Origin: an uncultured Helicobacter sp. | Lineage (GTDB): Bacteria; Campylobacterota; Campylobacteria; Campylobacterales; Helicobacteraceae | Assembly: GCF_937906905.1 (NCBI RefSeq) | Contig: NZ_CALERY010000034.1 | Coordinates: forward strand, 10,401 to 74,400 | Direction of reading: 5' to 3' | Length of the DNA stretch: 64,000 nucleotides | In this document: in pieces, positions 1 to 64,000 of the stretch | How the letters are laid out: every line of letters starts with the position of its first letter | Numbering within the stretch: position 1 is the stretch's first letter | The notes under the pieces: model-generated | The model's database searches: none | Seen by the model: only the letters and a program-made list of their open reading frames with translations | Told to the model about the DNA's origin: nothing | Translations under genes and position numbers: made by a program

Positions 1-140
1 GCGCGTATCACACCTTTTGCCATGCTTTTTATGCACGCTACCATTTTCTACTCCTTTAGAATTTCATATAAATCTGCAGGAGACATATCGTCAAATTTGC
101 TGGAAAATTAAATACCTGCTTGGTGCTAGATTCTAGCGCT

Positions 141-1082
141 TCAGTATGTCTCGCACCTAGAGTGTTCTAGCTTACAATCATTGGCATTGATGTCAAAATA
201 ATCTGTGTAAAACATCGTCGCGCTTTTGTCTTTGTGGCGCTCGATAAAGTCTTTTTCATTGCTCGAGAATGCCATGATACACCCACCTTGCTCGATGTAT
301 TCTTGAGCGAGTTGGGGATTCTTACTAATCGTGCTTGTATGCGTGGCGACCATAGGGATACGCAGAGCTTTAGCTAAAGCAATGTCGCTGATAGATAGCA
401 TGGGCTTTAGCCCCATTTGTTTAGCTTGGTAGTAGCCGCGCAGGGAGAAAACCTCGATGAGAATGCGCTGTGTAAAAGGCAGCTGCGCTTTAATCGCAGC
501 AAAATCATTGAGTTTATCTGTTACAAGATAGGCATGCGGATAGCTTTGAAAAATCTGCGTGATAGATTCTGCTACAAGCGGGGTTAGGAAGCCATGGATT
601 TTGGATTCTAGGATTTCTTGCTTGCTTGGTGCAGTGAGCGCCTCATCTCCTTGCACTTCTTTGCCAACTAGCGAGTAGAAGTGCTTATAATCATGCGCAG
701 CGAAAATCCCACCTGCATCATCGAGCATTAAGTCCAGCTCGATAAACGAAAATCCCTCTTGTAGGCTTTGGAGCAGGGCTTCCTTGGAATTTGTGTAAGT
801 GTAGGTTTGGGGCTGTCCTTGCGCGTTTTTCAAGATTGCACCACCAGCATGCGCGATGAAGTTACGATGTGGCAGCGTTGTGATAGCTGGATTATAGCGT
901 GGGTTGAACTCGCATTTCTCATCAGCAAGCTTATATGACACAGCAAGCGGATAGTAGTGCCTAAGCGACTTTACTAGTGAGAGCTTGAGCACAAATCTAT
1001 CAAAGCACACAGCCCCGATAGCCAAAACCACCAGCACAATGGCACCAATGATGAGCGATTGTTTAGCGACGAGTTTTTTCAT
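141..1082 (-). CDS. membrane-anchored glycerophosphodiester phosphodiesterase (GDPD)-like protein
   Basis: 313-aa ORF with an N-terminal TM helix. 'FIAHAGGA...FIELDLMLDDAGGIFAAHD' fits the GDPD / PI-PLC-X-like His...Glu-x-Asp...His-Asp pattern. Its start overlaps the end of the upstream sulfatase-like ORF by 20 nt, suggesting an operon. Confidence 0.55.
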   Translation of the reverse strand: MKKLVAKQSLIIGAIVLVVLAIGAVCFDRFVLKLSLVKSLRHYYPLAVSYKLADEKCEFNPRYNPAITTLPHRNFIAHAGGAILKNAQGQPQTYTYTNSKEALLQSLQEGFSFIELDLMLDDAGGIFAAHDYKHFYSLVGKEVQGDEALTAPSKQEILESKIHGFLTPLVAESITQIFQSYPHAYLVTDKLNDFAAIKAQLPFTQRILIEVFSLRGYYQAKQMGLKPMLSISDIALAKALRIPMVATHTSTISKNPQLAQEYIEQGGCIMAFSSNEKDFIERHKDKSATMFYTDYFDINANDCKLEHSRCETY

Positions 1083-2876
1083 AATTAACCTCCCAAAATG
1101 AGTTATAAAGTCGATTTCTCATGCCAAGCTCGGCATTTAGCGCGGATTTGGTATAGGTAGATTCTAGTAGCGTAGCGCCATAGAGTGGGTTGCGCCCTAG
1201 TCCAAAGGCGCGTGTCTCCACCCCGAGAGAATCTAGTATGAGCGGTGTGATGTCAAAATGACTCATCTGGCGTTTTTTGAGTGAGCTTTGATTGTATTTG
1301 GCGGTGAATTTGGGGTTGATGAAGAGATTGTAGATTGACCGCTTGCCAAAGGTGTCAAAAAATCCATCTCCCTTATGCGAGAGATGATCGCCCAGCAGGA
1401 TAATAGTAAGACTCTCGCCAAATTGCGCTTGGGCTTTGGCGATAAACTCTGCTAGCAGTCTATCTGCGCAAGTAAATGCCTCTTGATACGAGTCGCCTAG
1501 TCCTGGGCAAGCTTCTTTATCGACAAAGCCATTTGGGTGGTGGGTATCAATAGTAGAGACATAGAGCACAAAAGGCTCTGGCAGGGATTCTAGCTCATCT
1601 TTGGCAAGTGCCAGGAGCGCAGAATCCTTAAGCCCCCAGAAGCCTTGCAGCTCCTTTGGCAGTGGGTCTGGCACTTTGCCTTGCGCTTGCAAGGCTGGGA
1701 GATCAAGCACGGAAATCGCATGCGAGCCTAGAAAGTAGCGCATACCAGAGAAGCTAGAATCTAGCCCAGAGAGATAGCGCTGCGTATAGCCAAGCTCACT
1801 TAGCACATCGCTCACGCACACCGCAGAATCTAAAAAGTATTTATTCGCAAACGAATTCCCAGCTATTGGCATATCGAGTGGAATCCCGCAGAGATAGGAG
1901 ATCGTCCCAGCAATCGTCCAGCCAGTGCCGCTAACTTGCTCTAGCCCGCCTATGCCAGCAGTGTGGCTGAAATTTACATAGCTGCTAGCGAGGGTTGCGA
2001 GATTTGGCGTGATACTTAGTGCAGGGTTTAGTGTGGTATTGAGATTTTGGGGTGGATTTGAAGCTACGCTAGAGTGCGAAGTGTTCCCCCCCCCCCCGTT
2101 TTGGCGTGTGGGCGCACAGAAGCAATAGCGCTAGAATCTGTTGTAGTGATAAAGGTAGATTCTAGGGATTCTGCCAAGATGATAAGAAGATTTTGCTTGG
2201 GCTTTGCACCAGTATGGGAGCTGGCAAAAGAGCTGGGCTCTGGGGTAATGTAGTTTGACTCATAGAAGCTTGAAAATGGTGCGGCTTGCGATTTGATATA
2301 TTGAGTGATGTGGAGCTTATTATTAGCAACAGCACCCCCGATGACAATCGTAGCAAGTGGCAGTGCAAATGCCAGATACCGAGCAATAGTATAGCGAGCG
2401 CTCATGCGCTGCCAGAGAGTCAGGGCATAGGGCGTGAAAAGTGCGATAAGCATACTTGGAAACAGCACACGCTTCTCAAATGCCACAAAAAGCCAGAATC
2501 TATGTAGCTCCATAGCAATGGGAAGAAATAGTATCAAAAGCGGCACAAATGCCACACAAAATCCCACAAGCGCACTAAAATTACTGCGCAAAAATCCAGC
2601 AAAATATGGCAATGCACTCAAAAGCAACGCATTTACCACACTAGGCAATACCACATTTACAATAAATGAGCGCACGACCATAGAATCCATATCAAGCAGT
2701 GGGAATTGCAGGTGGAAGAGAATCTGTCCAAAATGCTGGATTTCAAAATTTAGCTCAAGCCAATAGCTGCTAAACAGCAAGAAAAAGCCTATCAAAAACA
2801 CCAGAAACACCGCACAAAGCTTGGCGAGAAATCGCGCATTAGCCTTATGCCTTGCTTGCTTTAGGGACTCTATCAT
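1063..2876 (-). pseudogene. phase-variable sulfatase-family membrane transferase (LTA-synthase / phosphoglycerol-transferase-like), currently frameshifted at a G12 tract
   Basis: ORF 2064..2876 is a polytopic membrane N-domain. ORF 1063..1872 is the sulfatase/alkaline-phosphatase-like domain ('LYVSTIDTHHPNGF', 'LLGDHLSH'). The frame of the 3' ORF stays open upstream through the homopolymer at 2086..2097. The two frames fuse if the tract is G13 or G10. Confidence 0.7.
2086..2097. repeat. homopolymeric tract C12 (G12 on the coding strand)
   Basis: Counted directly: 'gtgtt-cccccccccccc-gtttt'. It lies at the junction of the two sulfatase-gene halves. Confidence 0.95.
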
Positions 2877-2931
2877 CTCTACTCCTTGGGAAACTGCAAT
2901 GATACAATGAAAACCACAATTTGCTTCAAGT

Positions 2932-5900
2932 TTATTTCGCTACGCGCACAGCCTGCGCACTTGTGCGCGCGATAAAGTCGCTATCATACATGGCTTCGGC
3001 AAGCGCACCGCCTAGCACATATTCGCCCGTGAGTGTCGCGACACATTTGATATACACCACCTGTGATTTGCCAGAATCCACAAGCCCATTATCGAAGAAA
3101 AACATCACCCTATCGCGCAAGATATCCATATAATCCACGCGATCATTGGCTTTCATAAACGCCCTATCCCCTAGCGCCTCTTCCTTGTCCCTGCCGTTCT
3201 CTTGGCTATCGCTGCTTTGAGACTTGATTCTGGTGTTTTGGATTTCCCAGCCTGTTGGGATAATTTGGGTTAGTGCGAGATTTCTAGGCGATTTAGTCTG
3301 CGAAGTGTTTGTGATTTTTAGCTCGATGTAGAATTCATCGCCAAGCTTGATATTGCTAGGGTCAAGTGCCACTTCCTGCCCACTTTTGTCAATGGCAAAA
3401 ATCCGGCGCGATAGCTCTAGATTCTGCGATTTAGCAGGGATTGTGATTGGATTGACATCTGGCACACCTGTGCTAACTAGCGAGATATAGAGCTTGTCTT
3501 TAGCCTCCAGGGTATTTTTAGCATGAGGATCAAGCACAATGCTCATGCGCTTGTTTGTGGAGTATTCCTTGCCATTGAGGGTAAATCGCACGCCTTTGTC
3601 GCTAGAATCCGCACTCATGCTAAGTGCTAGCAGACTTGTGGCAATGTCTTGTGTGCCCAGCCAGCGCTCGTTTTCTAAAGTTTTGGCAATGGAGTGCAGC
3701 AGGGTAAGGTTTGGCGACTTATCGATGAGTGCGAGAAAATACGCACTCATGGCTTGGTTTGTCAATGCGCTACCATAGTAGTAATAGCGCGTATAGTAAT
3801 CCCACCTATCACTATAAGGCTTTTCATAGTGCTGCATATCTAGGAGATTTTCAGGCAGTTTGGCGCGGATTTCTTTAGCCACATCATCTAGCCCACTTAG
3901 CTTATAGCTCGCAGCAAGGCTTAGTTTCTCGCGCAAGGAGAGCTCTTTGAAGTGATAAGTATAAAGCTCATTCATCGCCGAGATATTTGGCGTGCCTTGG
4001 AGTGCTAGGAGAAACAGCGGGTATGCCTGCAGAGCCGGGGTAGAGCTAGATTGCACGCGTTTGGTGGCATAGGCGCTCCAGTTTTTGAGCACAGATTCTG
4101 GGACTTGATAGCCTTTTTGCTTGGCTAGGAGAAGAAAAAGCGCGGCATAGTCGCTACCATAGTCGCTAGTCTCATTAGAATCTATCCAGTAGCCAAACCC
4201 GCCATTCCCACGCTGGAATTTCACAATACGATTGATTGACCGCTGCACTCGCTCACGCACGATCTCTTCGCTCTGCTCTTTTGCGCCTTGGAGCCCTAGT
4301 AGTAGTGGCATAGTCGCAGAAACACTCTGCTCGATACAGCCATACATATAATGCAAGAGATACTCGACTTTGTCTTGATAGGAGAAAATCATCGATGGTG
4401 AGATGATGAGCTTTTGTGCGAGCGAGCCTTGGATATATTGCTGCTTGGCTTGGAGAGTCTTAGACTCTTTAGCATTGAGTGTGGAGAGCTCTTCGTCTGT
4501 TTGTGGTGGCAGAGGTGTGCTGATGTTTATGGCGTAGTGGTTGCTCTGTGTGATTGTTTGTTTTGCCACAGGAGCTTTTGCGCTATTTGTGCCACTCTTG
4601 GTAGAATCTACGCTAGATTCTGGCGATACTTCTACCTGGGCTTTCATGGTGATTGTGATATTGGCTTTGCCTATGGATTTTGGCGTGATAGCAAGGTATT
4701 GCATAAAGCGTTTGCGCTTGGGATCAAGGCTAGATTCTAGCTTTTTAACCGCGACATCGCCGCTTACTTGAATATCAACTTGACTTAGGCTTGCGCTATC
4801 TTGGGCGAGCACCTCCACAGGTGCGATGATTGTATCATCGCGCTTCATCTCCTCTGGGATATTGGAGTAGAGATTGGCGGGCTCGGCGATTGTTACATGA
4901 GATTCTGCATGTCCCACACTGCTCTCATCGCTTGCGATGAGCATGACACGCGCGCTGCCCACGAAGTTTGGCAGCTGATACTCTATAGTCGCTTTGCCGC
5001 TTTCATCGCTTACTCCGCTGGTGAAGTAGATGAGATTCTCGCGGCGCTTCTTGCTAAAATCTGCCGCCTGTCCCAGGCTCTCCTCATCTCCACCGATAAG
5101 CACACTTTGATGCACCACGCCAAATAGCCGCGCCATAAACTCGTCAAAATTATCATAGTGGATCGCTTCATCGTTGATTTTGCTATATAAGCCTTTGAGT
5201 GGGTTTGGCGTTTGGAAATTGATAATACGCAAAATCCCCTCATCAACCACCGCAAGCGTGTAAGCCATTTTGCGCTTTTTGGGGTTTTGGATTGTGATTT
5301 GGAGCTTGGAAGCTGGTTTTATGGATTCTGGTGCGATGATTTCAGGAGAGAGTGCTAGGGCTGGGTCTTGCACAGGGATACTAATCGTGCCAAAGCTTCG
5401 CTTGACTATCGCGGTTTTTCGCATATCTTGCTGTGTGTGCTTTTGCGATTTGTCAAAATCTTCGCCCGACTTATCTGGGTCTTTGGCTATGAGTGTCGCA
5501 CTTACATAGATGTTTGGCGCATATTCTTTTGTAAGCGGGATTTCATAGCTTGTTTGATTGCCAGAAATTTGGATCATCTCACTTTTTAGGATTGTATCGC
5601 CTTGGGTTAGCGTGATAATCGCCTTGCTAAAGCCTTTGGAGTTAAAGCGCACTATGGCTTTCTCGCCTGCTTCATAAGAAGATTTATCAAGCTCTAGGGG
5701 CAGCTGTGATGGGTTTGCCTTTATCGCAGCATCGCCATACGCATCTGCCACGAGCCAGACGATTTTAGGGGGATTGCTCCCATCATCTAGCTCGACAAAC
5801 ACAGAATCATAGTCCTCCACCAAGCTTGAAAGATCTTCGCGCAAGTTAAATGGCGCGCCCTTAGAAGTGATACTCCCCTCTTTTATAAGCGTGGTGTTAA

Positions 5901-8250
5901 TGTCGCTTTTGATTTTAGCATTGAAGTCTTTTTGCACATCATAGTCAAACCACCAGTAGCGATTGTTGCGGTAGATTTTGTAGCGGATTGATTTATCTGC
6001 GATTGGCTTGTCGGTAAATGGATTGAGCACGATGAGCGGAAGCTCAAGCGGAGCATGGAGTAAATCGACATAGTGCGGAATCTCGCCCACCCCGATAATA
6101 CTGCCTGTGCCAAAATACTGCACCGCAGCAGCGTTTGAGACAGGGTGTCCGGTGCTTTCAAGCACTTGCGCCCTAAGTGCCAGGCGCAAATGCTTATAGC
6201 TAGAATCTAGCTCGGCGAGATTAAAATTAAAGTGCGCTTTGCCACTTTCATCGAGCACACCATCAAAGCTTTTATCAAAGCGATAGGACTCGCTCTCACT
6301 CTGGGAGAAATCAAAGCCCTTATACGCCTTTGATTTGTAATCAAGCGGCGTGGCTTGGAGATTGAGCTTGTATTTTAGCCCTTGTGCGCTTGCCCCTGTG
6401 AGATACGCGCTTTGTATCGTCGCTTCTAGGTGCTTTTTGGCGTGGTCTAGGGATTTGGGCGCATCAATATCTACGCGGATTTTATTTGGCGTGATGTATT
6501 CGACTTGGAAGTTTTTGTAGAATTTCTCGCTTCCTATGCTAAATGCCGCGCGATAGCCCCCTGTGATGAAGCTTGTATCTGTGGCAAATGTATAGCTATA
6601 AAGCCCATAGCCTATGGGCTGGATAATCTGCTCGCTGATAATCTTGCTGCCACGCGGGTTAAAAATACTAAGCTTAATTGGTGCATTTTGTATCCGCTCA
6701 TCGCGCACAAGGACATTGAGCTGGATAGATTCCCCAGGATTGGCAATCCCCCTATCCGTGTAGGCAAACACCTTGCGTTTGCGCTTTTGCGCACCGCTTG
6801 TATCGCGCCCATCGTAAAATCTACTATCATAGTGAAGCCCTAGATAGCTGATCTCGCCGCCTTTGTCGCTAGATTCTGCGATTAAAATCGCAGGTTTTAG
6901 CGCAAAATCCCTAGAAGGCTCATTGTCCTTATCTTTGATGATTTGCCCGCCAAGTGCGGTGGATTTATAGGTGCTAAACTCCGCATAGCCGCCAGAATCT
7001 GTGCTCACAGATTCTATGAGTTTGTTTGAAGTGGAGTAGAGCGAGAGCTTTATGCCAGAGAGCGGCTCGCCCGTGGTGGAATCCAGCGCATAGGCGATGA
7101 GCTTATCCCCAGCCCTCTCTGCTACAAGCGCGACATTAGAGACGACAAGCAGTTTAATAGCACTTCTATATGCGTCTCCATTATCGTATTCTTCCCATTC
7201 ATTATCATTTGGGTAAATCTTATCCGCGCGCTTAGTGCGAAACTCCAGCACATACGCGCCTTGCTCGAGATCTTTGTCCAGCAGCTCACTTAGCACAAGC
7301 GCGGTTTGCACTTCATCTTTGCTAAGGTCAAAGGTAATTTCTTTCTCCCAGATTTTATCCATAGATGAGGTGTCAATATAGCTGCTATTTCTGGTGATAT
7401 ACTCGCGTATATTGCTATCACTGCGCAGATTCTCGGTGCTAAGCTTGTAGATAGCCAGTGTGCTTTTGCGGATATTGGTGCTTATCACACCGATTTTCAC
7501 ATCACGACTGCTAGCAAGCATACTGCCCTCTTGGGCAAACCGCAGGCTTGGGTAGAGACTTTTGCTTTGTAGCGTGATCTCCTCGCTTTCTATGGGGTGC
7601 TTGAATGTGAGTTTATAGGTTAGACCCGGTTCAAAATCCCCAGTAAGCGTGATTTTACTGCCCTGCACGAGTGCTTTTACCTGCGGCGCGTAGTTCCCAC
7701 TATATACGCGAATACTCCCCTGCGCCTTGGCAGAATCCAGCCCAATATCGCGATCGAGAAAAATCTCTATCGCCTTTTGCTTGCCATAGATTTTTGCATC
7801 AAGCACCTTAGCAGTATCGCCAGATTCTAGGGCGATGTTTGCGCTAGCTGTATCAAGCTTGATAAGCAGCTCTTTTTTGCCATTTGTCTTAGGAGTGTAA
7901 AGGAGATTCCACTCATGCTCACTTACTTGCTGGAGGCTAGCGAGCTTGCTATCCTTAGGCATAGGCGCAGAATCTATGGAGATTTTAGATTCTAGCTCGC
8001 TAGCACTTAGTGGCGTGTTGGTAAAGATTGGCAGCGAGATTTGCGTGCGATTCTCATCTTTGAGAGTGGTGAAAGTCGGCGTGCCAAACTCTGCGGCAAG
8101 CGCGTTTATCTGCGCTCTAGCAGAGCTTTTGGAGATTTGCACCCCAGCCGCAAGCGCAAGCGCGACAGCCACGATGAGTGCGAGCAGGACAAGGAGCTTT
8201 GACTTAGATAGCAGCGTAGGCTTGCTGGGCGTTTGAGCTGGATTTGACAT
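2932..8250 (-). CDS. bacterial alpha-2-macroglobulin family protein (thioester-containing, ECAM/YfhM-like)
   Basis: 1772-aa ORF with an N-terminal hydrophobic anchor. Thioester motif 'GCIEQ' sits in 'HYMYGCIEQSVSATMPLL'. Size and domain layout are typical of bacterial A2M. GGGGGAG SD lies upstream of the ATG at 8250. Confidence 0.9.
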   Translation of the reverse strand: MSNPAQTPSKPTLLSKSKLLVLLALIVAVALALAAGVQISKSSARAQINALAAEFGTPTFTTLKDENRTQISLPIFTNTPLSASELESKISIDSAPMPKDSKLASLQQVSEHEWNLLYTPKTNGKKELLIKLDTASANIALESGDTAKVLDAKIYGKQKAIEIFLDRDIGLDSAKAQGSIRVYSGNYAPQVKALVQGSKITLTGDFEPGLTYKLTFKHPIESEEITLQSKSLYPSLRFAQEGSMLASSRDVKIGVISTNIRKSTLAIYKLSTENLRSDSNIREYITRNSSYIDTSSMDKIWEKEITFDLSKDEVQTALVLSELLDKDLEQGAYVLEFRTKRADKIYPNDNEWEEYDNGDAYRSAIKLLVVSNVALVAERAGDKLIAYALDSTTGEPLSGIKLSLYSTSNKLIESVSTDSGGYAEFSTYKSTALGGQIIKDKDNEPSRDFALKPAILIAESSDKGGEISYLGLHYDSRFYDGRDTSGAQKRKRKVFAYTDRGIANPGESIQLNVLVRDERIQNAPIKLSIFNPRGSKIISEQIIQPIGYGLYSYTFATDTSFITGGYRAAFSIGSEKFYKNFQVEYITPNKIRVDIDAPKSLDHAKKHLEATIQSAYLTGASAQGLKYKLNLQATPLDYKSKAYKGFDFSQSESESYRFDKSFDGVLDESGKAHFNFNLAELDSSYKHLRLALRAQVLESTGHPVSNAAAVQYFGTGSIIGVGEIPHYVDLLHAPLELPLIVLNPFTDKPIADKSIRYKIYRNNRYWWFDYDVQKDFNAKIKSDINTTLIKEGSITSKGAPFNLREDLSSLVEDYDSVFVELDDGSNPPKIVWLVADAYGDAAIKANPSQLPLELDKSSYEAGEKAIVRFNSKGFSKAIITLTQGDTILKSEMIQISGNQTSYEIPLTKEYAPNIYVSATLIAKDPDKSGEDFDKSQKHTQQDMRKTAIVKRSFGTISIPVQDPALALSPEIIAPESIKPASKLQITIQNPKKRKMAYTLAVVDEGILRIINFQTPNPLKGLYSKINDEAIHYDNFDEFMARLFGVVHQSVLIGGDEESLGQAADFSKKRRENLIYFTSGVSDESGKATIEYQLPNFVGSARVMLIASDESSVGHAESHVTIAEPANLYSNIPEEMKRDDTIIAPVEVLAQDSASLSQVDIQVSGDVAVKKLESSLDPKRKRFMQYLAITPKSIGKANITITMKAQVEVSPESSVDSTKSGTNSAKAPVAKQTITQSNHYAINISTPLPPQTDEELSTLNAKESKTLQAKQQYIQGSLAQKLIISPSMIFSYQDKVEYLLHYMYGCIEQSVSATMPLLLGLQGAKEQSEEIVRERVQRSINRIVKFQRGNGGFGYWIDSNETSDYGSDYAALFLLLAKQKGYQVPESVLKNWSAYATKRVQSSSTPALQAYPLFLLALQGTPNISAMNELYTYHFKELSLREKLSLAASYKLSGLDDVAKEIRAKLPENLLDMQHYEKPYSDRWDYYTRYYYYGSALTNQAMSAYFLALIDKSPNLTLLHSIAKTLENERWLGTQDIATSLLALSMSADSSDKGVRFTLNGKEYSTNKRMSIVLDPHAKNTLEAKDKLYISLVSTGVPDVNPITIPAKSQNLELSRRIFAIDKSGQEVALDPSNIKLGDEFYIELKITNTSQTKSPRNLALTQIIPTGWEIQNTRIKSQSSDSQENGRDKEEALGDRAFMKANDRVDYMDILRDRVMFFFDNGLVDSGKSQVVYIKCVATLTGEYVLGGALAEAMYDSDFIARTSAQAVRVAK

Positions 8251-8289
8251 GACTCCCCCTGTGGTAAAGTTTTAGCAGAGATTGTAGCA

Positions 8290-8302
8290 TTTTTTTTTTT
8301 TT
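8290..8302. repeat. homopolymeric T13 tract between divergent promoters
   Basis: Counted directly. It is flanked by TACAAT -10-like hexamers on both strands: revcomp of 8281..8286 facing the A2M gene, and 8321..8326 facing pbpC. Confidence 0.9.
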
Positions 8303-8368
8303 GATTTTTGAGAAATATACTACAATACACGCAAAATCCACAGGACACAAGCCACATAAAGCACACGC

Positions 8369-10663
8369 ATGAAGCCTAAACACATACGCGAAAAGCCCTT
8401 TATCCGCACCTTTGCCATACTTGCTTGCTTGATGTGCTTATGCGTAGGGGGCGCTATCCTTAGCGACACGAGCACGCTCACCTTTGAGCCAGAATCGCTA
8501 GTGAGCTTTGATAGAGATGGCGAGCTGCTAAGCTTTTTTGTCAATGAGCGCGACAACTTCAAAGTCAGCTTGCAGAGCCAAGATTTGCCAGCGCAGTTAC
8601 AGCAGTTTGTCCTACTCTATGAAGACAAGCGCTTTTTCACACATGCTGGGGTAGATCCCCTAGCCCTGGCACGCACGATTTGGGGTAATCTCGCCCACGC
8701 TAAGCGCCATGGCGCTAGCACAATCACCATGCAAGTAGCCAAGCTCGGCAGCCAGCAGAAGCGCACCTGGTGGAATAAATTCACCCAAACTCTGCAAGCC
8801 CTGCGCCTAGAGTGGCAAAAGGATAAGCCCCAGATTCTGCGCCTCTATCTTGATAACACCCCCTATGGCAGCAATATCGTTGGCGTGAAATCCGCCGCCC
8901 TGCTGTATTTCAAAAAGCCCTTGCATAGGCTCTCCCCTGCGCAAAATGCCCTACTAGCTATCATGCCAAACACGCCAAATCTTATTTTCACAAACCCAGC
9001 CAAACTCCTAGCCAAGCGCGATTCCCTGCTAAAGCGCGCGCTAGATTCTCATCTCATCACAGACATGGAGTATCGCCTAGCTCTCCTAGAGCCCCTGCCA
9101 ACCCTCTACCGCAGCAATTCAATCGCCCCGCACGCAAGCCTATGGCTCCCCCGCCACAACCCAGGCACCAAAGTCTTCCACACCACACTCCACAAGCCCA
9201 CCCAAGAGCTCCTAGAATCCAAGCTCCGCGAGTTTGCCACCATAATCCAAGACAAAGGCGTGCATAATCTCGCCGCACTCGTGCTTGATAGCCGCGATGG
9301 CGCGATTGTAGGCTATGCAGGCTCGCAGGATTTTTATGACTTAAGCAGCCTAGGCGCGATTGATGGCGTGCAAGCTGCGCGTAATGTCGGCTCCACGCTA
9401 AAGCCCTTTCTCTACGCGCTTGCACTAGATTCTGGGCTCATCATTCCCCAGACAAATCTCGCTGATAGCAATCAATTCTATGGGAATTTCAACCCACACA
9501 ACGCCTCGCGCAGATTCTACGGGAGCAAAAGCGCGCTGTTTTGCCTGCGAAACTCGCTAAACGCACCATTTGTCGCACTGCTGCAAGACTATGGCGTGGA
9601 AGAGTTTTTTTATTTCTTGCGTGCAAACGCGCCCTTTAGCGAGCGCGACTTCGCACAATATGGACTCTCACTAATCCTAGGCACCAAAGAGCTAAGTCTC
9701 TTTCAGCTTGCCAAGCTCTACTTAGGACTACGACATGGCGGGGATTTCTCCGCTACGCCACACGCACTAGCCAGAGCGACAAGCCCCGCAGATTCTAGCG
9801 CGATGACTTCTAGTGCGCTAGAGTCCAGCATGATAAGCCCACCAAAATCCACCCAAGTCCCCAGCAATCTCACACAAGACTACATCAATAATTCCACACA
9901 GACCAATTTTGGCATTTCTAAGGAAGCCGCCTATCTCACCCTGCAATCCCTGCTCAATCTCCCGCTAAACGCCCGCAGCTCCCGCTTCGCGCATAAAATC
10001 GCTTGGAAAAGCGGCACAAGCTTTGGAAATCGCGATAGCTGGGCGATTGGCATAAGCGATCGCTATGTCGTAGCGGTATGGGGCGGGAACTTCAGCGCAA
10101 AAGCAAGCGTGAATCTCACAGGCAGGGAAATCGCAGGGGTGGCTATGTTTGATATTTTTGAGCTACTTCATGGGGATAGTGTCAGTGAGTTTGGCAGCTG
10201 GGCGCAGGTAGGCAAATGGAGCAATACGCCCAAAATGCGCGAAGTGCGAATCGATACAAACGGCTACCGCGTGCAAGACCCTAGTGGCGGGGACTCCAGC
10301 AAGCAAGATTCTAGTAGCACCACCCCTAGCAGCAAAATCGCCTATATGCCCTACTATGCCAAGCCACTACGCACCGCCGCGCAAGCCCCACGCCCAAGCT
10401 CGATCATCGCCTACCCCACGCCTGGTATCCGCTTCTCGCGCGCTTCACTAGCAAGCATGCGTGATGAAAGCACCCAAGAAGACGGAGTCATCGCGCTATT
10501 GCAGCAAAAAACGCTTGCGTATTTTTTTCTCAATGGCGAGTTTATCGGCGCAAATGACCTTGGGCGCATGCGTCTATCTCCTAAAAATGGCACAAACTCG
10601 CTCTATGTCATCACGCAAAATGGGCAGAGCTCTAGCGTGGAGTTTGAAGTCCTAGCCCAGTGA
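8369..10663 (+). CDS. pbpC: penicillin-binding protein 1C (bifunctional glycosyltransferase/transpeptidase family)
   Basis: 764 aa. GT51 motif 'EDKRFFTHAGVDPLA...GASTITMQ', 'STLKP' transpeptidase motif, and a PBP1C-type C-terminal domain. Adjacent to A2M, as in many proteobacteria. Confidence 0.85.
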   Translation: MKPKHIREKPFIRTFAILACLMCLCVGGAILSDTSTLTFEPESLVSFDRDGELLSFFVNERDNFKVSLQSQDLPAQLQQFVLLYEDKRFFTHAGVDPLALARTIWGNLAHAKRHGASTITMQVAKLGSQQKRTWWNKFTQTLQALRLEWQKDKPQILRLYLDNTPYGSNIVGVKSAALLYFKKPLHRLSPAQNALLAIMPNTPNLIFTNPAKLLAKRDSLLKRALDSHLITDMEYRLALLEPLPTLYRSNSIAPHASLWLPRHNPGTKVFHTTLHKPTQELLESKLREFATIIQDKGVHNLAALVLDSRDGAIVGYAGSQDFYDLSSLGAIDGVQAARNVGSTLKPFLYALALDSGLIIPQTNLADSNQFYGNFNPHNASRRFYGSKSALFCLRNSLNAPFVALLQDYGVEEFFYFLRANAPFSERDFAQYGLSLILGTKELSLFQLAKLYLGLRHGGDFSATPHALARATSPADSSAMTSSALESSMISPPKSTQVPSNLTQDYINNSTQTNFGISKEAAYLTLQSLLNLPLNARSSRFAHKIAWKSGTSFGNRDSWAIGISDRYVVAVWGGNFSAKASVNLTGREIAGVAMFDIFELLHGDSVSEFGSWAQVGKWSNTPKMREVRIDTNGYRVQDPSGGDSSKQDSSSTTPSSKIAYMPYYAKPLRTAAQAPRPSSIIAYPTPGIRFSRASLASMRDESTQEDGVIALLQQKTLAYFFLNGEFIGANDLGRMRLSPKNGTNSLYVITQNGQSSSVEFEVLAQ

Positions 10664-10717
10664 AGTAGCACAATCCAGAATCCCCGGAATCCACTTTTTC
10701 AAATAACGCCCTTTTCT

Positions 10718-10785
10718 TGTCATATTGAGCCTTTAGGCGAAATATCTCCCGTCATTGCGAGCCGATGAAATCGGCGTGGCAATCC
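10718..10785 (+). repeat. REP-like structured repeat, copy a (two tandem half-units)
   Basis: 'tgtcatattgagc..gcgaaatatctc' followed by 'ccgtcattgcgag-ccgatGAAatcgg-cgtggcaatcc'. Conserved ends TCAYYRCRAG / CGTGGCAA surround a short hairpin. Confidence 0.6.
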
Positions 10786-10916
10786 ATAAACACAGCAAAA
10801 GTAAAGTAAATAAGCAAGTTTAAAGCAGATTAACACGCGTTAAGTAGGAGAGTTGAGTAAGACTAGCCCACCCCCTTAACGACCAAAGGCTTTTTCAAGG
10901 TAGGCTATGGATTATC

Positions 10917-10988
10917 CTAGTAGCACTTGACTACTACTATACATAGCAGTATAATGCCGACTAAGATTTTCTGGTAAATCTTACTCAT
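10917..10988 (-). CDS. candidate type I toxin: 23-aa hydrophobic peptide MSKIYQKILVGIILLCIVVVKCY
   Basis: Translated by hand. ATG at 10988, TAG at 10919..10917. Perfect SD AAGGAGG (revcomp of 10994..11000) sits 5 nt upstream. TGnTAGAAT extended -10 lies on the minus strand at 11059..11067. A 9-bp hairpin (11019..11043) sits in the putative 5' UTR. Confidence 0.4.
   Translation of the reverse strand: MSKIYQKILVGIILLCIVVVKCY
10927..10955 (+). promoter_or_regulatory. consensus sigma70-type promoter (TTGACT-N17-TATAAT) antisense to the small ORF; putative antitoxin sRNA promoter
   Basis: TTGACT at 10927..10932, a 17-nt spacer, then TATAAT at 10950..10955. A transcript from about 10962 would be complementary to the start codon and SD of the minus-strand peptide ORF. 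Confidence 0.4.
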
Positions 10989-11115
10989 CGTAACCTCCTT
11001 TGTGAAAAGTAGGCTACGCCAAGAGAGGCTGCAACTCTCTTGGGCAACCTCTACTGAAATTCTAACATACTTCCTAAATACTCCCTAGAATCCACTTTTA
11101 CTTAATCGTGTTTTT

Positions 11116-11170
11116 CCGTCATCACAAGATTTGCGTAGCAAATCGTGGCAAAGCAAGGCGCAGCCGCAGC
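11116..11170 (+). repeat. REP-like structured repeat, copy b (with GC-rich extension)
   Basis: 'ccgtcatcacaag-atttgcGTAgcaaat-cgtggcaaagcaaggcgcagccgcagc'. Same architecture as copy a. The 3' extension is repeated in inverted orientation at 14997..15021. Confidence 0.6.
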
Positions 11171-11203
11171 TTCTTTAGTAATCCAATCCCAAACATAAAT
11201 CTA

Positions 11204-11219
11204 TTTTTTTTTTTTTTTT
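11204..11219. repeat. homopolymeric T16 tract in the autotransporter promoter region
   Basis: Counted directly. It ends 9 nt upstream of a TACAAT -10-like box (11229..11234). Confidence 0.9.
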
Positions 11220-11276
11220 GATTTTGGCTACAATGTGGCTTTTTAAACTTTCACTTAACCTTTTTAAGGAGACATA

Positions 11277-14200
11277 ATGAAAACATCTACTCATAACACT
11301 GCCCCATATAAACGGGGGGGGGGGGGTAAATAATCTCTCTCTCAATGCTTCTACTAGATTCTCTCAAAAGGTTGCTTTATCTATCGCTTGTATCTCGTGC
11401 TTAAGTTTGACAAATCTCTATGCTATATGGCATCTAGATGCTGACAAAGGATTACAAAAAGGCTGTAAAGCTGAGATAATAAGTGGTCAAGCTTTTGTAA
11501 TTAGTCCCAAAGATGGTCAGGATAAATGTCAAGGGGACTGGACACGCTTTAGCACAAATGAAACAGGTGGAGGCTACACCCTAAGACTAAACAAGACTAC
11601 TTTAAATAACTATACTATTACAACATCTGTGGATTCAAGCAGGGTGTGGGCTAATGGTGTGCTCAATGGATCCACCATAGGGACGGCAAATATTGAAGGA
11701 AAGATGAGAGTTGAGCTTAGAGTAGAGAATGGAACCAGCACCATAACCACCCTAAATCATACAGCCAATCTACTACATCTAAAAGGTGGTGGCGGTAAGC
11801 TAGACATCAATACATTTAATCAAACCAGCGAGAATAGCGACACGCAAGTTTTCGATATAACAATAACAGACTTCAATCTTAGCGGTGGTAAAACACATCA
11901 GCTTGTAGGTGAGATTACCAACCTAAATATCACTAATGGGACATTCTATCAAGGTAAGCATAATGGCGACCCTAGTGGCTATAGTGATAGCCAAATCACA
12001 GGCGGCACTATCACAAAGGTGGATTTAAGCGGCAATGGTGCGTTTGAGCAAATTAGAGGCAGTGTAACTGACTTCAATCAGTCAGGCGGCACTGCCACGC
12101 AAAAAGGCGGCACGATAGGAACTGCCAATCTCAATGGCGGTAACTTTACCCAATCAGGTGGAGAGATCACTACTGCTAAACTCTCCGGTGGCACATTCAC
12201 CCACAATGGCGGCACACTTAACAATGTCGTGCTTAAAGCTGGTGGCAGTGGCAGCACATTTGTCAATGGCACAAATTCTGCCTTTGCTAACATCACCCAA
12301 GAGGGTGGCAATCACACTATCATAGGTAAGGTTGCTAAATTTACTCTAGCGAGTGGTTCCTTTACCAACAACGGCTCTATCGAAACACTCACCACCAGCA
12401 CTACCACCACAAGAGCCCTCCGCAATGCCCAAGCTGCCGCTACCAACCACATCACCAACAACGGCACAATCGACAAGCTAGAGCTTACTAAAGACGCTGA
12501 TAGCGTAACCAATAATGCTGTGTATAACACAGGCGGTGGCTTAGCAAGTGGTATCATCAAAGAGCTACATGTAACAAGCGGCAATGCCACCATAAACACC
12601 CTAAATGGTGTAGGACAAGGGACAGCAGGTAAAATAGAGCCCCATACACTCTCTAATATCAACATCACCAAAGACGCTAAACTCACCGTTGATACCCTAA
12701 GCGTAGGACTCAAAGGCAACCAAGCTATAGAGAGAGTAACAATAAATAATAATACAGGTGGTAATGGTGGCAACAAAGAATTTGCCGTCAATAAAATCCA
12801 AGTAACCTATCTTGATGGCAGCTTTGACCCTGCAAAAAGCATTAGCAAAAATCTCACAGACTATGTATCATCTGGCACCAGCCATAGCTATGTCGATAAC
12901 AATTCTAAGCCCACCTTTGAATCAAGCCCCGAGCTCCAAGGCATAGGTGTGAAGTTTAATCCCGATGGCACCCCTATCTTTGAGGTAGAAGCCTCCTTGG
13001 CTGCAAGTATGACAAGCGTAGTCGTGCGCCAATCTATGCGCCGAAAAATGCTTATAGACACCTATCTCGCAGAACAAAACAGAAGAAGTTTGAAAAACAA
13101 AGAGCGCAGAACCGAGCAGCGCATAGAAGCAGCCACCCTAGCAGATGCAAGAGCCCAGTATCAAAAAGACCTAGCCAAATACAAGCTAGACTTAGCCAAA
13201 TGGGATAAGCTTGCTAGCACCAAAGAGAACAAAGCCCTAATCGCCAAATACGAGCAAGAGGACAAAGCCTACCAAAAAGCCCTAGAGCAGTATCAAAAAG
13301 ACAAGGCAAAATGGGATAAGCTTAGTGAAAAAGATAAAGCAAAGCTTTCAGGCAGCCCCACACCAGCTCCCATAGCTCCTAAAGAGCCAAAAGCTCCTAT
13401 AAAGCCCAATGTCAAGCCAGATCACAAAGACTATAAAAAGCTAATGGCTGCCTATGATAAAGCACAAAAAGAGCATAAAAACGCCCTAGCCAAATATCAA
13501 AAAGATAAAGCCAAATACGACAAAGACAAAGCCAAATGGGATAAAGACAATCAAAAGCTAGCACAAGCTAGCAAACTAGCTCCAGTAGAGCCAAAAGCTC
13601 CTAAAGCTCCCGTGCGCCCAAATCTCAAGCCAAACCACAAAGACTACAAAAAGGCTATGGCAGATTTCACCAAAGCACAGCAAGCACACAAAGCAGCCCT
13701 AGCCAAGTATGAAAAAGATCTAGCCAAATACAAGCTAGACAAAGCCAAATGGGACAAAGACAATCAAAAGCTAGCTGCAAGCTCTAAGCCAGCTCCCATA
13801 GCTCCTAAAGAGCCAAAAGCTCCTATAAAGCCCAATGTCAAGCCAGATCACAAAGACTATAAAAAGCTAATGGCTGCCTATGATAAAGCACAAAAAGAGC
13901 ATAAAAACGCCCTAGCCAAATATCAAAAAGATAAAGCCAAATATGACAAAGACAAAGCCAAATGGGATAAAGACAATCAAAAGCTAGCACAAGCTGGCAA
14001 AGCCCCAGTAGAGCCTAAAGCTCCTACTAAGCCTAAAATCCTAGCCAGCAAGCCAGAAATGCCACAAGAGCCTAAGCTTGGAGAGATAAGTGCAGAGCTA
14101 CTAGCTAAGCATAAAGTCCAAGGGGATTTCTTTATCCGTGCCTATGGTGGGACAGGCTCACATAAAGCAACCAATGGCGCACAAACTAACTCTTGGAGTG

Positions 14201-14970
14201 TGGGCACACTCTTTGGCTCGACTTGGGATTTAGCGCTTGGACAAACAAGTGGGAATATCGGCTTCTATGGTGGGTATGAGTATATCTACAATGGCTATAA
14301 GCAAGCCCATATCGATGCCCAAGGACACACAGGCTTCCTAGGGCTTAGATTCTCCCATATCTTTGCTAAGACTAAGCTAGCAGGATTCTACTATATGGCT
14401 GATGTCAATGGTGGCTATAGTGATATGTCTGTAGGACAAGATATGAATGGTATGCGATTTAGTGCTAATGTAGGGAATATCAACTTTGGCTCATCATTGA
14501 GACTAGGCTCATCTGTGTATATGTATGGAAGCAAATCTATCCTCTTCCCTTCAGTTGGTGTAGGTGTAGAGGGTGGCTATCTAGGAGAGTTTGAGATGAG
14601 GACAGACCGCTCTGGTGAGCTACGCTATGGAGGACTAAGCCAAGGCTATGCTGTTACTTATGCCCAAGCAAATCTCAACTACTACCAAGAGTATGGCAAA
14701 AGGATTTCTACTACACTAGGTGGTGGATTTAGGTATCTAATGAATACAGATATAAACATTATGCCAACACTCAATGGCAAGGCTTATACCATTGATGAAA
14801 AGACAGGTAGAGCAGCAGCAGTGCATTTAGCACCATTTTTCTACCAAGGCACCTTTGTGATAAATTACCACACAGACAAAGCAGGAAACTTCTCTGCAGG
14901 CTATGTGGTAGTAGGTGGGGAGTTAGGGATTACGCATAATGCTTCTGTAAGGTGGCATTACTTTTTCTAA
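11277..14970 (+). CDS. phase-variable autotransporter-type outer-membrane protein (currently out of frame at a G13 tract)
   Basis: SD AAGGAG (11266..11271) precedes the ATG at 11277, giving MKTSTHNTAPYKRGGGGK*. With G12 the frame reads through to 'NNLSLNASTRFSQKVALSIACISCLSLTNLYA', a signal-peptide-like segment, and joins the long ORF listed as 11407..14970. The passenger domain has Gly/Thr/Asn-rich beta-helix-like repeats. The C-terminal roughly 300 aa look like a beta-barrel and end in '...WHYFF'. Confidence 0.75.
11314..11326 (+). repeat. homopolymeric G13 tract inside the 5' coding region of the autotransporter
   Basis: Counted directly (7+6 G across the 11320/11321 boundary). G12, G15 or G9 would put ATG 11277 in frame with the long ORF. 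Confidence 0.9.
13363..13995 (+). repeat. intragenic A-B-A repeat (213-bp / 71-aa units) encoding a Lys/Pro-rich segment
   Basis: 13363..13569 and 13789..13995 are 207 bp and identical except for one visible mismatch (tac/tat). The middle unit is a diverged copy. Peptide unit: 'PAPIAPKEPKAPIKPNVKPDHKDYKKLMAAYDKAQKEHKNALAKYQKDKAKYDKDKAKWDKDNQKLAQA'. Confidence 0.9.
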
Positions 14971-14996
14971 AAGGCGTTGGCTTTCTAAAGAAACCT

Positions 14997-15051
14997 GCTG
15001 CGGCTGCGCTTGCTTTGCCACGAAAATTCTTGCGGATTTTCTCGCAAGTGA
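14997..15051 (-). repeat. REP-like structured repeat, copy c (inverted relative to copy b)
   Basis: The reverse complement reads 'tcacttgcgag-aaaatccgcaagaatttt-cgtggcaaagcaagcgcagccgcagc'. It matches copy b over 'gtggcaaagcaag(g)cgcagccgcagc' with one indel. Confidence 0.6.
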
Positions 15052-15105
15052 GAGAGATGGGGCGTAAGGCTAGAATCTGCGCTTTGGGACTCTTTGTAGC
15101 TATGC

Positions 15106-15828
15106 TTAAGAGTCTTTGGTAGATTTTCTAGCGTGGGCTAGGATATTGAGCAGCTCCACGCCAAGTGAGAAAAACATCGCAAAATACACATAGCCACGCG
15201 GGATTTCAAAGTGAAGCCCATCGGCAAGCAGCACAATGCCAACGATGAGTAAAAATGCTAGGGCTAGAATCTTTAGCGTGGGGTAGGTGTCGATAAACTT
15301 TGAAATAACTTCAGCGGCAAACATCATCATAAGCACTGCGATGATGATAGCCAAAACCATGACTTCCAAATGTTCTGCCATACCCACAGCGGTGATGACA
15401 GAATCTAGCGAGAAGACAATATCGATGATCCCTATTTGCACAATCGTGCTAAAAAGCCCGGCATGCTTGCTCTTTATGGTGTGGGATTCTGGCGCGTGGG
15501 TGATGTGGTTGTGGATTTCTTGCACGCTTTTATACATAAGAAAAAGCCCCCCGGTGATAAGTACAATATCGCGCCCAGAGATAGCAAGCCCAAGCACGCT
15601 AAAAAGCGGCGCTGTAAGCTTGGTAATCCAAAAAAGCGCACCAAGCAGGGCAATGCGCGTGATAAGCGCGAATCCTAGCCCTAGAATCCGTGCTTTGCGC
15701 TGCTGGTGCTTAGGCAGTCTTGCGACTAAAATAGCTAGGAAGATGAGATTATCCACGCCTAGCACGATTTCTAGCAGCACTAGTGTGAGCAGGGAAGCCC
15801 ATACTTGCGGGTCAGCGAGCAGTGCCAT
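15106..15828 (-). CDS. TerC-family integral membrane protein
   Basis: 240 aa, polytopic. 'LLEIVLGVDNLIFLAI' and a second 'DIVFSLDSVITAVG' repeat are characteristic of TerC/YoaE-type proteins. Confidence 0.75.
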   Translation of the reverse strand: MALLADPQVWASLLTLVLLEIVLGVDNLIFLAILVARLPKHQQRKARILGLGFALITRIALLGALFWITKLTAPLFSVLGLAISGRDIVLITGGLFLMYKSVQEIHNHITHAPESHTIKSKHAGLFSTIVQIGIIDIVFSLDSVITAVGMAEHLEVMVLAIIIAVLMMMFAAEVISKFIDTYPTLKILALAFLLIVGIVLLADGLHFEIPRGYVYFAMFFSLGVELLNILAHARKSTKDS

Positions 15829-16787
15829 TATAGCCAGCCCTTTTTCTTAAAGTAGATGATGGGAATGACGGTGGAGATGATCATCACCACGATGACTAGC
15901 GGATAGCCAAATTCCCACTCAAGCTCGGGCATGTATTTGAAGTTCATTCCATAAATCGTGCCAACAAGTGTGGGGGGCATCATCGCCATAGTCGCCACGG
16001 TAAAAAGCTTGATAATCTTGTTTTGCTCGATATTGACACGGCTGGCAAAGAGGCTTTGGGTATTATCGAGCATATTGAGATTGACGGTGGTAAATTCTAC
16101 AAGTGAGTTTAAGTCCTTTAGCACGATACTTAGGTCCTTTTTGATCTCAGGATCGACTTTGTAGCTTTTGAGCAGTGCTGTAATGGCACGCCGCTTGTCA
16201 AAGAGCGAGTCGCGCACGCTAAGGTTAAACTCCTGCAAGTTTGAGAGCTTGGCGAGCTGGGCGGTGTGATCGCTTGCTTCTTCGTCAAAGACCGCTTTGC
16301 GCAGTAGCTTGGTAAGCTGCGCTGCTCCTTCTAGCATATCGGCATCTTGCTCCACACGCACTTCAAAGATTTTACTGATGAGATCAAAGCCATCTTCAAA
16401 ATTTTTGGGGCTGATAAGCACGCTTTGCTGGATTTCGTTAAATACTTTGAAATCTGCGTAGCGAATGGTAAAAAGTATGCCTTGAAAGAGAATGAAAGTA
16501 ACGGTTTCGTTGTGCAAATCCATTGTAGTGGAGCGCATGAGAAAATAGGTGTTTATCGTAATGCTTTGGGTGTCTTCAAAATACCGCGCGGACTGCTCAA
16601 TCTCCTCTCGCTCTTCTTTTGTAGGGATATCGAGTGCGTAGGTTTGGGCGATGTAGGAGACTTCAGCGCTCGATGGGCGCAATAAATCGATCCACAGCAC
16701 GCCTTGGGGGAGTGCTAGGCTCTCTGCGCTGCTGATATCTTTTCTACAAACTGCGCCATCTTTTTTGAAAAACACATTCATCATCAC
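15828..16787 (-). CDS. corA: magnesium/cobalt transporter CorA
   Basis: 319 aa. Signature 'YGMNF' lies before the two C-terminal TM helices. Confidence 0.9.
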
Positions 16788-16858
16788 TCTCTCCTATCGC
16801 GCCAGGCTTGCGCTACTACTCATCAAAAGACAAAGCCAATTGCATTTGAAGCGCTGGG

Positions 16859-18070
16859 CTATTTTTTGTCCAGCACCTCAAATGCAGGGAGGACCTTGCC
16901 CTCTAAAAGCTCAAGACTTGCTCCTCCACCTGTGGAGATGAAGCTCATATTGTCCCGCTCGCCTGCGCGCTCGATCGCATCGGCTGTATCTCCCCCGCCA
17001 ATCAAGCTAAAGGCGTAGGTGTCTGCGATAGTATGGGCGAGGTTAAATGTCCCCCTTGAAAATTGCGAGATCTCATAGATCCCTAGCGGTCCGTTCCAAA
17101 TGATTGTCTGTGAGGCTTGGATCACTTCGCTAAAGAGCTTAGTCGTGGCAGGTCCCATATCTACTGCCATATAGCCGCTTGGGACATCTTGGGCGGGGGT
17201 GATTTTGATATTAGTATGTGTAGCAATATCATCGGTGCTGACAACATCGACAGGCAGATAGATTTTCACGCCCTTTTGCGCGGCTTTTTGCAAGATATTG
17301 CGCGCTTCATCGATAAGCTCGGTTTCGACAAGCGACTTTGCCATATCAAAGCCAAGTGATGCTAAGAATGTATTGCTCATAGCCCCGCCGATGATGATTT
17401 TATCTACCACATCAAGGATATTTGAGAGTAGCTCGAGCTTGGAGCTTACCTTGCTCCCACCTACGATGAGTAGCACGGGCTTTAGCGGATTTGCCAATGC
17501 TTTGGCAAAGGAGTCGATCTCCTTTTTGAGCAAGAGTCCTGCGACTTTTTGCTCCACAAATTCTGCGATCCCATAGGTGCTGGCGTGCGCGCGGTGGCTT
17601 GTGCCAAAGGCGTCATTGACAAAGACATCACACAAGGAAGCTAGCTTTTTGCTTAGGGTCTCGTCGTTTTTTTCTTCTTCTTTATAGAATCGTATATTTT
17701 CTAGCAGGATAATGCTTCCCTTAGGCGCGCTCTCTTGGAGATCTTTGACCGCTTCAATAGAATCTGCAAATAGCACGCTTGTCTCCAAAAGTCGCTCAAG
17801 ACGCTTGATGATGTGCTTTAGCGAGAGCTCTGGCTGCACGCCTTTGGGGCGTCCTAGGTGGCTGACAAGCACGATGGATTTTGGCTCATTGTCGATGCAG
17901 TAGTTGATCGTAGGCAGGGCTTCTCTAATCCTTGTATCATCGCTAATATCACAATCCTCGTCCATTGGGACATTAAAATCCACGCGGATTAGGATATGTT
18001 TATCGCGTAAATTTATATCTCGTATGGTTTTTACCTGCTGCATAAATGTAATACCAGCGACCTGCTTCAT
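16859..18070 (-). CDS. pgk: phosphoglycerate kinase
   Basis: 403 aa. 'RVDFNVP', 'SHLGRPKG', 'GGGDT' motifs. Confidence 0.95.
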   Translation of the reverse strand: MKQVAGITFMQQVKTIRDINLRDKHILIRVDFNVPMDEDCDISDDTRIREALPTINYCIDNEPKSIVLVSHLGRPKGVQPELSLKHIIKRLERLLETSVLFADSIEAVKDLQESAPKGSIILLENIRFYKEEEKNDETLSKKLASLCDVFVNDAFGTSHRAHASTYGIAEFVEQKVAGLLLKKEIDSFAKALANPLKPVLLIVGGSKVSSKLELLSNILDVVDKIIIGGAMSNTFLASLGFDMAKSLVETELIDEARNILQKAAQKGVKIYLPVDVVSTDDIATHTNIKITPAQDVPSGYMAVDMGPATTKLFSEVIQASQTIIWNGPLGIYEISQFSRGTFNLAHTIADTYAFSLIGGGDTADAIERAGERDNMSFISTGGGASLELLEGKVLPAFEVLDKK

Positions 18071-18258
18071 AACTACTCCTTCAAGTGGTCTATAATCCTT
18101 GAATCATAGCATAAAAGGCTTTATAATCCCTTGATACCAGCGCATGCAGACACAGGGGCGAGCGGAGATTGGCGGTAAATCGAGTGAGCTAGATTCTGGT
18201 GGGTGTGAAAATGGTGTCAAAAGGCGGTGTAATTGGTGCAAGGGCTTGGTGGGTGGTG

Positions 18259-19725
18259 TTAGCTGGATTTGCGTAGGAGTAGCGCGCATTCTTTGTGGCT
18301 GGTGTGAGGGAACTGATCAAAAAGCGCGAAATGCTCAATGACATGGCTTTGGCACAATATGCGCAAGTCGGCTTCTAGACTTGTTGGGTTGCATGAGATG
18401 TAGATAATGTAGGGGAAGCTTGCTAGGAAGTCAAGCATGGCTTCATCGCCTATACCGCTTCTTGGCGGATCGACAAGCACATGCGAGAATCTAAATTGCT
18501 CAAGCTCCACCCCACGCAAGCGGAAAAACTCCCGCTGCCTGCGCAATGCACTTATGGTCTCTGCTCCGCTAAGGCGTGCGGAAGTGATGTTTGTGATATT
18601 GTTGCGGTGGGCGTTGTGTGCGATGAGTGCATGTGCGGATTTGACGACTTCGGTTACTAGCACTTTGTCAAAGCACTCTGCCAAAGCGATGGAGAAATTA
18701 CCATCTCCACCATACATCTCAAGCAGATCTTCGCGCGTATGGGCGTGGATTTTGCGCTTGACAAAGGAGAGCATGCAGGGATTCATATAGGCATTTGGCT
18801 GGCAGAATCGCCCCTCCTGGCGCAAGTAGGTGTAGGGTTTATCAAGCATAAGCACATCGCAAATCATATCCCTGGTATCAAGTGTGGATTCTCCTTGGTT
18901 TGGGGGCTTGCGCATAGCTGCGCCGGAGTCCATAGAATCTAGGGTGCTAGATTCTGGCACGCTAGATTCTAGGAAGTGAGATTTGGCGGAGGTGGATTCT
19001 GGCGGGGTTGAAGAGAAAATGTGCTTTTGATTTTTGCTTCTGGCGATGAGGGTTAGGGCTTGGATTGTGGCGTGTGGCTGGTGCGGGGGATTTGCTAGTG
19101 GGGGAGGGCAATTTGTGTGGAGGGCTTCGCGCAGGGTTTCAAGCAGGTTGTTTGTAGCGTGGCAGAAGCTAGAATCCAAGGGTTTATGATAGATAAGTGT
19201 GATGATGACATCGCTGTGCTGTGCGTGATCATGCGCGATTGTATAGAGCGTGGTAGTAGAATCTAGTGCTGTTTTCTTTATGGATTGTGGCGGGGTTGCG
19301 GATTTTACCGCAGAGTCTAGCGTGCCAAATCGAGAGCCTAGCACCTCTATGGCATAGATCTTGTGGGAGAGAAGTGGGCTAGATTCTAGCAGGGGCATGA
19401 GCTTTTCTAAGGTGCGTTGGAGGGCTGGGAGGAGAATTGGGCAATTTGAGAGTTTGACCCGAGAGTTATGTCCTCGAGCGCTCATAGAGAGTGAGAGCTT
19501 GGGTGCAGAATCTGGCTTGTAGTCTTTATAAACGCGGAACTCTCCCCTGGCACGATAGCCAGAATCTGGCGAAGCATATATGCTAAGGTGAGGGAGAGTG
19601 TAGGCGCGTAGCAGGGTGCGAAGTGCGGTGGCTTTTGTGGTGAGCGCACTTTTGCTATGTGGGCTGGCGTCTGTGCTTTGAGCAGGATCACACCCGCCAC
19701 ATATCCCTCTAACCTCGCATTTCAT
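18259..19725 (-). CDS. TrmA/RlmD-family RNA (uracil-C5)-methyltransferase with a low-complexity insertion
   Basis: The C-terminal SAM-MTase has 'VLVDPPRSG', 'YISCNP' and 'FDQFPHTSHKECALLL'. A central segment of roughly 80 aa rich in P/S/LES/LDS is coded by a motif cluster around 18930..19110. Confidence 0.7.
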   Translation of the reverse strand: MKCEVRGICGGCDPAQSTDASPHSKSALTTKATALRTLLRAYTLPHLSIYASPDSGYRARGEFRVYKDYKPDSAPKLSLSMSARGHNSRVKLSNCPILLPALQRTLEKLMPLLESSPLLSHKIYAIEVLGSRFGTLDSAVKSATPPQSIKKTALDSTTTLYTIAHDHAQHSDVIITLIYHKPLDSSFCHATNNLLETLREALHTNCPPPLANPPHQPHATIQALTLIARSKNQKHIFSSTPPESTSAKSHFLESSVPESSTLDSMDSGAAMRKPPNQGESTLDTRDMICDVLMLDKPYTYLRQEGRFCQPNAYMNPCMLSFVKRKIHAHTREDLLEMYGGDGNFSIALAECFDKVLVTEVVKSAHALIAHNAHRNNITNITSARLSGAETISALRRQREFFRLRGVELEQFRFSHVLVDPPRSGIGDEAMLDFLASFPYIIYISCNPTSLEADLRILCQSHVIEHFALFDQFPHTSHKECALLLRKSS

Positions 19726-19801
19726 ACTTGCTCCTTTGTGTGGCTACTTCTTGCAGTATTTTTCAAGCCTAACTTCACATCAGCTCCTATCTCTTGTAAC
19801 G

Positions 19802-20317
19802 CTACACAGGTGGGAGGATATAGATTGGCTCACAGGGTAGGCAGAAGCTGGATTTTGGCAGGACTGCCGGCGGGGTGAAAGGCGGGCTGTGTGGTGGGTT
19901 TTCACATAGCACACATTCGATATTTGCAGTGATTAGGGCGAGATTTTGCTCTGGGCTTTTGGTGGGGCTAGGCGCTATGTTTTCGCGCATTATGAAGTGT
20001 TTTTTCCCAAAGGCGTAGATGTAGTGCTCTGGCAGGAGAGCGAAGCTGTGTGTGGCGTATAGCGGGATAGACTCTACAATCGCCCAGCTATGCAAAAAAG
20101 TATGTGTGAGTTTCAGTGCGCTAAGATTGCCCGGACCGCTAGCATAGTAAATGCCGCTCACGCGCATGCTTGATTCTCGCAGGCGCTGATACATGAGTGG
20201 CAGGGCAGTTGAGGGCTTCTCATCAATGCTAAAGGACTCTAGCAGCCTATCATCATCATAAATCGCGTAATGCAAGGGAGAGCTGATACATACAACTAGA
20301 AGATTGCAAGCGTGCAT
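19802..20317 (-). CDS. TsaB/YeaZ-like t6A biosynthesis protein (divergent)
   Basis: 171 aa. 'IYYASGPGNLSALKLTHTFL' resembles the TsaB 'GPGSFTGLRIG' region. It sits next to lpxC. Confidence 0.45.
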   Translation of the reverse strand: MHACNLLVVCISSPLHYAIYDDDRLLESFSIDEKPSTALPLMYQRLRESSMRVSGIYYASGPGNLSALKLTHTFLHSWAIVESIPLYATHSFALLPEHYIYAFGKKHFIMRENIAPSPTKSPEQNLALITANIECVLCENPPHSPPFTPPAVLPKSSFCLPCEPIYILPPV

Positions 20318-21211
20318 TTAGCTAATCGCCACTGCTTTTTCAAACTCCGCGACTTTCTCACTTTCCCTAGCAGTTATGACCTCATACGCGCCTTCTTCGT
20401 GCAGAAGCTTTTGGGTGAGCAGGGAGTTTAGCTTATGACTGCCGGCAAAGGAGATATAGCTCCCAAGCAGCGGAATCCCCAAAATCGCCATATCGCCAAT
20501 GGCATCTAGAATCTTATGCCGCACAAACTCCTCTGGATAGCGCAAGCCCTCTTTATTCATAATGCCTGCTTCATCAAGCACGATACAATTATTAAGATTC
20601 CCGCCCTTTGCTAGCCCGATAGAGCGCAAGTAATTGACTTCTTGCAGGAAGCCAAATGTCCTAGCTTTGGCAATTTCATCGATATAGGCAGGCTTAGAAA
20701 AAGTAAAGGTGTATTGCTGCTCTTTGATAGCAGGGTGTGCAAAATCGATAGAAAAGTCAAAAATCGTCTTGTGGCTTGGCTCTAGGCGCACAAACTTTTC
20801 ACCATCGCGCACTTCTATGGGCTTTTTTATCTCTATAAGCTTGCGCGGCTCATCAAACTCCACAATGCCCGCTTCATCAAGCAGCAGACAATGCGCTATG
20901 GAGCTGCCGTCCATTATGGGGACTTCTTCGTTGTTTATGCTGATTTTTAGATTATCAATCCCATAGGCATAAATCGCCGACATCAAATGCTCTATTGTAG
21001 AGACTTTTGCCAAGCCTTTGCCGATGACCGTTGCCATAGTGGTATCAATAATGGATTCTGGCACAAGCGGGATACTCACGCCCAAATCACTGCGGTAAAA
21101 CACAATCCCACTATTTGCCTCTAAAGGCTCTAAAACAAGCGTAACAGGCACGCCCTTATGCAAGCCTATGCCCGTTAGCTCGACTCTTTTTTTAATCGTC
21201 CTTTGCTTCAT
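20318..21211 (-). CDS. lpxC: UDP-3-O-acyl-N-acetylglucosamine deacetylase
   Basis: 297 aa. '[20 protein letters not shown]...' N-terminus and 'HKILDAIGD' motif. Confidence 0.95.
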
Positions 21212-21233
21212 AGAATCCCCCTACACAATTTTC

Positions 21234-21830
21234 CTATATAATCTCTTGGACCGCTATTGTATCGCTATTTTTGATAATGATTTTTAAATGATTGCTGGCA
21301 TTGATTTTAGCGACAATAGGCTCTGGCAAGATAGCATCGCAAAAGATAATATGCCCAGAAGTGAGATTGCGCAAGATAAAAAACTCCCCTTCTACGCGCA
21401 GCACCCCAGCACAATCCCCAAAGACAACAAGACTATGCTTGGCATAAATATATGCTCCGTGCGCTATATCGCCTAAAATCACAGCATTATCTTCTAGCGT
21501 GATCTCCTCTCCACTGCGCACCTTATGGATAAGTGTGCAAGCTTGCTTACTTGGCTGCGGAAGTGGCTGCGGGGCTTGCTTCTCCTGCTTGCCTAGTATA
21601 GAATCTAGGGCTTGTGTAGATTCTAGCTTGGGCTTATTAGGTAGAGTGCCAATAGTGTATAAAAGCCCAAAAGAGCGGCACAACTCCTGCAAGTCCGTAT
21701 CGATAGGTGTGGGAAAGTGCAGGAGAAAGCTTCGCAGTAAAATGGCATTTTTCTCAATAAAGCTGCGCCATTCCGTGCTATCTCCACTCTCAAAGCTTAG
21801 AATTTGTGCGCGATGTTGTCGTGTTTTCAT
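21234..21830 (-). CDS. minC: septum site-determining protein MinC
   Basis: 198 aa. C-terminal beta-helix pattern 'VRSGEEI..NAVILGDIAHGAYIYAKHSLVVFGDCAGVL'. lpxC-minC adjacency as in H. pylori. Confidence 0.65.
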   Translation of the reverse strand: MKTRQHRAQILSFESGDSTEWRSFIEKNAILLRSFLLHFPTPIDTDLQELCRSFGLLYTIGTLPNKPKLESTQALDSILGKQEKQAPQPLPQPSKQACTLIHKVRSGEEITLEDNAVILGDIAHGAYIYAKHSLVVFGDCAGVLRVEGEFFILRNLTSGHIIFCDAILPEPIVAKINASNHLKIIIKNSDTIAVQEII

Positions 21831-23258
21831 CTACTTAGCTTCTGCATTGATGAGTGATTTGGCTTGTGCCAAAATATCGGTGATATTGTGCTTAATCCAC
21901 CGAGAATCCAGCCACTCGACATTGCGGACATTGAGCCCTTGCACAAGCATACCAAAATGCAAGTGATCGCCAAATGCCCAGCCACTTTGTCCTGTAAGCC
22001 CAGCCACATCGCCAGCAAGCACTTCTTGCTCATTGCCTACAAAAAATTCTTGCAAATGCGCATATAAACTTGCTACGCCAAATCCGTGGCTAACCATAAT
22101 CGTATTGCCATACACGCCTAGCTTTTGCTCTAAAATCACACGCCCATCATTGGCGATGATAATTTTGTCGTTTTTCACGCTTGCGACATCAAGCCCTAGG
22201 TGGATAGACTGACTTGTTTTGCCCTGCGCATTGATATAGGTGCGCTTATCGCCAAATCGCCCCACCACGCTATAACCCTTTAGCGGGATAAATGGACTCC
22301 ACTCAACAGGGAAGCTTGTGTTTTGCGCATCGCTCAAGCAGGCTTGGTGCGCACTTTGTGCGATAATCTCCTCATCTTTTAAACGCACTTGCTCATTGAT
22401 ATACACAAACTTTTCAAAATCATCATCTAGCTCATCAAGCTTAGGCTCATAGCGGATCGCCTTTACCTCACTAATTAAGCTATCCATTTTCTCGCGCAAA
22501 AAATGCTCGTGCAATTTAAGCGTGGAGGCTTGATAGCGCGGGGAAGTGTCTTTGATAAATGGAATAGTAATGCGTCTGGTATTTAGCGCGGTGTCAGAAA
22601 CTTGGATTCTGCCACTGAAGTTTGTGTTGCCCAAGGGCCAGGCTAAAATCACAGCATAATAGCCCTCACGCACAAAAGGGAATGGGATAAAAGTGTTTTT
22701 GCCATTGGTGATTTGGATATCTTTGATATCTACACTATCGATTTTAAAGACCACTAGCGCGCTACCGCCGTAGCTGATTTTGGGCGAGTGGGCAAGGATT
22801 GTGATGGTAGGCTGCTTGGCGTTAATGATAAAATCTAGCTGCTTTAGCAAAGTCGCACCGCTGAAAAAATTCGCATTGCTCCAATCTGTAATAGCTACTT
22901 CATAGCGTAGCTTTGTGTTATCAGGCAGATCGATCTCTGGGCGCGGTAGCCATATTTTAAGCTTCTCTGGGCGGTTGGTAACGACTTCTTCTTGCTCTAG
23001 CACGACAAGCCCATCGCCTGTGGTGGCTTTGATCTTGTAGGATTTGATCTTGCTTTGACTTTGGACTTCGATTGAGATTCTGCGATCTGGATTCCAGGCG
23101 GATTTGTCGCTTATGGCGATTTGCTCGGTGGGGCTTAGGTGCAAGTATGCTTGGGCGGTAATGGGTGTGCTGGTAAATAAATCTAGCGTGTAGAGAAAAA
23201 ATCCAAAAAGCCCTAACGCCACTACCACCAAAAACCGCAGCAAGTTCGATCCGCCCAT
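21831..23258 (-). CDS. M23-family (LytM) metallopeptidase, membrane anchored
   Basis: 475 aa. N-terminal TM helix. C-terminal 'HLGLD...' and 'GDHLHFGM' LytM zinc-site motifs. Confidence 0.8.
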   Translation of the reverse strand: MGGSNLLRFLVVVALGLFGFFLYTLDLFTSTPITAQAYLHLSPTEQIAISDKSAWNPDRRISIEVQSQSKIKSYKIKATTGDGLVVLEQEEVVTNRPEKLKIWLPRPEIDLPDNTKLRYEVAITDWSNANFFSGATLLKQLDFIINAKQPTITILAHSPKISYGGSALVVFKIDSVDIKDIQITNGKNTFIPFPFVREGYYAVILAWPLGNTNFSGRIQVSDTALNTRRITIPFIKDTSPRYQASTLKLHEHFLREKMDSLISEVKAIRYEPKLDELDDDFEKFVYINEQVRLKDEEIIAQSAHQACLSDAQNTSFPVEWSPFIPLKGYSVVGRFGDKRTYINAQGKTSQSIHLGLDVASVKNDKIIIANDGRVILEQKLGVYGNTIMVSHGFGVASLYAHLQEFFVGNEQEVLAGDVAGLTGQSGWAFGDHLHFGMLVQGLNVRNVEWLDSRWIKHNITDILAQAKSLINAEAK

Positions 23259-23392
23259 CGCGCAACTCTCCCAAGATTCTGTAATGATTTGTTTTGTGGG
23301 GTTTAGAAGCGCGTATTATACACAACTTCTGCGAGTTTGCGCGATTTTGTTATAATGCGCGCTTCACAAATGTGGCGATTTAAGGAGTGTGT

Positions 23393-24529
23393 ATGCAGTT
23401 GGATTCTAGGATTTTTGTCGCGGGGCATAGAGGGCTTGTGGGCAGTGCAATCACAGCGGAGCTACAAAATCTGGGATTTGCCAATCTCATCACGCGCACG
23501 CATGCAGAGCTAGATTTAGGCGATATGGGTGCAGTGGAGAAATTTTTCGCTAAAGAGCGTCCAGAGTATGTGATCCTAGCTGCGGCAAAAGTCGGCGGAA
23601 TCTACGCCAACAACACCTATCGAGCAGATTTTCTCTACGAAAATCTCGCTATCCAAAACGCTGTGATATACAATGCCTACAAACATGGTGTGAAAAAGCT
23701 GCTTTTCCTAGGAAGCTCATGTATCTACCCTAAGCTTGCCTCCCAGCCAATCGTAGAATCTGCCCTGCTCACTAGCGAGCTAGAATACACTAACGAGCCT
23801 TATGCAATCGCTAAAATCGCTGGCATGAAGCTTTGCGAGAGCTTCGCGCTGCAGTATGGCTGCAACTTCATCAGTGTCATGCCTACTAATCTCTATGGCG
23901 AGCAGGATAATTTCAATCTTGAAAACTCTCATGTTTTCCCCGCACTGCTGCGCAAAATGCATCTAGCCAAGCTCTTAAAGTGCGGCGATATAGATGGGAT
24001 CGCGCGTGATATGCGTCGCTATGATACTAGCCAAGAGCTTGATACAGAATCTATCATGGGGTTTTTGGCTAAACATGGGATAAGCGCAAAGAGCGTGCGT
24101 GTGTGGGGGAGCGGGAATGTGCGGCGTGAGTTTTTGCACGCTGCGGATATGGCTCGAGCATGTGTGCATGTGCTGCGAAATATCGACTTTTGCGAGCTAG
24201 CAGATATGGTGCAACCTGCACTAGCAGGCGGGGATTCTAATGGGTGTGCGGATTATGGTGCGCAAGATCCAAGCGCTAAAGAAGCCAGAAAAATACGCAA
24301 TACGCATATCAATATCGGCTATGGTAGCGATGTGAGTATCCGCGAGCTAGCCGAGCATATCCGTGAGATTGTTGGGTTTGACGGGGAGCTGGAGTTTGAT
24401 GTCAGTAAGCCTGATGGCACGCCACGCAAGCTCATGGACTCTAGCAAGATTATAGCGCTTGGCTGGAAGCCTAGTATCGATCTAGAATCTGGTATCAAGC
24501 GAGTATATGAGCATTATTGTCGTTTGTAG
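23393..24529 (+). CDS. fcl: GDP-L-fucose synthase (GDP-4-keto-6-deoxymannose epimerase/reductase)
   Basis: 'IFVAGHRGLVGSAI', 'SSCIYP', 'YAIAKIAG' SDR motifs. Start moved to ATG 23393, 5 nt after SD AAGGAG. Contains an inserted low-complexity segment. Confidence 0.85.
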   Translation: MQLDSRIFVAGHRGLVGSAITAELQNLGFANLITRTHAELDLGDMGAVEKFFAKERPEYVILAAAKVGGIYANNTYRADFLYENLAIQNAVIYNAYKHGVKKLLFLGSSCIYPKLASQPIVESALLTSELEYTNEPYAIAKIAGMKLCESFALQYGCNFISVMPTNLYGEQDNFNLENSHVFPALLRKMHLAKLLKCGDIDGIARDMRRYDTSQELDTESIMGFLAKHGISAKSVRVWGSGNVRREFLHAADMARACVHVLRNIDFCELADMVQPALAGGDSNGCADYGAQDPSAKEARKIRNTHINIGYGSDVSIRELAEHIREIVGFDGELEFDVSKPDGTPRKLMDSSKIIALGWKPSIDLESGIKRVYEHYCRL

Positions 24530-24564
24530 GAGTCTAGATTCTAGGGCGATTCTAGGGAAGCTTG

Positions 24565-25395
24565 CTAGGGCAGCACAACTGCGCCAAGCAGGATAAAGGG
24601 GAGATATTCTTTCTCATAGAGATGATAGACATTTTGCTTAGGCGTGTTAATACTAGGGCGTAAGTCAAGGGCGGAGCATAGCACACCTTGTGGGCTTGCA
24701 CCCATTTGCTTTGCGACATTTTGTATCATCTCTGCCACTTCGTAGGGAATAGAATCTAGCTCTTGCATATCCGGGGCTTGCTCTTTAGCACAATAGACAT
24801 TGATAGAAAAAAGCGCGAGTTTAAAGTCATCATAATCCGCGAGTTTTCCTGCTTGCTGTAACTGCCCTATATCGCGCACTTGTGTAATGGCTTTTTTAAT
24901 GCGCTTTATGCATCTGCTGCTAAACTCCCACCTTGCTTTCCTTGTATTTTTGCCGACATTAAGCCATAAATGCTTAGATTCTATCCATATATCAAACCTA
25001 TTATCCTCTATCGCACACCAGAAGTCAATCGTGCGCCTGTGCTTTTCACCCTCTTGCCCCAAGCTTACACCCCTGCAATCTACCCCATACTCGCTTATCA
25101 CATAAGGCGTGAGGCGGGAGAGTGCCATAGCGATAGCTGCAGAGTTGCTACGCTCATTATATACGATAGGAAAGTCTCCTATTTGCTCACACTCACATAG
25201 GTTAAGGTTTATATCAAAAATATGCCGACAAAGCTTGTTGTAAAAGTCCTTTAGCTTCCTGCCGCCTTTAGCCCCACTCCCTGTATTTGCTCCCGCACTT
25301 ACGCTATCGCTTTTGTAGAGAGAGTCTTCTAAGTAGCATTCATACCATCTCGCATTTTTCTCGCTAAATCGCTTGTCTATGTCGTAGTCATACAT
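24565..25395 (-). CDS. hypothetical protein with a PD-(D/E)xK nuclease-like motif
   Basis: 276 aa. '...ISEYGV...RRTIDFWCAI...FDIWIESKHLW' fits the E / D / ExK order of restriction-endonuclease-fold proteins. Its start overlaps the channel gene stop by 8 nt. Confidence 0.35.
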   Translation of the reverse strand: MYDYDIDKRFSEKNARWYECYLEDSLYKSDSVSAGANTGSGAKGGRKLKDFYNKLCRHIFDINLNLCECEQIGDFPIVYNERSNSAAIAMALSRLTPYVISEYGVDCRGVSLGQEGEKHRRTIDFWCAIEDNRFDIWIESKHLWLNVGKNTRKARWEFSSRCIKRIKKAITQVRDIGQLQQAGKLADYDDFKLALFSINVYCAKEQAPDMQELDSIPYEVAEMIQNVAKQMGASPQGVLCSALDLRPSINTPKQNVYHLYEKEYLPFILLGAVVLP

Positions 25396-26086
25396 TGTTA
25401 TTTTCCTTTTCTAGTTTTTGAGCTTTTATCTCACTAATACTATCAACAATCACGCCTATGACCATATTTAGCACGATAAAACTCACAATGATCATATAGC
25501 TTATAAAATATATCCACGCATAAGGATATATTCGCATAATAGGTCGTGCTATCGCTCCGCTCCAACTCTCCCCTGTCATCACTTGAAAAAGTGTGAAAAA
25601 GCTCTTGCCCAAATCACCAAAATACTCTGGCGCAGCTGTGGCAAAAAGCTGTGTGCCAAGCACCGCATAGATATAATACACAAGCAAGAGCAAAACACCT
25701 ATGGATACAACACTGGGGATACTCCTTGTGATAACTGCGATGACAAACCGAAGCTGTGGCACAGATGAAGAGAGTCGCGCGGCTCTAAGCACCCTAAACA
25801 ATCGTAGGATAGCAATATTGCCTATGATTGTCGTCGGTAAGACAGATAAAACCACTATACATAAATCAAAGAGATTCCATTTTGAGAGAAAAAACTCTTT
25901 GCGTAGCACAAGGATTTTCACACACATTTCAATGCAAAAAAACAATAAACACATTCTATCAATAGCGATAAGAATAGAATTGTTTTTCAAAAATGAAAAT
26001 GTCAATGCTCCCAAAACTATAGAATCTAAAATGATAACACCAAGCACTAAGCCTTGAAACAGCCTAGAATGAATAAAAGTATTCAT
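25388..26086 (-). CDS. voltage-gated ion channel, BacNaV (NaChBac/NavAb) family
   Basis: 232 aa with six TM segments. S4 'ILRLFRVLRAARL'. The pore region 'FFTLFQVMTGESWSGAIARPIMRIYPYAW' is nearly collinear with NavAb '[29 protein letters not shown]' (recalled from memory). Confidence 0.85.
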   Translation of the reverse strand: MNTFIHSRLFQGLVLGVIILDSIVLGALTFSFLKNNSILIAIDRMCLLFFCIEMCVKILVLRKEFFLSKWNLFDLCIVVLSVLPTTIIGNIAILRLFRVLRAARLSSSVPQLRFVIAVITRSIPSVVSIGVLLLLVYYIYAVLGTQLFATAAPEYFGDLGKSFFTLFQVMTGESWSGAIARPIMRIYPYAWIYFISYMIIVSFIVLNMVIGVIVDSISEIKAQKLEKENNNV

Positions 26087-26090
26087 AATG

Positions 26091-26366
26091 CTAAAGTCTA
26101 TTTTGAAGCTTATGTGGCTTTTTCCATTTGGCTTTAAAGTCTTTATCTACAAAAAATACTTTTAAATCGGCTTTGAAATCCTTATCTACCCAAGCAATAG
26201 TAGTTGTTGCGTTAAAATCTTTTTCTACAAAATACCACAAACCATCGTGCTTTGCTTTAAAGTCTTTATCTACCTCATACACAAGCAAATCTGCCTTAAA
26301 ATCCTTATCTACCTTGAAACATTTTACTTCTGCTCTATTTTCCGCTACTACACAGATTTTTGCCAT
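26091..26366 (-). CDS. 91-aa repeat mini-protein (five V-[DE]-KDF-[KN]-A units); possibly DUF6150-like
   Basis: 'KVDKDFKADLLVYEVDKDFKAKHDGLWYFVEKDFNATTTIAWVDKDFKADLKVFFVDKDFKAKW'. Its stop lies 4 nt before the channel start. Confidence 0.5.
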   Translation of the reverse strand: MAKICVVAENRAEVKCFKVDKDFKADLLVYEVDKDFKAKHDGLWYFVEKDFNATTTIAWVDKDFKADLKVFFVDKDFKAKWKKPHKLQNRL

Positions 26367-26510
26367 AACAGCTCCTTTTCAATGAAATTTTGAGCTAGCA
26401 TTGTATGAAACTGCTTTATTGATAAACGATAATTTATATATATAAAACCTATAATTTACTGACTAAAATCTACATCTTTGATAAACCAACAAAGAGTAGA
26501 AGAAAGTAGA

Positions 26511-26918
26511 ATGAAAGTTATTGATCGCATAAATGAGATTCTAAAGCGAAAAAATCTAAGCAAAAAAGAGCTTGCCAATCGCCTTATAGACTTAGGCTTG
26601 CGTGCAAATAAAACAGGTGAGACGCCCACAATCTCTAGCATTTATGCCTATCTTAATGGCAATATCGAGCTAAAGGCAGATATGATTCCATTTATCGCTG
26701 ATGCGTTGGGCGTGTATGAGCAGGAGCTTTTCTCCCAAAGCTCACCGCACAAAATGCTTCAAAGATTCTGCTTACAAGACCCAAATCTCGCTAAATATAG
26801 CCACATTGTAGAACTCCTAGAATACATCAGCCCAAAGTCCCTAGAAACGCTTGAAAAGACACTTATCAATCACAAAGCAAAAACCATAGAGCTAAATCAC
26901 ATTATAGAAAAGATATGA
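26511..26918 (+). CDS. XRE-family helix-turn-helix transcriptional regulator
   Basis: 'INEILKRKNLSKKELANRLIDLG...ISSIYAYLNG' HTH_3-like pattern. ATG 26511 is preferred over the upstream alternative start. Divergent from the mini-protein operon. Confidence 0.65.
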   Translation: MKVIDRINEILKRKNLSKKELANRLIDLGLRANKTGETPTISSIYAYLNGNIELKADMIPFIADALGVYEQELFSQSSPHKMLQRFCLQDPNLAKYSHIVELLEYISPKSLETLEKTLINHKAKTIELNHIIEKI

Positions 26919-27043
26919 ATATCTAGCACAGAATCCATATCGTATGTATTTTTGCAGTTTCGTGTGTTATTTTATGATGTATAAAAGCAAGATAGCTTGC
27001 GAGAGAATACAATCAAAATCAAGTAGCAAAAAGAATAGCGAAG

Positions 27044-27120
27044 TGGCGGAGCGGACGGGGCTCGAACCCGCGACCCCCTGCGTGACAGGCAGGTATTCTA
27101 ACCAGCTGAACTACCGCTCC
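27044..27120 (-). tRNA. tRNA-Asp (GUC)
   Basis: The reverse complement folds as a cloverleaf: GGAGCGGTAGTTCAGCTGGTTAGAATACCTGCCTGTCACGCAGGGGGTCGCGGGTTCGAGCCCCGTCCGCTCCGCCA. Anticodon loop is CTGTCAC. Confidence 0.95.
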
Positions 27121-27157
27121 AAAGGAGATATGTAGAATCTGCAAAAGCAAATATAAA

Positions 27158-27233
27158 TGGTGGTCGCTACAAGGCTCGAACTTGTGACATCCACCTTGTA
27201 AGGGTGGCGCTCTACCAACTGAGCTAAGCGACC
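27158..27233 (-). tRNA. tRNA-Val (UAC)
   Basis: Reverse complement GGTCGCTTAGCTCAGTTGGTAGAGCGCCACCCTTACAAGGTGG...GCGACCACCA. Anticodon loop is CTTACAA. Confidence 0.95.
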
Positions 27234-27266
27234 GAAAAAACGCAAGAACAAAAAGAAGAGAAAAAG

Positions 27267-27341
27267 TGGTGACCCCTAGGGGATTTGAACCCCTGTAGCC
27301 ACCGTGAAAGGGTGGTATCCTAACCACTAGATGAAGGGGCC
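27267..27341 (-). tRNA. tRNA-Glu (UUC)
   Basis: Reverse complement GGCCCCTTCATCTAGTGGTTAGGATACCACCCTTTCACGGTGG...GGGGTCACCA. Anticodon loop is CTTTCAC. Confidence 0.95.
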
Positions 27342-27354
27342 ACTACTTAATCAA

Positions 27355-27430
<76 letters not shown>

Positions 27431-27470
27431 AAAAATAAAAGCGAGATTGTAAGATTTTTGCCGCGCTTTG

Positions 27471-28274
27471 TCAAGGGTTGGAGCCAGATTCAAGATATTT
27501 TATAAGGATTTCTATGGCTTTGGTGCTGGCTTGAAGCTGGATATATTCGCGTGTGCTAAGTCGATATGATAGCGTGCCATCTCCGCTAACCATACTAGAA
27601 TCCAAAAGCTCTTGCTGCTTTAGAAGCCCAGCTTCTGTCTTAGCTTCCTTAGTGGTTTTTACTTTGTCGTGGAAAAAGTGCCGCTCGATAAGCGGCAGCT
27701 TACCGCGTGCCTGCACTCCTAGAAACACGCACCCTACGGGCTTTTGCTCACTTCCACCGCTTGGACCTGCTACTCCAGAGCTCGCTAGCGCCACATCTGC
27801 GCCAAATCTCTCCAGCGTGCCAGAGAGCATTTGTGATACAACAGGCTCGCTCACTGCGCCAAAATCCTCTAGCACATCGGGCTTTACACCCAACATCTCG
27901 CGCTTTATGTCATTGGCATAACTAACCACTCCGCCGACAAATACGCTAGAAGCGCCATTTATTCTAGTGAAGCGATAGCTTAGTAGTCCGCCTGTGCAGC
28001 TCTCCGCAGTTGCGAGTTTAAGCCCTAGATTTTCTAGTCGAGCCAGTGCTATAGCTTCCAGAGTGTGCCCAAACCCTATATTAGTGCCAAAAAACCCACA
28101 TGCCCAGCGCTCAAATCGCTCTAGCTCGGCATGCTCGCCCCAAATTTGCGCACATGCCCCTCTATCCTCCCACACTAGCCCAAATCGAGCAATCATCTCC
28201 GCACATAAAATTCGAGCAGAATCCATATCCATATTAAGAAAGAACGCTAATTTTTGTGATAGTTGTTGTTGCAC
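27471..28274 (-). CDS. CinA-family protein / nicotinamide-nucleotide amidohydrolase (PncC domain)
   Basis: 267 aa. 'LATAESCTGGLLS...GGVVSYAN..K' is the CinA C-terminal domain signature. Confidence 0.75.
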   Translation of the reverse strand: MQQQLSQKLAFFLNMDMDSARILCAEMIARFGLVWEDRGACAQIWGEHAELERFERWACGFFGTNIGFGHTLEAIALARLENLGLKLATAESCTGGLLSYRFTRINGASSVFVGGVVSYANDIKREMLGVKPDVLEDFGAVSEPVVSQMLSGTLERFGADVALASSGVAGPSGGSEQKPVGCVFLGVQARGKLPLIERHFFHDKVKTTKEAKTEAGLLKQQELLDSSMVSGDGTLSYRLSTREYIQLQASTKAIEILIKYLESGSNP

Positions 28275-28427
28275 CTTTGCTCCTTTAAAGATACGAGATT
28301 TGGTAGTGGGGTTGGCACATTCAGCTTTTGTGCCAGATTCTAGCCAAATCGCTTGAAAAAACAGCTTTTAAAGTATCTTTTAACTTAATCCCATATAATA
28401 ATCCCTTACCCCACAAAGGAGCAACAC

Positions 28428-29276
28428 ATGCAAAACAAAAAAGACGCCAAGCCTACGAAAAAGGCTATCACAATCCGCCCAGAATCCGATAAAACCCGCA
28501 CAAAAGATATTTACAAGAAAAATGGACGGCTTAAAGATGAGTTCTATTTAAAAGAGATTGAAAAACTCCAAGTCGAGCTGCTCAAACTCCAAAACTGGGT
28601 CAAAAAGACTAATCAAAAGATTGTCATTATCTTAGAGGGGCGAGATGCTGCTGGTAAAGGTGGGACAATCAAGGCTCTCACAGAGCATTTGAATCAGCGT
28701 GGATTCCGCATAGTTGCGCTTCCTAAGCCAACAGAAATCGAGAAAACACAATGGTATTTCACTCGCTACATCAGCACGCTGCCAAGTGGGGGTGAGATTG
28801 TGTTTTTTGATCGTAGCTGGTATAACCGCGCAGGTGTAGAGCGCGTCATGGGGTTTTGCACGCAAGAGGAGTATCGGCAATTTATCTACCAAGTAAGCAA
28901 TCTCGAGCAAATGCTTATTAGCAGTGGCACGATGATTTTTAAATATTTCCTTGATGTGGGGCAAGAGGAGCAAAAACGCAGAATCAAGCGCCGAAAAACT
29001 GACCCGCTACGCATGTGGAAGCTAAGCCCAATCGATTCCAAGTCGCTTGATCTCTGGGACGAATACACAGCGGTATTTGAGAAAATGTTTTCACGCACGC
29101 ATACACCCTATGCGCCATGGATTATCGTGGATTCCAATGATAAAAAGGCAGCACGCCTTAATATCGCACGCGATCTACTTAGCAAAATCGACTACGATGG
29201 CAAAGATCCGGCTTCTGTGTGCTTGCTTGCGAATCCAGCTATTCTCCACCCCTACTCACAATCTCCAAAAGTTTAG
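28428..29276 (+). CDS. ppk2: polyphosphate kinase 2
   Basis: 282 aa. 'IILEGRDAAGKGGTIK' Walker A and 'FDRSWYNR' PPK2 motifs. Confidence 0.9.
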   Translation: MQNKKDAKPTKKAITIRPESDKTRTKDIYKKNGRLKDEFYLKEIEKLQVELLKLQNWVKKTNQKIVIILEGRDAAGKGGTIKALTEHLNQRGFRIVALPKPTEIEKTQWYFTRYISTLPSGGEIVFFDRSWYNRAGVERVMGFCTQEEYRQFIYQVSNLEQMLISSGTMIFKYFLDVGQEEQKRRIKRRKTDPLRMWKLSPIDSKSLDLWDEYTAVFEKMFSRTHTPYAPWIIVDSNDKKAARLNIARDLLSKIDYDGKDPASVCLLANPAILHPYSQSPKV

Positions 29277-29437
29277 ATTCTAGTCACAGGACACGCCTTT
29301 AGATTCTAGGGCAAACTTAGAGTCTAAAGTCTGGGCAATGGCTGCTGTCGGGATTTGCATTGATTCTGGGCTTGCTGGATTTGCTTAAATCATACTGCCC
29401 CGATTGGCTAAAAACATCTTGGTCTTTGATTTGGTCA

Positions 29438-30724
29438 TTAAGAGCTTGCTGTCTCTAGGTGTTCTACCCCCAAAATTTTGGCACTGACGAGATACTCGCC
29501 ATCACAGAGTTCAATCTCATCATGCTTGCGCAGCTTGCTAAGCTGGGTTTTGCGCCCGTTTTGTAGTATCTCTGCCCCAGATTCTAGCTTCAAGCGACTT
29601 GGAGCAAATGCTTGTAGTCCTTTGTGTAGCAGCTCAAGCTCCTGCTCCCTCTCGCGCAGGAGTGGAAGCGCTCTGTATCGTGCATTTATCGCCTCTAGCG
29701 CTGCGCTTTTATGGCGCAGCTCGTGATAAAGCGCAGAATCCAATAGCGTGCGAAGCTGTAGAATCTGCTCCCCTGCGTGTGTAAGTTTGCTTTCATGGCT
29801 TATGTGTTTATAGAGCTCGGCGATTTGTGTGCAGAGACTTTGCGCGTAAGAAAGTGTGTGCTGCATGTTTTGGGCATATTGGGCAGAAATTTCATCAAGG
29901 CGCAAGAGCCACTCCTGCCTATCTGGCAAAATCATCTCCATACAAGCCGATGGTGTAGGTGCGCGCAAATCGGCGACAAAATCGCTGATGACAAAATCTA
30001 TCTCATGCCCCACAGCAGAGACAATGGGCGTGCGTGCGTTAAAAATCGCTTGCGCGACAATTTCTTCATTAAACCCCCATAAATCCTCCATGCTGCCCCC
30101 ACCTCTGCCTATGACGATAATATCAAAGGCGTCCTTTGTGCCAAAAAAGCTATCAGCATAGGCGATGTTGCGAGCGATTTGTGCGCCTGCTTGCGTGCCT
30201 TGTGTGAGTGTGTCAAAAGCGACAAGCTTAGTGAGACTCCAGCGTGCGGCAGCGACTTTTTTCATATCTTGCAAAGCTGCACCAGAGAGCGAGGTGAGTA
30301 GGGCGATTTTGCGAGGAAACGGCGGGAGTGGCTTTTTGCGCTCTTTAGCAAAAAATCCTTTGGATTCTAGAGAGGCTTTAAGCTGCTCGTAACGCTCTGC
30401 CAGCGAGCCCATACCTCCTTCTTGCAGGCTTTTGCAGATGACTTGATACTCTCCACGAGCGCTATACACGCTTAACGCACCACGCACAAGGATATGCATG
30501 CCATTGCTTGGCATGCAATGAAGCGAGCGTGCATTGCCTCTAAACATCACGCAGCGAATCGAGCTTGTAGAATCTTTTACACTAAAGTAGAGATGACCAC
30601 TTGCTTGGTGGTGGGTAAAGTTGCTCACCTCACCTTCAAAGCATACCTCCAGGAATGTAGCCTCAAGTAGTGATTTTATTTGCGCATTAAGCGCGCTGAC
30701 ACTTAGGGGCTGAAGATTATTCAT
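29438..30724 (-). CDS. xseA: exodeoxyribonuclease VII large subunit
   Basis: 428 aa. N-terminal OB-fold 'VSALN..IKSLLE...V.GEVSNF..H.SGH.YF..KD' and 'GRGGGS.EDLW.FNEE'. Confidence 0.9.
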   Translation of the reverse strand: MNNLQPLSVSALNAQIKSLLEATFLEVCFEGEVSNFTHHQASGHLYFSVKDSTSSIRCVMFRGNARSLHCMPSNGMHILVRGALSVYSARGEYQVICKSLQEGGMGSLAERYEQLKASLESKGFFAKERKKPLPPFPRKIALLTSLSGAALQDMKKVAAARWSLTKLVAFDTLTQGTQAGAQIARNIAYADSFFGTKDAFDIIVIGRGGGSMEDLWGFNEEIVAQAIFNARTPIVSAVGHEIDFVISDFVADLRAPTPSACMEMILPDRQEWLLRLDEISAQYAQNMQHTLSYAQSLCTQIAELYKHISHESKLTHAGEQILQLRTLLDSALYHELRHKSAALEAINARYRALPLLREREQELELLHKGLQAFAPSRLKLESGAEILQNGRKTQLSKLRKHDEIELCDGEYLVSAKILGVEHLETASS

Positions 30725-30747
30725 TGTTTGTCTTCTTGATTGATGTG

Positions 30748-31923
30748 TTAGAAGCTTCTTGTAACAATACGCAAGACATCATTATATACTCCAAGCACCA
30801 TAAGTCCTAGCAAGAGTGTCCAGCCAAGCAGTGTGAGGGCGTAGAGCACACGATCGCTCATGGGTTTTCGCATGAGCGCCTCATAGCAGACAAAGAGGAT
30901 TTGTCCGCCATCAAGGGCTGGGATTGGCAGAAGATTTATTACGGCTAGATTGACAGAAATGAGCGCTATAAGCATAGCAAATGCCGAGAATCCACTAGGT
31001 GCGACTTCTGCCATGACATCAACAATCCCTACTACACCACCGACTTGATCAAGCGGTATCACGCCAAGAATAAGCTTTTTTAGACTTTCAAATATCAGCA
31101 ATGAGGAGCGTAGTAACTCCTTATAGGCAAATTTCACTGCGCGTGTGAAATTAAGCCGCATCTCTCCCACAGCTCCTTGCGCGCTAATGCCAATCATAGG
31201 CTGGCGTATCATCTCGCCAAAAAGATTTTGGTGGCTACTAGATTCTGGGCGTAGGATAAGTGTGAGTTTGGTTGTCTTATCACCTGTGATGCGCATAATC
31301 GCAAATGCAAGTGGAGCAAAAAGCTCGCCAGATCCTGGGCTAGAATCTAGCTGGGGTGTTTGTGAGATAATATCGCTCAAATCCTGCCACGAGAGAATTT
31401 CTATCAATGAAGCAGGCTCTCCTGGTGAAGCAAAATCCAGCACGCCTAGGCTAGAATCCCCAGAATCTATAACGCGAGCTCCCACAATATGATCGCCCGG
31501 TAAGATTCCAGCGCGCTGGGCTGGACTGTCTTCTTGCACTGAGCCCACGACTGGCAGCAGAACCTTGATCCCAGCACTAGCTACTGCAATGTAGAGCAGA
31601 AATGCCAGCAAGAGATTAAATACCACACCAGCACTTAAGATAATGATTTTTGCCCAAGGACTTTTACTGCTGTAACTATCATCTGCGATGTCGCGTTTGA
31701 GTGGGTCGAGATCGTCTTGCCCTTTTAGCTTGACATAGCCGCCAAGGGGGATTAGCGAGAGGGCATATTGCGTGCCACCAATGGTTTTGTGTAAAATTTT
31801 TTTCCCAAAGCCAATGCTAAAAACCTCCACTTTCACGCCCATAATCCGGGCTGCGCAAAAATGCCCTAACTCGTGGAAAAATATTAAGAAGCAAAGAGCT
31901 AAAAACGCGCTAAAAAGTCCCAT
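30748..31923 (-). CDS. rseP: RIP zinc metalloprotease RseP
   Basis: 391 aa. 'HELGHF' in TM1 and a C-terminal 'NLLPIPALDGG' motif. The PDZ region carries a low-complexity insertion. Confidence 0.9.
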   Translation of the reverse strand: MGLFSAFLALCFLIFFHELGHFCAARIMGVKVEVFSIGFGKKILHKTIGGTQYALSLIPLGGYVKLKGQDDLDPLKRDIADDSYSSKSPWAKIIILSAGVVFNLLLAFLLYIAVASAGIKVLLPVVGSVQEDSPAQRAGILPGDHIVGARVIDSGDSSLGVLDFASPGEPASLIEILSWQDLSDIISQTPQLDSSPGSGELFAPLAFAIMRITGDKTTKLTLILRPESSSHQNLFGEMIRQPMIGISAQGAVGEMRLNFTRAVKFAYKELLRSSLLIFESLKKLILGVIPLDQVGGVVGIVDVMAEVAPSGFSAFAMLIALISVNLAVINLLPIPALDGGQILFVCYEALMRKPMSDRVLYALTLLGWTLLLGLMVLGVYNDVLRIVTRSF

Positions 31924-32468
31924 TATTTCATACTTCTGTAATATCGCACACTATAATCAACGCCAGAGTAGAATGTCATAAATGTCGCAATCCATAGTAG
32001 CACCTCGCCTCCAGGGAAAAAGTCCGCGAGCAAAAATGCAATAGCCGCAATTTGAAAGCCTGTTTTGTATTTGCCAAGATAGCCTGCAGCCACAGACCTT
32101 CCAGAGCTGGCTACTACTACGCGCAAACCTGTGATGAAAAACTCGCGACTTAGGATAATAAACACTGCCCATGCATTGGCACGCTCTAGAATCAAAAGCC
32201 CGATAAATGCGCTAAGGATTAGCATTTTATCTGCTAGAGGGTCAAACACTTCGCCAAATATGGATTCTACTCCATAATTTCGCGCAATATAGCCATCGAA
32301 AAAATCTGTCAAAGACGCAAGACAGAAAATCAAGCAAGCAAAGTAATTAACCCAGCTTACATGCACCCAAGTAGGCAGGACAAGATCGCTATGCAGGAGA
32401 AAAAACAGCAAAAGCACCGCAAGCGCGATGCGAGTAATTGTAAGAATATTTGGGAGTTTTTTTATCAT
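31923..32468 (-). CDS. pgsA: CDP-diacylglycerol--glycerol-3-phosphate 3-phosphatidyltransferase
   Basis: 181 aa. CDP-alcohol phosphatidyltransferase motif 'DFFDGYIAR...G...DPLADK'. Confidence 0.9.
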   Translation of the reverse strand: MIKKLPNILTITRIALAVLLLFFLLHSDLVLPTWVHVSWVNYFACLIFCLASLTDFFDGYIARNYGVESIFGEVFDPLADKMLILSAFIGLLILERANAWAVFIILSREFFITGLRVVVASSGRSVAAGYLGKYKTGFQIAAIAFLLADFFPGGEVLLWIATFMTFYSGVDYSVRYYRSMK

Positions 32469-32625
32469 TGTCTAGCTTGTGTTGTTTTGATGATATTGGG
32501 CGTAGGCTCACTTGAGACAAGCTCTTGCGCTTTTGTGTCTCTTGACTTCTTGTTGGCTAGGCTACTCTGGCTACTTTTTGGCTGCTAGATTCTGGGCTGG
32601 ACTCGCCTGCTCTATGCTTGTGTGG

Positions 32626-32874
32626 CTATTTTTCGACAAGATTGCTAAAGCTGATGTCGCTTGTAAGCTCTGCTGCCATTTGCATGAGTGATTGAGTTTC
32701 CCTTTTCAAATCATTGATGACATCTTGATTGATAAATCCCGAAAGCTTGCGTAGCTTTTTGTATGTGCATTGCGTGACATAGGGGCGCAATGCTTTAAGC
32801 TGGTTTTCATCGATATTTGGTAGCGATTGAAAAATTTTTCTCAATATTCTATCAGGGACTGCGTGCTTTGCCAT
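32626..32874 (-). CDS. hypothetical small protein
   Basis: 82-aa ORF with coding-like composition. No motif recognised. Confidence 0.35.
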   Translation of the reverse strand: MAKHAVPDRILRKIFQSLPNIDENQLKALRPYVTQCTYKKLRKLSGFINQDVINDLKRETQSLMQMAAELTSDISFSNLVEK

Positions 32875-33126
32875 GTGTGATCCTTTACTTAGCCTCTTGC
32901 GCTTATGCTGTGAGGCTCCACATCTAAAGTCTCAATCCTTCAAGAAATCTCTTATTTTAGTGTGGAGCCCCTGGCGCTGCTATTATTGTAGTGAAATAAA
33001 CTGAAAGTATAGCAAAAATCGCCCTTAATTCTTAGGCTTTTTGTGGCTTTTTGCTTTTTGTGGGCAAAATTTGGCGCGATTAAGTGGTATAATGCAGGCA
33101 TTATTGTATATCTTTAAAGGACTGGA

Positions 33127-33876
33127 ATGCGCTGGGTTAAGTATGTTTTGATTTGTCTGTTTAGTGTGCTGATTTTTGCATGTGGTGGGATTTTTGTGTT
33201 TTTTATGCCAGAAATCAGGGCGCTTTTGCGCACAGAGAGTCTAAACACCACATATACACTAGATCTCTCTGCCACCATGCAAATCCCTTATGAGCGCTAC
33301 ATAAGCGCAATAAGCTTCGAGCCATATAAAAAGGTAGAATCCGATCCCAGTAACGCAGAATCTATGCTTACCCCAGTGCTTGCTAAAATCACCGATCGCA
33401 TTGGTAAAGAGCGTGGCACAGAGGGCAATCTCTGCCAGATTAAAGCCACCCCCAAGCTTCATAAGCGCACAGAATCCGCTCTTGCCATAGAGAGCGATAT
33501 TAGCTGCATAATATATAGCCAGAATCTGCCTGCATATAAAGCTATGCTAAAAGAAATTGACTATCTCGCGCTTAAGAGTGGATTGCTTAAGATCAAAATC
33601 TCCGCGCCTACTCCCACAATCACCCAGGAGCAGATAAAGCAAGCCACGCTCGCGTTGCGCGGGGAGATTTTGGGCGAGATAGATTCTAGCGTAGCATTTT
33701 ATGCAGAGAAAACACAAAAATCCTGCCGCCTAGTCTCGAGCCATGAAATGCCGCAGTTTTTAGCTTCAAATCGTAGGGCTAGTGGGGGATTTACCACGCC
33801 AGAGGATATTAGCCTACCGCTGGATCAGAGTGAGCCTATTAGCCTTAGAGCTCGCGTAAATATCGCATGCGAGTAG
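33127..33876 (+). CDS. hypothetical membrane-anchored protein
   Basis: 249 aa. N-terminal hydrophobic helix 'VLICLFSVLIFACGGIFVFFM'. No recognised domain. Confidence 0.45.
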   Translation: MRWVKYVLICLFSVLIFACGGIFVFFMPEIRALLRTESLNTTYTLDLSATMQIPYERYISAISFEPYKKVESDPSNAESMLTPVLAKITDRIGKERGTEGNLCQIKATPKLHKRTESALAIESDISCIIYSQNLPAYKAMLKEIDYLALKSGLLKIKISAPTPTITQEQIKQATLALRGEILGEIDSSVAFYAEKTQKSCRLVSSHEMPQFLASNRRASGGFTTPEDISLPLDQSEPISLRARVNIACE

Positions 33877-33926
33877 TCAGGGCAAGAAATGACTAGAATC
33901 TAAAGTAAGGAATCAAGTGTAAGCCT

Positions 33927-35039
33927 ATGCGATTTAATGAAGAGTTAGCCAGTATTGCCACATACCAGGCGGGTAAGCCTATTGAAGAAGTTGTGCGAAA
34001 CTTCGAGCTACGCGAGCAGGACATCATAAAGCTTGCGAGCAATGAAAATCCTTATGGCACTTCTGCGCGCGTGGTGCAGGCGATTAAAGACAATGCGCAC
34101 AAAGCTCATCTCTATCCAGATGATTCTATGCGTGCGCTTATTGAGCGGCTTTGCGCGCATTACCACATTAAAGATACAGAGTGTATTATTGGTGCAGGGA
34201 GCGACCAGATCATTGAGCTGTGTATGCATGCCAAAACACATAAGGGAAGCAAGATTCTCATCGCTGGTGTTACATTTGCTATGTATGAGATTTATGCCAA
34301 GCATATTGGCGTAGAGGTTATCAAAACACCTAGCCAAACACACGATCTTGCCCAGTTCTATGAGCTTTTTATCCAGCATCGTCCTGATGTGGTGTTTCTC
34401 TGTGTGCCAAACAACCCTCTGGGCGAGTGTCTAGGGCGCGATGAAGTGTATGAATTTATCGATCGCATAGGGCATGAGAGCGATGGCGAGACGCTTGTGG
34501 TGCTTGATGGTGCATATCAGGAATTTGCCGCATATAAAGATTCGAGCAAGCGTATTTGCCCGCATGATCTTATTTCGCGCTTTTCGCATGTGATTTATTT
34601 GGGGACATTTTCTAAGGCATATGGGCTTGGTGGTATGCGTGTGGGCTATGGGATCGCGCAAGCTTCTATCATTCAAGCCCTTTATAAGCTTCGCGCACCT
34701 TTCAATATCACCACGCTTAGCCTTGTGGCAGCGTGTGAGGTGTTTGATGATATGGAGTTTGTGGAGCGCACGATTGAGAGCAATTTTGTCCAAATGCGCA
34801 GATATGAAGAGTTTGCAGAATCTAGGGGGATTAGCTATATCCCATCTTATACCAATTTCATCACCTTTGTTTTGTCAAATCCTTATAATTCTTCTGTGAT
34901 TTGCGATACACTTTTGCGAGAGGGGATTATCATTCGCAATCTTGCTTCTTATGGTATCAATGCCTTTCGCATAACCATTGGCACACAGGAGCAAAATAAT
35001 CGCGTGCTATGCGCACTTGGCGAGATATTCTCGAGCTAG
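33927..35039 (+). CDS. hisC: histidinol-phosphate aminotransferase
   Basis: 370 aa. 'LASNENPYG' and '[16 protein letters not shown]' (PLP lysine) motifs. Confidence 0.9.
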
Positions 35040-35088
35040 CATGAATGGCAGTAAGTAGTAATAGGAAAATTTTGTAAGGATACAAATA

Positions 35089-36777
35089 GTGGATACCAAA
35101 ACGCTTTTTGAACGCATAACTAAAATCTATAATAACCTAAGTGGTAAGCAAAAAATCGTCATCACCGCAACGATTATCCTGCTTATTGGGTTTTTTGTAT
35201 TTTTGCTTGTTTTTTCTAATAAGCAGGTGCAAAATTCCTATGGTGTGCTGTTTGAGGGCATGGATTCCTCGGATAATGCCCTAATTCTTCAGTATTTAAA
35301 AGACAACCAAATCCCTTACAGAATCCCGCGTAGTGATGTGATAGAAATCCCCAGTGAGCGCGTGGCAGAAGAGCGTATCGCGCTAGCAGCTCAAGGCATA
35401 CCTAAGACCTCTAAAGTGGGCTTTGAGGTTTTTGATATCAATAATATCGCCGAGACGGATTTCACTCAGCAAGTCAAATTCTTGCGCGCCACGGAAGGCG
35501 AGCTTACGCGCACAATAGAAGCTTTGGAGCCGATTTTTAAAGCAAATGTGCAGATTGCCAACCCTAAAGAATCGCTCTTTGTCTCCACAAGTATCCCGCC
35601 AACAGCGGCTGTTATGGTGCAGTTAAAGCCTGGCAGTGCGCTTTCATCATTTCAAATTACCGGGATTAAAAATCTCGTTTCTGCTGCTATCCCAAAGCTC
35701 ACGCCAGAGAATGTAAAAATTGTTGATGGCAATGGGATTCCGCTTGGAGAGGAAAATGATCTTGCCGGAATCAATGAAGTGCTTAAGCAGCGCCAGGCAA
35801 TCGTCCATGCCGATGAGCAAAAGCTCGCAGATAATATTGTGCGCCTGCTCTCTCCGCGTGCTGGAGGTTCCAACAAAGTTGTTGCAATCGTCAATCTCCA
35901 ATACGACTGGAATCAGCAAGAATCTGTCAAGCAGACATTCGATCCTGCCCAAGTTGTCCCGCGCTCAACAAAAGATTTCGAGCAGGAGAAGCAGGGTCCA
36001 GGCGAGAAGCGGATTGGTGGGATTCCGGGTGTGGAGAGTAATGTCGGTCCTGTGCAGAATCTAGATTCTGATAATGGGCAAATCAAAGAACGCACGACAG
36101 AAAATATCGCTAATAACGAGATTGGTACTGAAACAATCACAACTAAGCATGCTATGGGTAAGCCGCTGCGCCTCACGGCTTCCGTGCTTGTTAATGGTGG
36201 GCACAAGTTGGTGGTGGGTGATGATGGACAAGAGAGTTCAGAATATGTGCCTTTTACACCAGAGGAGCTTGCCAAGCTTGAAAATCTTGTCAAAAATGCC
36301 ATAGGCTTTGATGAAAAGCGCGGGGATTCTGTAACTGTGTCTGACTGGGATTTCTCCAAAGGCGAAGCGATCAAAGTGCCAAAGACATTTGTCGAGAGAG
36401 CCACAAGCTTCATGATGCAGTATGTCCCACTGCTTAAATATGTCATCATCGCCATTATCATCTTCATCTTTTACAAAAAAGTCATCGCGCCATTTGCAGA
36501 GCGTATGCTTGAAGTCCAAGATGCAGAAGACGATAAGATTGAATCGCTCTTTGAGGTTGATGATGACGATGATGAAGCGAGCTCGCGCTTTGGCGAGCTT
36601 CGCAAACGAGTTGAAGAGCAGCTTGGCATTAGTGGGGGTGGATTTAGTGAAGATGAGGTGAAATACGAAGTGCTGCTTGAAAAAATCAAAGCTGCCATTC
36701 AGGAGAAACCAGAGGAAATCGCCTCTCTATTCCAAAAGCTTATCCACGATGAAATCGGCTTAGAGAAGTCTAGCTAG
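35089..36777 (+). CDS. fliF: flagellar M-ring protein FliF
   Basis: 562 aa with a GTG start. YscJ/FliF family pattern, two TM segments, acidic C-terminus. Followed by fliG. Confidence 0.9.
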   Translation: MDTKTLFERITKIYNNLSGKQKIVITATIILLIGFFVFLLVFSNKQVQNSYGVLFEGMDSSDNALILQYLKDNQIPYRIPRSDVIEIPSERVAEERIALAAQGIPKTSKVGFEVFDINNIAETDFTQQVKFLRATEGELTRTIEALEPIFKANVQIANPKESLFVSTSIPPTAAVMVQLKPGSALSSFQITGIKNLVSAAIPKLTPENVKIVDGNGIPLGEENDLAGINEVLKQRQAIVHADEQKLADNIVRLLSPRAGGSNKVVAIVNLQYDWNQQESVKQTFDPAQVVPRSTKDFEQEKQGPGEKRIGGIPGVESNVGPVQNLDSDNGQIKERTTENIANNEIGTETITTKHAMGKPLRLTASVLVNGGHKLVVGDDGQESSEYVPFTPEELAKLENLVKNAIGFDEKRGDSVTVSDWDFSKGEAIKVPKTFVERATSFMMQYVPLLKYVIIAIIIFIFYKKVIAPFAERMLEVQDAEDDKIESLFEVDDDDDEASSRFGELRKRVEEQLGISGGGFSEDEVKYEVLLEKIKAAIQEKPEEIASLFQKLIHDEIGLEKSS

Positions 36778-36786
36778 GAGGATTTG

Positions 36787-37821
36787 ATGAGTTTGCAGCT
36801 AAATCAACGCCAAAGAGCACAATATGATGAGCTCTCAATGTCGGAGAAAATCGCTATTTTGCTAATCCAAGTAGGCGAGGAGCTTACCAGCGAGATTTTC
36901 AAAAACCTTGATATCGATGGGATTACCGAAGTTTCCAAGCAAATTATGCAGCTAAAAGGCACGGACAAAGCCATCGGCGGTGCGGTGCTAGAAGAGTTTT
37001 ATGCGATTTTTCAGTCTAATCAATACATCAACAGCGGTGGGCTTGACTATGCTAGGGAGCTACTTAATAAAGCTCTTGGACCAGAAGAAGCCAAGCGGAT
37101 TTTGGACAAGCTTGCCAAAACTATGCAATCTGCCAAAAACTTCGCCTATCTTAGTAAAATCCGCCCGCAACAGCTTGCAGATTTTATCGTCAATGAGCAC
37201 CCCCAAACTATCGCGCTTATCCTTGCGCATATGGACGCAAGCAGTGCGGCAGAGACCTTGGGGCATTTTAGCGATGATAATATGCGCGCAGAAATCGCTA
37301 TCCGTATGGCAAATCTCGGCGATATTTCACCAAATGTCGTCAAGCGCGTCTCCACCGTGCTAGAAAACAAGCTAGAATCCTTAACGAGCTACAAAGTCGA
37401 AGTGGGCGGTCCAAGGGCAGTTGCGGAGATGTTTAACCGCCTTGGGCAAAAGGCTGCCAAATCCACGCTTTCTTATATCGAGCAAATCGATGAGCAGCTA
37501 GCAAATGAGATTAAAGAGATGATGTTTACCTTTGAAGATATTGTCAATCTTGATAAAAATGCTATTAGAGAGATTCTCAAAGTCGCGGATAAAAAAGACC
37601 TTACAATGGCATTAAAAGCTGCCAATGACAGCTTGAAGCAAAAATTCCTTGATCAAATGAGCACCAGGGCTAGTGAGCAATTCATTGAAGAAATGCAGTT
37701 CTTGGGCGCGGTGCGTATGCGCGATGTCGAAGCTGCCCAGCGCAAGATCGTAGAAGCGGTGCAGACACTTTCAGAGCAGGGGCTTATCCAAGTAGGCGAA
37801 GAGGAGGATGTCGTTGAGTAA
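36787..37821 (+). CDS. fliG: flagellar motor switch protein FliG
   Basis: About 344 aa. 'MFTFEDI' and 'EQGLI' region. ATG at 36787 follows SD AGGAGGA. Confidence 0.95.
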   Translation: MSLQLNQRQRAQYDELSMSEKIAILLIQVGEELTSEIFKNLDIDGITEVSKQIMQLKGTDKAIGGAVLEEFYAIFQSNQYINSGGLDYARELLNKALGPEEAKRILDKLAKTMQSAKNFAYLSKIRPQQLADFIVNEHPQTIALILAHMDASSAAETLGHFSDDNMRAEIAIRMANLGDISPNVVKRVSTVLENKLESLTSYKVEVGGPRAVAEMFNRLGQKAAKSTLSYIEQIDEQLANEIKEMMFTFEDIVNLDKNAIREILKVADKKDLTMALKAANDSLKQKFLDQMSTRASEQFIEEMQFLGAVRMRDVEAAQRKIVEAVQTLSEQGLIQVGEEEDVVE

Positions 37822-38602
37822 TTTTTCAGAAGATAGTCTCATCACCAAAAATCATATTGAAAAGCATAGAATCAGCAAGTATGAGTTCCGCCCTATTGTG
37901 ACAGATGAAGTGGATTCTAAGCCCAAAGCCCCAGAATCCGCTCAAGCCCCCAGCTTGCCCCCAGCAGCACAGAGCATTGGAGAAGATAGTATAGAAAAAG
38001 AGCTGATAGAAAAGCTGCTGCAAAAAACCGATGAGCTCTCGAGCTCGCTTGCAAAGCTGCAAATCCAGTTTGAAAAGCAGCAGCTTGAAATGGAGGAGAG
38101 GGTCAATACTGCACGCAATGACGCCTACAAAGATGGGCTAAAAGAAGGTGAAGAAAAAACACGCCAAGCCCTAGAGACTGATGTGCAAAAGGAGCGCGCC
38201 GCCCTTGTAGAATCTGCTATCAATCTTGACAAAGCTATGCAAGCTTCCCAGACGCATTTGCGCGAGCTAGAGAAAGAGCTAAGTGCCATTGCTGTGGATA
38301 TTGCAAGAGAGGTGATCGCAAAAGAAGTGGAGAAAGATAGCGCGGCTGTGGCATTAGCCTTGGCAAAGGAGCTGCTAGGCTCAATCGCCGATGCCACTGA
38401 TGTGCAAATCCGCGTCAATCCGCTTGACTACCACACTCTAACCCAAGAGCTAAAAGATCACCCCAAGCTAAAAATAGAAGCGGATAATGCTATCACCAAA
38501 GGTGGTGTGATTATCGCAAATGGCGGTGGGATCATCGATGGCACTATCACCAATCGCTATAAAACTTTAAAACAAAGCGTTTTGGATAATTTGAAAGACT
38601 AG
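37808..38602 (+). CDS. fliH: flagellar assembly protein FliH
   Basis: 264 aa. Coiled-coil centre and C-terminal 'GGVIIANGGGIIDGTI'. Overlaps the fliG stop. Confidence 0.8.
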   Translation: MSLSNFSEDSLITKNHIEKHRISKYEFRPIVTDEVDSKPKAPESAQAPSLPPAAQSIGEDSIEKELIEKLLQKTDELSSSLAKLQIQFEKQQLEMEERVNTARNDAYKDGLKEGEEKTRQALETDVQKERAALVESAINLDKAMQASQTHLRELEKELSAIAVDIAREVIAKEVEKDSAAVALALAKELLGSIADATDVQIRVNPLDYHTLTQELKDHPKLKIEADNAITKGGVIIANGGGIIDGTITNRYKTLKQSVLDNLKD

Positions 38603-38610
38603 GGCGTTGT

Positions 38611-40473
38611 ATGGCAGTTTTCCCCCAAAAACCCATAAAGCAAATGGATTTAGCAGAGCTAGAGAAGCTATGCGCTGATATTCGCGCTAGAATTTTAGAG
38701 GTTGTGAGCCAAAATGGTGGGCATTTGAGCTCGACACTTGGCGCAGTGGAGCTAATCGTGGCTATGCACTATGTCTTTGACTACACAAAATCCCCCTTTA
38801 TCTTTGATGTCTCCCACCAAGCCTATGCGCATAAGCTCCTAACAGGGCGGTATGATGAGTTTGCGAGCTTGCGGAAGTTTGGGGGGGTGAGTGGATTCTG
38901 CGCTCCTAGGGAGTCAAGCGCGGACTATTTTGTCGCCGGGCATAGCTCGACTTCGATTTCACTAGGTGTGGGCGCGGCAAAGGCTATGGCTTTACGCGGT
39001 GAAAAAGCAATGCCCATTGTGCTGATTGGCGATGGGAGTATGAGTGCTGGGCTTGTGTATGAGGCGTTAAATGAGCTAGGCGATAGAAAATACCCTATGC
39101 TTATTATTTTGAATGATAATGAAATGAGTATCGCCAAGCCCATAGGCGCGATTTCTAAGCATTTATCGCAAATCATCTCCCACCCAATGTATCAATCGTT
39201 TCGCAATTTCACAAAAAAATGGCTAGAGAAAATGCCAGATTCTGCGACTTATCTCGCCAAACGCTTTGAAGAGTCGCTAAAGCTTATCACCCCCGGGATT
39301 TTGTTTGAAGAAATGGGGATTGACTACATCGGTCCAGTTGATGGACATAGTCTTAGTGATCTCATCTTTTGCTTTAAAAGGGCGCAGGATTTGGGGCGAC
39401 CAGTGATTGTGCATACACAAACGATTAAGGGCAAGGGCTATGAGATTGCTGAGGGTCCTTATGAGAAGTGGCACGGGGTAGGGGCGTTTGATCTCCAAAC
39501 AGGGCAGGCACTCAAAAAGCCCAGCCCAAAGCCCACGCCCACGCAGGTGTATGCTACCACACTAGCAAAACTTGCTAAAGATGATGCAAGAGTTGTAGGC
39601 GTTACAGCAGCGATGCCCGGAGGCACGGGGCTAGGCGAGCTAATTGACACTTATCCTAATCGATTCTGGGACACAGGCATTGCCGAGCAGCATAGTGTAA
39701 CCTCTATGGCGGCGATGGCAAAGGAGGGCTTTATCCCCTTTGTGAGTATTTACTCGACATTTTTGCAGCGTGCCTTTGATCAAATTATCCACGATGTGGG
39801 GATTATGGGGCTGCCGGTGCGCTTTAGCATTGATAGGGCTGGGATTGTAGGCGAAGATGGCGAGACACATCAAGGGCTTTTTGATATTGCGTATTTGCGT
39901 ATGATTCCGGGGCTTGTGCTTTTCGCTCCGCGTGATAATGCTACGCTTAAGCTCGCCATAGAGTTTGCCTACAACTTCTCTAGCGCGCCTTGTGCCTACC
40001 GCTATCCGCGCAATGCCTTCTGCCTAGAAGAAGGTAGCTATAAAGCAAGGGAATTTGTGCTAGGTGAGCTAGAAGTTTTGCAGCAGGGCAGGCAAATCGC
40101 GCTTATTGGCTATGGCAATGGCGTGGGCAGGGCGGATAAAGTCTATCGCGCTTTGTGTGATTTGGGCTTTGCTCCTAGTCTTATTGATCTGCGTTTTTGC
40201 AAGCCGCTACCACAAGAGCTAGAATCCACTTTGCGCAGTCATACAATCGCCTTTGTCTTTAGCGATAGTTATAGAGATGGCGGCGTGGGTAGCGCGATAT
40301 TGGAGCAGGCAAGCGCGTGGGAGGTGCTGCTGCCACTTTATAGCCTTGAGCTAGAATCCACTTTTGTCCCGCACGGCGATACAAAGAGTGTCGAGCACTC
40401 GGTGGGGCTTAGCGAGCAGGCGTTGCTTGAGCGCGTGCTTATCAAGCTTAAATCCCACAATATCACTCCATAG
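38611..40473 (+). CDS. dxs: 1-deoxy-D-xylulose-5-phosphate synthase
   Basis: 620 aa. 'GGHLSSTLG', 'GDGSMSAG' ThDP motif and 'IAEQH'. Confidence 0.95.
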   Translation: MAVFPQKPIKQMDLAELEKLCADIRARILEVVSQNGGHLSSTLGAVELIVAMHYVFDYTKSPFIFDVSHQAYAHKLLTGRYDEFASLRKFGGVSGFCAPRESSADYFVAGHSSTSISLGVGAAKAMALRGEKAMPIVLIGDGSMSAGLVYEALNELGDRKYPMLIILNDNEMSIAKPIGAISKHLSQIISHPMYQSFRNFTKKWLEKMPDSATYLAKRFEESLKLITPGILFEEMGIDYIGPVDGHSLSDLIFCFKRAQDLGRPVIVHTQTIKGKGYEIAEGPYEKWHGVGAFDLQTGQALKKPSPKPTPTQVYATTLAKLAKDDARVVGVTAAMPGGTGLGELIDTYPNRFWDTGIAEQHSVTSMAAMAKEGFIPFVSIYSTFLQRAFDQIIHDVGIMGLPVRFSIDRAGIVGEDGETHQGLFDIAYLRMIPGLVLFAPRDNATLKLAIEFAYNFSSAPCAYRYPRNAFCLEEGSYKAREFVLGELEVLQQGRQIALIGYGNGVGRADKVYRALCDLGFAPSLIDLRFCKPLPQELESTLRSHTIAFVFSDSYRDGGVGSAILEQASAWEVLLPLYSLELESTFVPHGDTKSVEHSVGLSEQALLERVLIKLKSHNITP

Positions 40474-40481
40474 GCGCGGCT

Positions 40482-40901
40482 ATGAGTATAGAGCATAAAG
40501 AGGGCTTTGAGTTTAGCTTTGATAGCTCTGCTTGTGGGAGCTGCGGAGGGCGGTGCTGCGTGGGCGAGAGTGGCTATATCTTTCTCACGCTCAAAGAAGC
40601 AGAATCTATCGCCACATTTTTAGGGGTGGGGTTTGAGGACTTTGTCTTGCGCTATGTGAAAAAGGTGGGCTATCGCTTTTCACTGATTGAAAAGCCTTAT
40701 GAAGATGGCTTTGCGTGCGTGTTTTTTGACACCGCAAAAAAGCAGTGCGGGATTTATGCCACTCGCCCAGCGCAGTGCAGGGAGTTTCCATTTTGGGAGG
40801 GACTTAGGGCAAGAGAGCAGCTTGCGGAGCTTTGCGCACTTTGCCCGGGTGTTGTGCGCTGTGAAAACAAAGCAGAGCCACCAAACAAGGCGCACCCATG
40901 A
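40482..40901 (+). CDS. YkgJ-family cysteine-cluster protein
   Basis: 139 aa. 'CGSCGGRCC' together with a distal 'C..FP' pattern. Confidence 0.6.
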   Translation: MSIEHKEGFEFSFDSSACGSCGGRCCVGESGYIFLTLKEAESIATFLGVGFEDFVLRYVKKVGYRFSLIEKPYEDGFACVFFDTAKKQCGIYATRPAQCREFPFWEGLRAREQLAELCALCPGVVRCENKAEPPNKAHP

Positions 40902-42271
40902 GAGGGGCACTCTTTCGTATGGCTTCTTGCGTAATGCTATGCTCTGCTATGCTCTGGGCGCATAGTGGCGAGGACGCTGCCATGCTGCGTGGGGCAGATA
41001 GCCTATATCATAGGGATTTTGCAAGCTCATTTGATGAGTTTATCGTGCTCTTTGATGAGACGCACGAGCCCTACTACGCTAGGCTTGCAGCTCAAGCAGC
41101 GATGGGTAAAGGCGACTTAGAAGCCGCCCAGCGGCTAGCCGAGCTATATATCAAGCTAAGTGGCGATCGCGACGATAGCGTGGTGAATAAGATTCTGGCT
41201 GATAGCTATGCCAAGCAAGGGCAAATCACAAAAGCCTTGCAGGTGCTTGAGCGCGTGTATAAGCAAGAGCCCACGCCAGAAATCACTGAAGTGCTCGCCA
41301 ATATGTATATGCTAAACCAGCAAGCCGCCAAAGCCCAGGGGCTTTACGCTGCGCTCTATGCAGAAAATCGCAATACAGAGCTGCTAAAAAAGCTGTTCAT
41401 GTGTTTGGCATTTCAGCAAAAGCACCAGGAAGCCTTAGCTACGCTTTCAGGGCATTTGCTTGAAGTTGGCTGCGAGGGGGCGTTTTGCGAGGAGAGTTTG
41501 CGGTTTTATGAGGATTTGCAGGGGCTTGACATGGCAAAAAATGTCTTTGAAGAAATCTACAAAACCAACCCCACAATCCCAAATGCGACGAATTTCATGC
41601 GCGTGTTAATCGTGCTTAAGGACTACCAAGAAGCCCAGGGTGTGGCTAAGGCATTTCCATTTGATAAGGGATTACTGCTTGATTTGTATGTCATGCAGGG
41701 CGATTTTGTCAAAGCCCAAAAAGAAGCCACTCATATTTATACGCAAAGTGGTAATCCTCGATTTCTCGCTCTAGAGGCGATTTATAGTTTTAATGCGCTT
41801 TCCCAGCCCACCCGAGCAGACGCCCAAGCAATCGCCAAAAAGCTAGACAAAGCCATTACACTTCTTCAAAAAGAAGCTTTAGAATCTAAGAAAAAGCCTA
41901 CATCGCAAGATTCTTTCCAGAGAGATGTGTTTCAAGATGCGTTTTTTTATAACTTTTATGGCTATTTGTTGATTGATTATGAGCTTAATATTAAGCGTGG
42001 TGTAGAGTATGTCAAAAAGGCTCTAGTGATTGAGCCTTATGCTATTGCTTATATCGACTCGCTGGCGTGGGGGTATTACAAGCTTGGGGATTGTGAAAAC
42101 GCGCTTAAGGCGTTTGCCCAAATCCCAAAAGATCAGGTGGAGAGAGAAGAGGAGCTGCGCGCACATCAGTATCAAATCCTAGGGGTGTGCCAGAATCCTG
42201 CCAAATCCGCTAAAGAATCTCTGCCAAGCCCAGCACCTAAAAACCCCACACCAAAAAGCACAAAAGAGTAG
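40898..42271 (+). CDS. secreted tetratricopeptide-repeat protein
   Basis: 457 aa. Signal-like N-terminus, repeated A/L/Y-rich helical TPR-like units, 'SLAWGYYKLGDCENALKAF'. Confidence 0.55.
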   Translation: MRGALFRMASCVMLCSAMLWAHSGEDAAMLRGADSLYHRDFASSFDEFIVLFDETHEPYYARLAAQAAMGKGDLEAAQRLAELYIKLSGDRDDSVVNKILADSYAKQGQITKALQVLERVYKQEPTPEITEVLANMYMLNQQAAKAQGLYAALYAENRNTELLKKLFMCLAFQQKHQEALATLSGHLLEVGCEGAFCEESLRFYEDLQGLDMAKNVFEEIYKTNPTIPNATNFMRVLIVLKDYQEAQGVAKAFPFDKGLLLDLYVMQGDFVKAQKEATHIYTQSGNPRFLALEAIYSFNALSQPTRADAQAIAKKLDKAITLLQKEALESKKKPTSQDSFQRDVFQDAFFYNFYGYLLIDYELNIKRGVEYVKKALVIEPYAIAYIDSLAWGYYKLGDCENALKAFAQIPKDQVEREEELRAHQYQILGVCQNPAKSAKESLPSPAPKNPTPKSTKE

Positions 42272-42276
42272 ATGAT

Positions 42277-43077
42277 ATGGATTTGACTTCCTTAGATTCT
42301 GGGCAATTAGATTTAAAAGCATTGGATTCTGGCGGGCTAGATTCTGCTCTAGCGCGCGATCATAGCGCTAGTAGCACGCGCGCTACTAGCGAGTTTTTTG
42401 CACATTTGGAGCAGAATCTCGCACGAGAGCAGGAGATAGCGCCTTTTGATTTGCTGGGGCGCTCACTCTCCTATAATCCCTACCCACCACGCTTTAAGGA
42501 GATGTTTCCTAGCTTAGATTCTACAAGTGTCAATATGCCTGCAGTCATGGTGCGAGGTTTTGGATTTGAGGCACTAGAGGGGATTGTCGCCAAGCAGCCC
42601 GCGCTTATCGTGCTAGATCTCGCACGCGATGAGTTGGCGCGCCCAAGTGGCGAGGGGCTAGAGTGTGTGGGGTATTTGCGCCATTATACAAACGCACTCA
42701 TCGTGCTTAGGGACTATTTCATCAATCCTTACCAGATGCTCCAGGCACTCGTGTATGGCGCAGATGCAATCATGCTTAATCACCTGCCTAAAAATGCTAA
42801 AGCTTTGCTAGATTTTGCATTTAGGCTAAATCTCATGTCCTTTGCATTCATAGAGAGTCCAAAGGACATTAAGCGTGCAATTATGGCAAGGAGTGAGGGG
42901 CTGGCAGTCGTGGAGTCGATATATGATGAAGTAGCTACGCTGATCCCTAGGCAAAAATGTCTAGCCAAGCTTGTCTTAGAATCTAGAGGGGCGGATTCTA
43001 GCGCGCTGGATTCTGCTATGCCAGGCTCCAAATCACGCTCTAGCCGTGTGCCAGATTTTACCTGCGTGTCGATGTAG
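42277..43077 (+). CDS. TrpC (indole-3-glycerol-phosphate synthase)-fold-like protein, divergent
   Basis: 266 aa. 'VLRDYFINPYQMLQALVYGADAIML' resembles the IGPS 'KDFIIDPYQI.EA...GADAILLI' strand-helix region. The N-terminus is motif-coded low complexity. Confidence 0.3.
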   Translation: MDLTSLDSGQLDLKALDSGGLDSALARDHSASSTRATSEFFAHLEQNLAREQEIAPFDLLGRSLSYNPYPPRFKEMFPSLDSTSVNMPAVMVRGFGFEALEGIVAKQPALIVLDLARDELARPSGEGLECVGYLRHYTNALIVLRDYFINPYQMLQALVYGADAIMLNHLPKNAKALLDFAFRLNLMSFAFIESPKDIKRAIMARSEGLAVVESIYDEVATLIPRQKCLAKLVLESRGADSSALDSAMPGSKSRSSRVPDFTCVSM

Positions 43078-43079
43078 GG

Positions 43080-44168
43080 GTGATTTGCGTGGTGCAGGTG
43101 GTGATAGATGGGCGTGAATGTGAGCTGGTAGATTCTGGGGTGCGGCTTGATGAGTGTGTATCGCGCGCACTTGGAAGCTCACGAAGCCAAGCCCAGGAGT
43201 TCATCAAGCGTCATGGCGTAATGCTCAATGGCAAGCACACGCAAAAGTGTGGAATCAAGCTCGCGCAAGGGAGCGAGATTTGTATCAGCCTGCTAGAATC
43301 TAGTGCCCCAGAAACCAAAGCCCTAGACTTCGCCCCGTTAGATTCTGGGGCAAACATGCTTATGGAATTTTCCCAAGAAGCATGTTTTGAAATCTGTCCA
43401 AAGATCTCTCCAGAAATCCTGTATGAAGATGGCGAATTGCTTATCCTCAATAAGCCCCCACATCTCGTTGTCCATGGTGCGCCAAGCGTGAAAGAACCCA
43501 CGCTTGTGGATTGGCTTCAGGCGCGTGGCACATTGCTTTCTAGCCTTGGCGGGGAGCAGCGCGCAGGGATTGTGCATAGGCTCGATAAACAGACCAGCGG
43601 GGCAATCGCCATTGCTAAAACAAACCACACACATGCAAACCTAAGCCAGCAGCTAAAGGAGCGTAGCATGGGGCGCTACTATCTCGCTCTTATCGATGCT
43701 CCACTAAGAGAGCCGCGTGTTATCACTTGCCAGCTTGATCGCCACCCAAATAACCGCCTCAAAATGGCAAATGTCGATAATATGCGCAGGGCTGGATCAG
43801 GTGCGCGATTTTCTAAAAGCACTTTTCTCCCACTGCTTTGCACAGATTCTATCTCACTTGTGGCTATCAAGCTCCACACCGGGCGCACGCACCAAATCCG
43901 CGCGCATTTAGAGAGTATCAATCGCCATATTCTAGGCGATAGTCTTTATGGCTATAAAGGCGAAGGCTTTGAGCGTGTCATGCTACATGCCTATCTGCTC
44001 TATCTCAATCACCCTGCCACAGGCGAGAAGCTTGCATTTTGCGCGAGTATTTTTACAGATATGCTACAATGCGCGCACAGAATTTTTGGCGCAAAGGAAT
44101 TTGATGAAGCAATCCAGCAAGAGACTATTTTGCGGGCTTTTTCTCAGTTTGACTCTACTGGCTCTTAG
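43080..44168 (+). CDS. rluD: RluA/RluD-family pseudouridine synthase
   Basis: 362 aa. S4-like N-domain, catalytic 'HRLDKQTSG', 'GRTHQIRAH'. Confidence 0.85.
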   Translation: MICVVQVVIDGRECELVDSGVRLDECVSRALGSSRSQAQEFIKRHGVMLNGKHTQKCGIKLAQGSEICISLLESSAPETKALDFAPLDSGANMLMEFSQEACFEICPKISPEILYEDGELLILNKPPHLVVHGAPSVKEPTLVDWLQARGTLLSSLGGEQRAGIVHRLDKQTSGAIAIAKTNHTHANLSQQLKERSMGRYYLALIDAPLREPRVITCQLDRHPNNRLKMANVDNMRRAGSGARFSKSTFLPLLCTDSISLVAIKLHTGRTHQIRAHLESINRHILGDSLYGYKGEGFERVMLHAYLLYLNHPATGEKLAFCASIFTDMLQCAHRIFGAKEFDEAIQQETILRAFSQFDSTGS

Positions 44169-45378
44169 TGGCTGCGGGAGCAAAAACACCTCGCTAAGCT
44201 TTCTAAATCCGCAAGATAGACTTGATCCAAACTTGCCTACAATCACCAAAGTGCGCACGATTGCAGATGTCAGTTCAATTGCCTTTGAATGGGATAGGGT
44301 AGCTGACCCAAACGCAATAAAAGGTTTTGTTATCTATCAAATCAATGCTAATAACAATACCAAGCGGGTTGCCACGATTAAAAACCCTTATGCCACGCAT
44401 TTTGTGCTAGATTCTCTACTGCCAGAGACTGGCTATGTCTTTGCTATCGCTACGCTTGGCACAGATAATGCTATCTCGCAAAAATCCCCAGCATTGCGTG
44501 TCAAAACTTCCTATATCGATCCTATTGAAAAAGCTTTTGCCTCAAGCGATTATGCGAAAAAAATCAAGCTTATTTGGAGTCCCCACCCAAATCCTAGCAT
44601 TACGCGCTACATTATCCAGCGCAAAAATACAAGCACCAAAGGCGCAAGCACGAAAAATACAGGCGGGGAGTTTGTCAATATCGGCACGATTAAACATCGC
44701 TTGCTTGTAGAGTATTTTGATGAGAATCTAGCCGATGCGCAGAGCTATACCTATCGCATTATCGCGCAGGATTTCTCTGGGAATAAATCACGCCCAAGCC
44801 CAGAAATAGAGGGTGCTACACGCCAAAAACCAAAAGCTATCACCACTCTCCAAGCCTCTCAAAATCTAGCCAAGAAAATCCAGCTAAGCTGGGAGGTCGT
44901 GCCTGATGTAGCGCGCTATGAGATTTACGCTTCCACGAGCCTTGATGGCAATTACAAACCGCTTGTGCAGGTGAATAAAAACTACTATACGCATAAAGTG
45001 GGCAAGGATAGTGCAGTGATTTTCTATAAGGTGCGTGCGATTGATGACAAAGATGTCGCAAGCGATTTGGCAAATGGTGCGACTAAAGGCGCTACGCTCC
45101 CGCCACCACCCACGCCCAAAATCACCAAGGGCACGATCCAAAACTCTCATGCGCTGATTGAATGGGAAGTCATCAATAATGCGCGTGTGAAAGCCTATGC
45201 TGTCTATCGCTACGAGGGGCGACTAGGCAGTCCATTGCGCTTTAGCAACACGATAAAAACGACTTTTATTGACAAAGAAATGCACAAGGGTAAGCGATAT
45301 ATCTACAAAGTCGTCTCTGTGGATAGTGAGGGGAATGAGTCGCTCCCAAGCAAAGAAGTCGAGCTGCTACTACAATAA
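44104..45378 (+). CDS. lipoprotein with fibronectin-type-III-like repeats
   Basis: Start moved to ATG 44104, giving 'MKQSSKRLFCGLFLSLTLLALSGC' with an LSGC lipobox. About four repeats of roughly 95 aa with W..V...(Y/F)..Y patterns. Confidence 0.55.
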   Translation: MKQSSKRLFCGLFLSLTLLALSGCGSKNTSLSFLNPQDRLDPNLPTITKVRTIADVSSIAFEWDRVADPNAIKGFVIYQINANNNTKRVATIKNPYATHFVLDSLLPETGYVFAIATLGTDNAISQKSPALRVKTSYIDPIEKAFASSDYAKKIKLIWSPHPNPSITRYIIQRKNTSTKGASTKNTGGEFVNIGTIKHRLLVEYFDENLADAQSYTYRIIAQDFSGNKSRPSPEIEGATRQKPKAITTLQASQNLAKKIQLSWEVVPDVARYEIYASTSLDGNYKPLVQVNKNYYTHKVGKDSAVIFYKVRAIDDKDVASDLANGATKGATLPPPPTPKITKGTIQNSHALIEWEVINNARVKAYAVYRYEGRLGSPLRFSNTIKTTFIDKEMHKGKRYIYKVVSVDSEGNESLPSKEVELLLQ

Positions 45379-46901
45379 TGCCACATTTCATCGCCAAACT
45401 TCCAGCCAAGATCACTATGCCAGATTCTGGTTCTACTCTTGATTTCAAGCTAGAATCTGGTGCATTTAAGCTCCCAAGTATCCGCTCCCCACATATCGCC
45501 CTTATCGCTATGCCCTACACCTACCAGAGCTCTGCTAGATTTTGTTTTCTACATGAGATCACGCGCGAGTGTGATGTGCTGCTAAAATGCGTAAAATCCC
45601 TGCGCCCCACACCAATAGGTATAGCCAAAGATGCGCTCTCTCGCCTAAGCGCACACTATGAGGTGCTACAGGATAATCTCTCCCTAAGCTCGTCAAAGCA
45701 GCAGGTGAGCAGTGCGTTTTTGCTTGGAGAGAGGGAGATTTTGGATCTTGTGGCGCGAGAGGCTAGTGCTTTGGATTTTGGTCAATCCGTAGAACCTAAG
45801 GCACGCTTTGATTCTACTATCCTAGAAATTGGCTTTGGCAGTGGTAGGCATATCCTTCACTTAGCTAGGCAAAATCCCAATGCTCTCGTGCTAGGGCTAG
45901 AGATCCATACGCCCTCCATTGAGCAGGTGCTACGCCAGATAGAGATTCTAGGACTAGAGAATCTCTATCTCTCTTGCCTTGATGCGCGTGTATTTCTCTC
46001 ATGTGCGCCAAGCCATAGCCTGCGCGAGATATATATTCACTTTCCAGTGCCTTGGAATAAAGCCAAGCACCGCCGTGTGCTTAATGGCAAGCTTTTGCAA
46101 GAAGCGTTGCGCGTGCTGGATTTGGCTGGTATGCTGGAGTTTCGCACAGATGACAGGGAATATTTCAACGATGTGCTCGAAGAGGCAAACGCGCTAGAAT
46201 CTACTGCGCCTAAATCCTTTTGCGTGCGCCATAGTATCAATGAAAGCCAAGCGATTACAAGTAAATATGAAGCACGCTGGCTGCGCCAGAGCAAGGATAT
46301 TTATACTATCATCGTGCGACCAGATTCTAGGGGCAATGCTAGCGGAGATTCTAGCAAGGGGTTTGAGCAAGATTCTAGTGCAGATGTGATTGTGGATTCT
46401 CCCACCACACTAGAATCTAGTGCGCAAAATTTTGCGTTTAGTTTTGATGAAAAATTGGTAAAATCCCTTTTGGCAAAGGTGCTTGAAGCGGAGTCCTCGG
46501 CAGATGGATTTGTGAGGCTTTCGCGCATAGCGGATTGGCTTTGTGCGCAAAAGTTTGTGCTAGATTCTGGTGATTTGGATTTTGGCAAGCTGGATTTTGG
46601 TTTGAGTGTTACCAAAGATTCTGGCACAGAATCCGCACTGGAAGCTAAGGCAGGTTTAAAGCCAGAATCTAGTGCGCGTGGTTTTTTGCGTATTGTTGAT
46701 ATGTATGCTTCAAGCACTGCGCGCAGATTTGCGCTGCTGGTGAGTTTTGGGGATTTTGCCTATCCGTGTAGCCGCCTTGTGCTTTTTGCAGAATCCGGGC
46801 AGGGCTGCTATCTCCCAGAGCCCCCTATACCCACGCAGCTAAATTACAAAGCCCATGCGTTGTTCGTGCGTATTTTAACCCAAGTTTTGGAGCGACTATG
46901 A
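45378..46901 (+). CDS. trmB: tRNA (guanine-N7)-methyltransferase TrmB with N- and C-terminal extensions
   Basis: Core 'ILEIGFGSGRHILHLARQNP...LGLEIH...IHFPVPW.K..H...R'. The C-terminal roughly 200 aa are rich in DS/ES/LDS low complexity. Confidence 0.75.
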   Translation: MPHFIAKLPAKITMPDSGSTLDFKLESGAFKLPSIRSPHIALIAMPYTYQSSARFCFLHEITRECDVLLKCVKSLRPTPIGIAKDALSRLSAHYEVLQDNLSLSSSKQQVSSAFLLGEREILDLVAREASALDFGQSVEPKARFDSTILEIGFGSGRHILHLARQNPNALVLGLEIHTPSIEQVLRQIEILGLENLYLSCLDARVFLSCAPSHSLREIYIHFPVPWNKAKHRRVLNGKLLQEALRVLDLAGMLEFRTDDREYFNDVLEEANALESTAPKSFCVRHSINESQAITSKYEARWLRQSKDIYTIIVRPDSRGNASGDSSKGFEQDSSADVIVDSPTTLESSAQNFAFSFDEKLVKSLLAKVLEAESSADGFVRLSRIADWLCAQKFVLDSGDLDFGKLDFGLSVTKDSGTESALEAKAGLKPESSARGFLRIVDMYASSTARRFALLVSFGDFAYPCSRLVLFAESGQGCYLPEPPIPTQLNYKAHALFVRILTQVLERL

Positions 46902-47572
46902 GTATCATCACAGCTAGCAATCTCACGCTTGGCTATCAGCGTGAAGAGCCTGTCATTGTCAATGCGAGTTTCACAATCAATCGCAAGGATTTTGTTTTTA
47001 TCTCAGGACCTAGTGGGAGCGGGAAAAGCACGCTGCTAAGCTCGCTCTATGGCGCGCTCACTCCTATGAGTGGGAATCTAAGCGTATGCGACATCAATCT
47101 TACTAAGCATAAAGAGCGCAATATCCAGCGCCTAAGGCAGAAAATCGGCATAGTGTTTCAAGACTATAAGCTCATCGAGGAGTGGAATGTTGAGAAAAAT
47201 ATCGCGCTTCCTATGCTTATCAATGGCTATAAAAAAGACGCTTGCGATGCCCAGACAGAAAAGCTGCTTTCACATATCGGGCTATTACACAAAGCCAGCA
47301 AACACCCACTTGAGCTTAGTGGTGGAGAGCAGCAGCGTGTGGCTATGGCGCGCGCAATCGCTCATCGCCCGGCGCTGATTTTAGCTGATGAGCCTACTGG
47401 AAATCTCGATGATTTCTCCAGTGATATGATTTGGAGCTTGCTAAAAAGCGCCAATGAGCAGCTAGATATTACAGTGCTTGTCGTTACTCACCGCGTCCCT
47501 ATGCGCACTAATATCTCCTATCGACACTTGTTTATTGATCGAGAAAGGAATACTATCTATGAACAGCATTAA
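46898..47572 (+). CDS. ftsE: cell-division ABC transporter ATP-binding protein FtsE
   Basis: 224 aa. Walker A 'GPSGSGKST', signature 'LSGGEQQRV', Walker B 'ILADEPTGNLD'. Confidence 0.9.
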   Translation: MSIITASNLTLGYQREEPVIVNASFTINRKDFVFISGPSGSGKSTLLSSLYGALTPMSGNLSVCDINLTKHKERNIQRLRQKIGIVFQDYKLIEEWNVEKNIALPMLINGYKKDACDAQTEKLLSHIGLLHKASKHPLELSGGEQQRVAMARAIAHRPALILADEPTGNLDDFSSDMIWSLLKSANEQLDITVLVVTHRVPMRTNISYRHLFIDRERNTIYEQH

Positions 47573-48368
47573 ACAGCACTTTTTTCTTCTTTTGCCTCTG
47601 CTTGCGTTGCTATTTAGCTTGGAGAGTTTTTTGTTTATCAGCCGTGCGATTGTAAGCAAAGAAGACAAGCTCTTGCAAAATTACTCAATTGTGATTGCGA
47701 GCAAGAAAAAGCTCTCGCTGGAGTTTATCAGGCAAAATATCCCAGAGACAGCTTCGTTTGAGTCAATTGATCCAGGTTTTATCCTCGATAAAATCCGCGC
47801 AAACATGAATAACGAAGATTTTGAAAACATCAAAAAAGATCTTTCGTTTTACTACACGCTAAAGCTTGATTCTTTTCCTAGTCAAGCCCGTCTTAGCAGT
47901 ATAGAATCTACGCTTGGCAAAATCCCTGGAATTGAGCGCACAGAATCATTTGCCAAAACACATAATCAAGCCTATCGGCTGCTATTTTTGATTAAGTTTA
48001 GCATACAGACATTTGCGCTTATTTTGGGGCTACTTAGCATACTGCTGATGATTGATCAAATTAGAATCTGGCATTTTGAGCATAATAAGCGTATGCAGAT
48101 TATGGGCTATCTGGGCGCTAGTATGTGGATGAAAAATAGCTTTTTATTTAAAGGCGCAATTTATGATGCGATCATCGCAGCAGTGGCGGTGAGTGTGGGG
48201 TTTTTGTATTTTTCTACGACAAATGCTGCTAAGGAAATGCTTGGTGCGTTGGAGATTGGGCAAGAGATTTTTAGCTTTGGGCTGGATTTTGGGATTTTGC
48301 TAGGCGCATCTATTGGTATATGTATGCTGTGTGCGCTGATTGCCATTATGCTACAAAGAAAGGTTTAA
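47559..48368 (+). CDS. ftsX: cell-division permease FtsX-like
   Basis: Start at ATG 47559 (MNSIKQHFF...). One N-terminal and three C-terminal TM helices around a periplasmic domain. Overlaps the ftsE stop. Confidence 0.75.
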   Translation: MNSIKQHFFLLLPLLALLFSLESFLFISRAIVSKEDKLLQNYSIVIASKKKLSLEFIRQNIPETASFESIDPGFILDKIRANMNNEDFENIKKDLSFYYTLKLDSFPSQARLSSIESTLGKIPGIERTESFAKTHNQAYRLLFLIKFSIQTFALILGLLSILLMIDQIRIWHFEHNKRMQIMGYLGASMWMKNSFLFKGAIYDAIIAAVAVSVGFLYFSTTNAAKEMLGALEIGQEIFSFGLDFGILLGASIGICMLCALIAIMLQRKV

Positions 48369-48369
48369 A

Positions 48370-49686
48370 ATGCGCGCCTTTGCTCCGCTGCTTTGCCTAG
48401 CACTGCTGACTTCTCTGGACGCTAATCCTAAAAAGCTTGAAGACATCGAGAAAGACATCAGTGCCAATAGACAAAAACTTGAAGAAAAAGCAAAAGAAGA
48501 GAAGCAAATTACATCTCGATTAGGCTCGCTTGGCAACACGATCAATGCGCGCAAAAAACAAATCATCAATCTCAAAGAGCAAATTGCATTTCTACAAAAA
48601 AGCATAACGCAAAATCAAAGCCAAAACCAAAGCCAAGAACGCAAGCTTGAGTCCCTGCGCAAAACCTTGCAGTCGCTCGAGGGCGAGAAAAGTGCCACAC
48701 AAGCCTATATTGCTAATATTATTATCAAGGATTTGGCATTTTTGCTAATCCTTGATAAGCAGAGTGTCATTTCGCCCGATGATGTGATCCTCGAAGATGT
48801 ATTTGATATTTTAACCAAGCAGAGTCAGGGCAAGATTCTGTCCCTAAGCGAGAAGCAAAATAAAATCACAAGCCAAATGGGTCTTATCACCAATAATATT
48901 AACGAGATTACCACGCTTATTGGCACCCAGCAGAATAAAAAAGAACAGCTGCAAAAAATGATTACTGAGCAAAATCTTCTCAACGAAAAGCTCCAAGCCG
49001 AGCTCAATGCCTATAATCAAAAACTAATCCAAATCTCCAAAGAGCGTGAAGGGCTGGATTCTATCCTCCAAAATCTCAACATCATCAAAGCCGATAGACA
49101 AAAAGAGCTTGAAAGACAGCGCCAAGCCCTAATTGCTGCCCAAAAAGCCCAGGCTGAAAAAGAAGCTAGAGAAGCTGCGCAAAGAAACGCCGCCCAAAGC
49201 ACCAAGCCCCAGGATCCATCGCAAGGTCTTTCAAAAGAGGACCTAAAAATCGTGCAAGTGGCAAACAGCTACAAAAATGTTTCTGTCGTCAAATACACAG
49301 GTCCCAAGACCATAGCGCCAATTGACTATTACACAATCGAGCAAAATTTCGGTCCCTATCATGACCCAGTCTATAATCTTAAGGTCTTCAATGAGTCAAT
49401 CACACTGCTTTCTAAAGTCCCAGATGTCGCGGTGAAAAATATCATGGACGGCAAGGTTGTCTATGCTAAAGAAGCCCCTGTGCTTAAAAAGGTTGTCATT
49501 ATCGAGCATAGCAACGAGGTCTATACGATCTACTCGCAGCTCGATAGGATTGCCCCCACTGTGAAGCCAGGCTTTGTTGTCCAAAAGGGTTATACCATCG
49601 GTAGAATCTCCCAGCGACTTGGTCTAGAGATCACCCAGCAGGATAAACATATCAATCCTGTCGAAGTTATCGCCAAAAGCAAATAG
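48370..49686 (+). CDS. envC: EnvC-like murein hydrolase activator (coiled coil + LytM domain)
   Basis: Start at ATG 48370 with signal 'MRAFAPLLCLALLTSLDA'. Long Q/K/E-rich coiled coil and a C-terminal M23-like domain lacking an obvious HxH. Sits downstream of ftsEX. Confidence 0.75.
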   Translation: MRAFAPLLCLALLTSLDANPKKLEDIEKDISANRQKLEEKAKEEKQITSRLGSLGNTINARKKQIINLKEQIAFLQKSITQNQSQNQSQERKLESLRKTLQSLEGEKSATQAYIANIIIKDLAFLLILDKQSVISPDDVILEDVFDILTKQSQGKILSLSEKQNKITSQMGLITNNINEITTLIGTQQNKKEQLQKMITEQNLLNEKLQAELNAYNQKLIQISKEREGLDSILQNLNIIKADRQKELERQRQALIAAQKAQAEKEAREAAQRNAAQSTKPQDPSQGLSKEDLKIVQVANSYKNVSVVKYTGPKTIAPIDYYTIEQNFGPYHDPVYNLKVFNESITLLSKVPDVAVKNIMDGKVVYAKEAPVLKKVVIIEHSNEVYTIYSQLDRIAPTVKPGFVVQKGYTIGRISQRLGLEITQQDKHINPVEVIAKSK

Positions 49687-49732
49687 GAGCTACGCTAAAT
49701 TAGAATAAGTGCGCAAAAATTTGTAAAAATAC

Positions 49733-49758
49733 TAAACAATTTTAAAAAATCGCCGATA
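49733..49758 (+). promoter_or_regulatory. sigma28 (FliA)-type promoter for the flaG-fliD-fliS-fliT operon
   Basis: TAAA (49733..49736), 15 nt, then GCCGATA (49752..49758). This matches TAAA-N15-GCCGATAA and lies about 40 nt upstream of flaG. Confidence 0.7.
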
Positions 49759-49795
49759 GTAGTGTTACCTAAGCTAAAATCACAAGGAGGTTGTC

Positions 49796-50176
49796 ATGGC
49801 AGAGGTAAATACAAATCAGGTATCTTCTATCAAAAACACGCTTTATGGTATGGTAAATAGCGCAGGACAAGCCTATAAACAAGATTCTATGCAGGCTTCA
49901 AATGCAAAGGCGGCAAATTCTACTCAAGTTCAGCGCGATGAGACGCATACTCGTGGTGAGCTTATACATACAGCAAAAGAAATCAATAAAAAAATGGAGC
50001 ATATTGGTGCTGACATTAACTTCAGCTATAACGATGATATTGGCGGACTTGTCGTAACTGTGAAAGATCCAAGCAATGGTGGCAAGGTGATTCGCGAAAT
50101 CCCTAGCAAAGAAGCCATTGAGCTCACAAAGAAAATGCACGAAGTAGTCGGGCTTATATTTGATAAGGAAGTGTAG
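49796..50176 (+). CDS. flaG: flagellar protein FlaG
   Basis: 126 aa. C-terminal 'F.Y.DDIGGLVVTVKD...G.VIREIPSKEAIEL' FlaG pattern. SD AAGGAGG. Confidence 0.85.
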   Translation: MAEVNTNQVSSIKNTLYGMVNSAGQAYKQDSMQASNAKAANSTQVQRDETHTRGELIHTAKEINKKMEHIGADINFSYNDDIGGLVVTVKDPSNGGKVIREIPSKEAIELTKKMHEVVGLIFDKEV

Positions 50177-50217
50177 AGTCTAGCTAGGATCAAAGAGCTG
50201 ATTGTGGGAGATTGGGT

Positions 50218-52245
50218 ATGGCAGTAGGTAGGATTAACTCATTAGGGGTTGGTAGTGGCGTATTGAGTTATGATGTCATCGATAAGCTGCGCGAAGCAGA
50301 TGAAAAGGCGATGATCCGCCCCATAGAGCGTAAAATGGAGCAAAATGTCGAGAAGCAAACGGCACTTACAGAGATTAAGACGCTAGTCTCTGGTATCCGC
50401 ACGCCTACCAAGATTCTCGCAGACTACTCCTCTTATCTAGGGCGCACAACCAATGTCAATAGCGATGCGATCAAAGCTACCGTGGCTAGTGGTGTGCCTA
50501 TCCAGGATATTAAAATCGATGTTCATCAGCTCGCCCAGGGTGATATCAATGAAGTTGGTGGAAAGTTTGAAAGCAGGGATAGTGTCTTTAGCGAAAATGA
50601 TGTCAATCTTAGCTTCTATACCCAGGGAAGAACCTATAATATCGCCATAAAAGGTGGTATGAGCGTGGGAGATGTCGCCCAGCTGGTTACCGATGAGACA
50701 AATGGTGAAGTAACAGGTTTGGTAATGAAAACAGGTGGGAGCAAGCCCTACCAGCTTATGCTAAATTCTAAAGGCATGGGCGATCAGAGCAGAATCTACT
50801 TTGGCACCACGCTTACGACAAATATCAATGCTGATAAGCAGCTAGACTTGGGCGATGGGGATTTGGTGCTGAAGCTCACAGACAAAAACGGCAACGAACA
50901 ATCGCTTGATATTAAGCTAAAAACCGATGGCACAGGTGATAGTGCGCTTGCGATTAAGGAAGCTATACGAGAAGCCATAGAATCTAATAGTGAGCTCAAA
51001 GACTTGCTTGATAGCGATATCAATGTCGGGCTGGATAAAGATGGTAAAGGGTTGGTGATAAATGACTTGCGAGGGCATGCCATAAGTGTGGAGGGCGAGA
51101 AAGCTAGCTTACTGGGATTCCGCAATACCCAAGCCACACAAGAGCCACTTATAGAATCTAGCACCGCTGTCAAGGCTGGTAAGCTTAGTGGTGTGGTGAT
51201 GATTGGTAGTGTGCCGCTTGATCTTAGCAAAATGACCAAAGACAAAAACACCAGCGAGCAAAATGCCCAAATCATCGCCCAAGCCATAGAAAATATCGCG
51301 GGCATGCACGCCAAGACTGATGGTGCAGGCAAGCTTACGCTCACATCTGAAGTAGGCGAGATCAAAATCCAAGCCCAAGATGACGCTAGCAAGCAGGCTG
51401 TGCAGGATTTGGGACTGCGGACAGGCGTGATACAAGGTTACTCCAAGCTCCAAGATAGCCTATTTAAAATCAAAAATATTCAGCAAGGGCAAGATGCGCT
51501 CATCTCTTATAATGGAGCGCAAATCTCGCGTCCTAGCAATGAGATAAACGATGTTGTAGGCGGTGTGTCTATGACTTTACAATCCACCACAGAGCCTGGT
51601 AAGCCAGCTATCATTAGTATAGGCAGAGATGATGCAAATATCATCGAACAGGTGAAAGAGTTTGTCAAAGCCTACAACGAGCTTGTGTCAAAGCTTAATG
51701 AAACCACGCGTTATGATGAGGACACAAGTATTGCTGGTGTGTTTAATGGCGTGAGTGATATCCGCACAATCCGCTCTTCGCTTAATTCTTTCATTAGTCA
51801 TTCTGAGCTTACAGATGGCAAGCTTGCAAGCCTTGTGAATTATGGAATTACACTTAATGACAAAGGCGTGATGTTTCTTGATGAGGGGGCGCTCACGAGT
51901 GCGGTCGCCGCAGATCCAAAGGGCACGGAGGAGTTTTTCTATGGCAAAGATAAAGAAGATGCCTTTGGCAAAGAGACACATATCGATGGAGTTTTTACTA
52001 AAATCGATAAATTTTTAGCGAGTTTAGCCGATGGTAGTAATTCAAGGCTCGAAGCATTTGGCTCATCATTAGAGCGCGATGCCAAAACCTTGCAAAAAGA
52101 CAAGAAAAGTGCGACAGAATTGCTCGATACGCGCTACGAAGCCATGGCAAACCGCTTTGCTGCGTATGATAGCCAGATTGCCAAGACGAAAAATGCTTTT
52201 GGCTCTGTGCAGATGATGATCGATCAATCTGTTGCTAAAAAGTAG
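50218..52245 (+). CDS. fliD: flagellar filament capping protein FliD
   Basis: About 675 aa. N-terminal 'GVGSGVLSYDVIDKLREAD' and C-terminal 'RYEAMANRFAAYDSQIAK' FliD termini. Confidence 0.9.
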   Translation: MAVGRINSLGVGSGVLSYDVIDKLREADEKAMIRPIERKMEQNVEKQTALTEIKTLVSGIRTPTKILADYSSYLGRTTNVNSDAIKATVASGVPIQDIKIDVHQLAQGDINEVGGKFESRDSVFSENDVNLSFYTQGRTYNIAIKGGMSVGDVAQLVTDETNGEVTGLVMKTGGSKPYQLMLNSKGMGDQSRIYFGTTLTTNINADKQLDLGDGDLVLKLTDKNGNEQSLDIKLKTDGTGDSALAIKEAIREAIESNSELKDLLDSDINVGLDKDGKGLVINDLRGHAISVEGEKASLLGFRNTQATQEPLIESSTAVKAGKLSGVVMIGSVPLDLSKMTKDKNTSEQNAQIIAQAIENIAGMHAKTDGAGKLTLTSEVGEIKIQAQDDASKQAVQDLGLRTGVIQGYSKLQDSLFKIKNIQQGQDALISYNGAQISRPSNEINDVVGGVSMTLQSTTEPGKPAIISIGRDDANIIEQVKEFVKAYNELVSKLNETTRYDEDTSIAGVFNGVSDIRTIRSSLNSFISHSELTDGKLASLVNYGITLNDKGVMFLDEGALTSAVAADPKGTEEFFYGKDKEDAFGKETHIDGVFTKIDKFLASLADGSNSRLEAFGSSLERDAKTLQKDKKSATELLDTRYEAMANRFAAYDSQIAKTKNAFGSVQMMIDQSVAKK

Positions 52246-52268
52246 CAATCAGCTAGTAAAGGACACTT

Positions 52269-52646
52269 ATGAGAAGCAACGCCTATAACCTCTATCAGCA
52301 CAATGAAGTCGCCGTAGAATCTCCAGCCAAGCTTATCGAAATGCTTTATGAGGGGATTTTACGATTTTGCGGGCAGGCTAAGCGCCATATGGAGCTAGGC
52401 GACATTGAGAAGAAAATCTACTACATCAACCGCGTTACTGACATTTTCACCGAGCTACTTAATGTCTTAGATTATGAGCGAGGTGGTGAGGTGGCGACTT
52501 ATCTCACCGGGCTTTATACCCACCAGATAAAGCTTCTCACCCAAGCGAATTTCGAGGATAACCAAGAGAAAATCGATATTGTCATCAATGTCGCTAAAGG
52601 CTTGCTTGAAGCATGGAGAGAAATTCATCAAAATGAGCTGGCTTAA
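52269..52646 (+). CDS. fliS: flagellin-specific chaperone FliS
   Basis: 125 aa. 'YQHNEV...SPAKLIEMLYEG' and 'I..LLEAW' pattern. Confidence 0.9.
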   Translation: MRSNAYNLYQHNEVAVESPAKLIEMLYEGILRFCGQAKRHMELGDIEKKIYYINRVTDIFTELLNVLDYERGGEVATYLTGLYTHQIKLLTQANFEDNQEKIDIVINVAKGLLEAWREIHQNELA

Positions 52647-52860
52647 TGGCATAAAAGTCGCGCTTATCCAAAAAGACGCGCAAAAGGCATTTGCTTATAT
52701 CCAAGAGTTGCCAGAGTCCTTTGCAGGTCTTGAGGAAATGCTTGAGGCAAGAGAGCTTATCGCCCAAGTCATTGATTTGCTCGAAGAAGAAAAAAACCAC
52801 ACCAGAATCCAAATGCTACAAATAAAGGCTGCGAAAAAATTTCTCGAGATAAATGGCTAG
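52633..52860 (+). CDS. small helical protein in the FliT position (putative FliD chaperone)
   Basis: 75 aa from ATG 52633, overlapping the fliS stop. Assigned by position, following the H. pylori fliD-fliS-fliT order. No diagnostic motif. Confidence 0.35.
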   Translation: MSWLNGIKVALIQKDAQKAFAYIQELPESFAGLEEMLEARELIAQVIDLLEEEKNHTRIQMLQIKAAKKFLEING

Positions 52861-52867
52861 GCTCTAC

Positions 52868-52891
52868 CTAGAATCTAGTTTGAGATTCTAG
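52868..52891. terminator. hairpin made of two inverted copies of the abundant motif, between convergent genes
   Basis: ctagaatct (52868..52876), loop agtttg, agattctag (52883..52891). The stem is 9 bp and perfect. No U-run follows, so terminator function is uncertain. Confidence 0.3.
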
Positions 52892-52973
52892 CACTTTGGG
52901 TATTTGTGGCTAGATTTTGGTTATCAAGCAGTCCCAATCTTATATCTACTACTCATCTTGTAAAATCTTGAAT

Positions 52974-53663
52974 CTACCTAAATGGCTTATAAAATGCGTG
53001 CGATGGAGTCGTGGCGAGAGCGAGCATTTCTCTATCGCCTTTGCTATCGCCATAGACATAGATTTCTGTATATGTGTCTAAAACATAGTGCGCGCGGATT
53101 CTTATGGCTTTTTGTGCGCCATAGCAGTTTGGCGTGGCAAAATCTCCACTTAATATCCCCCCACTCATCGCATTTTCTCCAGAATTTGGCGCATTAGTGC
53201 TGGATTGTCGCACACTAGAATCTAGGCTCTTAGAATCTAGCCCATTAGATTCTGGCAGGACTACTTCTAGTTGTGTGCCAATACACTCCATGCCAAGCCT
53301 TTGACATAGCGGCGCAAGGTATTCCTCGAAGCTCGCGCTTACTAGCACTACTTTGTCTCCGCGTTGTTTGTGCCACTCTAGGCGATCTAGGGCGGATTCT
53401 CTTAGCATGGATTCTAGCACGCTTGTGAAGCGCTCGCAGTATCCTATAAACTCCGCATGCTCCATTCCAGCAAAAAAATATCGCATGAGCGCTTGCTTGG
53501 CGGCAGTATTGCTAATAAGCCCTAGTATGTATCCTACTAGAATCCAGCAGCGCGAGAGTAGCCCGCGATAGAGTCGCCCACGCCCATGCACAAATGCCAC
53601 AAATGCAAAGAGACTATCGCGCCGAGTCAAGGTGCCATCAAAATCGAAAAACGCTATATTCAT
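52974..53663 (-). CDS. HAD-IB family hydrolase (phosphoserine-phosphatase-like)
   Basis: 229 aa. 'IAFFDFDGTLT', 'VLVSAS', 'YGDSKGDREML'. Contains a motif-coded insertion 'LPESNGLDSKSLDSSVRQSS'. Confidence 0.7.
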   Translation of the reverse strand: MNIAFFDFDGTLTRRDSLFAFVAFVHGRGRLYRGLLSRCWILVGYILGLISNTAAKQALMRYFFAGMEHAEFIGYCERFTSVLESMLRESALDRLEWHKQRGDKVVLVSASFEEYLAPLCQRLGMECIGTQLEVVLPESNGLDSKSLDSSVRQSSTNAPNSGENAMSGGILSGDFATPNCYGAQKAIRIRAHYVLDTYTEIYVYGDSKGDREMLALATTPSHAFYKPFR

Positions 53664-53756
53664 GGTAATCCTTTATGATTGGCTTTGTGTGATACATTAG
53701 AGTGATTATTTCGATTTAGATTCTGCGCACCCGCACCAATATTTTGTCTTTCTACG

Positions 53757-55043
53757 CTAAAAGCTTAGGGCAAATTGCAAAAACCACTCTTCCCCCTTTG
53801 CGCTCACATATCGCTGGCGTAGCAGGGTCTCACTCCATGGGTCATTTGGGCGCGCTTCACCGATATTATCAGGTTTGCTGGTGTCAAATTTCGCGCCATC
53901 ATAGCCATACCACCGCTCCTGCGCGATAGGGTAGTAGCTATGTTTGTAGCCAAAGCTAAGTCTCGCAAAGCGCGTGAGATATACACTCACTCCATAGCGT
54001 AGAAATCCCCCGCTCCCAGCAGCGAAAAACGCGTCATTAAGATTGCTTGCTTTGCCTTGTGCAGCAGCGGTGTTTTGCCAGGTTTTATTCTGTGGGTCGC
54101 CTTGGGAAAAGCGCGCGAACTCCGCACCTCCGCCAACAAACACACCAAGCTTGATATATGTCAGTCGTGAGGCGAAAAACCCATCGCCTAGGTAGAATCC
54201 AGCCCAGCGCTTGAGCGCGTAGTCGATAGGGAGATTGAGCAGGGCATCAATACCAAGCGCGAAGCTTAGGTATTTGCCATCTTGTGGAGCAAGCTGCGCT
54301 GCGTCGGGGGTCTTTTGAAATGTGAAAGAGTCCTCGACTTTGGTATTTGGGAGACTTGGGTGCTGCCCCATGATAAGGATTCCGCATTTATCTAGCGCTG
54401 CTTGTGGGGCTGGAGCTGTCATAACGCCCGTTTCTTTATCGTAGGTGGGATTACCCCATGCAGTGTTTTTGTCTAGGCAGATTTGATAGGCTTCTTGCAG
54501 GTTATTTGTAGTCGTATCGCGCTTGTCGCTGCCTTGAATCTTGCTCCCAAGCGAGCCGTTGCGCTGGGACATTTCGCCAAAAAGCCGCACCCCGATGATA
54601 TGAAATCTGTCAAAAAAGTATTCCGCACCAAGCTCTAAGCTCATGCCGCTATCAAACATTCCCTGGTATGAGGCGCTTGTAGTATCGCCTGTGCAGAGCT
54701 GGTCGGGGCAGGTGGCGACTTCTTTGCTCATGCTTTGGCGCACATTTGTGGCATTGCTGCTTGCGCTGACAAGCCCCATGGCGACATAGGGGTGGAGGAT
54801 ATCTCCAAAAAGCCACTGCTTTTTGGGATTAGATTCTACATAGGCGTTAGAATCTAGTGTCTTTGGATCAAGCGCTTTGTGAGAGTGCTTGCGCACTTTG
54901 GGTGGCTCGGCAGGGATTGTAGATTCTGGAGGCGTGGCAGAATCTAGCTGTGCAAAGGATTGGATTGGGCTTTCTTTGGGATTTGTGGCATGGAGGCTGG
55001 CAGAGCAGAGAAGAGATAGCGAGATACACTGCAGTAGATTCAT
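53757..55043 (-). CDS. outer-membrane beta-barrel protein
   Basis: Start moved to the internal ATG at 55043, giving signal 'MNLLQCISLSLLCSASLHA'. Alternating-hydrophobic C-terminal strands end in '...FLQFALSF'. Confidence 0.65.
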   Translation of the reverse strand: MNLLQCISLSLLCSASLHATNPKESPIQSFAQLDSATPPESTIPAEPPKVRKHSHKALDPKTLDSNAYVESNPKKQWLFGDILHPYVAMGLVSASSNATNVRQSMSKEVATCPDQLCTGDTTSASYQGMFDSGMSLELGAEYFFDRFHIIGVRLFGEMSQRNGSLGSKIQGSDKRDTTTNNLQEAYQICLDKNTAWGNPTYDKETGVMTAPAPQAALDKCGILIMGQHPSLPNTKVEDSFTFQKTPDAAQLAPQDGKYLSFALGIDALLNLPIDYALKRWAGFYLGDGFFASRLTYIKLGVFVGGGAEFARFSQGDPQNKTWQNTAAAQGKASNLNDAFFAAGSGGFLRYGVSVYLTRFARLSFGYKHSYYPIAQERWYGYDGAKFDTSKPDNIGEARPNDPWSETLLRQRYVSAKGEEWFLQFALSF

Positions 55044-55105
55044 GCTGATTTGGCTAGTGCTTTGGCATGTGCTGTTTGTGGTATTTGGGTGAGATTCTAG
55101 GCTCA

Positions 55106-56140
55106 TTAGACACTTCTTTTGTTAAGCTCAACTATGGGCGCACTGCCCCACTCTAGCGGTGTCAAAGCAAAAAACTCCTCAATACACTCGCGCATAATTT
55201 TTGGCTGCGTGATAGAATTTACCACACTGCGAAATGCGCTCGCACCCTCATGACCTTTGGCATAGGCATGTAGATTTTTGCGAAACATCACCACCCCGCG
55301 ATCCCCATAGAATCTAACCATAGAGTCAAAATGCTCGAGCACGAGCTCTTGCTTGATAATGCAAGGCAGCTCTTCGCTCCCCTCGCGGATCTGCCAGAAA
55401 ATCCACGGGCTTACCAGTGCTGCACGCCCGATCATAAGCCCATCTGCGCCCGTGCGATTAAGCACTTGTTGGGCTTTGGCTGGGGAGTCGATTTCGCCAT
55501 TTGCGATGAGCGGGTGGCGGCAGGCAGACTTCATCGCAGCAATAGCATCGTAGTCGATTTTGTCTTTTTTGTAGCCATCTTTGCGTGTCCTGCCATGCAC
55601 CACGACAAAATCCACTGGTGCGTCATTGAGTGCTTGCACGATTTCTAGGGGGATTTTCTGCTCGAAGCCTAGGCGCACCTTTACGCTTGTGTAGCTTGTG
55701 CGACTATGCTCGCGTATAAGTGTGAGTAGTTTCACAAGCAGCGGGAGATCTTGCAGGAGACCGCTGCCATTGCCATGGTTTGCGACTTTGGGCGCAGGGC
55801 AGCCGCAGTTGAAGTCCAAAATATCAATACCGATACGAGTGATTTGCTCATTGATTACATTCACCGCGCGAGTGATGATTTCTGGCTTTGATCCTGCGAT
55901 TTGCACGCTGTATGGGGACTCTGCTGGAGATTTTTCTAGCATTTTGAGCGTTTTGGTGCTGGAGAATGCAAGGGCGTGCGAGCTTACCATTTCACTCACC
56001 GTTACATCTACGCCAAATCGCTTCACCACCGAGCGAAAGGGCAAATCTGTATAGCCAGCAAGGGGTGCTAAGAATAGTAGGGGCTTGGCGCGCGAACCCT
56101 CGTGCAAAAATTTCTGCAAAGAATCTAAGCCCATTGTCAT
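55106..56140 (-). CDS. tRNA-dihydrouridine synthase
   Basis: 344 aa. 'LAPLAGYTDLPFR', 'DFNCGCP', 'VHGRT' motifs. Confidence 0.9.
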   Translation of the reverse strand: MTMGLDSLQKFLHEGSRAKPLLFLAPLAGYTDLPFRSVVKRFGVDVTVSEMVSSHALAFSSTKTLKMLEKSPAESPYSVQIAGSKPEIITRAVNVINEQITRIGIDILDFNCGCPAPKVANHGNGSGLLQDLPLLVKLLTLIREHSRTSYTSVKVRLGFEQKIPLEIVQALNDAPVDFVVVHGRTRKDGYKKDKIDYDAIAAMKSACRHPLIANGEIDSPAKAQQVLNRTGADGLMIGRAALVSPWIFWQIREGSEELPCIIKQELVLEHFDSMVRFYGDRGVVMFRKNLHAYAKGHEGASAFRSVVNSITQPKIMRECIEEFFALTPLEWGSAPIVELNKRSV

Positions 56141-56391
56141 GTAGCAAAATCCATATATTTAAGTGAGATAGAGTGGGCATTATAGCACAAACAATCCCAA
56201 ACGCCTTTGTGCTGGATTTTCTTGAATATATTTAGAGTATTGGATATTTTTCTTGGTAGATATTCTTTCGAGTATGGCGAGTGTGATTGGTAGCCAGACC
56301 AGCGGATTTAAGTGATTTTTTAGCACTTGGGGCTTACAATTTGTCGCTTGAGAAATCTCATGGATACTTTAACCATACTTAAGGAGTAAAT

Positions 56392-57549
56392 ATGCAAGAC
56401 AAGAATGCCACAGAGGCGCTGTTTTCTGAAGTTTCTGCACGGCTTGAGCGTATTGCTAAACTACCTGCACATAATGCAGAGAGATCGCTTGAAAGTGAGC
56501 TAGAGAGTAAAGGGGTCTCTCGACGCGATTTTATGAAATGGGCAGGCGCAATGACGGCGGCACTCTCGCTCCCAGCGAGTTTTGCGCCACTAACAGCGCG
56601 TGCGGCAGAAGTTGCCAATCGCACGCCTGTGATTTGGCTACACATGGCAGAATGCACAGGCTGCAGCGAGAGCCTGCTACGCACAGAAGATCCAAGTGTG
56701 GATTCTATACTCTTTGATATGATCAATCTTGAATATCATGAGACAATCATGGCTGCTTCAGGCTATCAAGCAAGCCAGAATCTAGAAAATGCCATCAAAA
56801 AGCACCATGGCAACTATATTCTCATGGTTGAAGGTGGTATCCCAAAAGGTAATGAGTATTTCTTGACAATTGGTGCAGATGGCACCACAGGTGCGCAGGA
56901 ATGCCGCCACGCCGCAGAAGGTGCTATGGCGATTTTTGCTATTGGGACTTGCTCGAGCTATGGTGGTGTGCAAGCAGCTGCACCAAACCCAACTAACGCC
57001 CAACCACTTGATAAAATCATCTCTAAACCTGTGATTAAAGTCCCTGGCTGCCCACCAAGCGAGAAAAATATCGTAGGTAATGTATTGTATTTCATCATGT
57101 TTGGCAAGACACCTCCAACCGACGCCTTTGGGCGACCGACTTGGGCATATCAGCATAGGATTCACGATCTCTGCGAGCGTAGGGGGCATTTTGATGCGGG
57201 CGAGTTTGTAGAAGCATTTGGCGATAGCAACGCAGAGAAAGGCTACTGCCTCTACAAGGTAGGCTGCAAAGGTCCTTATACTTTCAATAACTGCTCCAAA
57301 CTCCGCTTCAACTCCCACACAAGCTGGCCCATACAAGCAGGACATGGCTGCATTGGCTGCAGTGAGCCAAACTTCTGGGATACGATGAGCCCATTTGAGC
57401 GACCCTTGGGGAATACGCCTTTCCATACCGCATATAATGGCTATGGCGCGGATAAGGCAGCAGATACAATCGGCACCGCAGTGCTTGCAGCTACTGCAGT
57501 AGGAATCGCAGCACATGCTGTAGTATCAAGCATGGTCAAAGCCAAATAA
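56392..57549 (+). CDS. hydA: [NiFe] uptake hydrogenase small subunit (Tat-exported)
   Basis: 385 aa. Twin-arginine 'SRRDFMKWAG', FeS cysteines 'ECTGCSES' and 'GCIGCSEP', C-terminal TM anchor. Confidence 0.95.
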   Translation: MQDKNATEALFSEVSARLERIAKLPAHNAERSLESELESKGVSRRDFMKWAGAMTAALSLPASFAPLTARAAEVANRTPVIWLHMAECTGCSESLLRTEDPSVDSILFDMINLEYHETIMAASGYQASQNLENAIKKHHGNYILMVEGGIPKGNEYFLTIGADGTTGAQECRHAAEGAMAIFAIGTCSSYGGVQAAAPNPTNAQPLDKIISKPVIKVPGCPPSEKNIVGNVLYFIMFGKTPPTDAFGRPTWAYQHRIHDLCERRGHFDAGEFVEAFGDSNAEKGYCLYKVGCKGPYTFNNCSKLRFNSHTSWPIQAGHGCIGCSEPNFWDTMSPFERPLGNTPFHTAYNGYGADKAADTIGTAVLAATAVGIAAHAVVSSMVKAK

Positions 57550-57578
57550 GCGTGCAAAGCAGAATCTAAGGAGAACAC

Positions 57579-59318
57579 ATGTCAAAAAGAATTATCGTCG
57601 ATCCAATTACCAGAATCGAAGGACACTTGCGTATCGAAGTTATTGTTGATGAAAACAATGTCATTACAGACGCATTCTCTTCCTCTACACTATGGAGAGG
57701 GCTGGAGAAGATTATTGTAGGGCGAGATCCTAGAGACGCAGGTTTCATCGCGCAAAGAATCTGCGGTGTCTGCACATATAGCCACTATAAAGCAGGGATT
57801 ATGGCAGTCGAAAATGCGCTTGGTATCACTCCTCCACTCAATGCACAAATGGTGCGAAGCCTTATGAATATCTCGCTTTTCTTGCATGATCATATTGTGC
57901 ATTTCTACACGCTACACGGGCTTGATTGGTGTGATATCACAAGTGCTCTTAAAGCCGATCCGGCAAAGGCTGCGAAGGAGGCTTACAACTACACGGATAT
58001 CCCGCTCGCTGCTGGGGAAAGCGACTTAAAGGCAGTGCAAAAACGCGTTGGTGATTTTGTCCAGCAGGGAGCGCTTGGACCATTCCAGAATGCGTATTGG
58101 GGACATAAGACATACAGATTTTCACCAGAACAAAATCTTATCGTTCTATCTCACTACCTAAAACTCCTAGAAGTGCAACGAGAAGTCGCCAAAATGATGG
58201 CGATATTTGGCGCGAAGCAGCCACACCCACAAAGCCTCACTGTGGGCGGTGTAACTTCTGTCATGGATATTTTGGATCCATCAAGGCTCGGCGAGTGGAA
58301 GAGTAAGTTTGACATGGTGGCAGACTTTGTCAAGCGCGCATATTGGGCGGATCTTGTCATGGCAGGCAAGGTATATGCTAGTGAGCCATCTGTGGCGGCG
58401 ACAGGCTGTGGTGTAAAAAACTTCTTATCACACGCCGAAATGCAAATTGGTGAGAATGAATACCTCTATAGCACAGGGATTGTGAAAAATGGCGATCTAA
58501 GCAAACTCTATGATTTAGATGAGAATCTAATCGCTGAAGAGGTAACAAACTCTTGGTATAAATACGAAAACACTGATAAAGTCGCACTCCACCCTTATGA
58601 TGGGCAAACTACGCCAGAATACACAGGATTCCAAGATGGCACAAGTATTGGACCAGATGGCAAAGAAATCAAAACCAAAAACCTAAACCACTCTGGCAAA
58701 TATTCTTGGATCAAGTCTCCTCGCTATGATGGTGAGCCTATGGAAGTAGGACCTTTGGCGACTGTTGTGGTAGGACTTGCGGCGAAAAATCCTTATATCA
58801 CGCCAATAGCGCAAGAGTTTTTAAAGCAAACGGGCTTGCCAGTAGGGGCGCTCTTTACCACGCTTGGCAGGACTGCGGCACGCTGTATCGAGGCGCGTGT
58901 ATTGTGCGAGCATGGACTAAAAGCATTTGATACACTTGTGGAGAATTTGAAGGTCGATAAACGCACCTGCGCGCCGTATAGCATCGATGAAAATGAAGAC
59001 TATAAGGGTCGCTATATCGGCAATGTGCCTAGGGGTATGTTAAGCCATTGGGTGAGAATCAAGGGCGGTAAGGTAGAAAATTACCAAGCTGTTGTGCCTT
59101 CAACTTGGAATGCTGGTCCAAGGGATTCTCAAGGCAAAAAAGGTCCGTATGAGATGAGTCTTATAGGCACAAAGGTCGCGGATATTACACAGCCTCTAGA
59201 GATTATCCGTCATATCCACTCGTTTGATCCTTGTATTGCCTGTGCGGTGCATATTACAGACACCAAGGGCAACGAAATCAGCCAATATAAAGTCGAACCA
59301 TCTTTTGCGCGTATATAA
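57579..59318 (+). CDS. hydB: [NiFe] uptake hydrogenase large subunit
   Basis: 579 aa. N-terminal 'RICGVC' and C-terminal 'DPCIACAVH' Ni-binding motifs. Confidence 0.95.
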   Translation: MSKRIIVDPITRIEGHLRIEVIVDENNVITDAFSSSTLWRGLEKIIVGRDPRDAGFIAQRICGVCTYSHYKAGIMAVENALGITPPLNAQMVRSLMNISLFLHDHIVHFYTLHGLDWCDITSALKADPAKAAKEAYNYTDIPLAAGESDLKAVQKRVGDFVQQGALGPFQNAYWGHKTYRFSPEQNLIVLSHYLKLLEVQREVAKMMAIFGAKQPHPQSLTVGGVTSVMDILDPSRLGEWKSKFDMVADFVKRAYWADLVMAGKVYASEPSVAATGCGVKNFLSHAEMQIGENEYLYSTGIVKNGDLSKLYDLDENLIAEEVTNSWYKYENTDKVALHPYDGQTTPEYTGFQDGTSIGPDGKEIKTKNLNHSGKYSWIKSPRYDGEPMEVGPLATVVVGLAAKNPYITPIAQEFLKQTGLPVGALFTTLGRTAARCIEARVLCEHGLKAFDTLVENLKVDKRTCAPYSIDENEDYKGRYIGNVPRGMLSHWVRIKGGKVENYQAVVPSTWNAGPRDSQGKKGPYEMSLIGTKVADITQPLEIIRHIHSFDPCIACAVHITDTKGNEISQYKVEPSFARI

Positions 59319-59327
59319 GGAGAGAGC

Positions 59328-60029
59328 ATGAGAGCTGCAGTAGATTCTGGCAATCGAGATTTTCAAGCCCATACCGAGTTCTCCGGGCTTACTAGGATTT
59401 TTCACTGGTTGCGCGCGTTTGCGATTTTTGGGCTTATTGGCACGGGCTTTTATATTGCGCTACCATTTTTGAGCTCCACGCCAAGTGCCCAGCCCACACT
59501 TTTTACCCAAGCCTATATCCGTAGTATCCACTTGATTTTGGGCTTTATTCTCATTGCAATATCGATTTTCCGTGTGTATCTTTTCTTTTTTGATAAAGAT
59601 GGTAGTAAAGAGGAGCGCCGATCGTTTAAGCAATTTGTCGATGTTAAGGTGTGGATTGCTTCGATTAAAACCTATCTATTTATCGGTAAGCATCCGCATA
59701 TAGATGGTGCCTACAATCCCTTGCAATTTATCACTTACTTCACACTTGGCGTGCTGACATTGCTTGTGTGTCTAACGGGTGTTGCGCTCTATGGCAATGT
59801 CTATCATAGTGGGCTAGGTGGGGTGCTAGGTGTGTGCTTTAAATGGGTGGAGGTGCTGTGCGGCGGGCTAGCCAATGTCCGTGTGATTCACCATATTTTG
59901 ACTTGGGCGTTTATTATCTTTATCCCGGTGCATATTTATCTTGTTGTGTGGAATTCTGTGAAATATCCAAATGGTGGGGCAGATGCGATTATCAGTGGTG
60001 TGCGCTATCAAAATGAGCTGAAAGTCTAG
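59328..60029 (+). CDS. hydC: Ni/Fe-hydrogenase b-type cytochrome subunit
   Basis: 233 aa. Four TM helices with conserved His ('IFHWLRA', 'IHHILTW'). Confidence 0.85.
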   Translation: MRAAVDSGNRDFQAHTEFSGLTRIFHWLRAFAIFGLIGTGFYIALPFLSSTPSAQPTLFTQAYIRSIHLILGFILIAISIFRVYLFFFDKDGSKEERRSFKQFVDVKVWIASIKTYLFIGKHPHIDGAYNPLQFITYFTLGVLTLLVCLTGVALYGNVYHSGLGGVLGVCFKWVEVLCGGLANVRVIHHILTWAFIIFIPVHIYLVVWNSVKYPNGGADAIISGVRYQNELKV

Positions 60030-60031
60030 CA

Positions 60032-60571
60032 TTGCGTGTTTTGGTGCTGGGGATAGGCAATATCCTTTTTGGCGATGAGGGCATTGGTGTTCATCTAAGC
60101 AACTATCTTAAAGTCAATTTTGCTTTCACTTCCAGTGAGCATAGTGTTGAGTTTATTGATGGTGGCACGCTCGCGCAAGCGCTTATTCCGCTAATTGTTG
60201 AGTATGACTATGTGCTTATGCTTGATAGCGTAGATGTGCATAATGGTAAAATAGGCGATGTGTATAGCTTCCCTTTCTCGGCTCTACCAGAGCAGGTTAC
60301 TTGGGCAGGGAGTGCGCATGAGGTCGAAATGCTCCAGACTCTTAGAATGACACAGATTTTAGGCGATTTGCCACCATTACATATCATAGGGATTATCCCT
60401 AAAATCATCGGCGAGGATACGACATTTGCACTCTCACAGGAGCTTTTAGCGCAGTTTCCCACCATGGAGCAAGCCGCGCTCAATCATTTACAATCCCTGG
60501 GCTTTCATATCAAGCGCATAGGCTCTACACCCATTCAAGTCATCGCTGATAATTCCTACAAAGGCTATTAG
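60032..60571 (+). CDS. hydD: hydrogenase maturation endopeptidase
   Basis: 179 aa. 'VLGIGNILFGDEGIG', 'DGG', and 'H' in 'GSAHEV'. HyaD/HybD family. Confidence 0.85.
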   Translation: MRVLVLGIGNILFGDEGIGVHLSNYLKVNFAFTSSEHSVEFIDGGTLAQALIPLIVEYDYVLMLDSVDVHNGKIGDVYSFPFSALPEQVTWAGSAHEVEMLQTLRMTQILGDLPPLHIIGIIPKIIGEDTTFALSQELLAQFPTMEQAALNHLQSLGFHIKRIGSTPIQVIADNSYKGY

Positions 60572-60574
60572 AAG

Positions 60575-62593
60575 TTGTTCGCATTTATCTTCCATACGAG
60601 CAAATCTCGCTCCTATCTTGCGCCATTTGAAGACATGCTAAAGCGCCTTGCATGCGAGCATTCTTTGGCATTTGCGATAGGCTTTGATACTTCGATTTTG
60701 CCCTATCGCTATGAGTTTATTGTCGCGCTGGATTCTAAGCGATCCCCCCAGAATCAGCCCGAGCGAGAATCTATATTCCATGAGTGTGTGTTGGCATTTG
60801 CAGATGATATTAGCCGCTCATTGCCCATGAGTATGTATTTTGTCTTTCATGCCATAGAGCCGCGCGAACATTGCACGAAGCGATTTTCCAGCGCCTTTAA
60901 ACTTAGTCAAAAACCTTTTGTCCCCTCCGTCCCAGAGATTGCAGAGCTACTTGCCTGCTTCATGCAAGAGAATCCTAAAGCTGATTCAAACCGAGATTCT
61001 ACAAAATGGAGCAAACTTTATAGGCGGTTTTTCTCCCAGGTGCTTGGCACACTAGATTCTCATATCCAGCCCACCCAAATCACAAGCAATAAGCAAGGAA
61101 AAAAGCCAGCACACACATCTAGTGCTGCGCCTAGTTTGCATGTGATTGGATACCATGATCTTTATGCCGCGATTAAGGCTTTATTTCAACTTCTTCAGCA
61201 GCGCCCTATCACTATTGCCACGCCGATTGGTAGCTATACGCTCTCGCGCACGCCTATGATTTTAAGTGCCTTACAGACTTCGCGCGCAGCCCAGAGCACA
61301 GCAGAATCTACTGCGGTTTTTTGGGATACAAACGCACTGCAGACATTTATGCGCGTGGATTCTCTGCAGGTCTCATTTTTGGCGAGTATCGAGAAGCCTA
61401 GCATGCGGCTCTGCCCTAAAGAGATTTTTCGCGAGCAGTTTTTTCCAAAATCCCCACCTAGTGAAATGAGCGCTAGTAGAACTGCTGCTTGCAGCAGTGT
61501 AGAGATCCCATGCCAGCTTGCCTTTGACCCCATGCTTATGCTATTTGGGGCAGTGGCACGCGAAATGAGTGAAACAGAAGGATTGGCAGATGGGCTAGAA
61601 AGTGGATTGGAATATGTGTTTCTCACCAAAACTTCAAGCAAAAACCCTGATTTCATATATGGGTTGCATTGTTTTGCTCCAGTGCCTAAGCTTATTGTAT
61701 GTGGTGGTGATGGGGTCTATATCGAGGAGAAACGCTCCTTGCACGATCTCCCCGCAATCATTAAACGCCACTATCCAGCCTGCAATCTTGCCCCAGAATC
61801 TACCCAGCCCCTAGAATCCAAACACGCCTCGCGTCAAAACCTATTGGATTCTAAGTCTCCAGATTCTCATGCTAAAGATTCGCCCTCTATATCAAATCCG
61901 CACAATCCAAACGCCAGACAAATGCTTGTGTGCTATCTCTCCACTAGCCATCAAAGCGCGATTTGGAGCTATAATGGCGCGCAGTTTTTCGAGCTACTGC
62001 CTATACATTTTCATGCGAGTGAGGCATATATGCTCTCCCAGCTTGAGCAGCATTATCAGGGCGCAGATAGGCTTATTGCAAACTATCGCAAGCATTTTGG
62101 TGATGATGCACTCGACTTTTGTGCGCACCCTGCGTCCCAGAATCTCGACTCGCGCAATTTGATTGACATGCTTGCTATTATCGCGCGCACACTTGGATAC
62201 TGCAAGAAAGAGTCCGCCACCCCAAGTGCTATCTACTCACTACTAGATTCTGCCAAGCTTTGCTTGCGCGACAAGGGACCTAGAATTGACTATAAGCTTA
62301 AGAAGCTAGATTCTGGCGCGCTAGATCTTGACTACCCTAGAATCCTGCGTAGCTGTATGAGCTTCGCGCTCGCAGGTGTTGAGAAGGAGCTTATTGCCTA
62401 TGGTGTGCTGGATTCTCTAGCGGAGTTTATGGGCGGATTTGTGCGTGATGTAGTGCAAAACTATGCGATGAAGCAAGTATTTTTATGCGGTGATATGCTT
62501 AGCCATAAAGTATTTTTGGATAAGATTCTGCTCTATCTGCCGCGCGATATCACGCTTATCCTGCCCCAAGATGGCTGGGTAGATTCTAAGTAG
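60575..62593 (+). CDS. hydrogenase-operon protein in the HydE position (function unknown)
   Basis: 672-aa ORF starting 3 nt after hydD. Assigned by position, following the Helicobacter/Wolinella hydABCDE order. No motif recognised. Contains motif-coded low-complexity segments. Confidence 0.4.
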   Translation: MFAFIFHTSKSRSYLAPFEDMLKRLACEHSLAFAIGFDTSILPYRYEFIVALDSKRSPQNQPERESIFHECVLAFADDISRSLPMSMYFVFHAIEPREHCTKRFSSAFKLSQKPFVPSVPEIAELLACFMQENPKADSNRDSTKWSKLYRRFFSQVLGTLDSHIQPTQITSNKQGKKPAHTSSAAPSLHVIGYHDLYAAIKALFQLLQQRPITIATPIGSYTLSRTPMILSALQTSRAAQSTAESTAVFWDTNALQTFMRVDSLQVSFLASIEKPSMRLCPKEIFREQFFPKSPPSEMSASRTAACSSVEIPCQLAFDPMLMLFGAVAREMSETEGLADGLESGLEYVFLTKTSSKNPDFIYGLHCFAPVPKLIVCGGDGVYIEEKRSLHDLPAIIKRHYPACNLAPESTQPLESKHASRQNLLDSKSPDSHAKDSPSISNPHNPNARQMLVCYLSTSHQSAIWSYNGAQFFELLPIHFHASEAYMLSQLEQHYQGADRLIANYRKHFGDDALDFCAHPASQNLDSRNLIDMLAIIARTLGYCKKESATPSAIYSLLDSAKLCLRDKGPRIDYKLKKLDSGALDLDYPRILRSCMSFALAGVEKELIAYGVLDSLAEFMGGFVRDVVQNYAMKQVFLCGDMLSHKVFLDKILLYLPRDITLILPQDGWVDSK

Positions 62594-62614
62594 TGGATTG
62601 AACTAGGAGAAAAA

Positions 62615-62965
62615 ATGCGATTTGAAATGCTCTATGCCAAAATCCATCGCGCACGCGTGAGCGATGCAAATATCAACTATGTAGGTTCAATCACGATTGA
62701 TGAGACGCTATGCGAGGCAGCAGGCTTACTTGAAGGCATGAAAGTTGATGTGGTCAATGTCAATAATGGTGCGCGACTTAGCACTTATGTGCTGCTAGGG
62801 CAACGCGATAGCGGGGTAGTCTGTCTAAATGGTGCAGCGGCGAGGCTGGCATGCGTGGGTGATGTGGTGATTATCATCGCGTATGCAAGCATGGAAGCAG
62901 ATGAAGCAAAAGCGCACAAGCCTAGAGTCGTGTTTGTCGATGAGCATAATGCTTTACAAGCCTAG
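62615..62965 (+). CDS. panD: aspartate 1-decarboxylase proenzyme
   Basis: 116 aa. 'KIHRARV..A...Y.GSITID' contains the Gly-Ser self-cleavage site. Confidence 0.95.
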
Positions 62966-63010
62966 AATCTATTTCCAACACTATCTCACACAATTTCCAA
63001 AGGAGCATGT

Positions 63011-63313
63011 ATGTTTGATATGAATAATTTGCAAAATATGCTTGGCGATATGCAAAAAAACATTAAAGAGCTAGAGGAAAAATCCAAAGAGAGTGTATTC
63101 ACCGCCAAAAGTGGTGGCGGGCTTTTGAGCGTGAGTGTTAATGGTGCAGGCGAGGTGGTAGATATCAATATTGATGATTCTTTGCTAGATGATAAAGATG
63201 CTCTCCAGATTTTGCTCATTTCCGCGCTTAATGAGGCATATAAAAATATGGAGAATAACAAAAAATCGCTAGCACTAAATATGCTAGGTGGGCTTAATCC
63301 TTTTGGCTCTTGA
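63011..63313 (+). CDS. ybaB: YbaB/EbfC-family nucleoid-associated protein
   Basis: 100 aa. 'MQKNIKELEEK....F.AKSGGGLLSVSVNGAGEVVDINID' pattern. Confidence 0.85.
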   Translation: MFDMNNLQNMLGDMQKNIKELEEKSKESVFTAKSGGGLLSVSVNGAGEVVDINIDDSLLDDKDALQILLISALNEAYKNMENNKKSLALNMLGGLNPFGS

Positions 63314-63452
63314 GTTTTTGGCTAAAATTTCGTATTTGCTTGGTAAGGGTGCGATTTGATGTGGCTTTCTCATAAATAAGTGAATTATAATAATACTTTA
63401 AGCATTTTTTTCTATAATTCCCAGAATCCACTTAAAAATGAAAGGAGCTACA

Positions 63453-63947
63453 ATGCTATCAAAAGAGGTTATCGCGCGTCTAAACGACCAAGTCGCTAAG
63501 GAAATGTTCGCTTCAAATTTGTATTTGAGTATGAGCTCTTGGTGCTATACGCACCGCTTCGATGGGGCTGGGGCGTTTTTGTTCGAGCACGCAGGGCAGG
63601 AGAGTGAGCACGCAAAAAGGCTTATCACCTACCTAAATGAGACAGACTCTAATCTCAAGCTACAAGCGATCAAAGAGCCAGAATCTAGCTTTGCAAGCTT
63701 GCTTGATGTTTTTACAAAAACTTATGAGCACGAGGTTGGTATCACGCAGTCTATCAATGAGCTTGTGGATTTTACGCTATCGCATAAGGATTTTTCTACT
63801 TTCAACTTCTTGCAATGGTATGTCGCCGAGCAGCACGAAGAAGAAGCACTATTCCGCGGTATTGTGGATAAAATCAAGCTTGTAGGCGATAGTGGCAATA
63901 GTCTCTATCTTGTCGATCAATACATTAAAACTCTGCTTGGCAAATAG
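63453..63947 (+). CDS. pfr: non-haem bacterial ferritin
   Basis: From ATG 63453 (SD AAAGGAG upstream). 'MLSKEVIARLNDQV.KEM.ASNLY..MSSWCY...DGAG.FLF.HA.E..EHAK' is nearly collinear with H. pylori Pfr (recalled from memory). Confidence 0.9.
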   Translation: MLSKEVIARLNDQVAKEMFASNLYLSMSSWCYTHRFDGAGAFLFEHAGQESEHAKRLITYLNETDSNLKLQAIKEPESSFASLLDVFTKTYEHEVGITQSINELVDFTLSHKDFSTFNFLQWYVAEQHEEEALFRGIVDKIKLVGDSGNSLYLVDQYIKTLLGK

Positions 63948-64000
63948 GCTTGGCAGGCTGGTCTCCGCGTATTTGGGCGGGGGCTAAACCCTAGAATTTA

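Follow-up and report, generated by a model that had tools for sequence, protein, structure and literature searches.

Introduction

What maintains a short DNA word that recurs more than three times per kilobase along 64 kb of a Helicobacter genome? The source of this stretch (the window, i.e. all of the DNA analyzed) is a Helicobacter canis-clade species from a dog-associated lineage. A first-pass annotation had drawn attention to the core AGAWTCT and did not recognize it as a described motif, in agreement with our finding no description of the word in the literature searched. Uptake or "self" tags are known from other transformable bacteria, and such tags are not described in Helicobacter.

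Identity and abundance of the word

The window contains AGAWTCT 153 times (read on the + strand, 75 as AGAATCT and 78 as AGATTCT), against 11.47 ± 3.07 (maximum 22) in 100 dinucleotide-preserving shuffles, a 13-fold excess. An order-2 Markov model using both-strand counts predicts 11.7 (z = 41), making it the top 7-mer of the window. The over-representation claimed in the first-pass annotation is confirmed, and its counts by eye (31 cores in positions 1-10,000 and 6 in 35,089-40,473) are exact. Its view of the unit as a palindrome is not borne out. The base following AGAATC is T in 153 cases, C in 68, A in 14 and G in 8, and the mirror forms GGAATCT/AGATTCC total just 8 in the window, compared with 68 for AGAATCC/GGATTCT. 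The true unit is the oriented 8-mer 5'-YAGAATCY-3', which is merely pseudo-palindromic, with the extended form 5'-(C)YAGAATCY(A)-3'. Information content is limited to positions -2 to +9, the inner core AGAATC being strict and the outer position looser. The 5'-AGAATCY-3' family (153 AGAWTCT and 68 AGAATCC/GGATTCT) comprises 221 copies, or 3.45 per kb, which extrapolates to roughly 6,000-7,000 copies per 1.9-Mb genome. CTAG, which had been presented as a tetranucleotide that many bacteria avoid, is 1.5-fold over-represented in this genome.

The AGAATCY copies are spread evenly over the window, in genes and spacers alike: 194 (88%) lie in ORFs, where they are uniform along the gene (KS p = 0.81), and 27 lie in 7.4 kb of spacer (3.7 per kb), 26 of these with Y at position -1. 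The intragenic share and the narrow span of information lead us to reject a REP/MITE/Correia-type repeat, and no repeat family appears around the copies in the window. Tabulation by strand, suggested in the first-pass annotation together with that by frame (see below), gives 111 copies on + and 110 on - (51 v 53 in 1-32,000 and 60 v 57 in 32,001-64,000). This lack of strand skew, although GC skew stays positive all along the second half, rules out a polar chromosomal motif such as Chi or KOPS.

The word was also said to embed GAWTC, and it holds 75% of the window's GAWTC sites. [quoted passage not shown] The word might accordingly be the target of an R-M or epigenetic methyltransferase (GANTC/GAWTC class or AGAATCY-specific), with dense methylated sites isolating the clade or regulating genes. 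H. pylori has an active GANTC R-M system, which limits the integration of heterologous (non-homologous) DNA and leaves homeologous imports unaffected (PMC4917963), and R-M footprints are strong elsewhere in the window (GGCC, GTAC, GGATG, TCNGA and CTNAG are almost absent). However, R-M targets are normally avoided, and all other R-M-type words here are depleted, whereas the extended word is 13-fold enriched; judged by avoidance, the most over-represented 7-mer does not qualify as an R-M target. The high intragenic share and uniform position along genes also fit poorly with promoter-level regulation. Enrichment is confined to the extended context and GANTC per se is not enriched: GAWTC outside AGAATCY occurs 74 times vs 128 expected, and GASTC stands at ~0.92 of expectation, so that nothing else in this genome points to a GANTC system. 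We consider a methyltransferase target as such very unlikely to be the explanation.

The word in coding sequences

An excess of this kind could be spurious, created by preferences in protein sequence or translation, i.e. by frequent Leu-Asp/Glu-Ser, codon usage or codon-pair bias. Consistent with this, 75% of intragenic copies share the single phase xxA GAW TCT, and the dipeptides DS (1.9x) and ES (1.4x) are over-represented. The tripeptides LDS (47 v 8.4, 5.6x) and LES (36 v 9.6, 3.8x) are inflated. All nine intragenic copies of the full 11-mer CTAGAWTCTAG read L-[DE]-S-S, as the first-pass annotation had predicted (L-[DE]-S-[SR]). Against such preferences, synonymous-codon shuffling leaves 24 ± 3.9 copies of AGAWTCT in ORFs where 131 are observed (5.5x), all three codon phases are enriched (10 v 1.9, 23 v 12 and 98 v 10.2), and the spacers carry the word too. 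GAW-TCT spells 130 of the 280 [DE]-S dipeptides, with TCT making up only 20% of Ser codons. An equal excess of synonymous spellings, named in the first-pass annotation as a possible refutation of selection on DNA, is not what is seen, as the mirror spellings (xxG GAA TCT, xxA GAT TCC) are depleted in the main phase (1 v 6.0). The Ser codons TCT and TCC stand at 46:23 after GAA but at 84:5 after GAT, and the loci of H. cholecystus, H. brantae and Ca. H. avistercoris lack the enrichment. These tests refute protein preference, to which we give next to no chance, and the suggestion of DNA-level selection holds: the word is maintained by pressure on DNA rather than on proteins.

The word carries a cost for proteins and sits mainly in its cheapest phase, xxA GAW TCY; Leu-Asp/Glu-Ser is therefore inflated. 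In this phase the strict word has 44 sense and 54 antisense copies and the C form 23 and 26, both gene orientations being equally frequent and transcription polarity absent. Density varies about 20-fold by gene. Four genes stand at about 10 per kb, two of them without family match and one with a weak partial match only; the TrmB gene has 15 copies (9.8 per kb) and the HAD-IB hydrolase gene 7 (10 per kb). The word is scarce (0.56 per kb) in the repeat-rich ORF 11407-14970, which has no family match. Gene annotation suggests that copies are dense in genes that are poorly characterized or extend past their family model, and few in several well-conserved housekeeping genes. Per-gene density seems to depend on the constraint on the protein, not on position.

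Clade distribution and conservation

The comparison with related Helicobacter proposed in the first-pass annotation shows enrichment specific to the H. canis clade, among the species sampled. Strict copies number 1.4-3.2 per kb in the seven clade loci examined, from H. canis (L001), H. zhangjianzhongii (L002), Helicobacter sp. CLO-3 (L003), a MAG (L004), a sheep MAG (L008), L082 and L085, with AGAATC as the top 6-mer. Outside the clade, in H. cholecystus, H. brantae, Ca. H. avistercoris and Arcobacteraceae, they number only 0.1-0.6 per kb.

Between genomes of 85% identity, 80-87% of in-phase copies are unchanged, vs 41-42% of same-phase control 7-mers (p = 1e-4 to 1e-5); within the species, 96-100% are unchanged, vs about 80% of controls. 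Conservation above background extends to the third-codon positions within the word (90% v 76%, p = 7e-4; 99% v 92.6%, p = 0.0095), further supporting selection at the DNA level. Gains and losses of the word stand at 8:6 and 10:5, whereas neutral mutation predicts 1:9.7. New copies thus appear about as fast as old ones vanish, unlike under random mutation. In one sub-lineage, 10 orthologous sites have exchanged the final T for C and 0 show the opposite change, giving a dialect of the word.

Such a pattern could be the functionless by-product of biased repair or conversion, in which a VSP-type or methyl-directed mismatch activity coupled to an (A)GAATC methyltransferase would correct near-matches in heteroduplex or damaged DNA towards the word. 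Elhai reportedly proposed this model for HIP1 (GCGATCGC), the cyanobacterial "highly iterated palindrome". Helicobacter is not known to possess MutHL mismatch repair, and it has many methyltransferases, some with Vsr-like partners. Biased repair is consistent with the balance of gains and losses and with the depletion of most one-off neighbors (CGAATCT 0.27, AGCATCT 0.22, AGGATCT 0.26 and AGAAACT 0.34 of expectation), and a changed repair specificity could yield the directional T-to-C switch. The strict AGAATC with a looser outer position resembles the pattern of 1-nt deviations reported for HIP1 (PMC4390886). However, the C-to-T deamination neighbors are not depleted (AGAATTT 1.18, AGATTTT 3.5), and there is therefore no classical Vsr footprint. 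The word is also asymmetric, unlike the majority of type II methyltransferase targets, which are palindromic. A conservation analysis of HIP1 argued against such replenishment (PMC5861425), and site conservation is similar here. Biased repair seems a somewhat unlikely origin.

Alternatively, the word could be the binding site of an abundant chromosome-organizing protein (nucleoid-associated, condensin-loading or replication-linked), with selection acting on site number and spacing. The even spread without strand polarity, across genes and spacers, and the conservation of sites between genomes would suit such a protein, and the partial dyad symmetry of YAGAWTCTR would suit a dimeric DNA binder. 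The periodicity of HIP1 has likewise led to an architectural proposal (PMC5861425). The 20-fold variation in density, which appears to follow protein constraint, argues against this, and dimer sites seldom have halves that differ as strongly as these (68 v 8). That we know of no Helicobacter nucleoid protein with such specificity also counts against it, and we judge this explanation plainly unlikely.

Comparison with known systems

HIP1 resembles the Helicobacter word in being short, hyper-abundant and present in genes and spacers, in site conservation beyond synonymous expectation and in embedding a methyltransferase-type core (GATC/CGATCG in HIP1, GANTC here). HIP1 exceeds expectation 15- to 300-fold, up to >1 per gene, and shares with the Helicobacter word its lineage specificity, with variant words in some lineages, and an outermost position that is loosest (PMC5861425, PMC4390886). 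The two words differ in sequence, base composition and phylum, and HIP1 is a perfect palindrome, whereas the Helicobacter word is an oriented AGAATCY with mirror variants excluded. In cyanobacteria, methylation of HIP1 raised transformation more than 100-fold (bioRxiv 10.1101/2024.09.10.611283), and DNA-uptake genes correlate with HIP1 abundance (bioRxiv 10.64898/2026.06.24.733823).

The uptake sequences of Pasteurellaceae (USS) and Neisseriaceae (DUS) are, like the Helicobacter word, oriented and non-palindromic, present at least at about 1 per kb, equally frequent on both strands, occasionally found as inverted pairs in spacers and split into lineage "dialects". Judged here from per-gene density, the words also seem alike in concentrating in poorly conserved genes and in being rare in genes that lack homologs. 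USS and DUS have cores of 9-12 bp, while the Helicobacter word is denser (3.5 per kb) and its specific core, at 7-8 bp, is below known DUS/USS, which counts against an uptake tag. Helicobacter, H. pylori included, imports DNA by the ComB type IV secretion system, unlike the type IV pilus machinery of USS/DUS species. Reading-frame bias and inflated tripeptides are further features shared with USS/DUS (Findlay and Redfield 2009, PMC2817400).

A third parallel is the methylated RAATTY of Campylobacter jejuni (CtsM), a naturally transformable member of the same phylum, Campylobacterota. RAATTY is, like AGAATCY, a short A/T-centered word with an adenine-methylase-type target, and is unlike it in being a palindromic 6-mer. 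We know of no report of RAATTY hyper-enrichment. Uptake in C. jejuni is restricted to RAATTY-methylated DNA, a precedent for methylated-motif-dependent uptake in Campylobacterota (PMC10046745).

A possible self-DNA tag

We read the word as a HIP1/USS-like signature word maintained at the DNA level. By analogy with these systems, and with the GANTC R-M system of H. pylori as a further precedent, the explanation that we tentatively prefer is a natural-transformation self-DNA tag, possibly methylation-linked via the embedded GANTC site. The reader would be a sequence-specific protein of the transformation pathway, acting at uptake or at the post-uptake recombination step, and would probably recognize the tag in methylated form via the embedded GAATC (a GANTC-class m6A site). 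Because tagged fragments would be preferentially taken up or recombined among clade members, the tag would spread by molecular drive, as USS and DUS do in Pasteurellaceae and Neisseriaceae. The T-to-C dialect would have arisen in its sub-lineage as the specificity of the reader drifted.

The conservation, gain/loss balance and dialects are equally expected under biased repair or selection on a chromosomal binding site. No DNA methyltransferase or candidate reader gene was found in the 64-kb window, the compared loci or their flanks. The GASTC figure given above also counts against this reading. To our knowledge, no uptake specificity is on record for the genus Helicobacter, and H. pylori, its sole well-studied species, shows no sequence specificity in its uptake of lambda DNA (PMC10046745). 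The candidate roles listed in the first-pass annotation (uptake-signal-like, protein-binding, methylation-linked) are thus narrowed, none being singled out decisively.

Extended copies and close pairs

The full CTAGAWTCTAG is present 12 times in the window (Table 1), including the five examples given earlier (126, 1754, 4730, 6200 and 52868).

Table 1. Extended copies and closely spaced groups of the word in the window
Feature	Position	Context
CTAGAWTCTAG, all starts	126, 1754, 4730, 6200, 18962, 19379, 24534, 31340, 43293, 46410, 52868, 53215	
11-mer CTAGATTCTAG	126..136	intergenic
11-mer	1754..1764	LDSS in ORF 1063-1872 (-)
Inverted pair, 12-bp spacing	4603..4621	alpha-2-macroglobulin gene
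11-mer	4730..4740	LESS in alpha-2-macroglobulin gene 2932-8250 (-)
11-mer	6200..6210	LDSS in alpha-2-macroglobulin gene
Inverted pair, 15-bp spacing	6994..7015	alpha-2-macroglobulin gene
Three copies, 15-bp spacing (18934, 18949, 18964; last = full 11-mer)	18934..18972	TrmA-like gene
11-mer	19379..19389	LESS in TrmA-like gene
11-mer	24534..24544	35-bp spacer, convergent genes fcl / ORF 24565-25395
11-mer	31340..31350	LDSS in rseP
Two abutting copies AGAATCTAGATTCT	36056..36069	fliF
11-mer	43293..43303	LESS in RluA-family gene
Three direct copies, 24-bp spacing (46322, 46346, 46370), plus 11-mer (46410)	46322..46420	TrmB low-complexity C-terminal extension
Inverted pair (11-mer 52868, copy 52883), 9-bp stem	52868..52889	convergent-gene spacer
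Three copies, 15-bp spacing	53215..53253	HAD-IB hydrolase gene

The window has 19 close pairs where 10.5 are expected, and 14 of them are inverted. The first-pass annotation had described hairpin-forming inverted pairs as frequent and named four. Those at 52870/52883, 18934/18949 and 6994/7009 are present, while the fourth lies at 4603/4615 and not at 4609-4627. Close inverted pairs account for just 14 of the 152 intervals that separate neighboring copies, and "often" therefore overstates the hairpins, which are a minor by-product. With regard to a terminator role downstream of genes, as for inverted USS/DUS pairs, convergent spacers hold just one inverted close pair in the window, that at 52868..52889, whose fold is no better than that of shuffles on the + strand (z = -0.7). 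The triple in the TrmA-like gene has an RNA fold of -22.6 kcal/mol (z = -6), and we infer that it lies within a lineage-specific insertion of that gene.

Abundance and form of the word

YAGAATCY, an oriented 8-mer specific to the Helicobacter canis clade, is maintained at about 3.5 copies per kb at the level of the DNA. The force behind this constrains synonymous sites, makes up for a ten-fold mutational decay and even alters protein sequences. Extrapolated to a 1.9-Mb genome, the density predicts some 6,000-7,000 copies. The 64-kb window has 153 copies of the strict form, AGAWTCT (75 AGAATCT and 78 AGATTCT as spelled on the + strand), where 100 dinucleotide-preserving shuffles yield 11.5 ± 3.1 (maximum 22), and no other 7-mer is as over-represented under an order-2 Markov model (z = 41). 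The by-eye counts of the first-pass annotation (31 in 1-10,000 and 6 in 35,089-40,473) were exact on recounting, and the five examples that it cited of the 11-mer CTAGAWTCTAG are among 12 in the window, with all nine intragenic copies read as L-[DE]-S-S. Its naming of an alpha-2-macroglobulin and a methyltransferase gene was likewise borne out, and the inverted pairs that it described exist, one of them at 4603/4615 rather than 4609-4627.

The same annotation took the word for a palindrome, which it is not. When each GAWTC site is turned so that the central base reads A and its context is tabulated, A directly precedes 243 of the 295 GAATC sites, and AGAATC is followed by T in 153 cases, C in 68, A in 14 and G in 8; this 4x4 table excludes a true-palindrome model. 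The mirror words GGAATCT/AGATTCC number 8 in all, and are depleted in the main codon phase (xxA-GAW-TCY; 1 vs 6.0 expected) despite being equally synonymous. GGAA is avoided in general (0.52x), which can explain no more than about a two-fold share of the 8.5-fold asymmetry. Copies in spacers carry a pyrimidine at -1 in 26 of 27 cases and are mostly followed by A or G. Because of these GAATC contexts, rare mirror words and spacer flanking bases, the unit is an oriented 5'-(C)YAGAATCY(A)-3', of which AGAWTCT and the CTAG-flanked 11-mer are the most symmetric spellings. The word accounts for 75% of the window's GAWTC sites; avoidance of GANTC outside it, suspected at first, is unsupported, since GASTC is found at 0.92 of expectation.

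Copies are split 111:110 between the + and - strands. The split is even in each half of the window, although the second has a steady GC skew, and in the main phase the strict word has 44 sense and 54 antisense copies and the C form (AGAATCC/GGATTCT) 23 and 26. No replication or transcription polarity (Chi/KOPS-like or RNA-level) was seen across the window. Information is restricted to about 9-11 bp, with flanks uninformative beyond 2 bases, so the word does not belong to any longer repeat element; a tandem-repeat search gave only local 12-24-bp spacings. Close pairs are in modest excess (19 vs 10.5 expected). A hairpin or terminator role has little support, as just 14 of these pairs are inverted, and the pair in the convergent spacer folds no better than shuffled sequence on one strand, with no T-tract terminator called there.

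Proteins and codons as a possible cause

The first-pass annotation had itself raised amino-acid or codon preference as a possible source of the excess. Shuffling of synonymous codons ORF by ORF, with the encoded protein and its codon usage unchanged, leaves 24.0 ± 3.9 copies (maximum 34), against 131 observed in ORFs. AGAWTCT lies above this null in all three codon phases (10 vs 1.9, 23 vs 12 and 98 vs 10.2), and GAW-TCT encodes 130 of the 280 [DE]-S dipeptides, though TCT makes up just 20% of Ser codons. The 7.4 kb of spacers hold 27 copies, a density equal to or above that in genes. The encoded peptides are themselves in excess in the window's ORFs, both as dipeptides (DS 1.89x and ES 1.42x expectation) and as tripeptides (LDS 47 vs 8.4, LES 36 vs 9.6). 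A codon-usage, dipeptide or codon-pair cause is nevertheless ruled out by the synonymous shuffling, the phase-specific counts and the depletion of mirror words, and the chance that a protein or codon artefact produces the excess is negligible. The DNA-level drive comes at a cost to proteins: in this pathogen-related lineage it has changed their make-up, with Leu-Asp/Glu-Ser in four- to six-fold excess.

Occurrence in related genomes

The window is assigned to Helicobacter by its housekeeping genes (Pgp6/Pgp3-type peptidases, flagellar genes, hydrogenase). Its LpxC and the H. canis type-strain protein share 97% identity, while the DNA is just 88% identical and synteny is short. Conspecific strains, which derive from metagenome assemblies (one a 1.9-Mb contig, ena:ERZ27273375:contig_1808_polypolish), share about 95-96% overall nucleotide identity, and 97-98% in the longest aligned blocks. 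Related genomes were sampled as 10-21-kb loci, the Helicobacter species among them being those with an LpxC that matched the search peptides.

Density of the strict word AGAWTCT in the window and in related loci
Source	Strict copies per kb
Window	2.4
H. canis (L001)	2.25
H. zhangjianzhongii (L002)	1.72
Helicobacter sp. CLO-3 (L003)	3.14
Metagenome-assembled genome (L004)	3.22
Sheep metagenome-assembled genome (L008)	2.47
H. canis-like strains (L082, L083)	1.39, 1.38
Related loci L084, L085	1.80, 2.95
H. pametensis (L009)	1.07
H. cholecystus, H. brantae, Ca. H. avistercoris, Arcobacteraceae, others	0.1-0.6

AGAATC is the top 6-mer, with the same asymmetry, in 7 of 7 clade loci (L001, L002, L003, L004, L008, L082 and L085). 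H. pametensis has a weak and different GAATC bias (AGAATCT 22, GGAATCA 18 and GGAATCT 15 of 101 sites), which may be a remote variant of the word or a preference with no relation to it. Within this sampling, the word is specific to the H. canis clade. Triple-motif clusters in viral contigs proved to be tandem repeats in unrelated phages and giant viruses; no phage of the clade was among them, and the scan is uninformative on the word.

Conservation, gain and loss

With controls matched by codon phase, word sites are conserved at 10-19% divergence. Between H. canis and the sheep genome (85% identity), 80-87% of word 7-mers are identical, compared with 41-42% of controls (p = 1e-4 to 1e-5), and third-codon positions within the word are identical in 90% vs 76% (p = 7e-4). 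Between the window and six conspecific strains, 96-100% of word 7-mers and about 80% of controls are identical (p = 0.013-0.11 per strain), and third-codon positions compared with the related locus L081 are identical in 99% vs 92.6% (p = 0.0095). An earlier within-species result showing no difference (73.5% vs 68.6%) was obtained without phase matching and is superseded by these tests. An impression of high turnover across species came from a first comparison dominated by genomes 31-37% diverged, with few shared sites, and was exaggerated.

Outgroup polarisation by parsimony gives gains:losses of 8:6 and 10:5, against a neutral expectation, from enumeration of all single-base changes in the window, of 9.7 destructions per creation; the departure from neutrality is large, although the polarisation is partly confounded by mosaics that arose through recombination. 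Short stretches of entire diverged alleles are common to L082/L083 and L002, a sign of such mosaics between named species. The H. canis-group loci around lpxC also differ by a directional "dialect" shift: at 10 orthologous sites, with none reversed, AGAATCC in L082, L083 and partly L002 stands against AGAATCT in L001, L008 and L085, and the former sub-lineage has 42 AGAATCC and 29 AGAATCT.

Candidate forces

Hyper-abundant words are the main natural handle on self/foreign DNA discrimination in bacterial transformation, and to our knowledge those under DNA-level selection occur in very few lineages (the uptake sequences USS of Pasteurellaceae and DUS of Neisseriaceae, and HIP1, the highly iterated palindrome of cyanobacteria). 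Helicobacter imports DNA through the ComB type IV secretion system instead of type IV pili, and, as far as we know, specificity of uptake or recombination has been assumed absent in the genus.

The profile of the Helicobacter word agrees point by point with that of USS/DUS (PMC2817400), in that it is oriented, equal on both strands, biased towards the cheapest reading frame, accompanied by inflated tripeptides and split into dialects. By gene annotation it is also dense in genes that match no family or extend past their model, thin in several well-conserved housekeeping genes and scarce in one gene with no family match, and its close pairs are in modest excess and mostly inverted. It agrees as well with that of HIP1, whose sites have been shown to be conserved (PMC5861425) and for which a methylation-dependent boost to transformation was recently reported (bioRxiv 10.1101/2024.09.10.611283; bioRxiv 10.64898/2026.06.24.733823); HIP words, however, are palindromic, and the Helicobacter word is not. 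Uptake sequences are defined by preferential uptake, which for this word would be a prediction. By this comparison the word appears to act like both systems yet belong to neither. Nor does it fall among REP/MITE-type repeats, polar Chi/KOPS motifs or avoided restriction-modification (R-M) targets. Full-text searches of the literature turned up nothing on the word, on HIP-like words in the genus or on methylomes of H. canis.

Given the fit to USS/DUS and HIP1, the restriction of uptake to RAATTY-methylated DNA in Campylobacter jejuni of the same phylum (PMC10046745) the embedded GANTC-class site and the active GANTC R-M system of H. pylori (PMC4917963), we rank first, tentatively and at less than even probability, a self-DNA tag used in natural transformation, linked to methylation and spread by drive. 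Against it stand the import of lambda DNA without specificity by H. pylori (PMC10046745), the use of ComB rather than type IV pili, the short core, and the finding of no reader or methyltransferase gene for the word in the window or the fetched related loci. The GANTC-class site and the H. pylori R-M system would also suit a role as an R-M or epigenetic target, which we rank fourth and consider improbable. Methyltransferase-coupled biased repair is an unlikely second, and a binding site for an architectural protein, in third place, is more doubtful again; none of the population signatures distinguishes uptake drive, repair drive and binding-site selection. Should either of these two prove to be the cause, the activity would be just as new for Campylobacterota.

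In its most specific form, which we hold as slightly less probable still than the self-DNA tag in general, YAGAATCY might be a sequence-specific signal by which self DNA is recognised, the first in Helicobacter, and an uptake- or recombination-enhancing tag read by the ComB-based competence system, probably methylated, and evolved independently of USS/DUS and in parallel to HIP1. Frequent transformation would then give rise to hyper-abundant signature words in general, no matter which machinery imports the DNA. The word makes uptake or recombination specificity in Helicobacter a testable question, with the direct prediction that H. canis-clade strains prefer methylated DNA bearing YAGAATCY. 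It could also be used to lift transformation efficiency in genetically intractable enterohepatic helicobacters, and as a compositional marker for binning and foreign-DNA detection in clade genomes.

Density among genes and other features of the window

Features of the window (gene coordinates are approximations from longest ORFs)
Feature	Position	Strand	Description
ORF	1063-1872	-	phosphoglycerol-transferase-like, profile 234-456
ORF	2064-2876	-	phosphoglycerol-transferase-like, profile 86-178
C12 homopolymer	2086-2097		near 3' end of ORF 2064-2876
Alpha-2-macroglobulin	2932-8250
G13 homopolymer	11314-11326		about 80 bp upstream of ORF 11407-14970
Repeat-rich ORF	11407-14970	+	1,187 aa, no family match; lowest gene density of the word, 0.56 per kb
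Tandem repeat	13364-14026		213 bp, 3.1 copies
TrmA-like RNA methyltransferase	18259-19725		488 aa vs 352 in family model
minC 5' part	21425-21876		no megablast alignment in conspecific strains
Diverged segment	21876-24268		93-94% identity to conspecific strains
Fcl	23387-24529		380 aa vs 308 in family model
tRNA cluster	27044-27430	-	Asp-GTC, Val-TAC, Glu-TTC, Lys-TTT
Word copy	27134		tRNA-Asp/tRNA-Val spacer
ORF	42277-43077		word at about 10 per kb
TrmB	45378-46901		507 aa vs 396 in family model; word at about 10 per kb
ORF	60575-62593		word at about 10 per kb

Copies are uniform along gene length (KS p = 0.81). A HAD hydrolase shares the highest density; two of the four densest genes have no family match or just a weak partial one, and TrmB has a C-terminal extension past its family model. 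By gene annotation, the word looks dense in genes of no family or extended beyond their model, and sparse in several well-conserved housekeeping genes. Several housekeeping enzymes (TrmA-like, TrmB, Fcl) are far longer than their family models, and the inferred extra segments of the first two are low-complexity and word-packed, with DS/ES repeats at 15- or 24-bp spacing.

The repeat-rich ORF also contains 21-bp repeats, and its counterpart in one conspecific strain is 1,328 aa; about 1 kb of the gene aligns to the locus of that strain at 88% identity, on the opposite strand relative to the flanking syntenic blocks. Its product is a candidate phase-variable, repeat-rich and possibly acquired surface protein. 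The two phosphoglycerol-transferase-like ORFs match consecutive parts of one protein and appear to be one gene that a frameshift in a phase-variable tract has broken in two. The diverged segment is flanked on both sides by sequence 97-98% identical to conspecific strains, and an imported, recombined segment probably spans minC, the M23 peptidase gene and fcl. The tRNA cluster is ordinary.

Several short words are nearly absent from the window (GGCC 5-mers at 0.02-0.05 of expectation, GTACA 0.02, GGATG/CATCC 0.04, TCNGA 0.12, CTNAG 0.12 and GCATC 0.28), a pattern typical of restriction avoidance, and CAATTG, AGATCT and GATC contexts are found at 0.2-0.5 of expectation.

What the first reader, a model, noticed from the sequence alone, without database searches (positions are those of the whole stretch)
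10870..11067. Candidate type I toxin-antitoxin module in the pbpC-autotransporter spacer
On the minus strand there is a 23-codon ORF (10988-10917) encoding MSKIYQKILVGIILLCIVVVKCY. This is one hydrophobic helix flanked by Lys residues.

Signals upstream of this ORF:
- A perfect AAGGAGG SD 5 nt upstream.
- An extended -10 (TGTTAGAAT, revcomp of 11059-11067).
- A 9-bp perfect hairpin in the leader (11019-11043).

Inside the ORF, on the plus strand, lies a near-consensus promoter: TTGACT-N17-TATAAT (10927-10955). Its transcript would run antisense across the start codon and SD.

This is the geometry of type I TA loci such as aapA/IsoA in H. pylori and ibs/Sib or tisB/IstR in E. coli. The peptide does not resemble the AapA sequence I recall, so it may be a new family. 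The ORF is too short for the supplied ORF track, so standard annotation may miss it.
Basis: inference. Interest (0 to 1): 0.7.

Follow-up and report, generated by a model that had tools for sequence, protein, structure and literature searches.

The report
Unannotated type I toxin-antitoxin module
The 23-codon ORF and its internal antisense promoter are a real, sharply bounded ~260-nt mobile module. [quoted passage not shown]

Summary
The evidence for function comes from comparison with related sequences.

- **Discrete unit.** The module spans window ~10838-11098 (minus strand). It recurs almost unchanged at three unrelated chromosomal sites in the H. canis group. Against a 97% relative it is 252/252 identical, while its flanks and pbpC third codon positions are ~94% identical.
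- **Diverged relatives.** Related copies occur in H. cinaedi and H. pullorum prophages, C. jejuni/coli temperate phages and Campylobacter plasmids.
- **Conserved parts.** All members checked keep a 19-24 codon hydrophobic ORF with the core IILLC-h-h-[IV]-VK-x-[YNS]. Every member examined for it keeps an antisense promoter TTGAC[T/A]-N17-TA[T/A]NAT inside the ORF.
- **RNA fold.** In the toxin mRNA the SD and start codon pair with the 3' UTR about 130 nt downstream. Compensatory changes support 22-26 of 62 pairs (0/500 shuffles reach this).
- **Disrupted copies.** In two relatives a separate ~117-nt repeat element interrupts the ORF, as happens to chromosomal hok genes.
- **Family placement.** It works like aapA/IsoA and hok/Sok, but neither the peptide profile nor a covariance model detects genuine AapA loci.

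Toxicity and transcription remain untested.

The parts
10838..11098 (-). Whole module (mobile unit): promoter, toxin mRNA and embedded antisense gene
   Evidence: Boundaries come from the alignment with the H. zhangjianzhongii copy, which has unrelated flanks. Covariance model R1 hits 10836-11057 at 215.8 bits. The module is 252/252 identical to L002 while its flanks are ~94% identical.
11059..11067 (-). Toxin mRNA promoter, extended -10 (TGTTAGAAT). The TSS is inferred near 11052.
   Evidence: Sequence read. A TAnnAT -10 at the same distance from SL1 is present in all aligned members, mostly with TGn (anchors). The TSS itself is inference.
11008..11052 (-). 5' stem-loop SL1 (18-pair helix; 9-bp perfect core at 11019-11043, loop UUGCAGC)
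   Evidence: In helix 1, 10-11 of 18 pairs carry compensatory changes and 98% of cells are paired.
11005..11017 (-). Candidate upstream anti-SD (GUAGCCUACUUUU) that can form a local hairpin with the SD
   Evidence: This alternative pairing appears in the H. zhangjianzhongii MFE fold and in the 3'-trimmed fold. It is analogous to aSD1 of aapA3 (PMC6733600). Inference.
10994..11000 (-). Shine-Dalgarno AAGGAGG
   Evidence: AAAGGAGGTTA is invariant in the six-member alignment.
10917..10988 (-). Toxin ORF, 23 codons plus stop: MSKIYQKILVGIILLCIVVVKCY
   Evidence: The frame is open in all eight members examined in detail while other frames carry stops, and second codon positions are the most conserved. 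In the 15-peptide alignment I, L, L, C, V and K are invariant.
10962..10983 (-). SL2 (UAAGAUUU-ACCAGA-AAAUCUUA) just after the AUG. It forms when the 3' partner is removed.
   Evidence: trimmed mRNA; complementary hairpin in the antisense RNA. The arms are invariant and the loop varies across members.
10927..10955 (+). Antitoxin (antisense RNA) promoter TTGACT-N17-TATAAT, inside codons 12-21
   Evidence: TTGAC[T/A]-N17-TA[T/A]NAT with a fixed 17-nt spacer is present in all eight Helicobacter members and in the six Campylobacter/IMG-VR representatives examined.
10962..11052 (+). Predicted antisense RNA (~85-90 nt) covering codons 1-9, the SD and SL1. Both ends are inferred.
   Evidence: The start follows from the -10 position. 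The RNA folds into hairpins complementary to SL2 and SL1 (z = -3.5). No canonical terminator was found, so the 3' end is inference.
10864..10907 (-). 3'-UTR hairpin
   Evidence: In helix 7, 7-9 of 10 pairs carry compensatory changes.
10846..10863 (-). 3' partner of the long-distance interaction: anti-start GUCUUACUCA (10863-10854) and anti-SD ACUCUCCU (10853-10846)
   Evidence: Helix 3 is 100% paired in 7 sequences, with 3 compensated pairs from two lineages. Helix 2 is 90-92% paired, with G-C/G-U changes on the 3' side only.

Best explanation
This is a type I toxin-antitoxin module of the aapA/IsoA-hok/Sok design.

**Proposed mechanism**
1. A constitutive promoter (-10 at 11064-11059) makes a toxin mRNA of about 210-220 nt on the minus strand.
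2. [quoted passage not shown]
3. Once complete, the mRNA locks into an inert fold. The SD and the first codons pair with the 3' UTR (10863-10846), so ribosomes cannot load.
4. 3' trimming would free the SD and let two 5' stem-loops form (SL1 and SL2).
5. A strong promoter inside the ORF (10927-10955, plus strand) makes an antisense RNA of about 85-90 nt. Its two hairpins are the exact complements of SL1 and SL2. It would capture the activated mRNA by loop-loop contacts, block translation and trigger duplex cleavage.
6. If the short-lived antisense RNA is lost, the 23-aa single-helix peptide is made and damages the inner membrane, arresting growth.

The family rides on prophages and plasmids. 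The window's copy is a chromosomal acquisition in a variable spacer.

**Shown here:** the anatomy, a unit that is discrete and has spread between genomes, conservation of the ORF and of both promoters, and a covariation-supported fold that sequesters the SD and start codon.

**Inferred:** the transcripts and their ends, the 3' processing, the kissing-loop step, RNase III cleavage, toxicity and the biological role.
For: **Anatomy in the window.**

**Discrete, conserved, mobile unit.**
- The same ~260 nt lies at three unrelated loci. These are the pbpC spacer (window and L002), a different context in H. zhangjianzhongii, and upstream of rnpB in H. canis.
- Window versus L002 is 252/252 identical in the module, against 94.4% and 93.8% in the flanks and 93.3% at pbpC third positions.
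- The 87% relative has an empty 118-nt spacer.

**Family.**
- H. cinaedi prophages (up to 4 copies in one 46-kb prophage), H. pullorum prophages, 70 IMG/VR prophage loci including C. jejuni/coli temperate phages, and C. helveticus and C. peloridis plasmids.
- The ORF is kept at 19-24 codons with an invariant I.LLC...VK core, and second codon positions are the most conserved.
- The antisense promoter keeps a fixed 17-nt spacer in all members examined for it.

**Covariation.**
- Six-sequence MAFFT alignment: 62 pairs, 97.3% paired, 22 compensated against 6.7 +/- 1.9 in shuffles (0/500). Slid controls give 2-6.
- Seven-sequence model alignment: 26 compensated against 10.6 +/- 2.3 in shuffles.
- The start-codon:3'UTR helix is always paired, with compensation in two lineages.

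**Agreement with known biology.**
- A genuine H. bizzozeronii aapA mRNA folds with the same logic.
- Published aapA1/aapA3 work describes the inert full-length mRNA, 3' processing, the two kissing stem-loops and the metastable anti-SD hairpins (PMC5416894, PMC6733600).
- ORF disruption by an insertion element in two copies parallels the chromosomal hok genes hokA, hokC and hokE (cited in PMC6733600).
Against: - There is no experimental evidence for either transcript, for translation or for toxicity.
- No intrinsic terminator is predicted for either RNA, so both 3' ends are guesses.
- The antisense promoter overlaps the most conserved codons. Its conservation therefore cannot be separated from peptide conservation.
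- The SD:anti-SD helix itself shows only one-sided (G-C/G-U) variation, because the SD is invariant.
- The H. canis-group copies are nearly identical to each other. The covariation signal comes from about 5 independent lineages.
- The 23-aa peptide is at the short end for spanning a membrane and lacks the basic C-terminal pair that AapA1 needs for toxicity.
- Some members (Hcin_c, H. pullorum, Campylobacter) have a short 3' UTR ending in a stem-loop and seem to rely on a local anti-SD. The long-distance mechanism is therefore not universal in the family.
Confidence: 0.78

Rival explanations
1. A non-toxic small membrane protein of mobile elements, for example a prophage-encoded modulator of lysis, a superinfection-exclusion factor or a transporter accessory peptide. 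Its synthesis would be tightly gated by an antisense RNA and mRNA folding, without addiction or killing activity.
For: Many members sit in prophages, some beside the portal gene. The peptide is very short and lacks the C-terminal basic residues that AapA1 needs (PMC8309996). Small membrane proteins with regulatory roles are common (PMC12648545).
Against: Several features are the recognised hallmarks of type I toxins rather than of ordinary small proteins (PMC6733600). These are the layered repression (inert primary transcript plus a near-consensus antisense promoter), multiple copies within one prophage, presence on plasmids, scattered chromosomal copies and insertional inactivation.
Confidence: 0.12
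2. A structured sense/antisense pair of non-coding RNAs (phage or plasmid regulatory RNAs) in which the small ORF is incidental and never translated.
For: RNA structure is strongly conserved on both strands. IsoB/NikS shows that degenerate type I loci can become pure sRNA genes (PMC8322730). Two copies have a truncated ORF yet keep the rest of the module.
Against: The frame stays open at 19-24 codons across about 25% nucleotide divergence while other frames are closed. Substitutions preserve hydrophobicity, with second positions the most conserved. A consensus SD at fixed spacing is invariant in the six-member Helicobacter alignment, and the six Campylobacter/IMG-VR representatives keep an SD-like GGTG/GGAGG element before the start. 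The peptide core I.LLC...VK is invariant in 15 distinct peptides.
Confidence: 0.05
3. This particular chromosomal copy is a silent relic. It is sequence-intact but no longer expressed or needed, left behind by a phage or plasmid recombination event in a spacer that collects such elements.
For: The spacer is variable. The 87% relative has none, the 97% relative has a disrupted copy plus hicAB, and the module is flanked by dispersed repeats.
Against: The window copy has every functional element intact and is identical in peptide to the H. zhangjianzhongii copy. It has 0 substitutions in 252 nt against about 15 expected at the local neutral rate. That argues for either constraint or very recent arrival, not long decay.
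Confidence: 0.05

Closest known systems
[quoted passage not shown] 2017, PMC5416894; Masachis et al. 2019, PMC6733600)
   Same: - Same order of bacteria.
- Similar mRNA size (about 210-250 nt).
- 5' stem-loop, then SD, then a short ORF.
- The SD is sequestered by a 5'-3' long-distance interaction, with a candidate upstream metastable anti-SD.
- The antisense promoter lies about 32-33 nt inside the ORF, so the antisense RNA (about 80 nt) covers the first codons, the SD and the 5' UTR.
- Two complementary stem-loops are suited to kissing.
- Carried on chromosomes and prophages, some copies next to the portal gene, and occurring in multiple copies.
   Different: - The peptide is 19-24 aa rather than 30-34 aa.
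- It has no K-HGKNS...YLKIS motif and no basic KR tail, and has its own invariant core I.LLC...VK.
- No similarity is found by phmmer, BLASTP or hhalign (0.1%).
- The covariance model of this family finds nothing at genuine aapA loci (best 4.8 bits, off-target).
- In the collections searched, AapA was found only in gastric species and this family only in enterohepatic Helicobacter and Campylobacter.
hok/Sok (plasmid R1 and E. coli chromosome)
   Same: An inert full-length mRNA closed by a 5'-3' long-distance interaction, activation by 3' trimming, an unstable antisense RNA, carriage on mobile elements, and chromosomal copies inactivated by insertion elements (established knowledge; cited in PMC6733600).
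   Different: - Hok is about 50 aa and is translated through coupling to the overlapping mok reading frame. Here the SD serves the toxin ORF directly.
- Sok targets the leader 5' of the ORF. Here the antisense RNA starts inside the ORF.
- There is no Pfam Hok match.
ibs/Sib (E. coli)
   Same: Very short (18-19 aa), almost purely hydrophobic toxin ending in an aromatic residue. The antisense RNA is encoded opposite the ORF (established knowledge; T1TAdb paper PMC8594479).
   Different: Sib spans the whole ibs ORF and no 5'-3' long-distance lock is described. There is no Pfam Ibs match for any of 14 members. The taxonomic range is different.

Membership tests
Type I toxin-antitoxin system (generic) | Small hydrophobic, single-helix peptide ORF with its own SD | tested here: met
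   The ORF is 23 aa with a hydrophobic core flanked by Lys, and AAGGAGG lies 5 nt upstream. The ORF is conserved in the family members checked.
Type I toxin-antitoxin system (generic) | Cis-encoded antisense RNA gene overlapping the toxin translation-initiation region | tested here: inconclusive
   A near-consensus promoter of the right orientation is conserved with fixed spacing in all members examined for it. No transcript data exist, and the promoter overlaps conserved codons.
Type I toxin-antitoxin system (generic) | Primary toxin transcript folded so that the SD is occluded | tested here: met
   MFE folds and the RNAalifold consensus pair the SD and start codon with the 3' UTR, with covariation support. 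The duplex energy is rare against background. This is computational only.
Type I toxin-antitoxin system (generic) | Peptide toxic when expressed without the antitoxin; antitoxin RNA neutralises it | not testable with these tools
   This needs inducible expression with and without antisense-promoter mutations.
aapA/IsoA family | Peptide homologous to AapA (K-HGKNS...YLKIS...basic C-terminus) | tested here: not met
   phmmer against PDB does not recover AapA1. BLASTP gives no alignment at E<=100. hhalign of a 15-member profile against a 4-member AapA profile gives probability 0.1%.
aapA/IsoA family | mRNA detectably related in sequence and structure to aapA mRNAs | tested here: not met
   Model R1 finds members as distant as H. 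pullorum and Campylobacter phage and plasmid copies. It finds nothing at H. bizzozeronii or H. salomonis aapA loci, even with filters off. No Rfam family matches.
aapA/IsoA family | Architecture: 5'-3' LDI locking the SD, antisense RNA fully inside the mRNA and overlapping the ORF start, two complementary stem-loops | tested here: met
   compared with a genuine aapA fold and with PMC5416894.
aapA/IsoA family | Listed among the structure-based aapA/IsoA homologues of Arnion 2017 (Table S4) or in T1TAdb | not testable with these tools
   The supplements of both papers are not held. The main texts name no enterohepatic species.
Hok, Ldr, Ibs, Fst, TisB and other Pfam/NCBIfam type I toxin families | Match to the family HMM | tested here: not met
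   Pfam on the window peptide and on 14 members gives only chance hits (FAM163, E = 0.18). NCBIfam gives no hit.

The most novel reading that the evidence does not exclude
The module represents an undescribed, evolutionarily separate type I TA family with I.LLC...VK peptides of 19-24 aa. It would be the enterohepatic-Helicobacter and Campylobacter counterpart of aapA/IsoA. It is carried by temperate phages and conjugative plasmids of major food-borne and blood-borne pathogens. It would serve prophage or plasmid maintenance or abortive infection, with chromosomal copies spreading between species.

A further twist is that a specific ~117-nt structured repeat element has landed at the same codon of the toxin ORF in two different genomic contexts. 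That hints at targeted disarming of the toxin.
Probability: 0.5. Interest if true: 0.6.

Novelty: new member of a known kind. Interest (0 to 1): 0.5.

Why it matters
Type I TA systems are under-annotated because their ORFs fall below gene-caller limits. This module is unannotated in every record inspected: NCBI assemblies, 40-plus curated Helicobacter prophage records, an isolated Campylobacter phage genome and plasmids.

If functional, it adds a toxin family to Campylobacter jejuni/coli and to enterohepatic Helicobacter (H. cinaedi, H. canis, H. pullorum). I found no type I system described for these organisms outside the aapA/IsoA catalogue. It also gives their temperate phages and plasmids a candidate maintenance or abortive-infection module.

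The family is a second, independent example of the 5'-3' long-distance SD lock with an ORF-internal antisense promoter. That makes it useful for comparative work on how such mRNAs fold. The covariance model and the peptide-core pattern made here would allow systematic annotation.

Tried and rejected
- **Rfam** at gathering and at permissive thresholds on the window, L002, L024 and L029 gave only tRNAs, RNase P and chance hits.
- **Pfam, NCBIfam and PDB** searches with the peptide gave nothing meaningful.
- **Plasmid searches.** tblastn of the peptide and of AapA peptides found nothing, probably because the low-complexity filter masks them. The same happened for phage tblastn with a member peptide. 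DNA queries worked instead.
- **SD-less N-terminal pattern.** This returned only membrane anchors of long giant-virus proteins, so it was rejected as background.
- **Genome scan.** 16 of the 18 hits were N-termini of long secreted proteins.
- **Simple deletion or insertion between the two alleles.** The junctions do not fit a clean target-site duplication or a direct-repeat deletion, since 9 nt are replaced by 117 nt.
- **Insert as a ribozyme or intron.** There is no Rfam match, and independent intergenic copies exist in H. cinaedi prophages.
- **Insert in plasmids.** No match.
- **Literature.** Peptide-core strings and searches for type I TA in enterohepatic Helicobacter or Campylobacter prophages found no description. 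The supplements of Arnion 2017 and T1TAdb, and the Masachis & Darfeuille review, are not held.
- **AapB/C/D peptide sequences** were not obtainable, so membership in those small H. pylori families is untested.

Full report
**1. Observation**

- On the minus strand the ORF 10988-10917 encodes MSKIYQKILVGIILLCIVVVKCY.
- AAGGAGG (11000-10994) lies 5 nt upstream of the ATG.
- TGTTAGAAT is the reverse complement of 11059-11067.
- A 9-bp perfect hairpin lies at 11019-11043.
- On the plus strand TTGACT-N17-TATAAT lies at 10927-10955.

These features exceed chance.
- It is the only SD-preceded, strongly hydrophobic mini-ORF in the window.
- Only two promoter matches of at least 11/12 with a 17-nt spacer occur in the 64 kb, against 0.39 expected. 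The other lies immediately upstream of the tRNA cluster.
- No curated RNA family matches.

**2. What the single sequence adds**

Folding the minus-strand RNA from the inferred start (about 11052) gives a very stable structure, with z = -4.6. In it the SD and the first codons are not free.
- AGGAGGU (10999-10993) pairs with ACUCUCCU (10853-10846).
- UGAGUAAGAU (10987-10978) pairs with GUCUUACUCA (10863-10854).

The duplex energy is -22.8 kcal/mol. It is matched or beaten by 10 of 2986 random genomic segments and 18 of 3000 shuffles.

An upstream segment (11017-11005) can alternatively mask the SD in a local hairpin.

When the 3' partner is removed, two 5' stem-loops are predicted: SL1, and SL2 at 10983-10962. 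The antisense RNA predicted from the internal promoter folds into their exact complements.

**3. Source and neighbours**

The window is identical to NCBI contig CAUWAU010000029.1 of assembly GCA_963557195.1. Its closest named relative by PBP1C is Helicobacter canis, at 64% amino-acid identity. The module lies between a pbpC-like gene and a large repetitive ORF.

**4. Close relatives**

*The 97% relative (L002/L003).* It carries the module at the same place, with about 117 nt replacing 9 nt after codon 15. The peptide becomes MSKIYQKILVGIILLFS*. The insertion also splits the antisense -35 from its -10. The same spacer holds a hicAB-like pair.

*The 87% relative.* It has an empty 118-nt spacer.

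*Conservation outside the variable segment.* Window and L002 are 252/252 identical in the module. The two flanks are 94.4% and 93.8% identical, and pbpC third positions are 93.3% identical. About 15 differences would be expected at that rate. By my arithmetic, 0.94^252 is about 2e-7.

*Genome-collection scan.* A degenerate SD-plus-peptide pattern found two further copies.
- H. zhangjianzhongii has an intact, peptide-identical module in unrelated flanks.
- H. canis has a copy upstream of rnpB (RNase P RNA, 258 bits). It carries the same kind of insertion at the same site and has lost its 3' end.

*Boundaries.* Comparison of contexts bounds the unit at about 10838-11098. That span runs from the promoter to the 3' partner of the long-distance helix.

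**5. A large family**

DNA searches of the phage collection found diverged homologues at 75-85% identity.
- Predicted H. cinaedi prophages carry them, with up to four copies in one 46-kb prophage.
- H. pullorum prophages carry them too.

A pattern built on the conserved C-terminal core found 70 IMG/VR prophage loci with 25 distinct reading-frame translations. The 48- and 77-aa translations are artefacts of my upstream start choice.

The low-GC loci belong to C. jejuni/coli temperate phages. L078 is 94% identical to Campylobacter phage vB_CJ12660_3PH123, where the module is unannotated.

Copies also sit on a C. helveticus plasmid and on the conjugative C. peloridis plasmid pPEL1.

Representative peptides:
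- MVKISQIILIAIILLCVIVVKCN
- MSKITTKILVIILLLCLLIVKCY
- MSKILTKILALIILLCIIVVKCS
- MHYQTAVIIILLCLFIVKAY
- MTTYHQIIVIIILLCIIIVKAY
- MNHQILVIIILLCIVVVKAY

In a 15-peptide alignment I, L, L, C, V and K are invariant.

The frame is open in all members examined while the other frames carry stops. Second codon positions change least, which is the signature of selection for hydrophobicity.

The antisense promoter TTGAC[T/A]-N17-TA[T/A]NAT keeps its 17-nt spacer in every member examined for it.

None of seven peptides is in a 15-billion-protein collection.

**6. RNA structure test**

RNAalifold on six members independently reproduces the window's fold.

| Measure | Six-sequence MAFFT alignment | Seven-sequence model alignment with L084 |
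|---|---|---|
| Cells paired | 97.3% | 97.0% |
| Pairs compensated, of 62 | 22 | 26 |
| Same in shuffles | 6.7 +/- 1.9 (0/500 reach observed) | 10.6 +/- 2.3 (0/500 reach observed) |
| Same in slid controls | 2-6 | 3-10 |

The seven-sequence alignment is fitted to the model, so it leans towards the structure.

- The start-codon:3'UTR helix is 100% paired in both alignments. In the seven-sequence alignment it has three compensated positions arising in two lineages. One example is AUGAGUAAGAU:GUCUUACUCA becoming AUGGUUAAGAU:GUCUUAACCA.
- The SD:anti-SD helix varies only on the 3' side (G-C to G-U), because the SD is invariant.
- Some members (Hcin_c, H. pullorum, Campylobacter) have a short 3' UTR ending in a stem-loop and appear to use a local anti-SD instead.

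**7. The insertion**

The ~117-nt segment is an independent repeat.
- In H. cinaedi it lies outside the module and at several other intergenic sites.
- It has a hairpin with compensatory changes.
- It has no Rfam match.

Its presence inside the ORF in L002 and H. canis is therefore insertional disruption, as known for chromosomal hok genes (PMC6733600).

One point is unexplained. The site is the same in two genomic contexts, and the two inserts are only 88% identical while the surrounding module is at least 98% identical.

**8. Mechanism**

[quoted passage not shown] Experiments on those systems established the following (PMC5416894, PMC6733600):
- an inert 253-nt full-length mRNA locked by a 5'-3' interaction;
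- activation by 3' trimming;
- two stem-loops that kiss the roughly 80-nt antisense RNA;
- RNase III cleavage of the duplex;
- transient upstream anti-SD hairpins.

Every sequence-level element of that scheme has a counterpart here. A genuine H. bizzozeronii aapA mRNA folds with the same logic.

Transcription, RNA ends, processing and toxicity are inferred.

**9. Comparison and membership**

Genuine AapA peptides are clearly related to each other but not to this family. The set compared was AapA1 from PDB 6GIG plus copies from H. bizzozeronii and H. salomonis prophages.
- BLASTP gives no alignment.
- hhalign gives 0.1% probability.
- Model R1 detects members as distant as Campylobacter phage and plasmid copies but scores nothing at aapA loci.
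- No Pfam or NCBIfam toxin family matches.

I therefore do not file it as an AapA member. It is a separate family with the same design.

Two observations leave room for very distant common ancestry.
- Both families occur in Helicobacter prophages, some copies beside the portal gene.
- Their host ranges did not overlap in the collections searched.

I could not check whether Arnion's structure-based list or T1TAdb already includes such loci, because the supplements are not held. The accessible literature, including a 2025 survey of Helicobacter prophages, mentions only type II systems there. It contains none of the peptide-core strings.

**10. Verdict**

- Novelty: a new member (a new toxin family) of a known kind of system.
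- Interest is moderate. The mechanism is not surprising, but the family is widespread, unannotated and backed by unusually clean comparative evidence.

Noticed in passing
L002 12549-12656; L029 ~4735-4845; L038 9295-9421, 17870-17989, 30347-30392, 32906-33069; L040 3001-3058: A structured repeat element of about 117 nt. It has a central hairpin with compensatory changes and a second long hairpin with a GNRA-type loop on the opposite strand, and no Rfam match. It is intergenic in H. cinaedi prophages. It is also inserted at the same codon of the toxin ORF in two different genomic contexts. The two inserted copies are only 88% identical although the surrounding module is at least 98% identical. 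It may be MITE-like, and site preference is possible.
   Followed up: partly
window, genome-wide; e.g. 10681-10698 and 11082-11099: The 9-mer GGATTCTAG/CTAGAATCC occurs 19 times in the 64-kb window against about 0.5 expected. It is similarly enriched in the relatives' loci. One copy forms the left edge of the module. It could be a dispersed repeat or an uptake- or recombination-related motif.
   Followed up: partly
L002 12980-13394 (the same pbpC-downstream spacer as window 10664-11406): The 97% relative carries a HicB-like antitoxin gene (Pfam HicB_lk_antitox) overlapping a 67-aa ORF that I take to be hicA-like without testing it. It sits in the spacer next to its disrupted copy of the module. 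The 87% relative has an empty 118-nt spacer. The spacer looks like a hot spot for TA or accessory insertions.
   Followed up: partly
window 11204-11220 and 11313-11325: A poly-T(17) tract lies upstream of an SD-preceded ATG at 11278, and a poly-G(13) tract lies just after it. The large ORF listed from 11407 probably starts at 11278 and would be switched on and off by poly-G length. The NCBI contig ends at this tract.
   Followed up: no
window ~10755-10790, 11118-11150, 14977-15023; L002 12361-12396, 13644-13678: A dispersed repeat of about 35 nt (CCACGATTTGCTACGCAAATCTTGTGATGACGG and variants) forms a hairpin. It flanks the module on both sides and recurs elsewhere.
   Followed up: no
L024 3650-3800 (H. 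zhangjianzhongii): A tandem array of a short unit (about 29 nt by my reading; CGCTTGTTTTCTAAAGAAACTTCGCTTCG) lies immediately downstream of that species' copy of the module.
   Followed up: no
L044 1195-1300 and 1472-1580; L045 1195-1290: Genuine aapA-like modules lie in H. bizzozeronii and H. salomonis prophages. They are beside the portal gene, as are several of this family's copies in H. cinaedi prophages. They encode MKKHGKNSTRVFYLKISVFGLKFVLKRKRVKKA, MKKHGKNSVRLFYLKISVWGLKFVLKRKREKSKK (two in tandem) and MRKHGKNSVRVFYLKISVFGLKFVLKRKKVK.
   Followed up: partly
window 27047-27474: A cluster of four tRNA genes on the minus strand is preceded by a near-consensus promoter (TTGACA-N17-TACAAT, 27474-27446).
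   Followed up: no

Follow-up and report, generated by a model that had tools for sequence, protein, structure and literature searches.

The window analysed here, a stretch of 64,000 nucleotides from an uncultured Helicobacter sp. of the H. canis group, carries on its forward strand an open reading frame of 1187 codons for a predicted autotransporter, and this frame is preceded by two long homopolymers: a T16 tract in the promoter (11204-11219) and a G13 tract in leader codons 13-17 (11314-11326). Both tracts are far beyond chance. In 100 dinucleotide-preserving shuffles, the expected number of G runs of at least ten bases was 0.00, and that of T runs of at least 12 bases in dinucleotide-preserving shuffles was 0.07. 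Four homopolymers of at least nine bases were found in the 64-kb window, the other two being C12 at 2086 and T13 at 8290.

The 3' end of T16 lies 9 nt before the hexamer TACAAT (11229-11234), which forms part of a promoter core, GATTTTGGCTACAATGTGGCT, at 11220-11240. If TACAAT is the -10 element, the tract extends from about -37 to -22 of the putative start site. This promoter was not called in a generic sigma-70 scan, because it does not have a TTGACA-like -35 box. Some distance upstream, a near-consensus sigma-70-like promoter at 10927-10955 could also read into the gene. T16 was also considered as the tail of an intrinsic terminator and rejected, as the tract has no preceding stem and no terminators were returned by the scan.

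A Shine-Dalgarno sequence, AAGGAG (11266-11271), is located 5 nt 5' of the ATG at 11277. As deposited, the frame opened by this ATG encodes MKTSTHNTAPYKRGGGGK and forms a dead-end ORF of 18 codons (11277-11333), terminated by TAA at 11331-11333. The long frame opens at 11281, and the first canonical start codon in it is TTG at 11407. The positions given for T16, TACAAT, AAGGAG, ATG, G13 and the stop codon in the original prediction were correct base for base, and its statement that the leader is in frame with G9, G12 or G15 was reproduced in silico by fusions of 1229, 1230 and 1231 amino acids, respectively. Other tract lengths between 9 and 16 gave products of 16-19 amino acids only. The G tract is the proposed site of ON/OFF slippage.

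With the tract in frame, a predicted signal peptide of 49 residues is joined to the 1187-codon ORF. It consists of a basic n-region and a 13-residue hydrophobic core (V32-L44; Kyte-Doolittle 2.25, the best 12-residue window of the region), and we infer cleavage between LYA and IW. Hydrophobic core and c-region, VALSIACISCLSLTNLYA, are encoded at 11371-11424 and are translated only at in-frame tract lengths. A length of 49 residues resembles that of the extended signal peptides of autotransporters. The TTG at 11407 corresponds to Leu44 of the fusion and is thus situated past the core, so that a product initiated there would have no export signal, as had been proposed. A lipoprotein reading of the segment LSIAC was rejected, since only six hydrophobic residues separate Lys31 from the Cys and this Cys is not kept in the paralogues.

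Fold of the encoded protein

Searches of Pfam, NCBIfam and PDB sequences with the ORF, its C-terminal domain and the passenger gave no match, except for a meaningless 0.09 match to antigen I/II. The Autotransporter beta-domain (PF03797) remained unmatched even at E = 10, and the distant homologues P0074 and P0071 pass this model with 42.8 and 40.5 bits (cut-off 26). Structure prediction gave a clearer picture. The AF2 model of the C-terminal 311 amino acids (pLDDT 80, pTM 0.74) contains a helix followed by about 12 long strands, with the helix (model residues 17-26) directly before strand 1 of the barrel. The best 17 Foldseek matches in the PDB were all type Va translocators, with TM-scores up to 0.76 and E-values from 1e-12 to 1e-8, namely those of EstA, NalP, EspP, AaaA, Hbp, AIDA-I and BrkA. 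The translocator, a linker helix and 12-stranded beta-barrel encoded at 14083-14967, ends in RWHYFF, with the C-terminal aromatic residue of the BAM recognition motif; this ending is kept in the family. Since the fold is that of the type Va translocators although PF03797 did not match, the protein was filed as a divergent type Va member.

The passenger domain (11425-13104) was modelled as an all-beta, solenoid-like structure with many short strands (pLDDT 82, pTM 0.79). Its identity profile is mosaic, the distal part being hypervariable and the proximal part conserved. Foldseek gave no significant match for the passenger (best E = 0.098), and the sub-threshold matches were enriched for type V beta-helices, namely Hap, SepA, IgA1 protease, EspC, VacA, EspP and Hbp. 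Between passenger and barrel, a tandem unit of 213 bp is repeated 3.1 times (13364-14026) and encodes Lys/Pro-rich segments and helical repeats. Membership of the Hop/Hor family was rejected: the HP_OMP domain (PF01856) gave no Pfam match, and the barrel has the fold of autotransporters, not of Hop-like proteins. The models support the assignment of the gene product to the classical (type Va) autotransporter surface proteins. The autotransporter claim of the original prediction is therefore backed by structure and by transitive homology, with the sequence libraries silent.

The gene family and its tracts

Sixty-six homologues were found, several per genome; apart from weak Campylobacter matches such as the C. 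upsaliensis protein P0066 (E = 4e-4), they all belong to H. cinaedi or to members of the H. canis group. The H. cinaedi member is Hc94105_1205 (P0049). Many of the homologues start with M-x(9-12)-[RHN]-G(3-6)-(V)NNLSL, and genomes carry five or more paralogues. Judging from these sequences, this is a multi-copy, lineage-restricted family of the H. canis group that was previously undescribed. Scanning of reference genomes yielded only 11 family loci, mostly fragments, because draft assemblies break within the near-identical paralogues. A metagenome scan with the leader pattern (at least eight G followed by T(A)AATAATCTCTCT) yielded three unrelated contigs only.

The same ATG, leader and G tract are present at 12 family loci, which strongly backs the earlier proposal of a poly-G switch in the signal-peptide leader. 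Tract lengths at these loci range from G10 to G19 (10, 11, 12, 13 at five loci, 14, 15, 17 and 19). Two of the 12 are in frame, L001 (G19) and L022 (G12), and the other ten are all one base away from ON, each followed by an undamaged ORF that exceeds 1090 codons; this ratio of 2:10 is biased, since the sample consists mostly of gene calls that start downstream. In H. canis CCUG 32756T the same leader is read in frame with G19. At 11 of the 12 loci, the region from the G tract to the core of the signal peptide contains no in-frame start preceded by a Shine-Dalgarno sequence.

Alignment of the upstream regions showed invariant blocks consisting of the T tract, GCTAnAATG, AAGGAG (nine-locus alignment), the ATG that begins the leader and the G tract. 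The core GATTTTGGCTACAATGTGGCT is identical in the window, L001, L003, L009, L023 and L024, and L020 and L021 have TAGAAT and TATAAT, respectively, as -10 hexamer, which makes position 3 the sole variable one. Seven loci, the window included, have a T13-T16 tract 8-9 nt 5' of the conserved TA(C/G/T)AAT. The lengths in homologous promoters were T13 (two), T14 (three) and T15 (two). Tract length was observed to differ both from strain to strain and among paralogues. At one shared chromosomal site in two strains, L003 has T14/G13 and L023 has T13/G10, and within one genome two copies with near-identical promoter and leader carry A14/G11 (L002, OFF) and A15/G12 (L022, ON). The sequence 5' of T16 in the window shows no relationship to the corresponding DNA of the other T-tract promoters in the alignment; if the tract has a UP-like partner, it is therefore not a conserved one here.

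Tract counts and alternative explanations

The original prediction described the gene as currently OFF. This holds for the deposited assembly, which has G13, with a G count that is uncertain by one base. A PBP look-up matched only the same strain, and exact-sequence look-ups of the window TerC and of P0001 gave no match. The matching locus, L004, belongs to an independent assembly of this strain (GCA_963557195.1), shows 0 mismatches over 8.3 kb and also has T16. Its contig ends at the base directly before the G tract, and the exact G count, hence the OFF call, is for this reason not secure. A break at this position is what would be expected of a heterogeneous or hard-to-read tract. It is doubtful, yet deserves consideration, that G13 is an assembly or sequencing miscount, the real population being mostly G12 or mixed and the OFF state an artefact; such a miscount would be compatible with phase variation at the locus. 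The L004 break is in line with such a miscount, as is the source of the count, a single metagenome-type assembly of an uncultured Helicobacter sp., and long G runs are prone to error on short-read and nanopore platforms alike. In addition, five of the 12 family tracts were assembled as precisely G13, in part perhaps a consequence of the way in which assemblers treat long runs of G. However, these G13 loci come from different projects and require different lengths for ON, and polished long-read genomes carry tracts of other sizes, between 10 and 17 bases. NCBI annotates the identical protein (P0001, 1088 aa) from a downstream start as well, suggesting that this deposited record is out of frame too.

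Two other explanations deny the tract any switching role. A decaying pseudogene, irreversibly frameshifted by chance within a homopolymer, would agree with the ten out-of-frame loci among 12 and with the lineage-specific decay of autotransporter genes in Campylobacter (PMC7168839). It is nevertheless very unlikely, as the tract is the sole lesion and all 1187 codons downstream are open, every OFF paralogue also retains an open ORF of more than 1090 codons, Shine-Dalgarno sequence, ATG, leader and signal peptide are conserved, and ON copies with the same leader exist (L001, L022). Still less credible is a start at TTG 11407 or at another internal codon, with the upstream ATG and G tract belonging to an unrelated short ORF. 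The mechanical ORF list does begin at this TTG, and public gene calls begin still further downstream (P0001), but the codon has no Shine-Dalgarno sequence and its position past the hydrophobic core would leave a barrel protein without export signal. Moreover, the frame from the tract to 11407 encodes a predicted signal peptide, a function conserved across diverged paralogues, and H. canis has the same leader in frame.

For the T tract, the question is whether its length matters. T16 had been placed in the spacer/-35 zone. Its position relative to a conserved -10 and its length polymorphism (T13-T16) are supported by the comparison of loci, and the spacer/-35 mechanism needs refining. Because the tract ends at a constant distance from the -10, and a -35 hexamer could only fall within the T run itself, changes in length move the upstream DNA and not the -35/-10 spacing. 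The T tract is thus more likely to tune expression, as in sabA, than to act as a spacer-length switch. Campylobacterota promoters typically have a T-rich upstream element and no -35 box. T16 could be such an element, its length differences neutral and the G tract the sole switch. The constant -35/-10 spacing would fit a neutral tract, as would the unconserved DNA 5' of it in the window and at the other loci, and at L005 a similar -10 (TGGCTAAAAT) has no long tract associated with it. We nevertheless regard neutrality as rather unlikely. An uninterrupted stretch of 13-16 T greatly exceeds what a promoter needs in order to function and is itself hypermutable, its lengths differ at one chromosomal site of two strains (T14 against T13) and between near-identical promoters of one genome (A14 against A15), and tracts of such size and position modulate promoter output in H. 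pylori (PMC4081817).

Proposed mechanism and comparison with known systems

The gene is probably that of a phase-variable type Va autotransporter, with a poly-G switch and level control by the T tract. Translation would start at ATG 11277 behind the strong Shine-Dalgarno sequence and reach the poly-G tract, which precedes the hydrophobic core of the signal peptide of about 49 residues, twelve codons on. Homopolymer slippage is a well-known route for switching or tuning surface proteins in such bacteria, and we infer that slipped-strand mispairing during replication alters the length of the G tract. With G12 or G15, leader, signal peptide and the body of 1187 codons would be fused and the protein exported (ON), and with G13 translation would stop after 18 codons (OFF). 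T16, as a second hypermutable tract, most likely modulates the amount of transcript: a change in its length would alter both the spacing and the helical phase of upstream DNA relative to the core promoter, and the tract would act as a rheostat rather than as a -35/-10 spacer switch. Each paralogue appears to have its own copy of the cassette of promoter, leader and tract, so that a population could display antigenically distinct passengers in changing combinations and amounts.

A wider system of combinatorial surface variation, coupling phase and antigenic variation across the genomes of the H. canis group, is possible and is put forward tentatively. Five or more paralogues per genome would share a portable cassette (T/A-tract promoter, leader ATG and poly-G) and a near-identical 3' translocator; the tracts would provide independent control of ON/OFF state and level, and recombination through the common 5' and 3' ends would lead to gene conversion at the hypervariable tips of the passengers and even to chromosomal inversions between copies. 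This idea is suggested by three observations: the family gene adjacent to TerC-CorA has the opposite orientation in the window to that in L009 and L019, the flanks of L003 and L023 differ on one side, and the T tract forms a mosaic junction. A conserved gene for a toxin-like protein of 23 amino acids precedes several copies and may be carried along with the cassette. Neisseria Opa and Chlamydia Pmp proteins offer parallels for coupled phase and antigenic variation; for enterohepatic Helicobacter, to our knowledge, no such coupling has been reported.

Among the enterohepatic, zoonotic helicobacters are H. canis and its relatives, of whose colonisation factors, as far as we know, almost nothing has been established. 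The analysis brings to light a multi-copy family of autotransporters that go unrecognised by standard domain libraries, and its members are candidate adhesins or antigens. Since the poly-G tract hides the true start, public annotations truncate these proteins or label them hypothetical. The in-frame lengths supply a rule for reading the ON/OFF state of each copy, by which expression states could be scored from genomes.

Parallels are also found outside the Campylobacterota. In Neisseria meningitidis, NalP and MspA are autotransporters with a poly-C ON/OFF switch, and porA combines a promoter poly-G with a coding poly-A tract; Neisseria belongs to another phylum, and its promoter tracts lie within the -35/-10 spacer and act through spacing. 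The Pmp proteins of Chlamydia pneumoniae are likewise multi-copy autotransporters, some of them with poly-G tracts that are variably in frame, but the proteins and the lifestyle are unrelated and a promoter tract is absent. Among enterohepatic helicobacters, the autotransporter adhesin HcaA of H. cinaedi has homologues in H. canis (PMC10732068). It was considered as a known homologue and rejected, since it is another protein, larger (1,835 aa), encoded in single copy and equipped with a signal peptide of 27 aa, in the description of which homopolymeric tracts are not mentioned (PMC10732068).

Precedents are CapC and CapD (also CapA and CapB) of C. jejuni and C. coli, which are likewise type Va proteins of Campylobacterota with a conserved signal peptide and barrel and a highly divergent passenger, and which occur in intact and inactive forms, as in the present family (PMC7168839). 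[quoted passage not shown] Here, in contrast, poly-G lies in the leader before the signal-peptide core and poly-T in the promoter, both on one gene, and genomes carry five or more paralogues. The Campylobacter proteins P0065 and P0066 have only marginal similarity to the family, about 25 % over the barrel.

A similar arrangement is that of sabA in H. pylori, a member of the same genus, where two simple-sequence repeats are stacked on one outer-membrane protein gene, a T tract in the promoter serving as rheostat and a CT repeat in the 5' coding region for ON/OFF switching (PMC4081817). The sabA-type group also includes sabB, hopD, hofA and hopM (PMC4081817). In sabA, a tract on the scale of T13-T18 next to or over the -35 tunes transcription (PMC4081817), and the position of T16 fits this in a promoter that is putative. 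SabA is a Hop-family porin-like adhesin with a CT dinucleotide in the coding repeat, whereas here an autotransporter is combined with poly-G; T length has been shown to have an effect in sabA and is presumed to have one here. The mechanism is of a known kind, with precedents in capC/capD and sabA, and introduces no new principle; it would add one more case of stacked simple-sequence repeats, for level and for ON/OFF state, on one surface-protein gene.

The probable poly-G switch in the autotransporter leader

Direct reading and scripted analysis of the plus strand placed a T16 tract at 11204-11219, a TACAAT box at 11229-11234, a Shine-Dalgarno (SD) sequence AAGGAG at 11266-11271, an ATG at 11277 and a G13 tract at 11314-11326. 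All these coordinates in the original prediction were exact, as was the TAA at 11331, which closes the ATG frame after the short product MKTSTHNTAPYKRGGGGK. The long frame is open from 11281, with TTG 11407 as its earliest ATG, GTG or TTG codon. In silico replacement of the tract fused leader and body only with G9, G12 and G15 (1229-1231 aa), in agreement with the predicted restoration of the 1187-codon ORF; all other lengths gave products of 16-19 aa. TTG 11407 corresponds to Leu44 of the fused protein and falls C-terminal to the hydrophobic core (V32-L44), so that an outer-membrane protein started there would, as predicted, lack an export signal. Dinucleotide-preserving shuffles gave an expectation of 0.00 runs of at least 10 G and 0.07 runs of at least 12 T, and only four homopolymers of at least 9 bases are present in the entire 64-kb window (46% G+C). 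The G and T tracts are not chance events.

Tracts were measured at 12 loci: that of the window gene and 11 further loci (L numbers) with retrieved DNA. Two copies are ON: L001 of H. canis CCUG 32756T (T14, G19), whose leader and signal peptide match those of the window gene, and L022 of ERZ27273340 (A15, G12). The OFF copies are the window gene of the uncultured Helicobacter sp. (T16, G13), L003 of ERZ27273242 (T14, G13), L023 of ERZ27273522 (T13, G10), L024 of ERZ27273549 (T14, G17), L009 of H. zhangjianzhongii XJK30-2 (T13, G13), four from ERZ27273340 (L019, T15, G15; L020, T14, G13; L021, T15, G14; L002, A14, G11) and L005 of the MAG SRS10476996 bin126 (G13, no promoter tract). This 2:10 ratio of ON to OFF comes from a biased sample, many loci having been picked from gene calls starting downstream of the leader. 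Which lengths are in frame shifts with small indels directly 3' of the G tract (TAAATAAT, AAATAAT or TATAAT). The predicted poly-G switch in the signal-peptide leader is strongly supported by comparison of these loci, with tracts of varied length in both states.

All OFF copies are a one-base slip away from ON and, after the tract, retain an uninterrupted ORF longer than 1090 codons. Both observations argue against decay of these copies, which at the sequence level carry the signature of reversible switching. In one genome, promoter and leader are nearly the same in L002 and L022, yet each tract differs by one base, and the two copies are OFF and ON, respectively. L003 and L023 represent one shared chromosomal site in two strains (S15, Na/H antiporter, family gene), and both tracts differ. 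Between the G tract and the signal-peptide core, an SD-preceded in-frame start is absent in 11 of the 12 loci, and an in-frame start codon of any kind in 10; L022 is the exception: it contains a long insert derived from repeats, and its internal ATG has no SD.

The prediction that the window gene is currently OFF holds for the deposited assembly, but the count itself is less secure. Another assembly of the window strain (L004) showed 0 mismatches over 8.3 kb, T16 included, and its contig stops at the base preceding the G tract. Since the assembler could not cross the tract, the count of 13, and with it the OFF state, may be one base wrong or mask a mixture. The frequency of G13 (5 of 12 tracts) may be partly due to technology.

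The window also contains a C12 tract (G12 on the coding minus strand) at 2086-2097, where the gene for a membrane protein of the sulfatase family is split into ORFs 2064-2876(-) and 1063-1872(-). The downstream piece matches PF00884, and there is a weak OpgB-like NCBIfam match. G10 or G13 would give 603/604 aa and G12 a stop at 270 aa, and this gene is a predicted second poly-G contingency gene.

The T tract and the promoter region

At seven loci including that of the window, T13-T16 invariably precedes GATTTTG(G)CTA(C/G/T)AATG, with AAGGAG and ATG at a fixed distance downstream in the alignment. Variation in the hexamer is confined to its third base, as expected if it functions as a -10 element, and this phylogenetic footprint supports the hexamer as a putative -10 element. 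A generic sigma-70 scan did not call the T16/TACAAT promoter because a TTGACA-like -35 box is missing; a spacer of 17 nt would make the -35 hexamer TTTTTT, within the T run. The original prediction had placed T16 in the spacer/-35 zone. The tract, ending 9 nt from TACAAT, would cover the -35 position, and this reading needs refining, since the 3' edge of the tract is fixed relative to the -10 and length changes leave the -35/-10 spacing unaltered. Such changes would instead shift the position of upstream DNA with respect to the core promoter, and by analogy the T tract is considered, with moderate confidence, a rheostat of the sabA type. Upstream of T16, the window sequence shows no relation to the AT-rich region that the other six T-tract promoters conserve, so a rheostat partner element, if any, is not conserved in the window. 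Homology with L001 and L003 begins exactly at the T tract, making it also a mosaic junction. A T13 tract at 8290-8302 (T13 in L004 too), which may be another promoter tract, lies in a 118-bp divergent intergenic region flanked by an alpha-2-macroglobulin-like gene (2932-8250, -) and a PBP1C-like gene (8369-10663, +).

The scan further revealed a near-consensus promoter-like site TTGACT-17-TATAAT at 10927-10955(+), matching at 11 of 12 positions, which could add read-through transcripts into the family gene. It overlaps, in antisense, a 23-aa hydrophobic ORF, MSKIYQKILVGIILLCIVVVKCY, at 10917-10988(-) with a strong SD (AAAGGAGG). The peptide is identical in L004 and recurs with 0-1 substitutions ahead of the family genes of L002, L009 and L022, and the surrounding block of about 265 bp (~10834-11099) is 84-89% identical in L002, L005 and L009. 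This region resembles a type I toxin-antitoxin module (AapA/IsoA-like) that may travel with the autotransporter cassette.

The autotransporter and its paralogues

No match came from Pfam, NCBIfam or PDB sequence searches, whether with the full 1187-aa ORF, the C-terminal 311 aa or the passenger. Exhaustive phmmer against 1.84 billion representative proteins returned just 16 hits for the C-terminal domain, which is thus lineage-restricted; two distant hits, P0074 and P0071 (24-26% identity), exceed Pfam's own threshold for PF03797 (Autotransporter beta-domain). The AlphaFold2 model of the last 311 aa (mean pLDDT 80, pTM 0.74), ending in ...RWHYFF, shows a short helix followed by about 12 long strands. 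When it was compared with the PDB by Foldseek, type Va translocators (EstA, NalP, EspP, AaaA, Hbp, AIDA-I, BrkA) took all of the 17 top ranks, with E-values of 1e-12 to 1e-8 and TM-scores up to 0.76. The barrel matches and the PF03797-passing homologues confirm the predicted autotransporter, missed by annotation pipelines. The passenger model (560 aa; pLDDT 82, pTM 0.79) has many short strands; its fold search gave no significant match, the list being mostly beta-helical type V passengers. Between passenger and barrel, a 213-bp unit is repeated 3.1 times (13364-14026, +), coding for three Lys/Pro-rich and helical repeats of 71 aa that may form a stalk or spacer. In each, a Pro/Lys-rich part (APxEPKAPxKPNxKP) is paired with a helical part rich in Lys (YQKDKAKWDKD...). 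Their sole library match, streptococcal antigen I/II, was non-significant (E = 0.09); the A and P regions of that antigen make a stalk.

For the G12-repaired protein, 66 homologues were found. Essentially all belong to either the H. canis group (uncultured Helicobacter sp., H. canis, H. zhangjianzhongii/XJK30-2) or H. cinaedi, and each genome tends to hold several of them. HcaA of H. cinaedi, considered as the known homologue of the family, is a different protein. In NCBI, the gene call for the identical protein (P0001) starts at an internal Met and yields 1088 aa, and many further homologue calls are also shortened. About 12 homologues start M-x(9-12)-[R/H/N]-G(3-6)-(V)NNLSL..., the translated poly-G tract. 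The more distant barrel relatives include P0065 (ENA, 881 aa), which starts MQKFQPNSHTRGGGGVTHMSSKKPLLSLVCIFALACVVEA, and P0066 (Campylobacter upsaliensis), and a leader with poly-Gly ahead of the signal peptide may extend to Campylobacter autotransporters. Identity to paralogues is 9-44% in the distal passenger, 74-95% in the proximal passenger and 76-99% in the barrel, setting aside L005, which is more divergent along the whole protein; this profile fits a variable-antigen family.

The C-terminal ~300 aa (14035-14967) are 76-99% identical among paralogues within and between genomes, and in H. canis and H. zhangjianzhongii drafts assembly breaks fall in this domain, many contigs ending inside it. 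These near-identical ends and breaks imply concerted evolution or gene conversion. At TerC-CorA-PGK (11277-16787), the window gene is convergent with TerC, whereas in L009 and L019 (ERZ27273340) the family gene is co-directional and downstream of it; L003 and L023 share their upstream but not their downstream neighbours. Such gene orders suggest inversions or rearrangements with breakpoints at paralogues. Short intergenic repeats (for example CTAGAATCCAC and ...CGTGGCAATCC...) surround paralogues in the window (10700-11200), L003 (2500-2720) and L022 (4050-4400). In translation they read 'MDCHA', 'SLRALAQDKARQS' and the like, and in L022, P0006 and P0030 they stand in frame between G tract and signal peptide, so that the N-terminus is extended by more than 100 aa.

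Comparison with known phase-variable systems

The feature is real and its original interpretation correct. None of the papers searched describes this autotransporter family or its tracts in H. canis, and the most interesting aspect is the family-level picture of a putatively portable promoter/leader/tract cassette, concerted 3' ends and rearrangements at paralogues. In sabA of H. pylori, length changes of a T tract were shown to shift upstream DNA with respect to the core promoter, and a coding-region CT tract is also present; the same mechanism was shown for other outer-membrane protein genes whose tracts lie at, over or near the -35 position (PMC4081817). With sabA, Helicobacter already offers an example of stacked promoter and coding repeats. 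In Campylobacter, poly-G is found in the capC promoter and in the capD coding sequence, and in both families the signal peptide and the barrel are conserved while the passenger diverges (PMC7168839); poly-G-controlled autotransporters are likewise already known in Campylobacterota.
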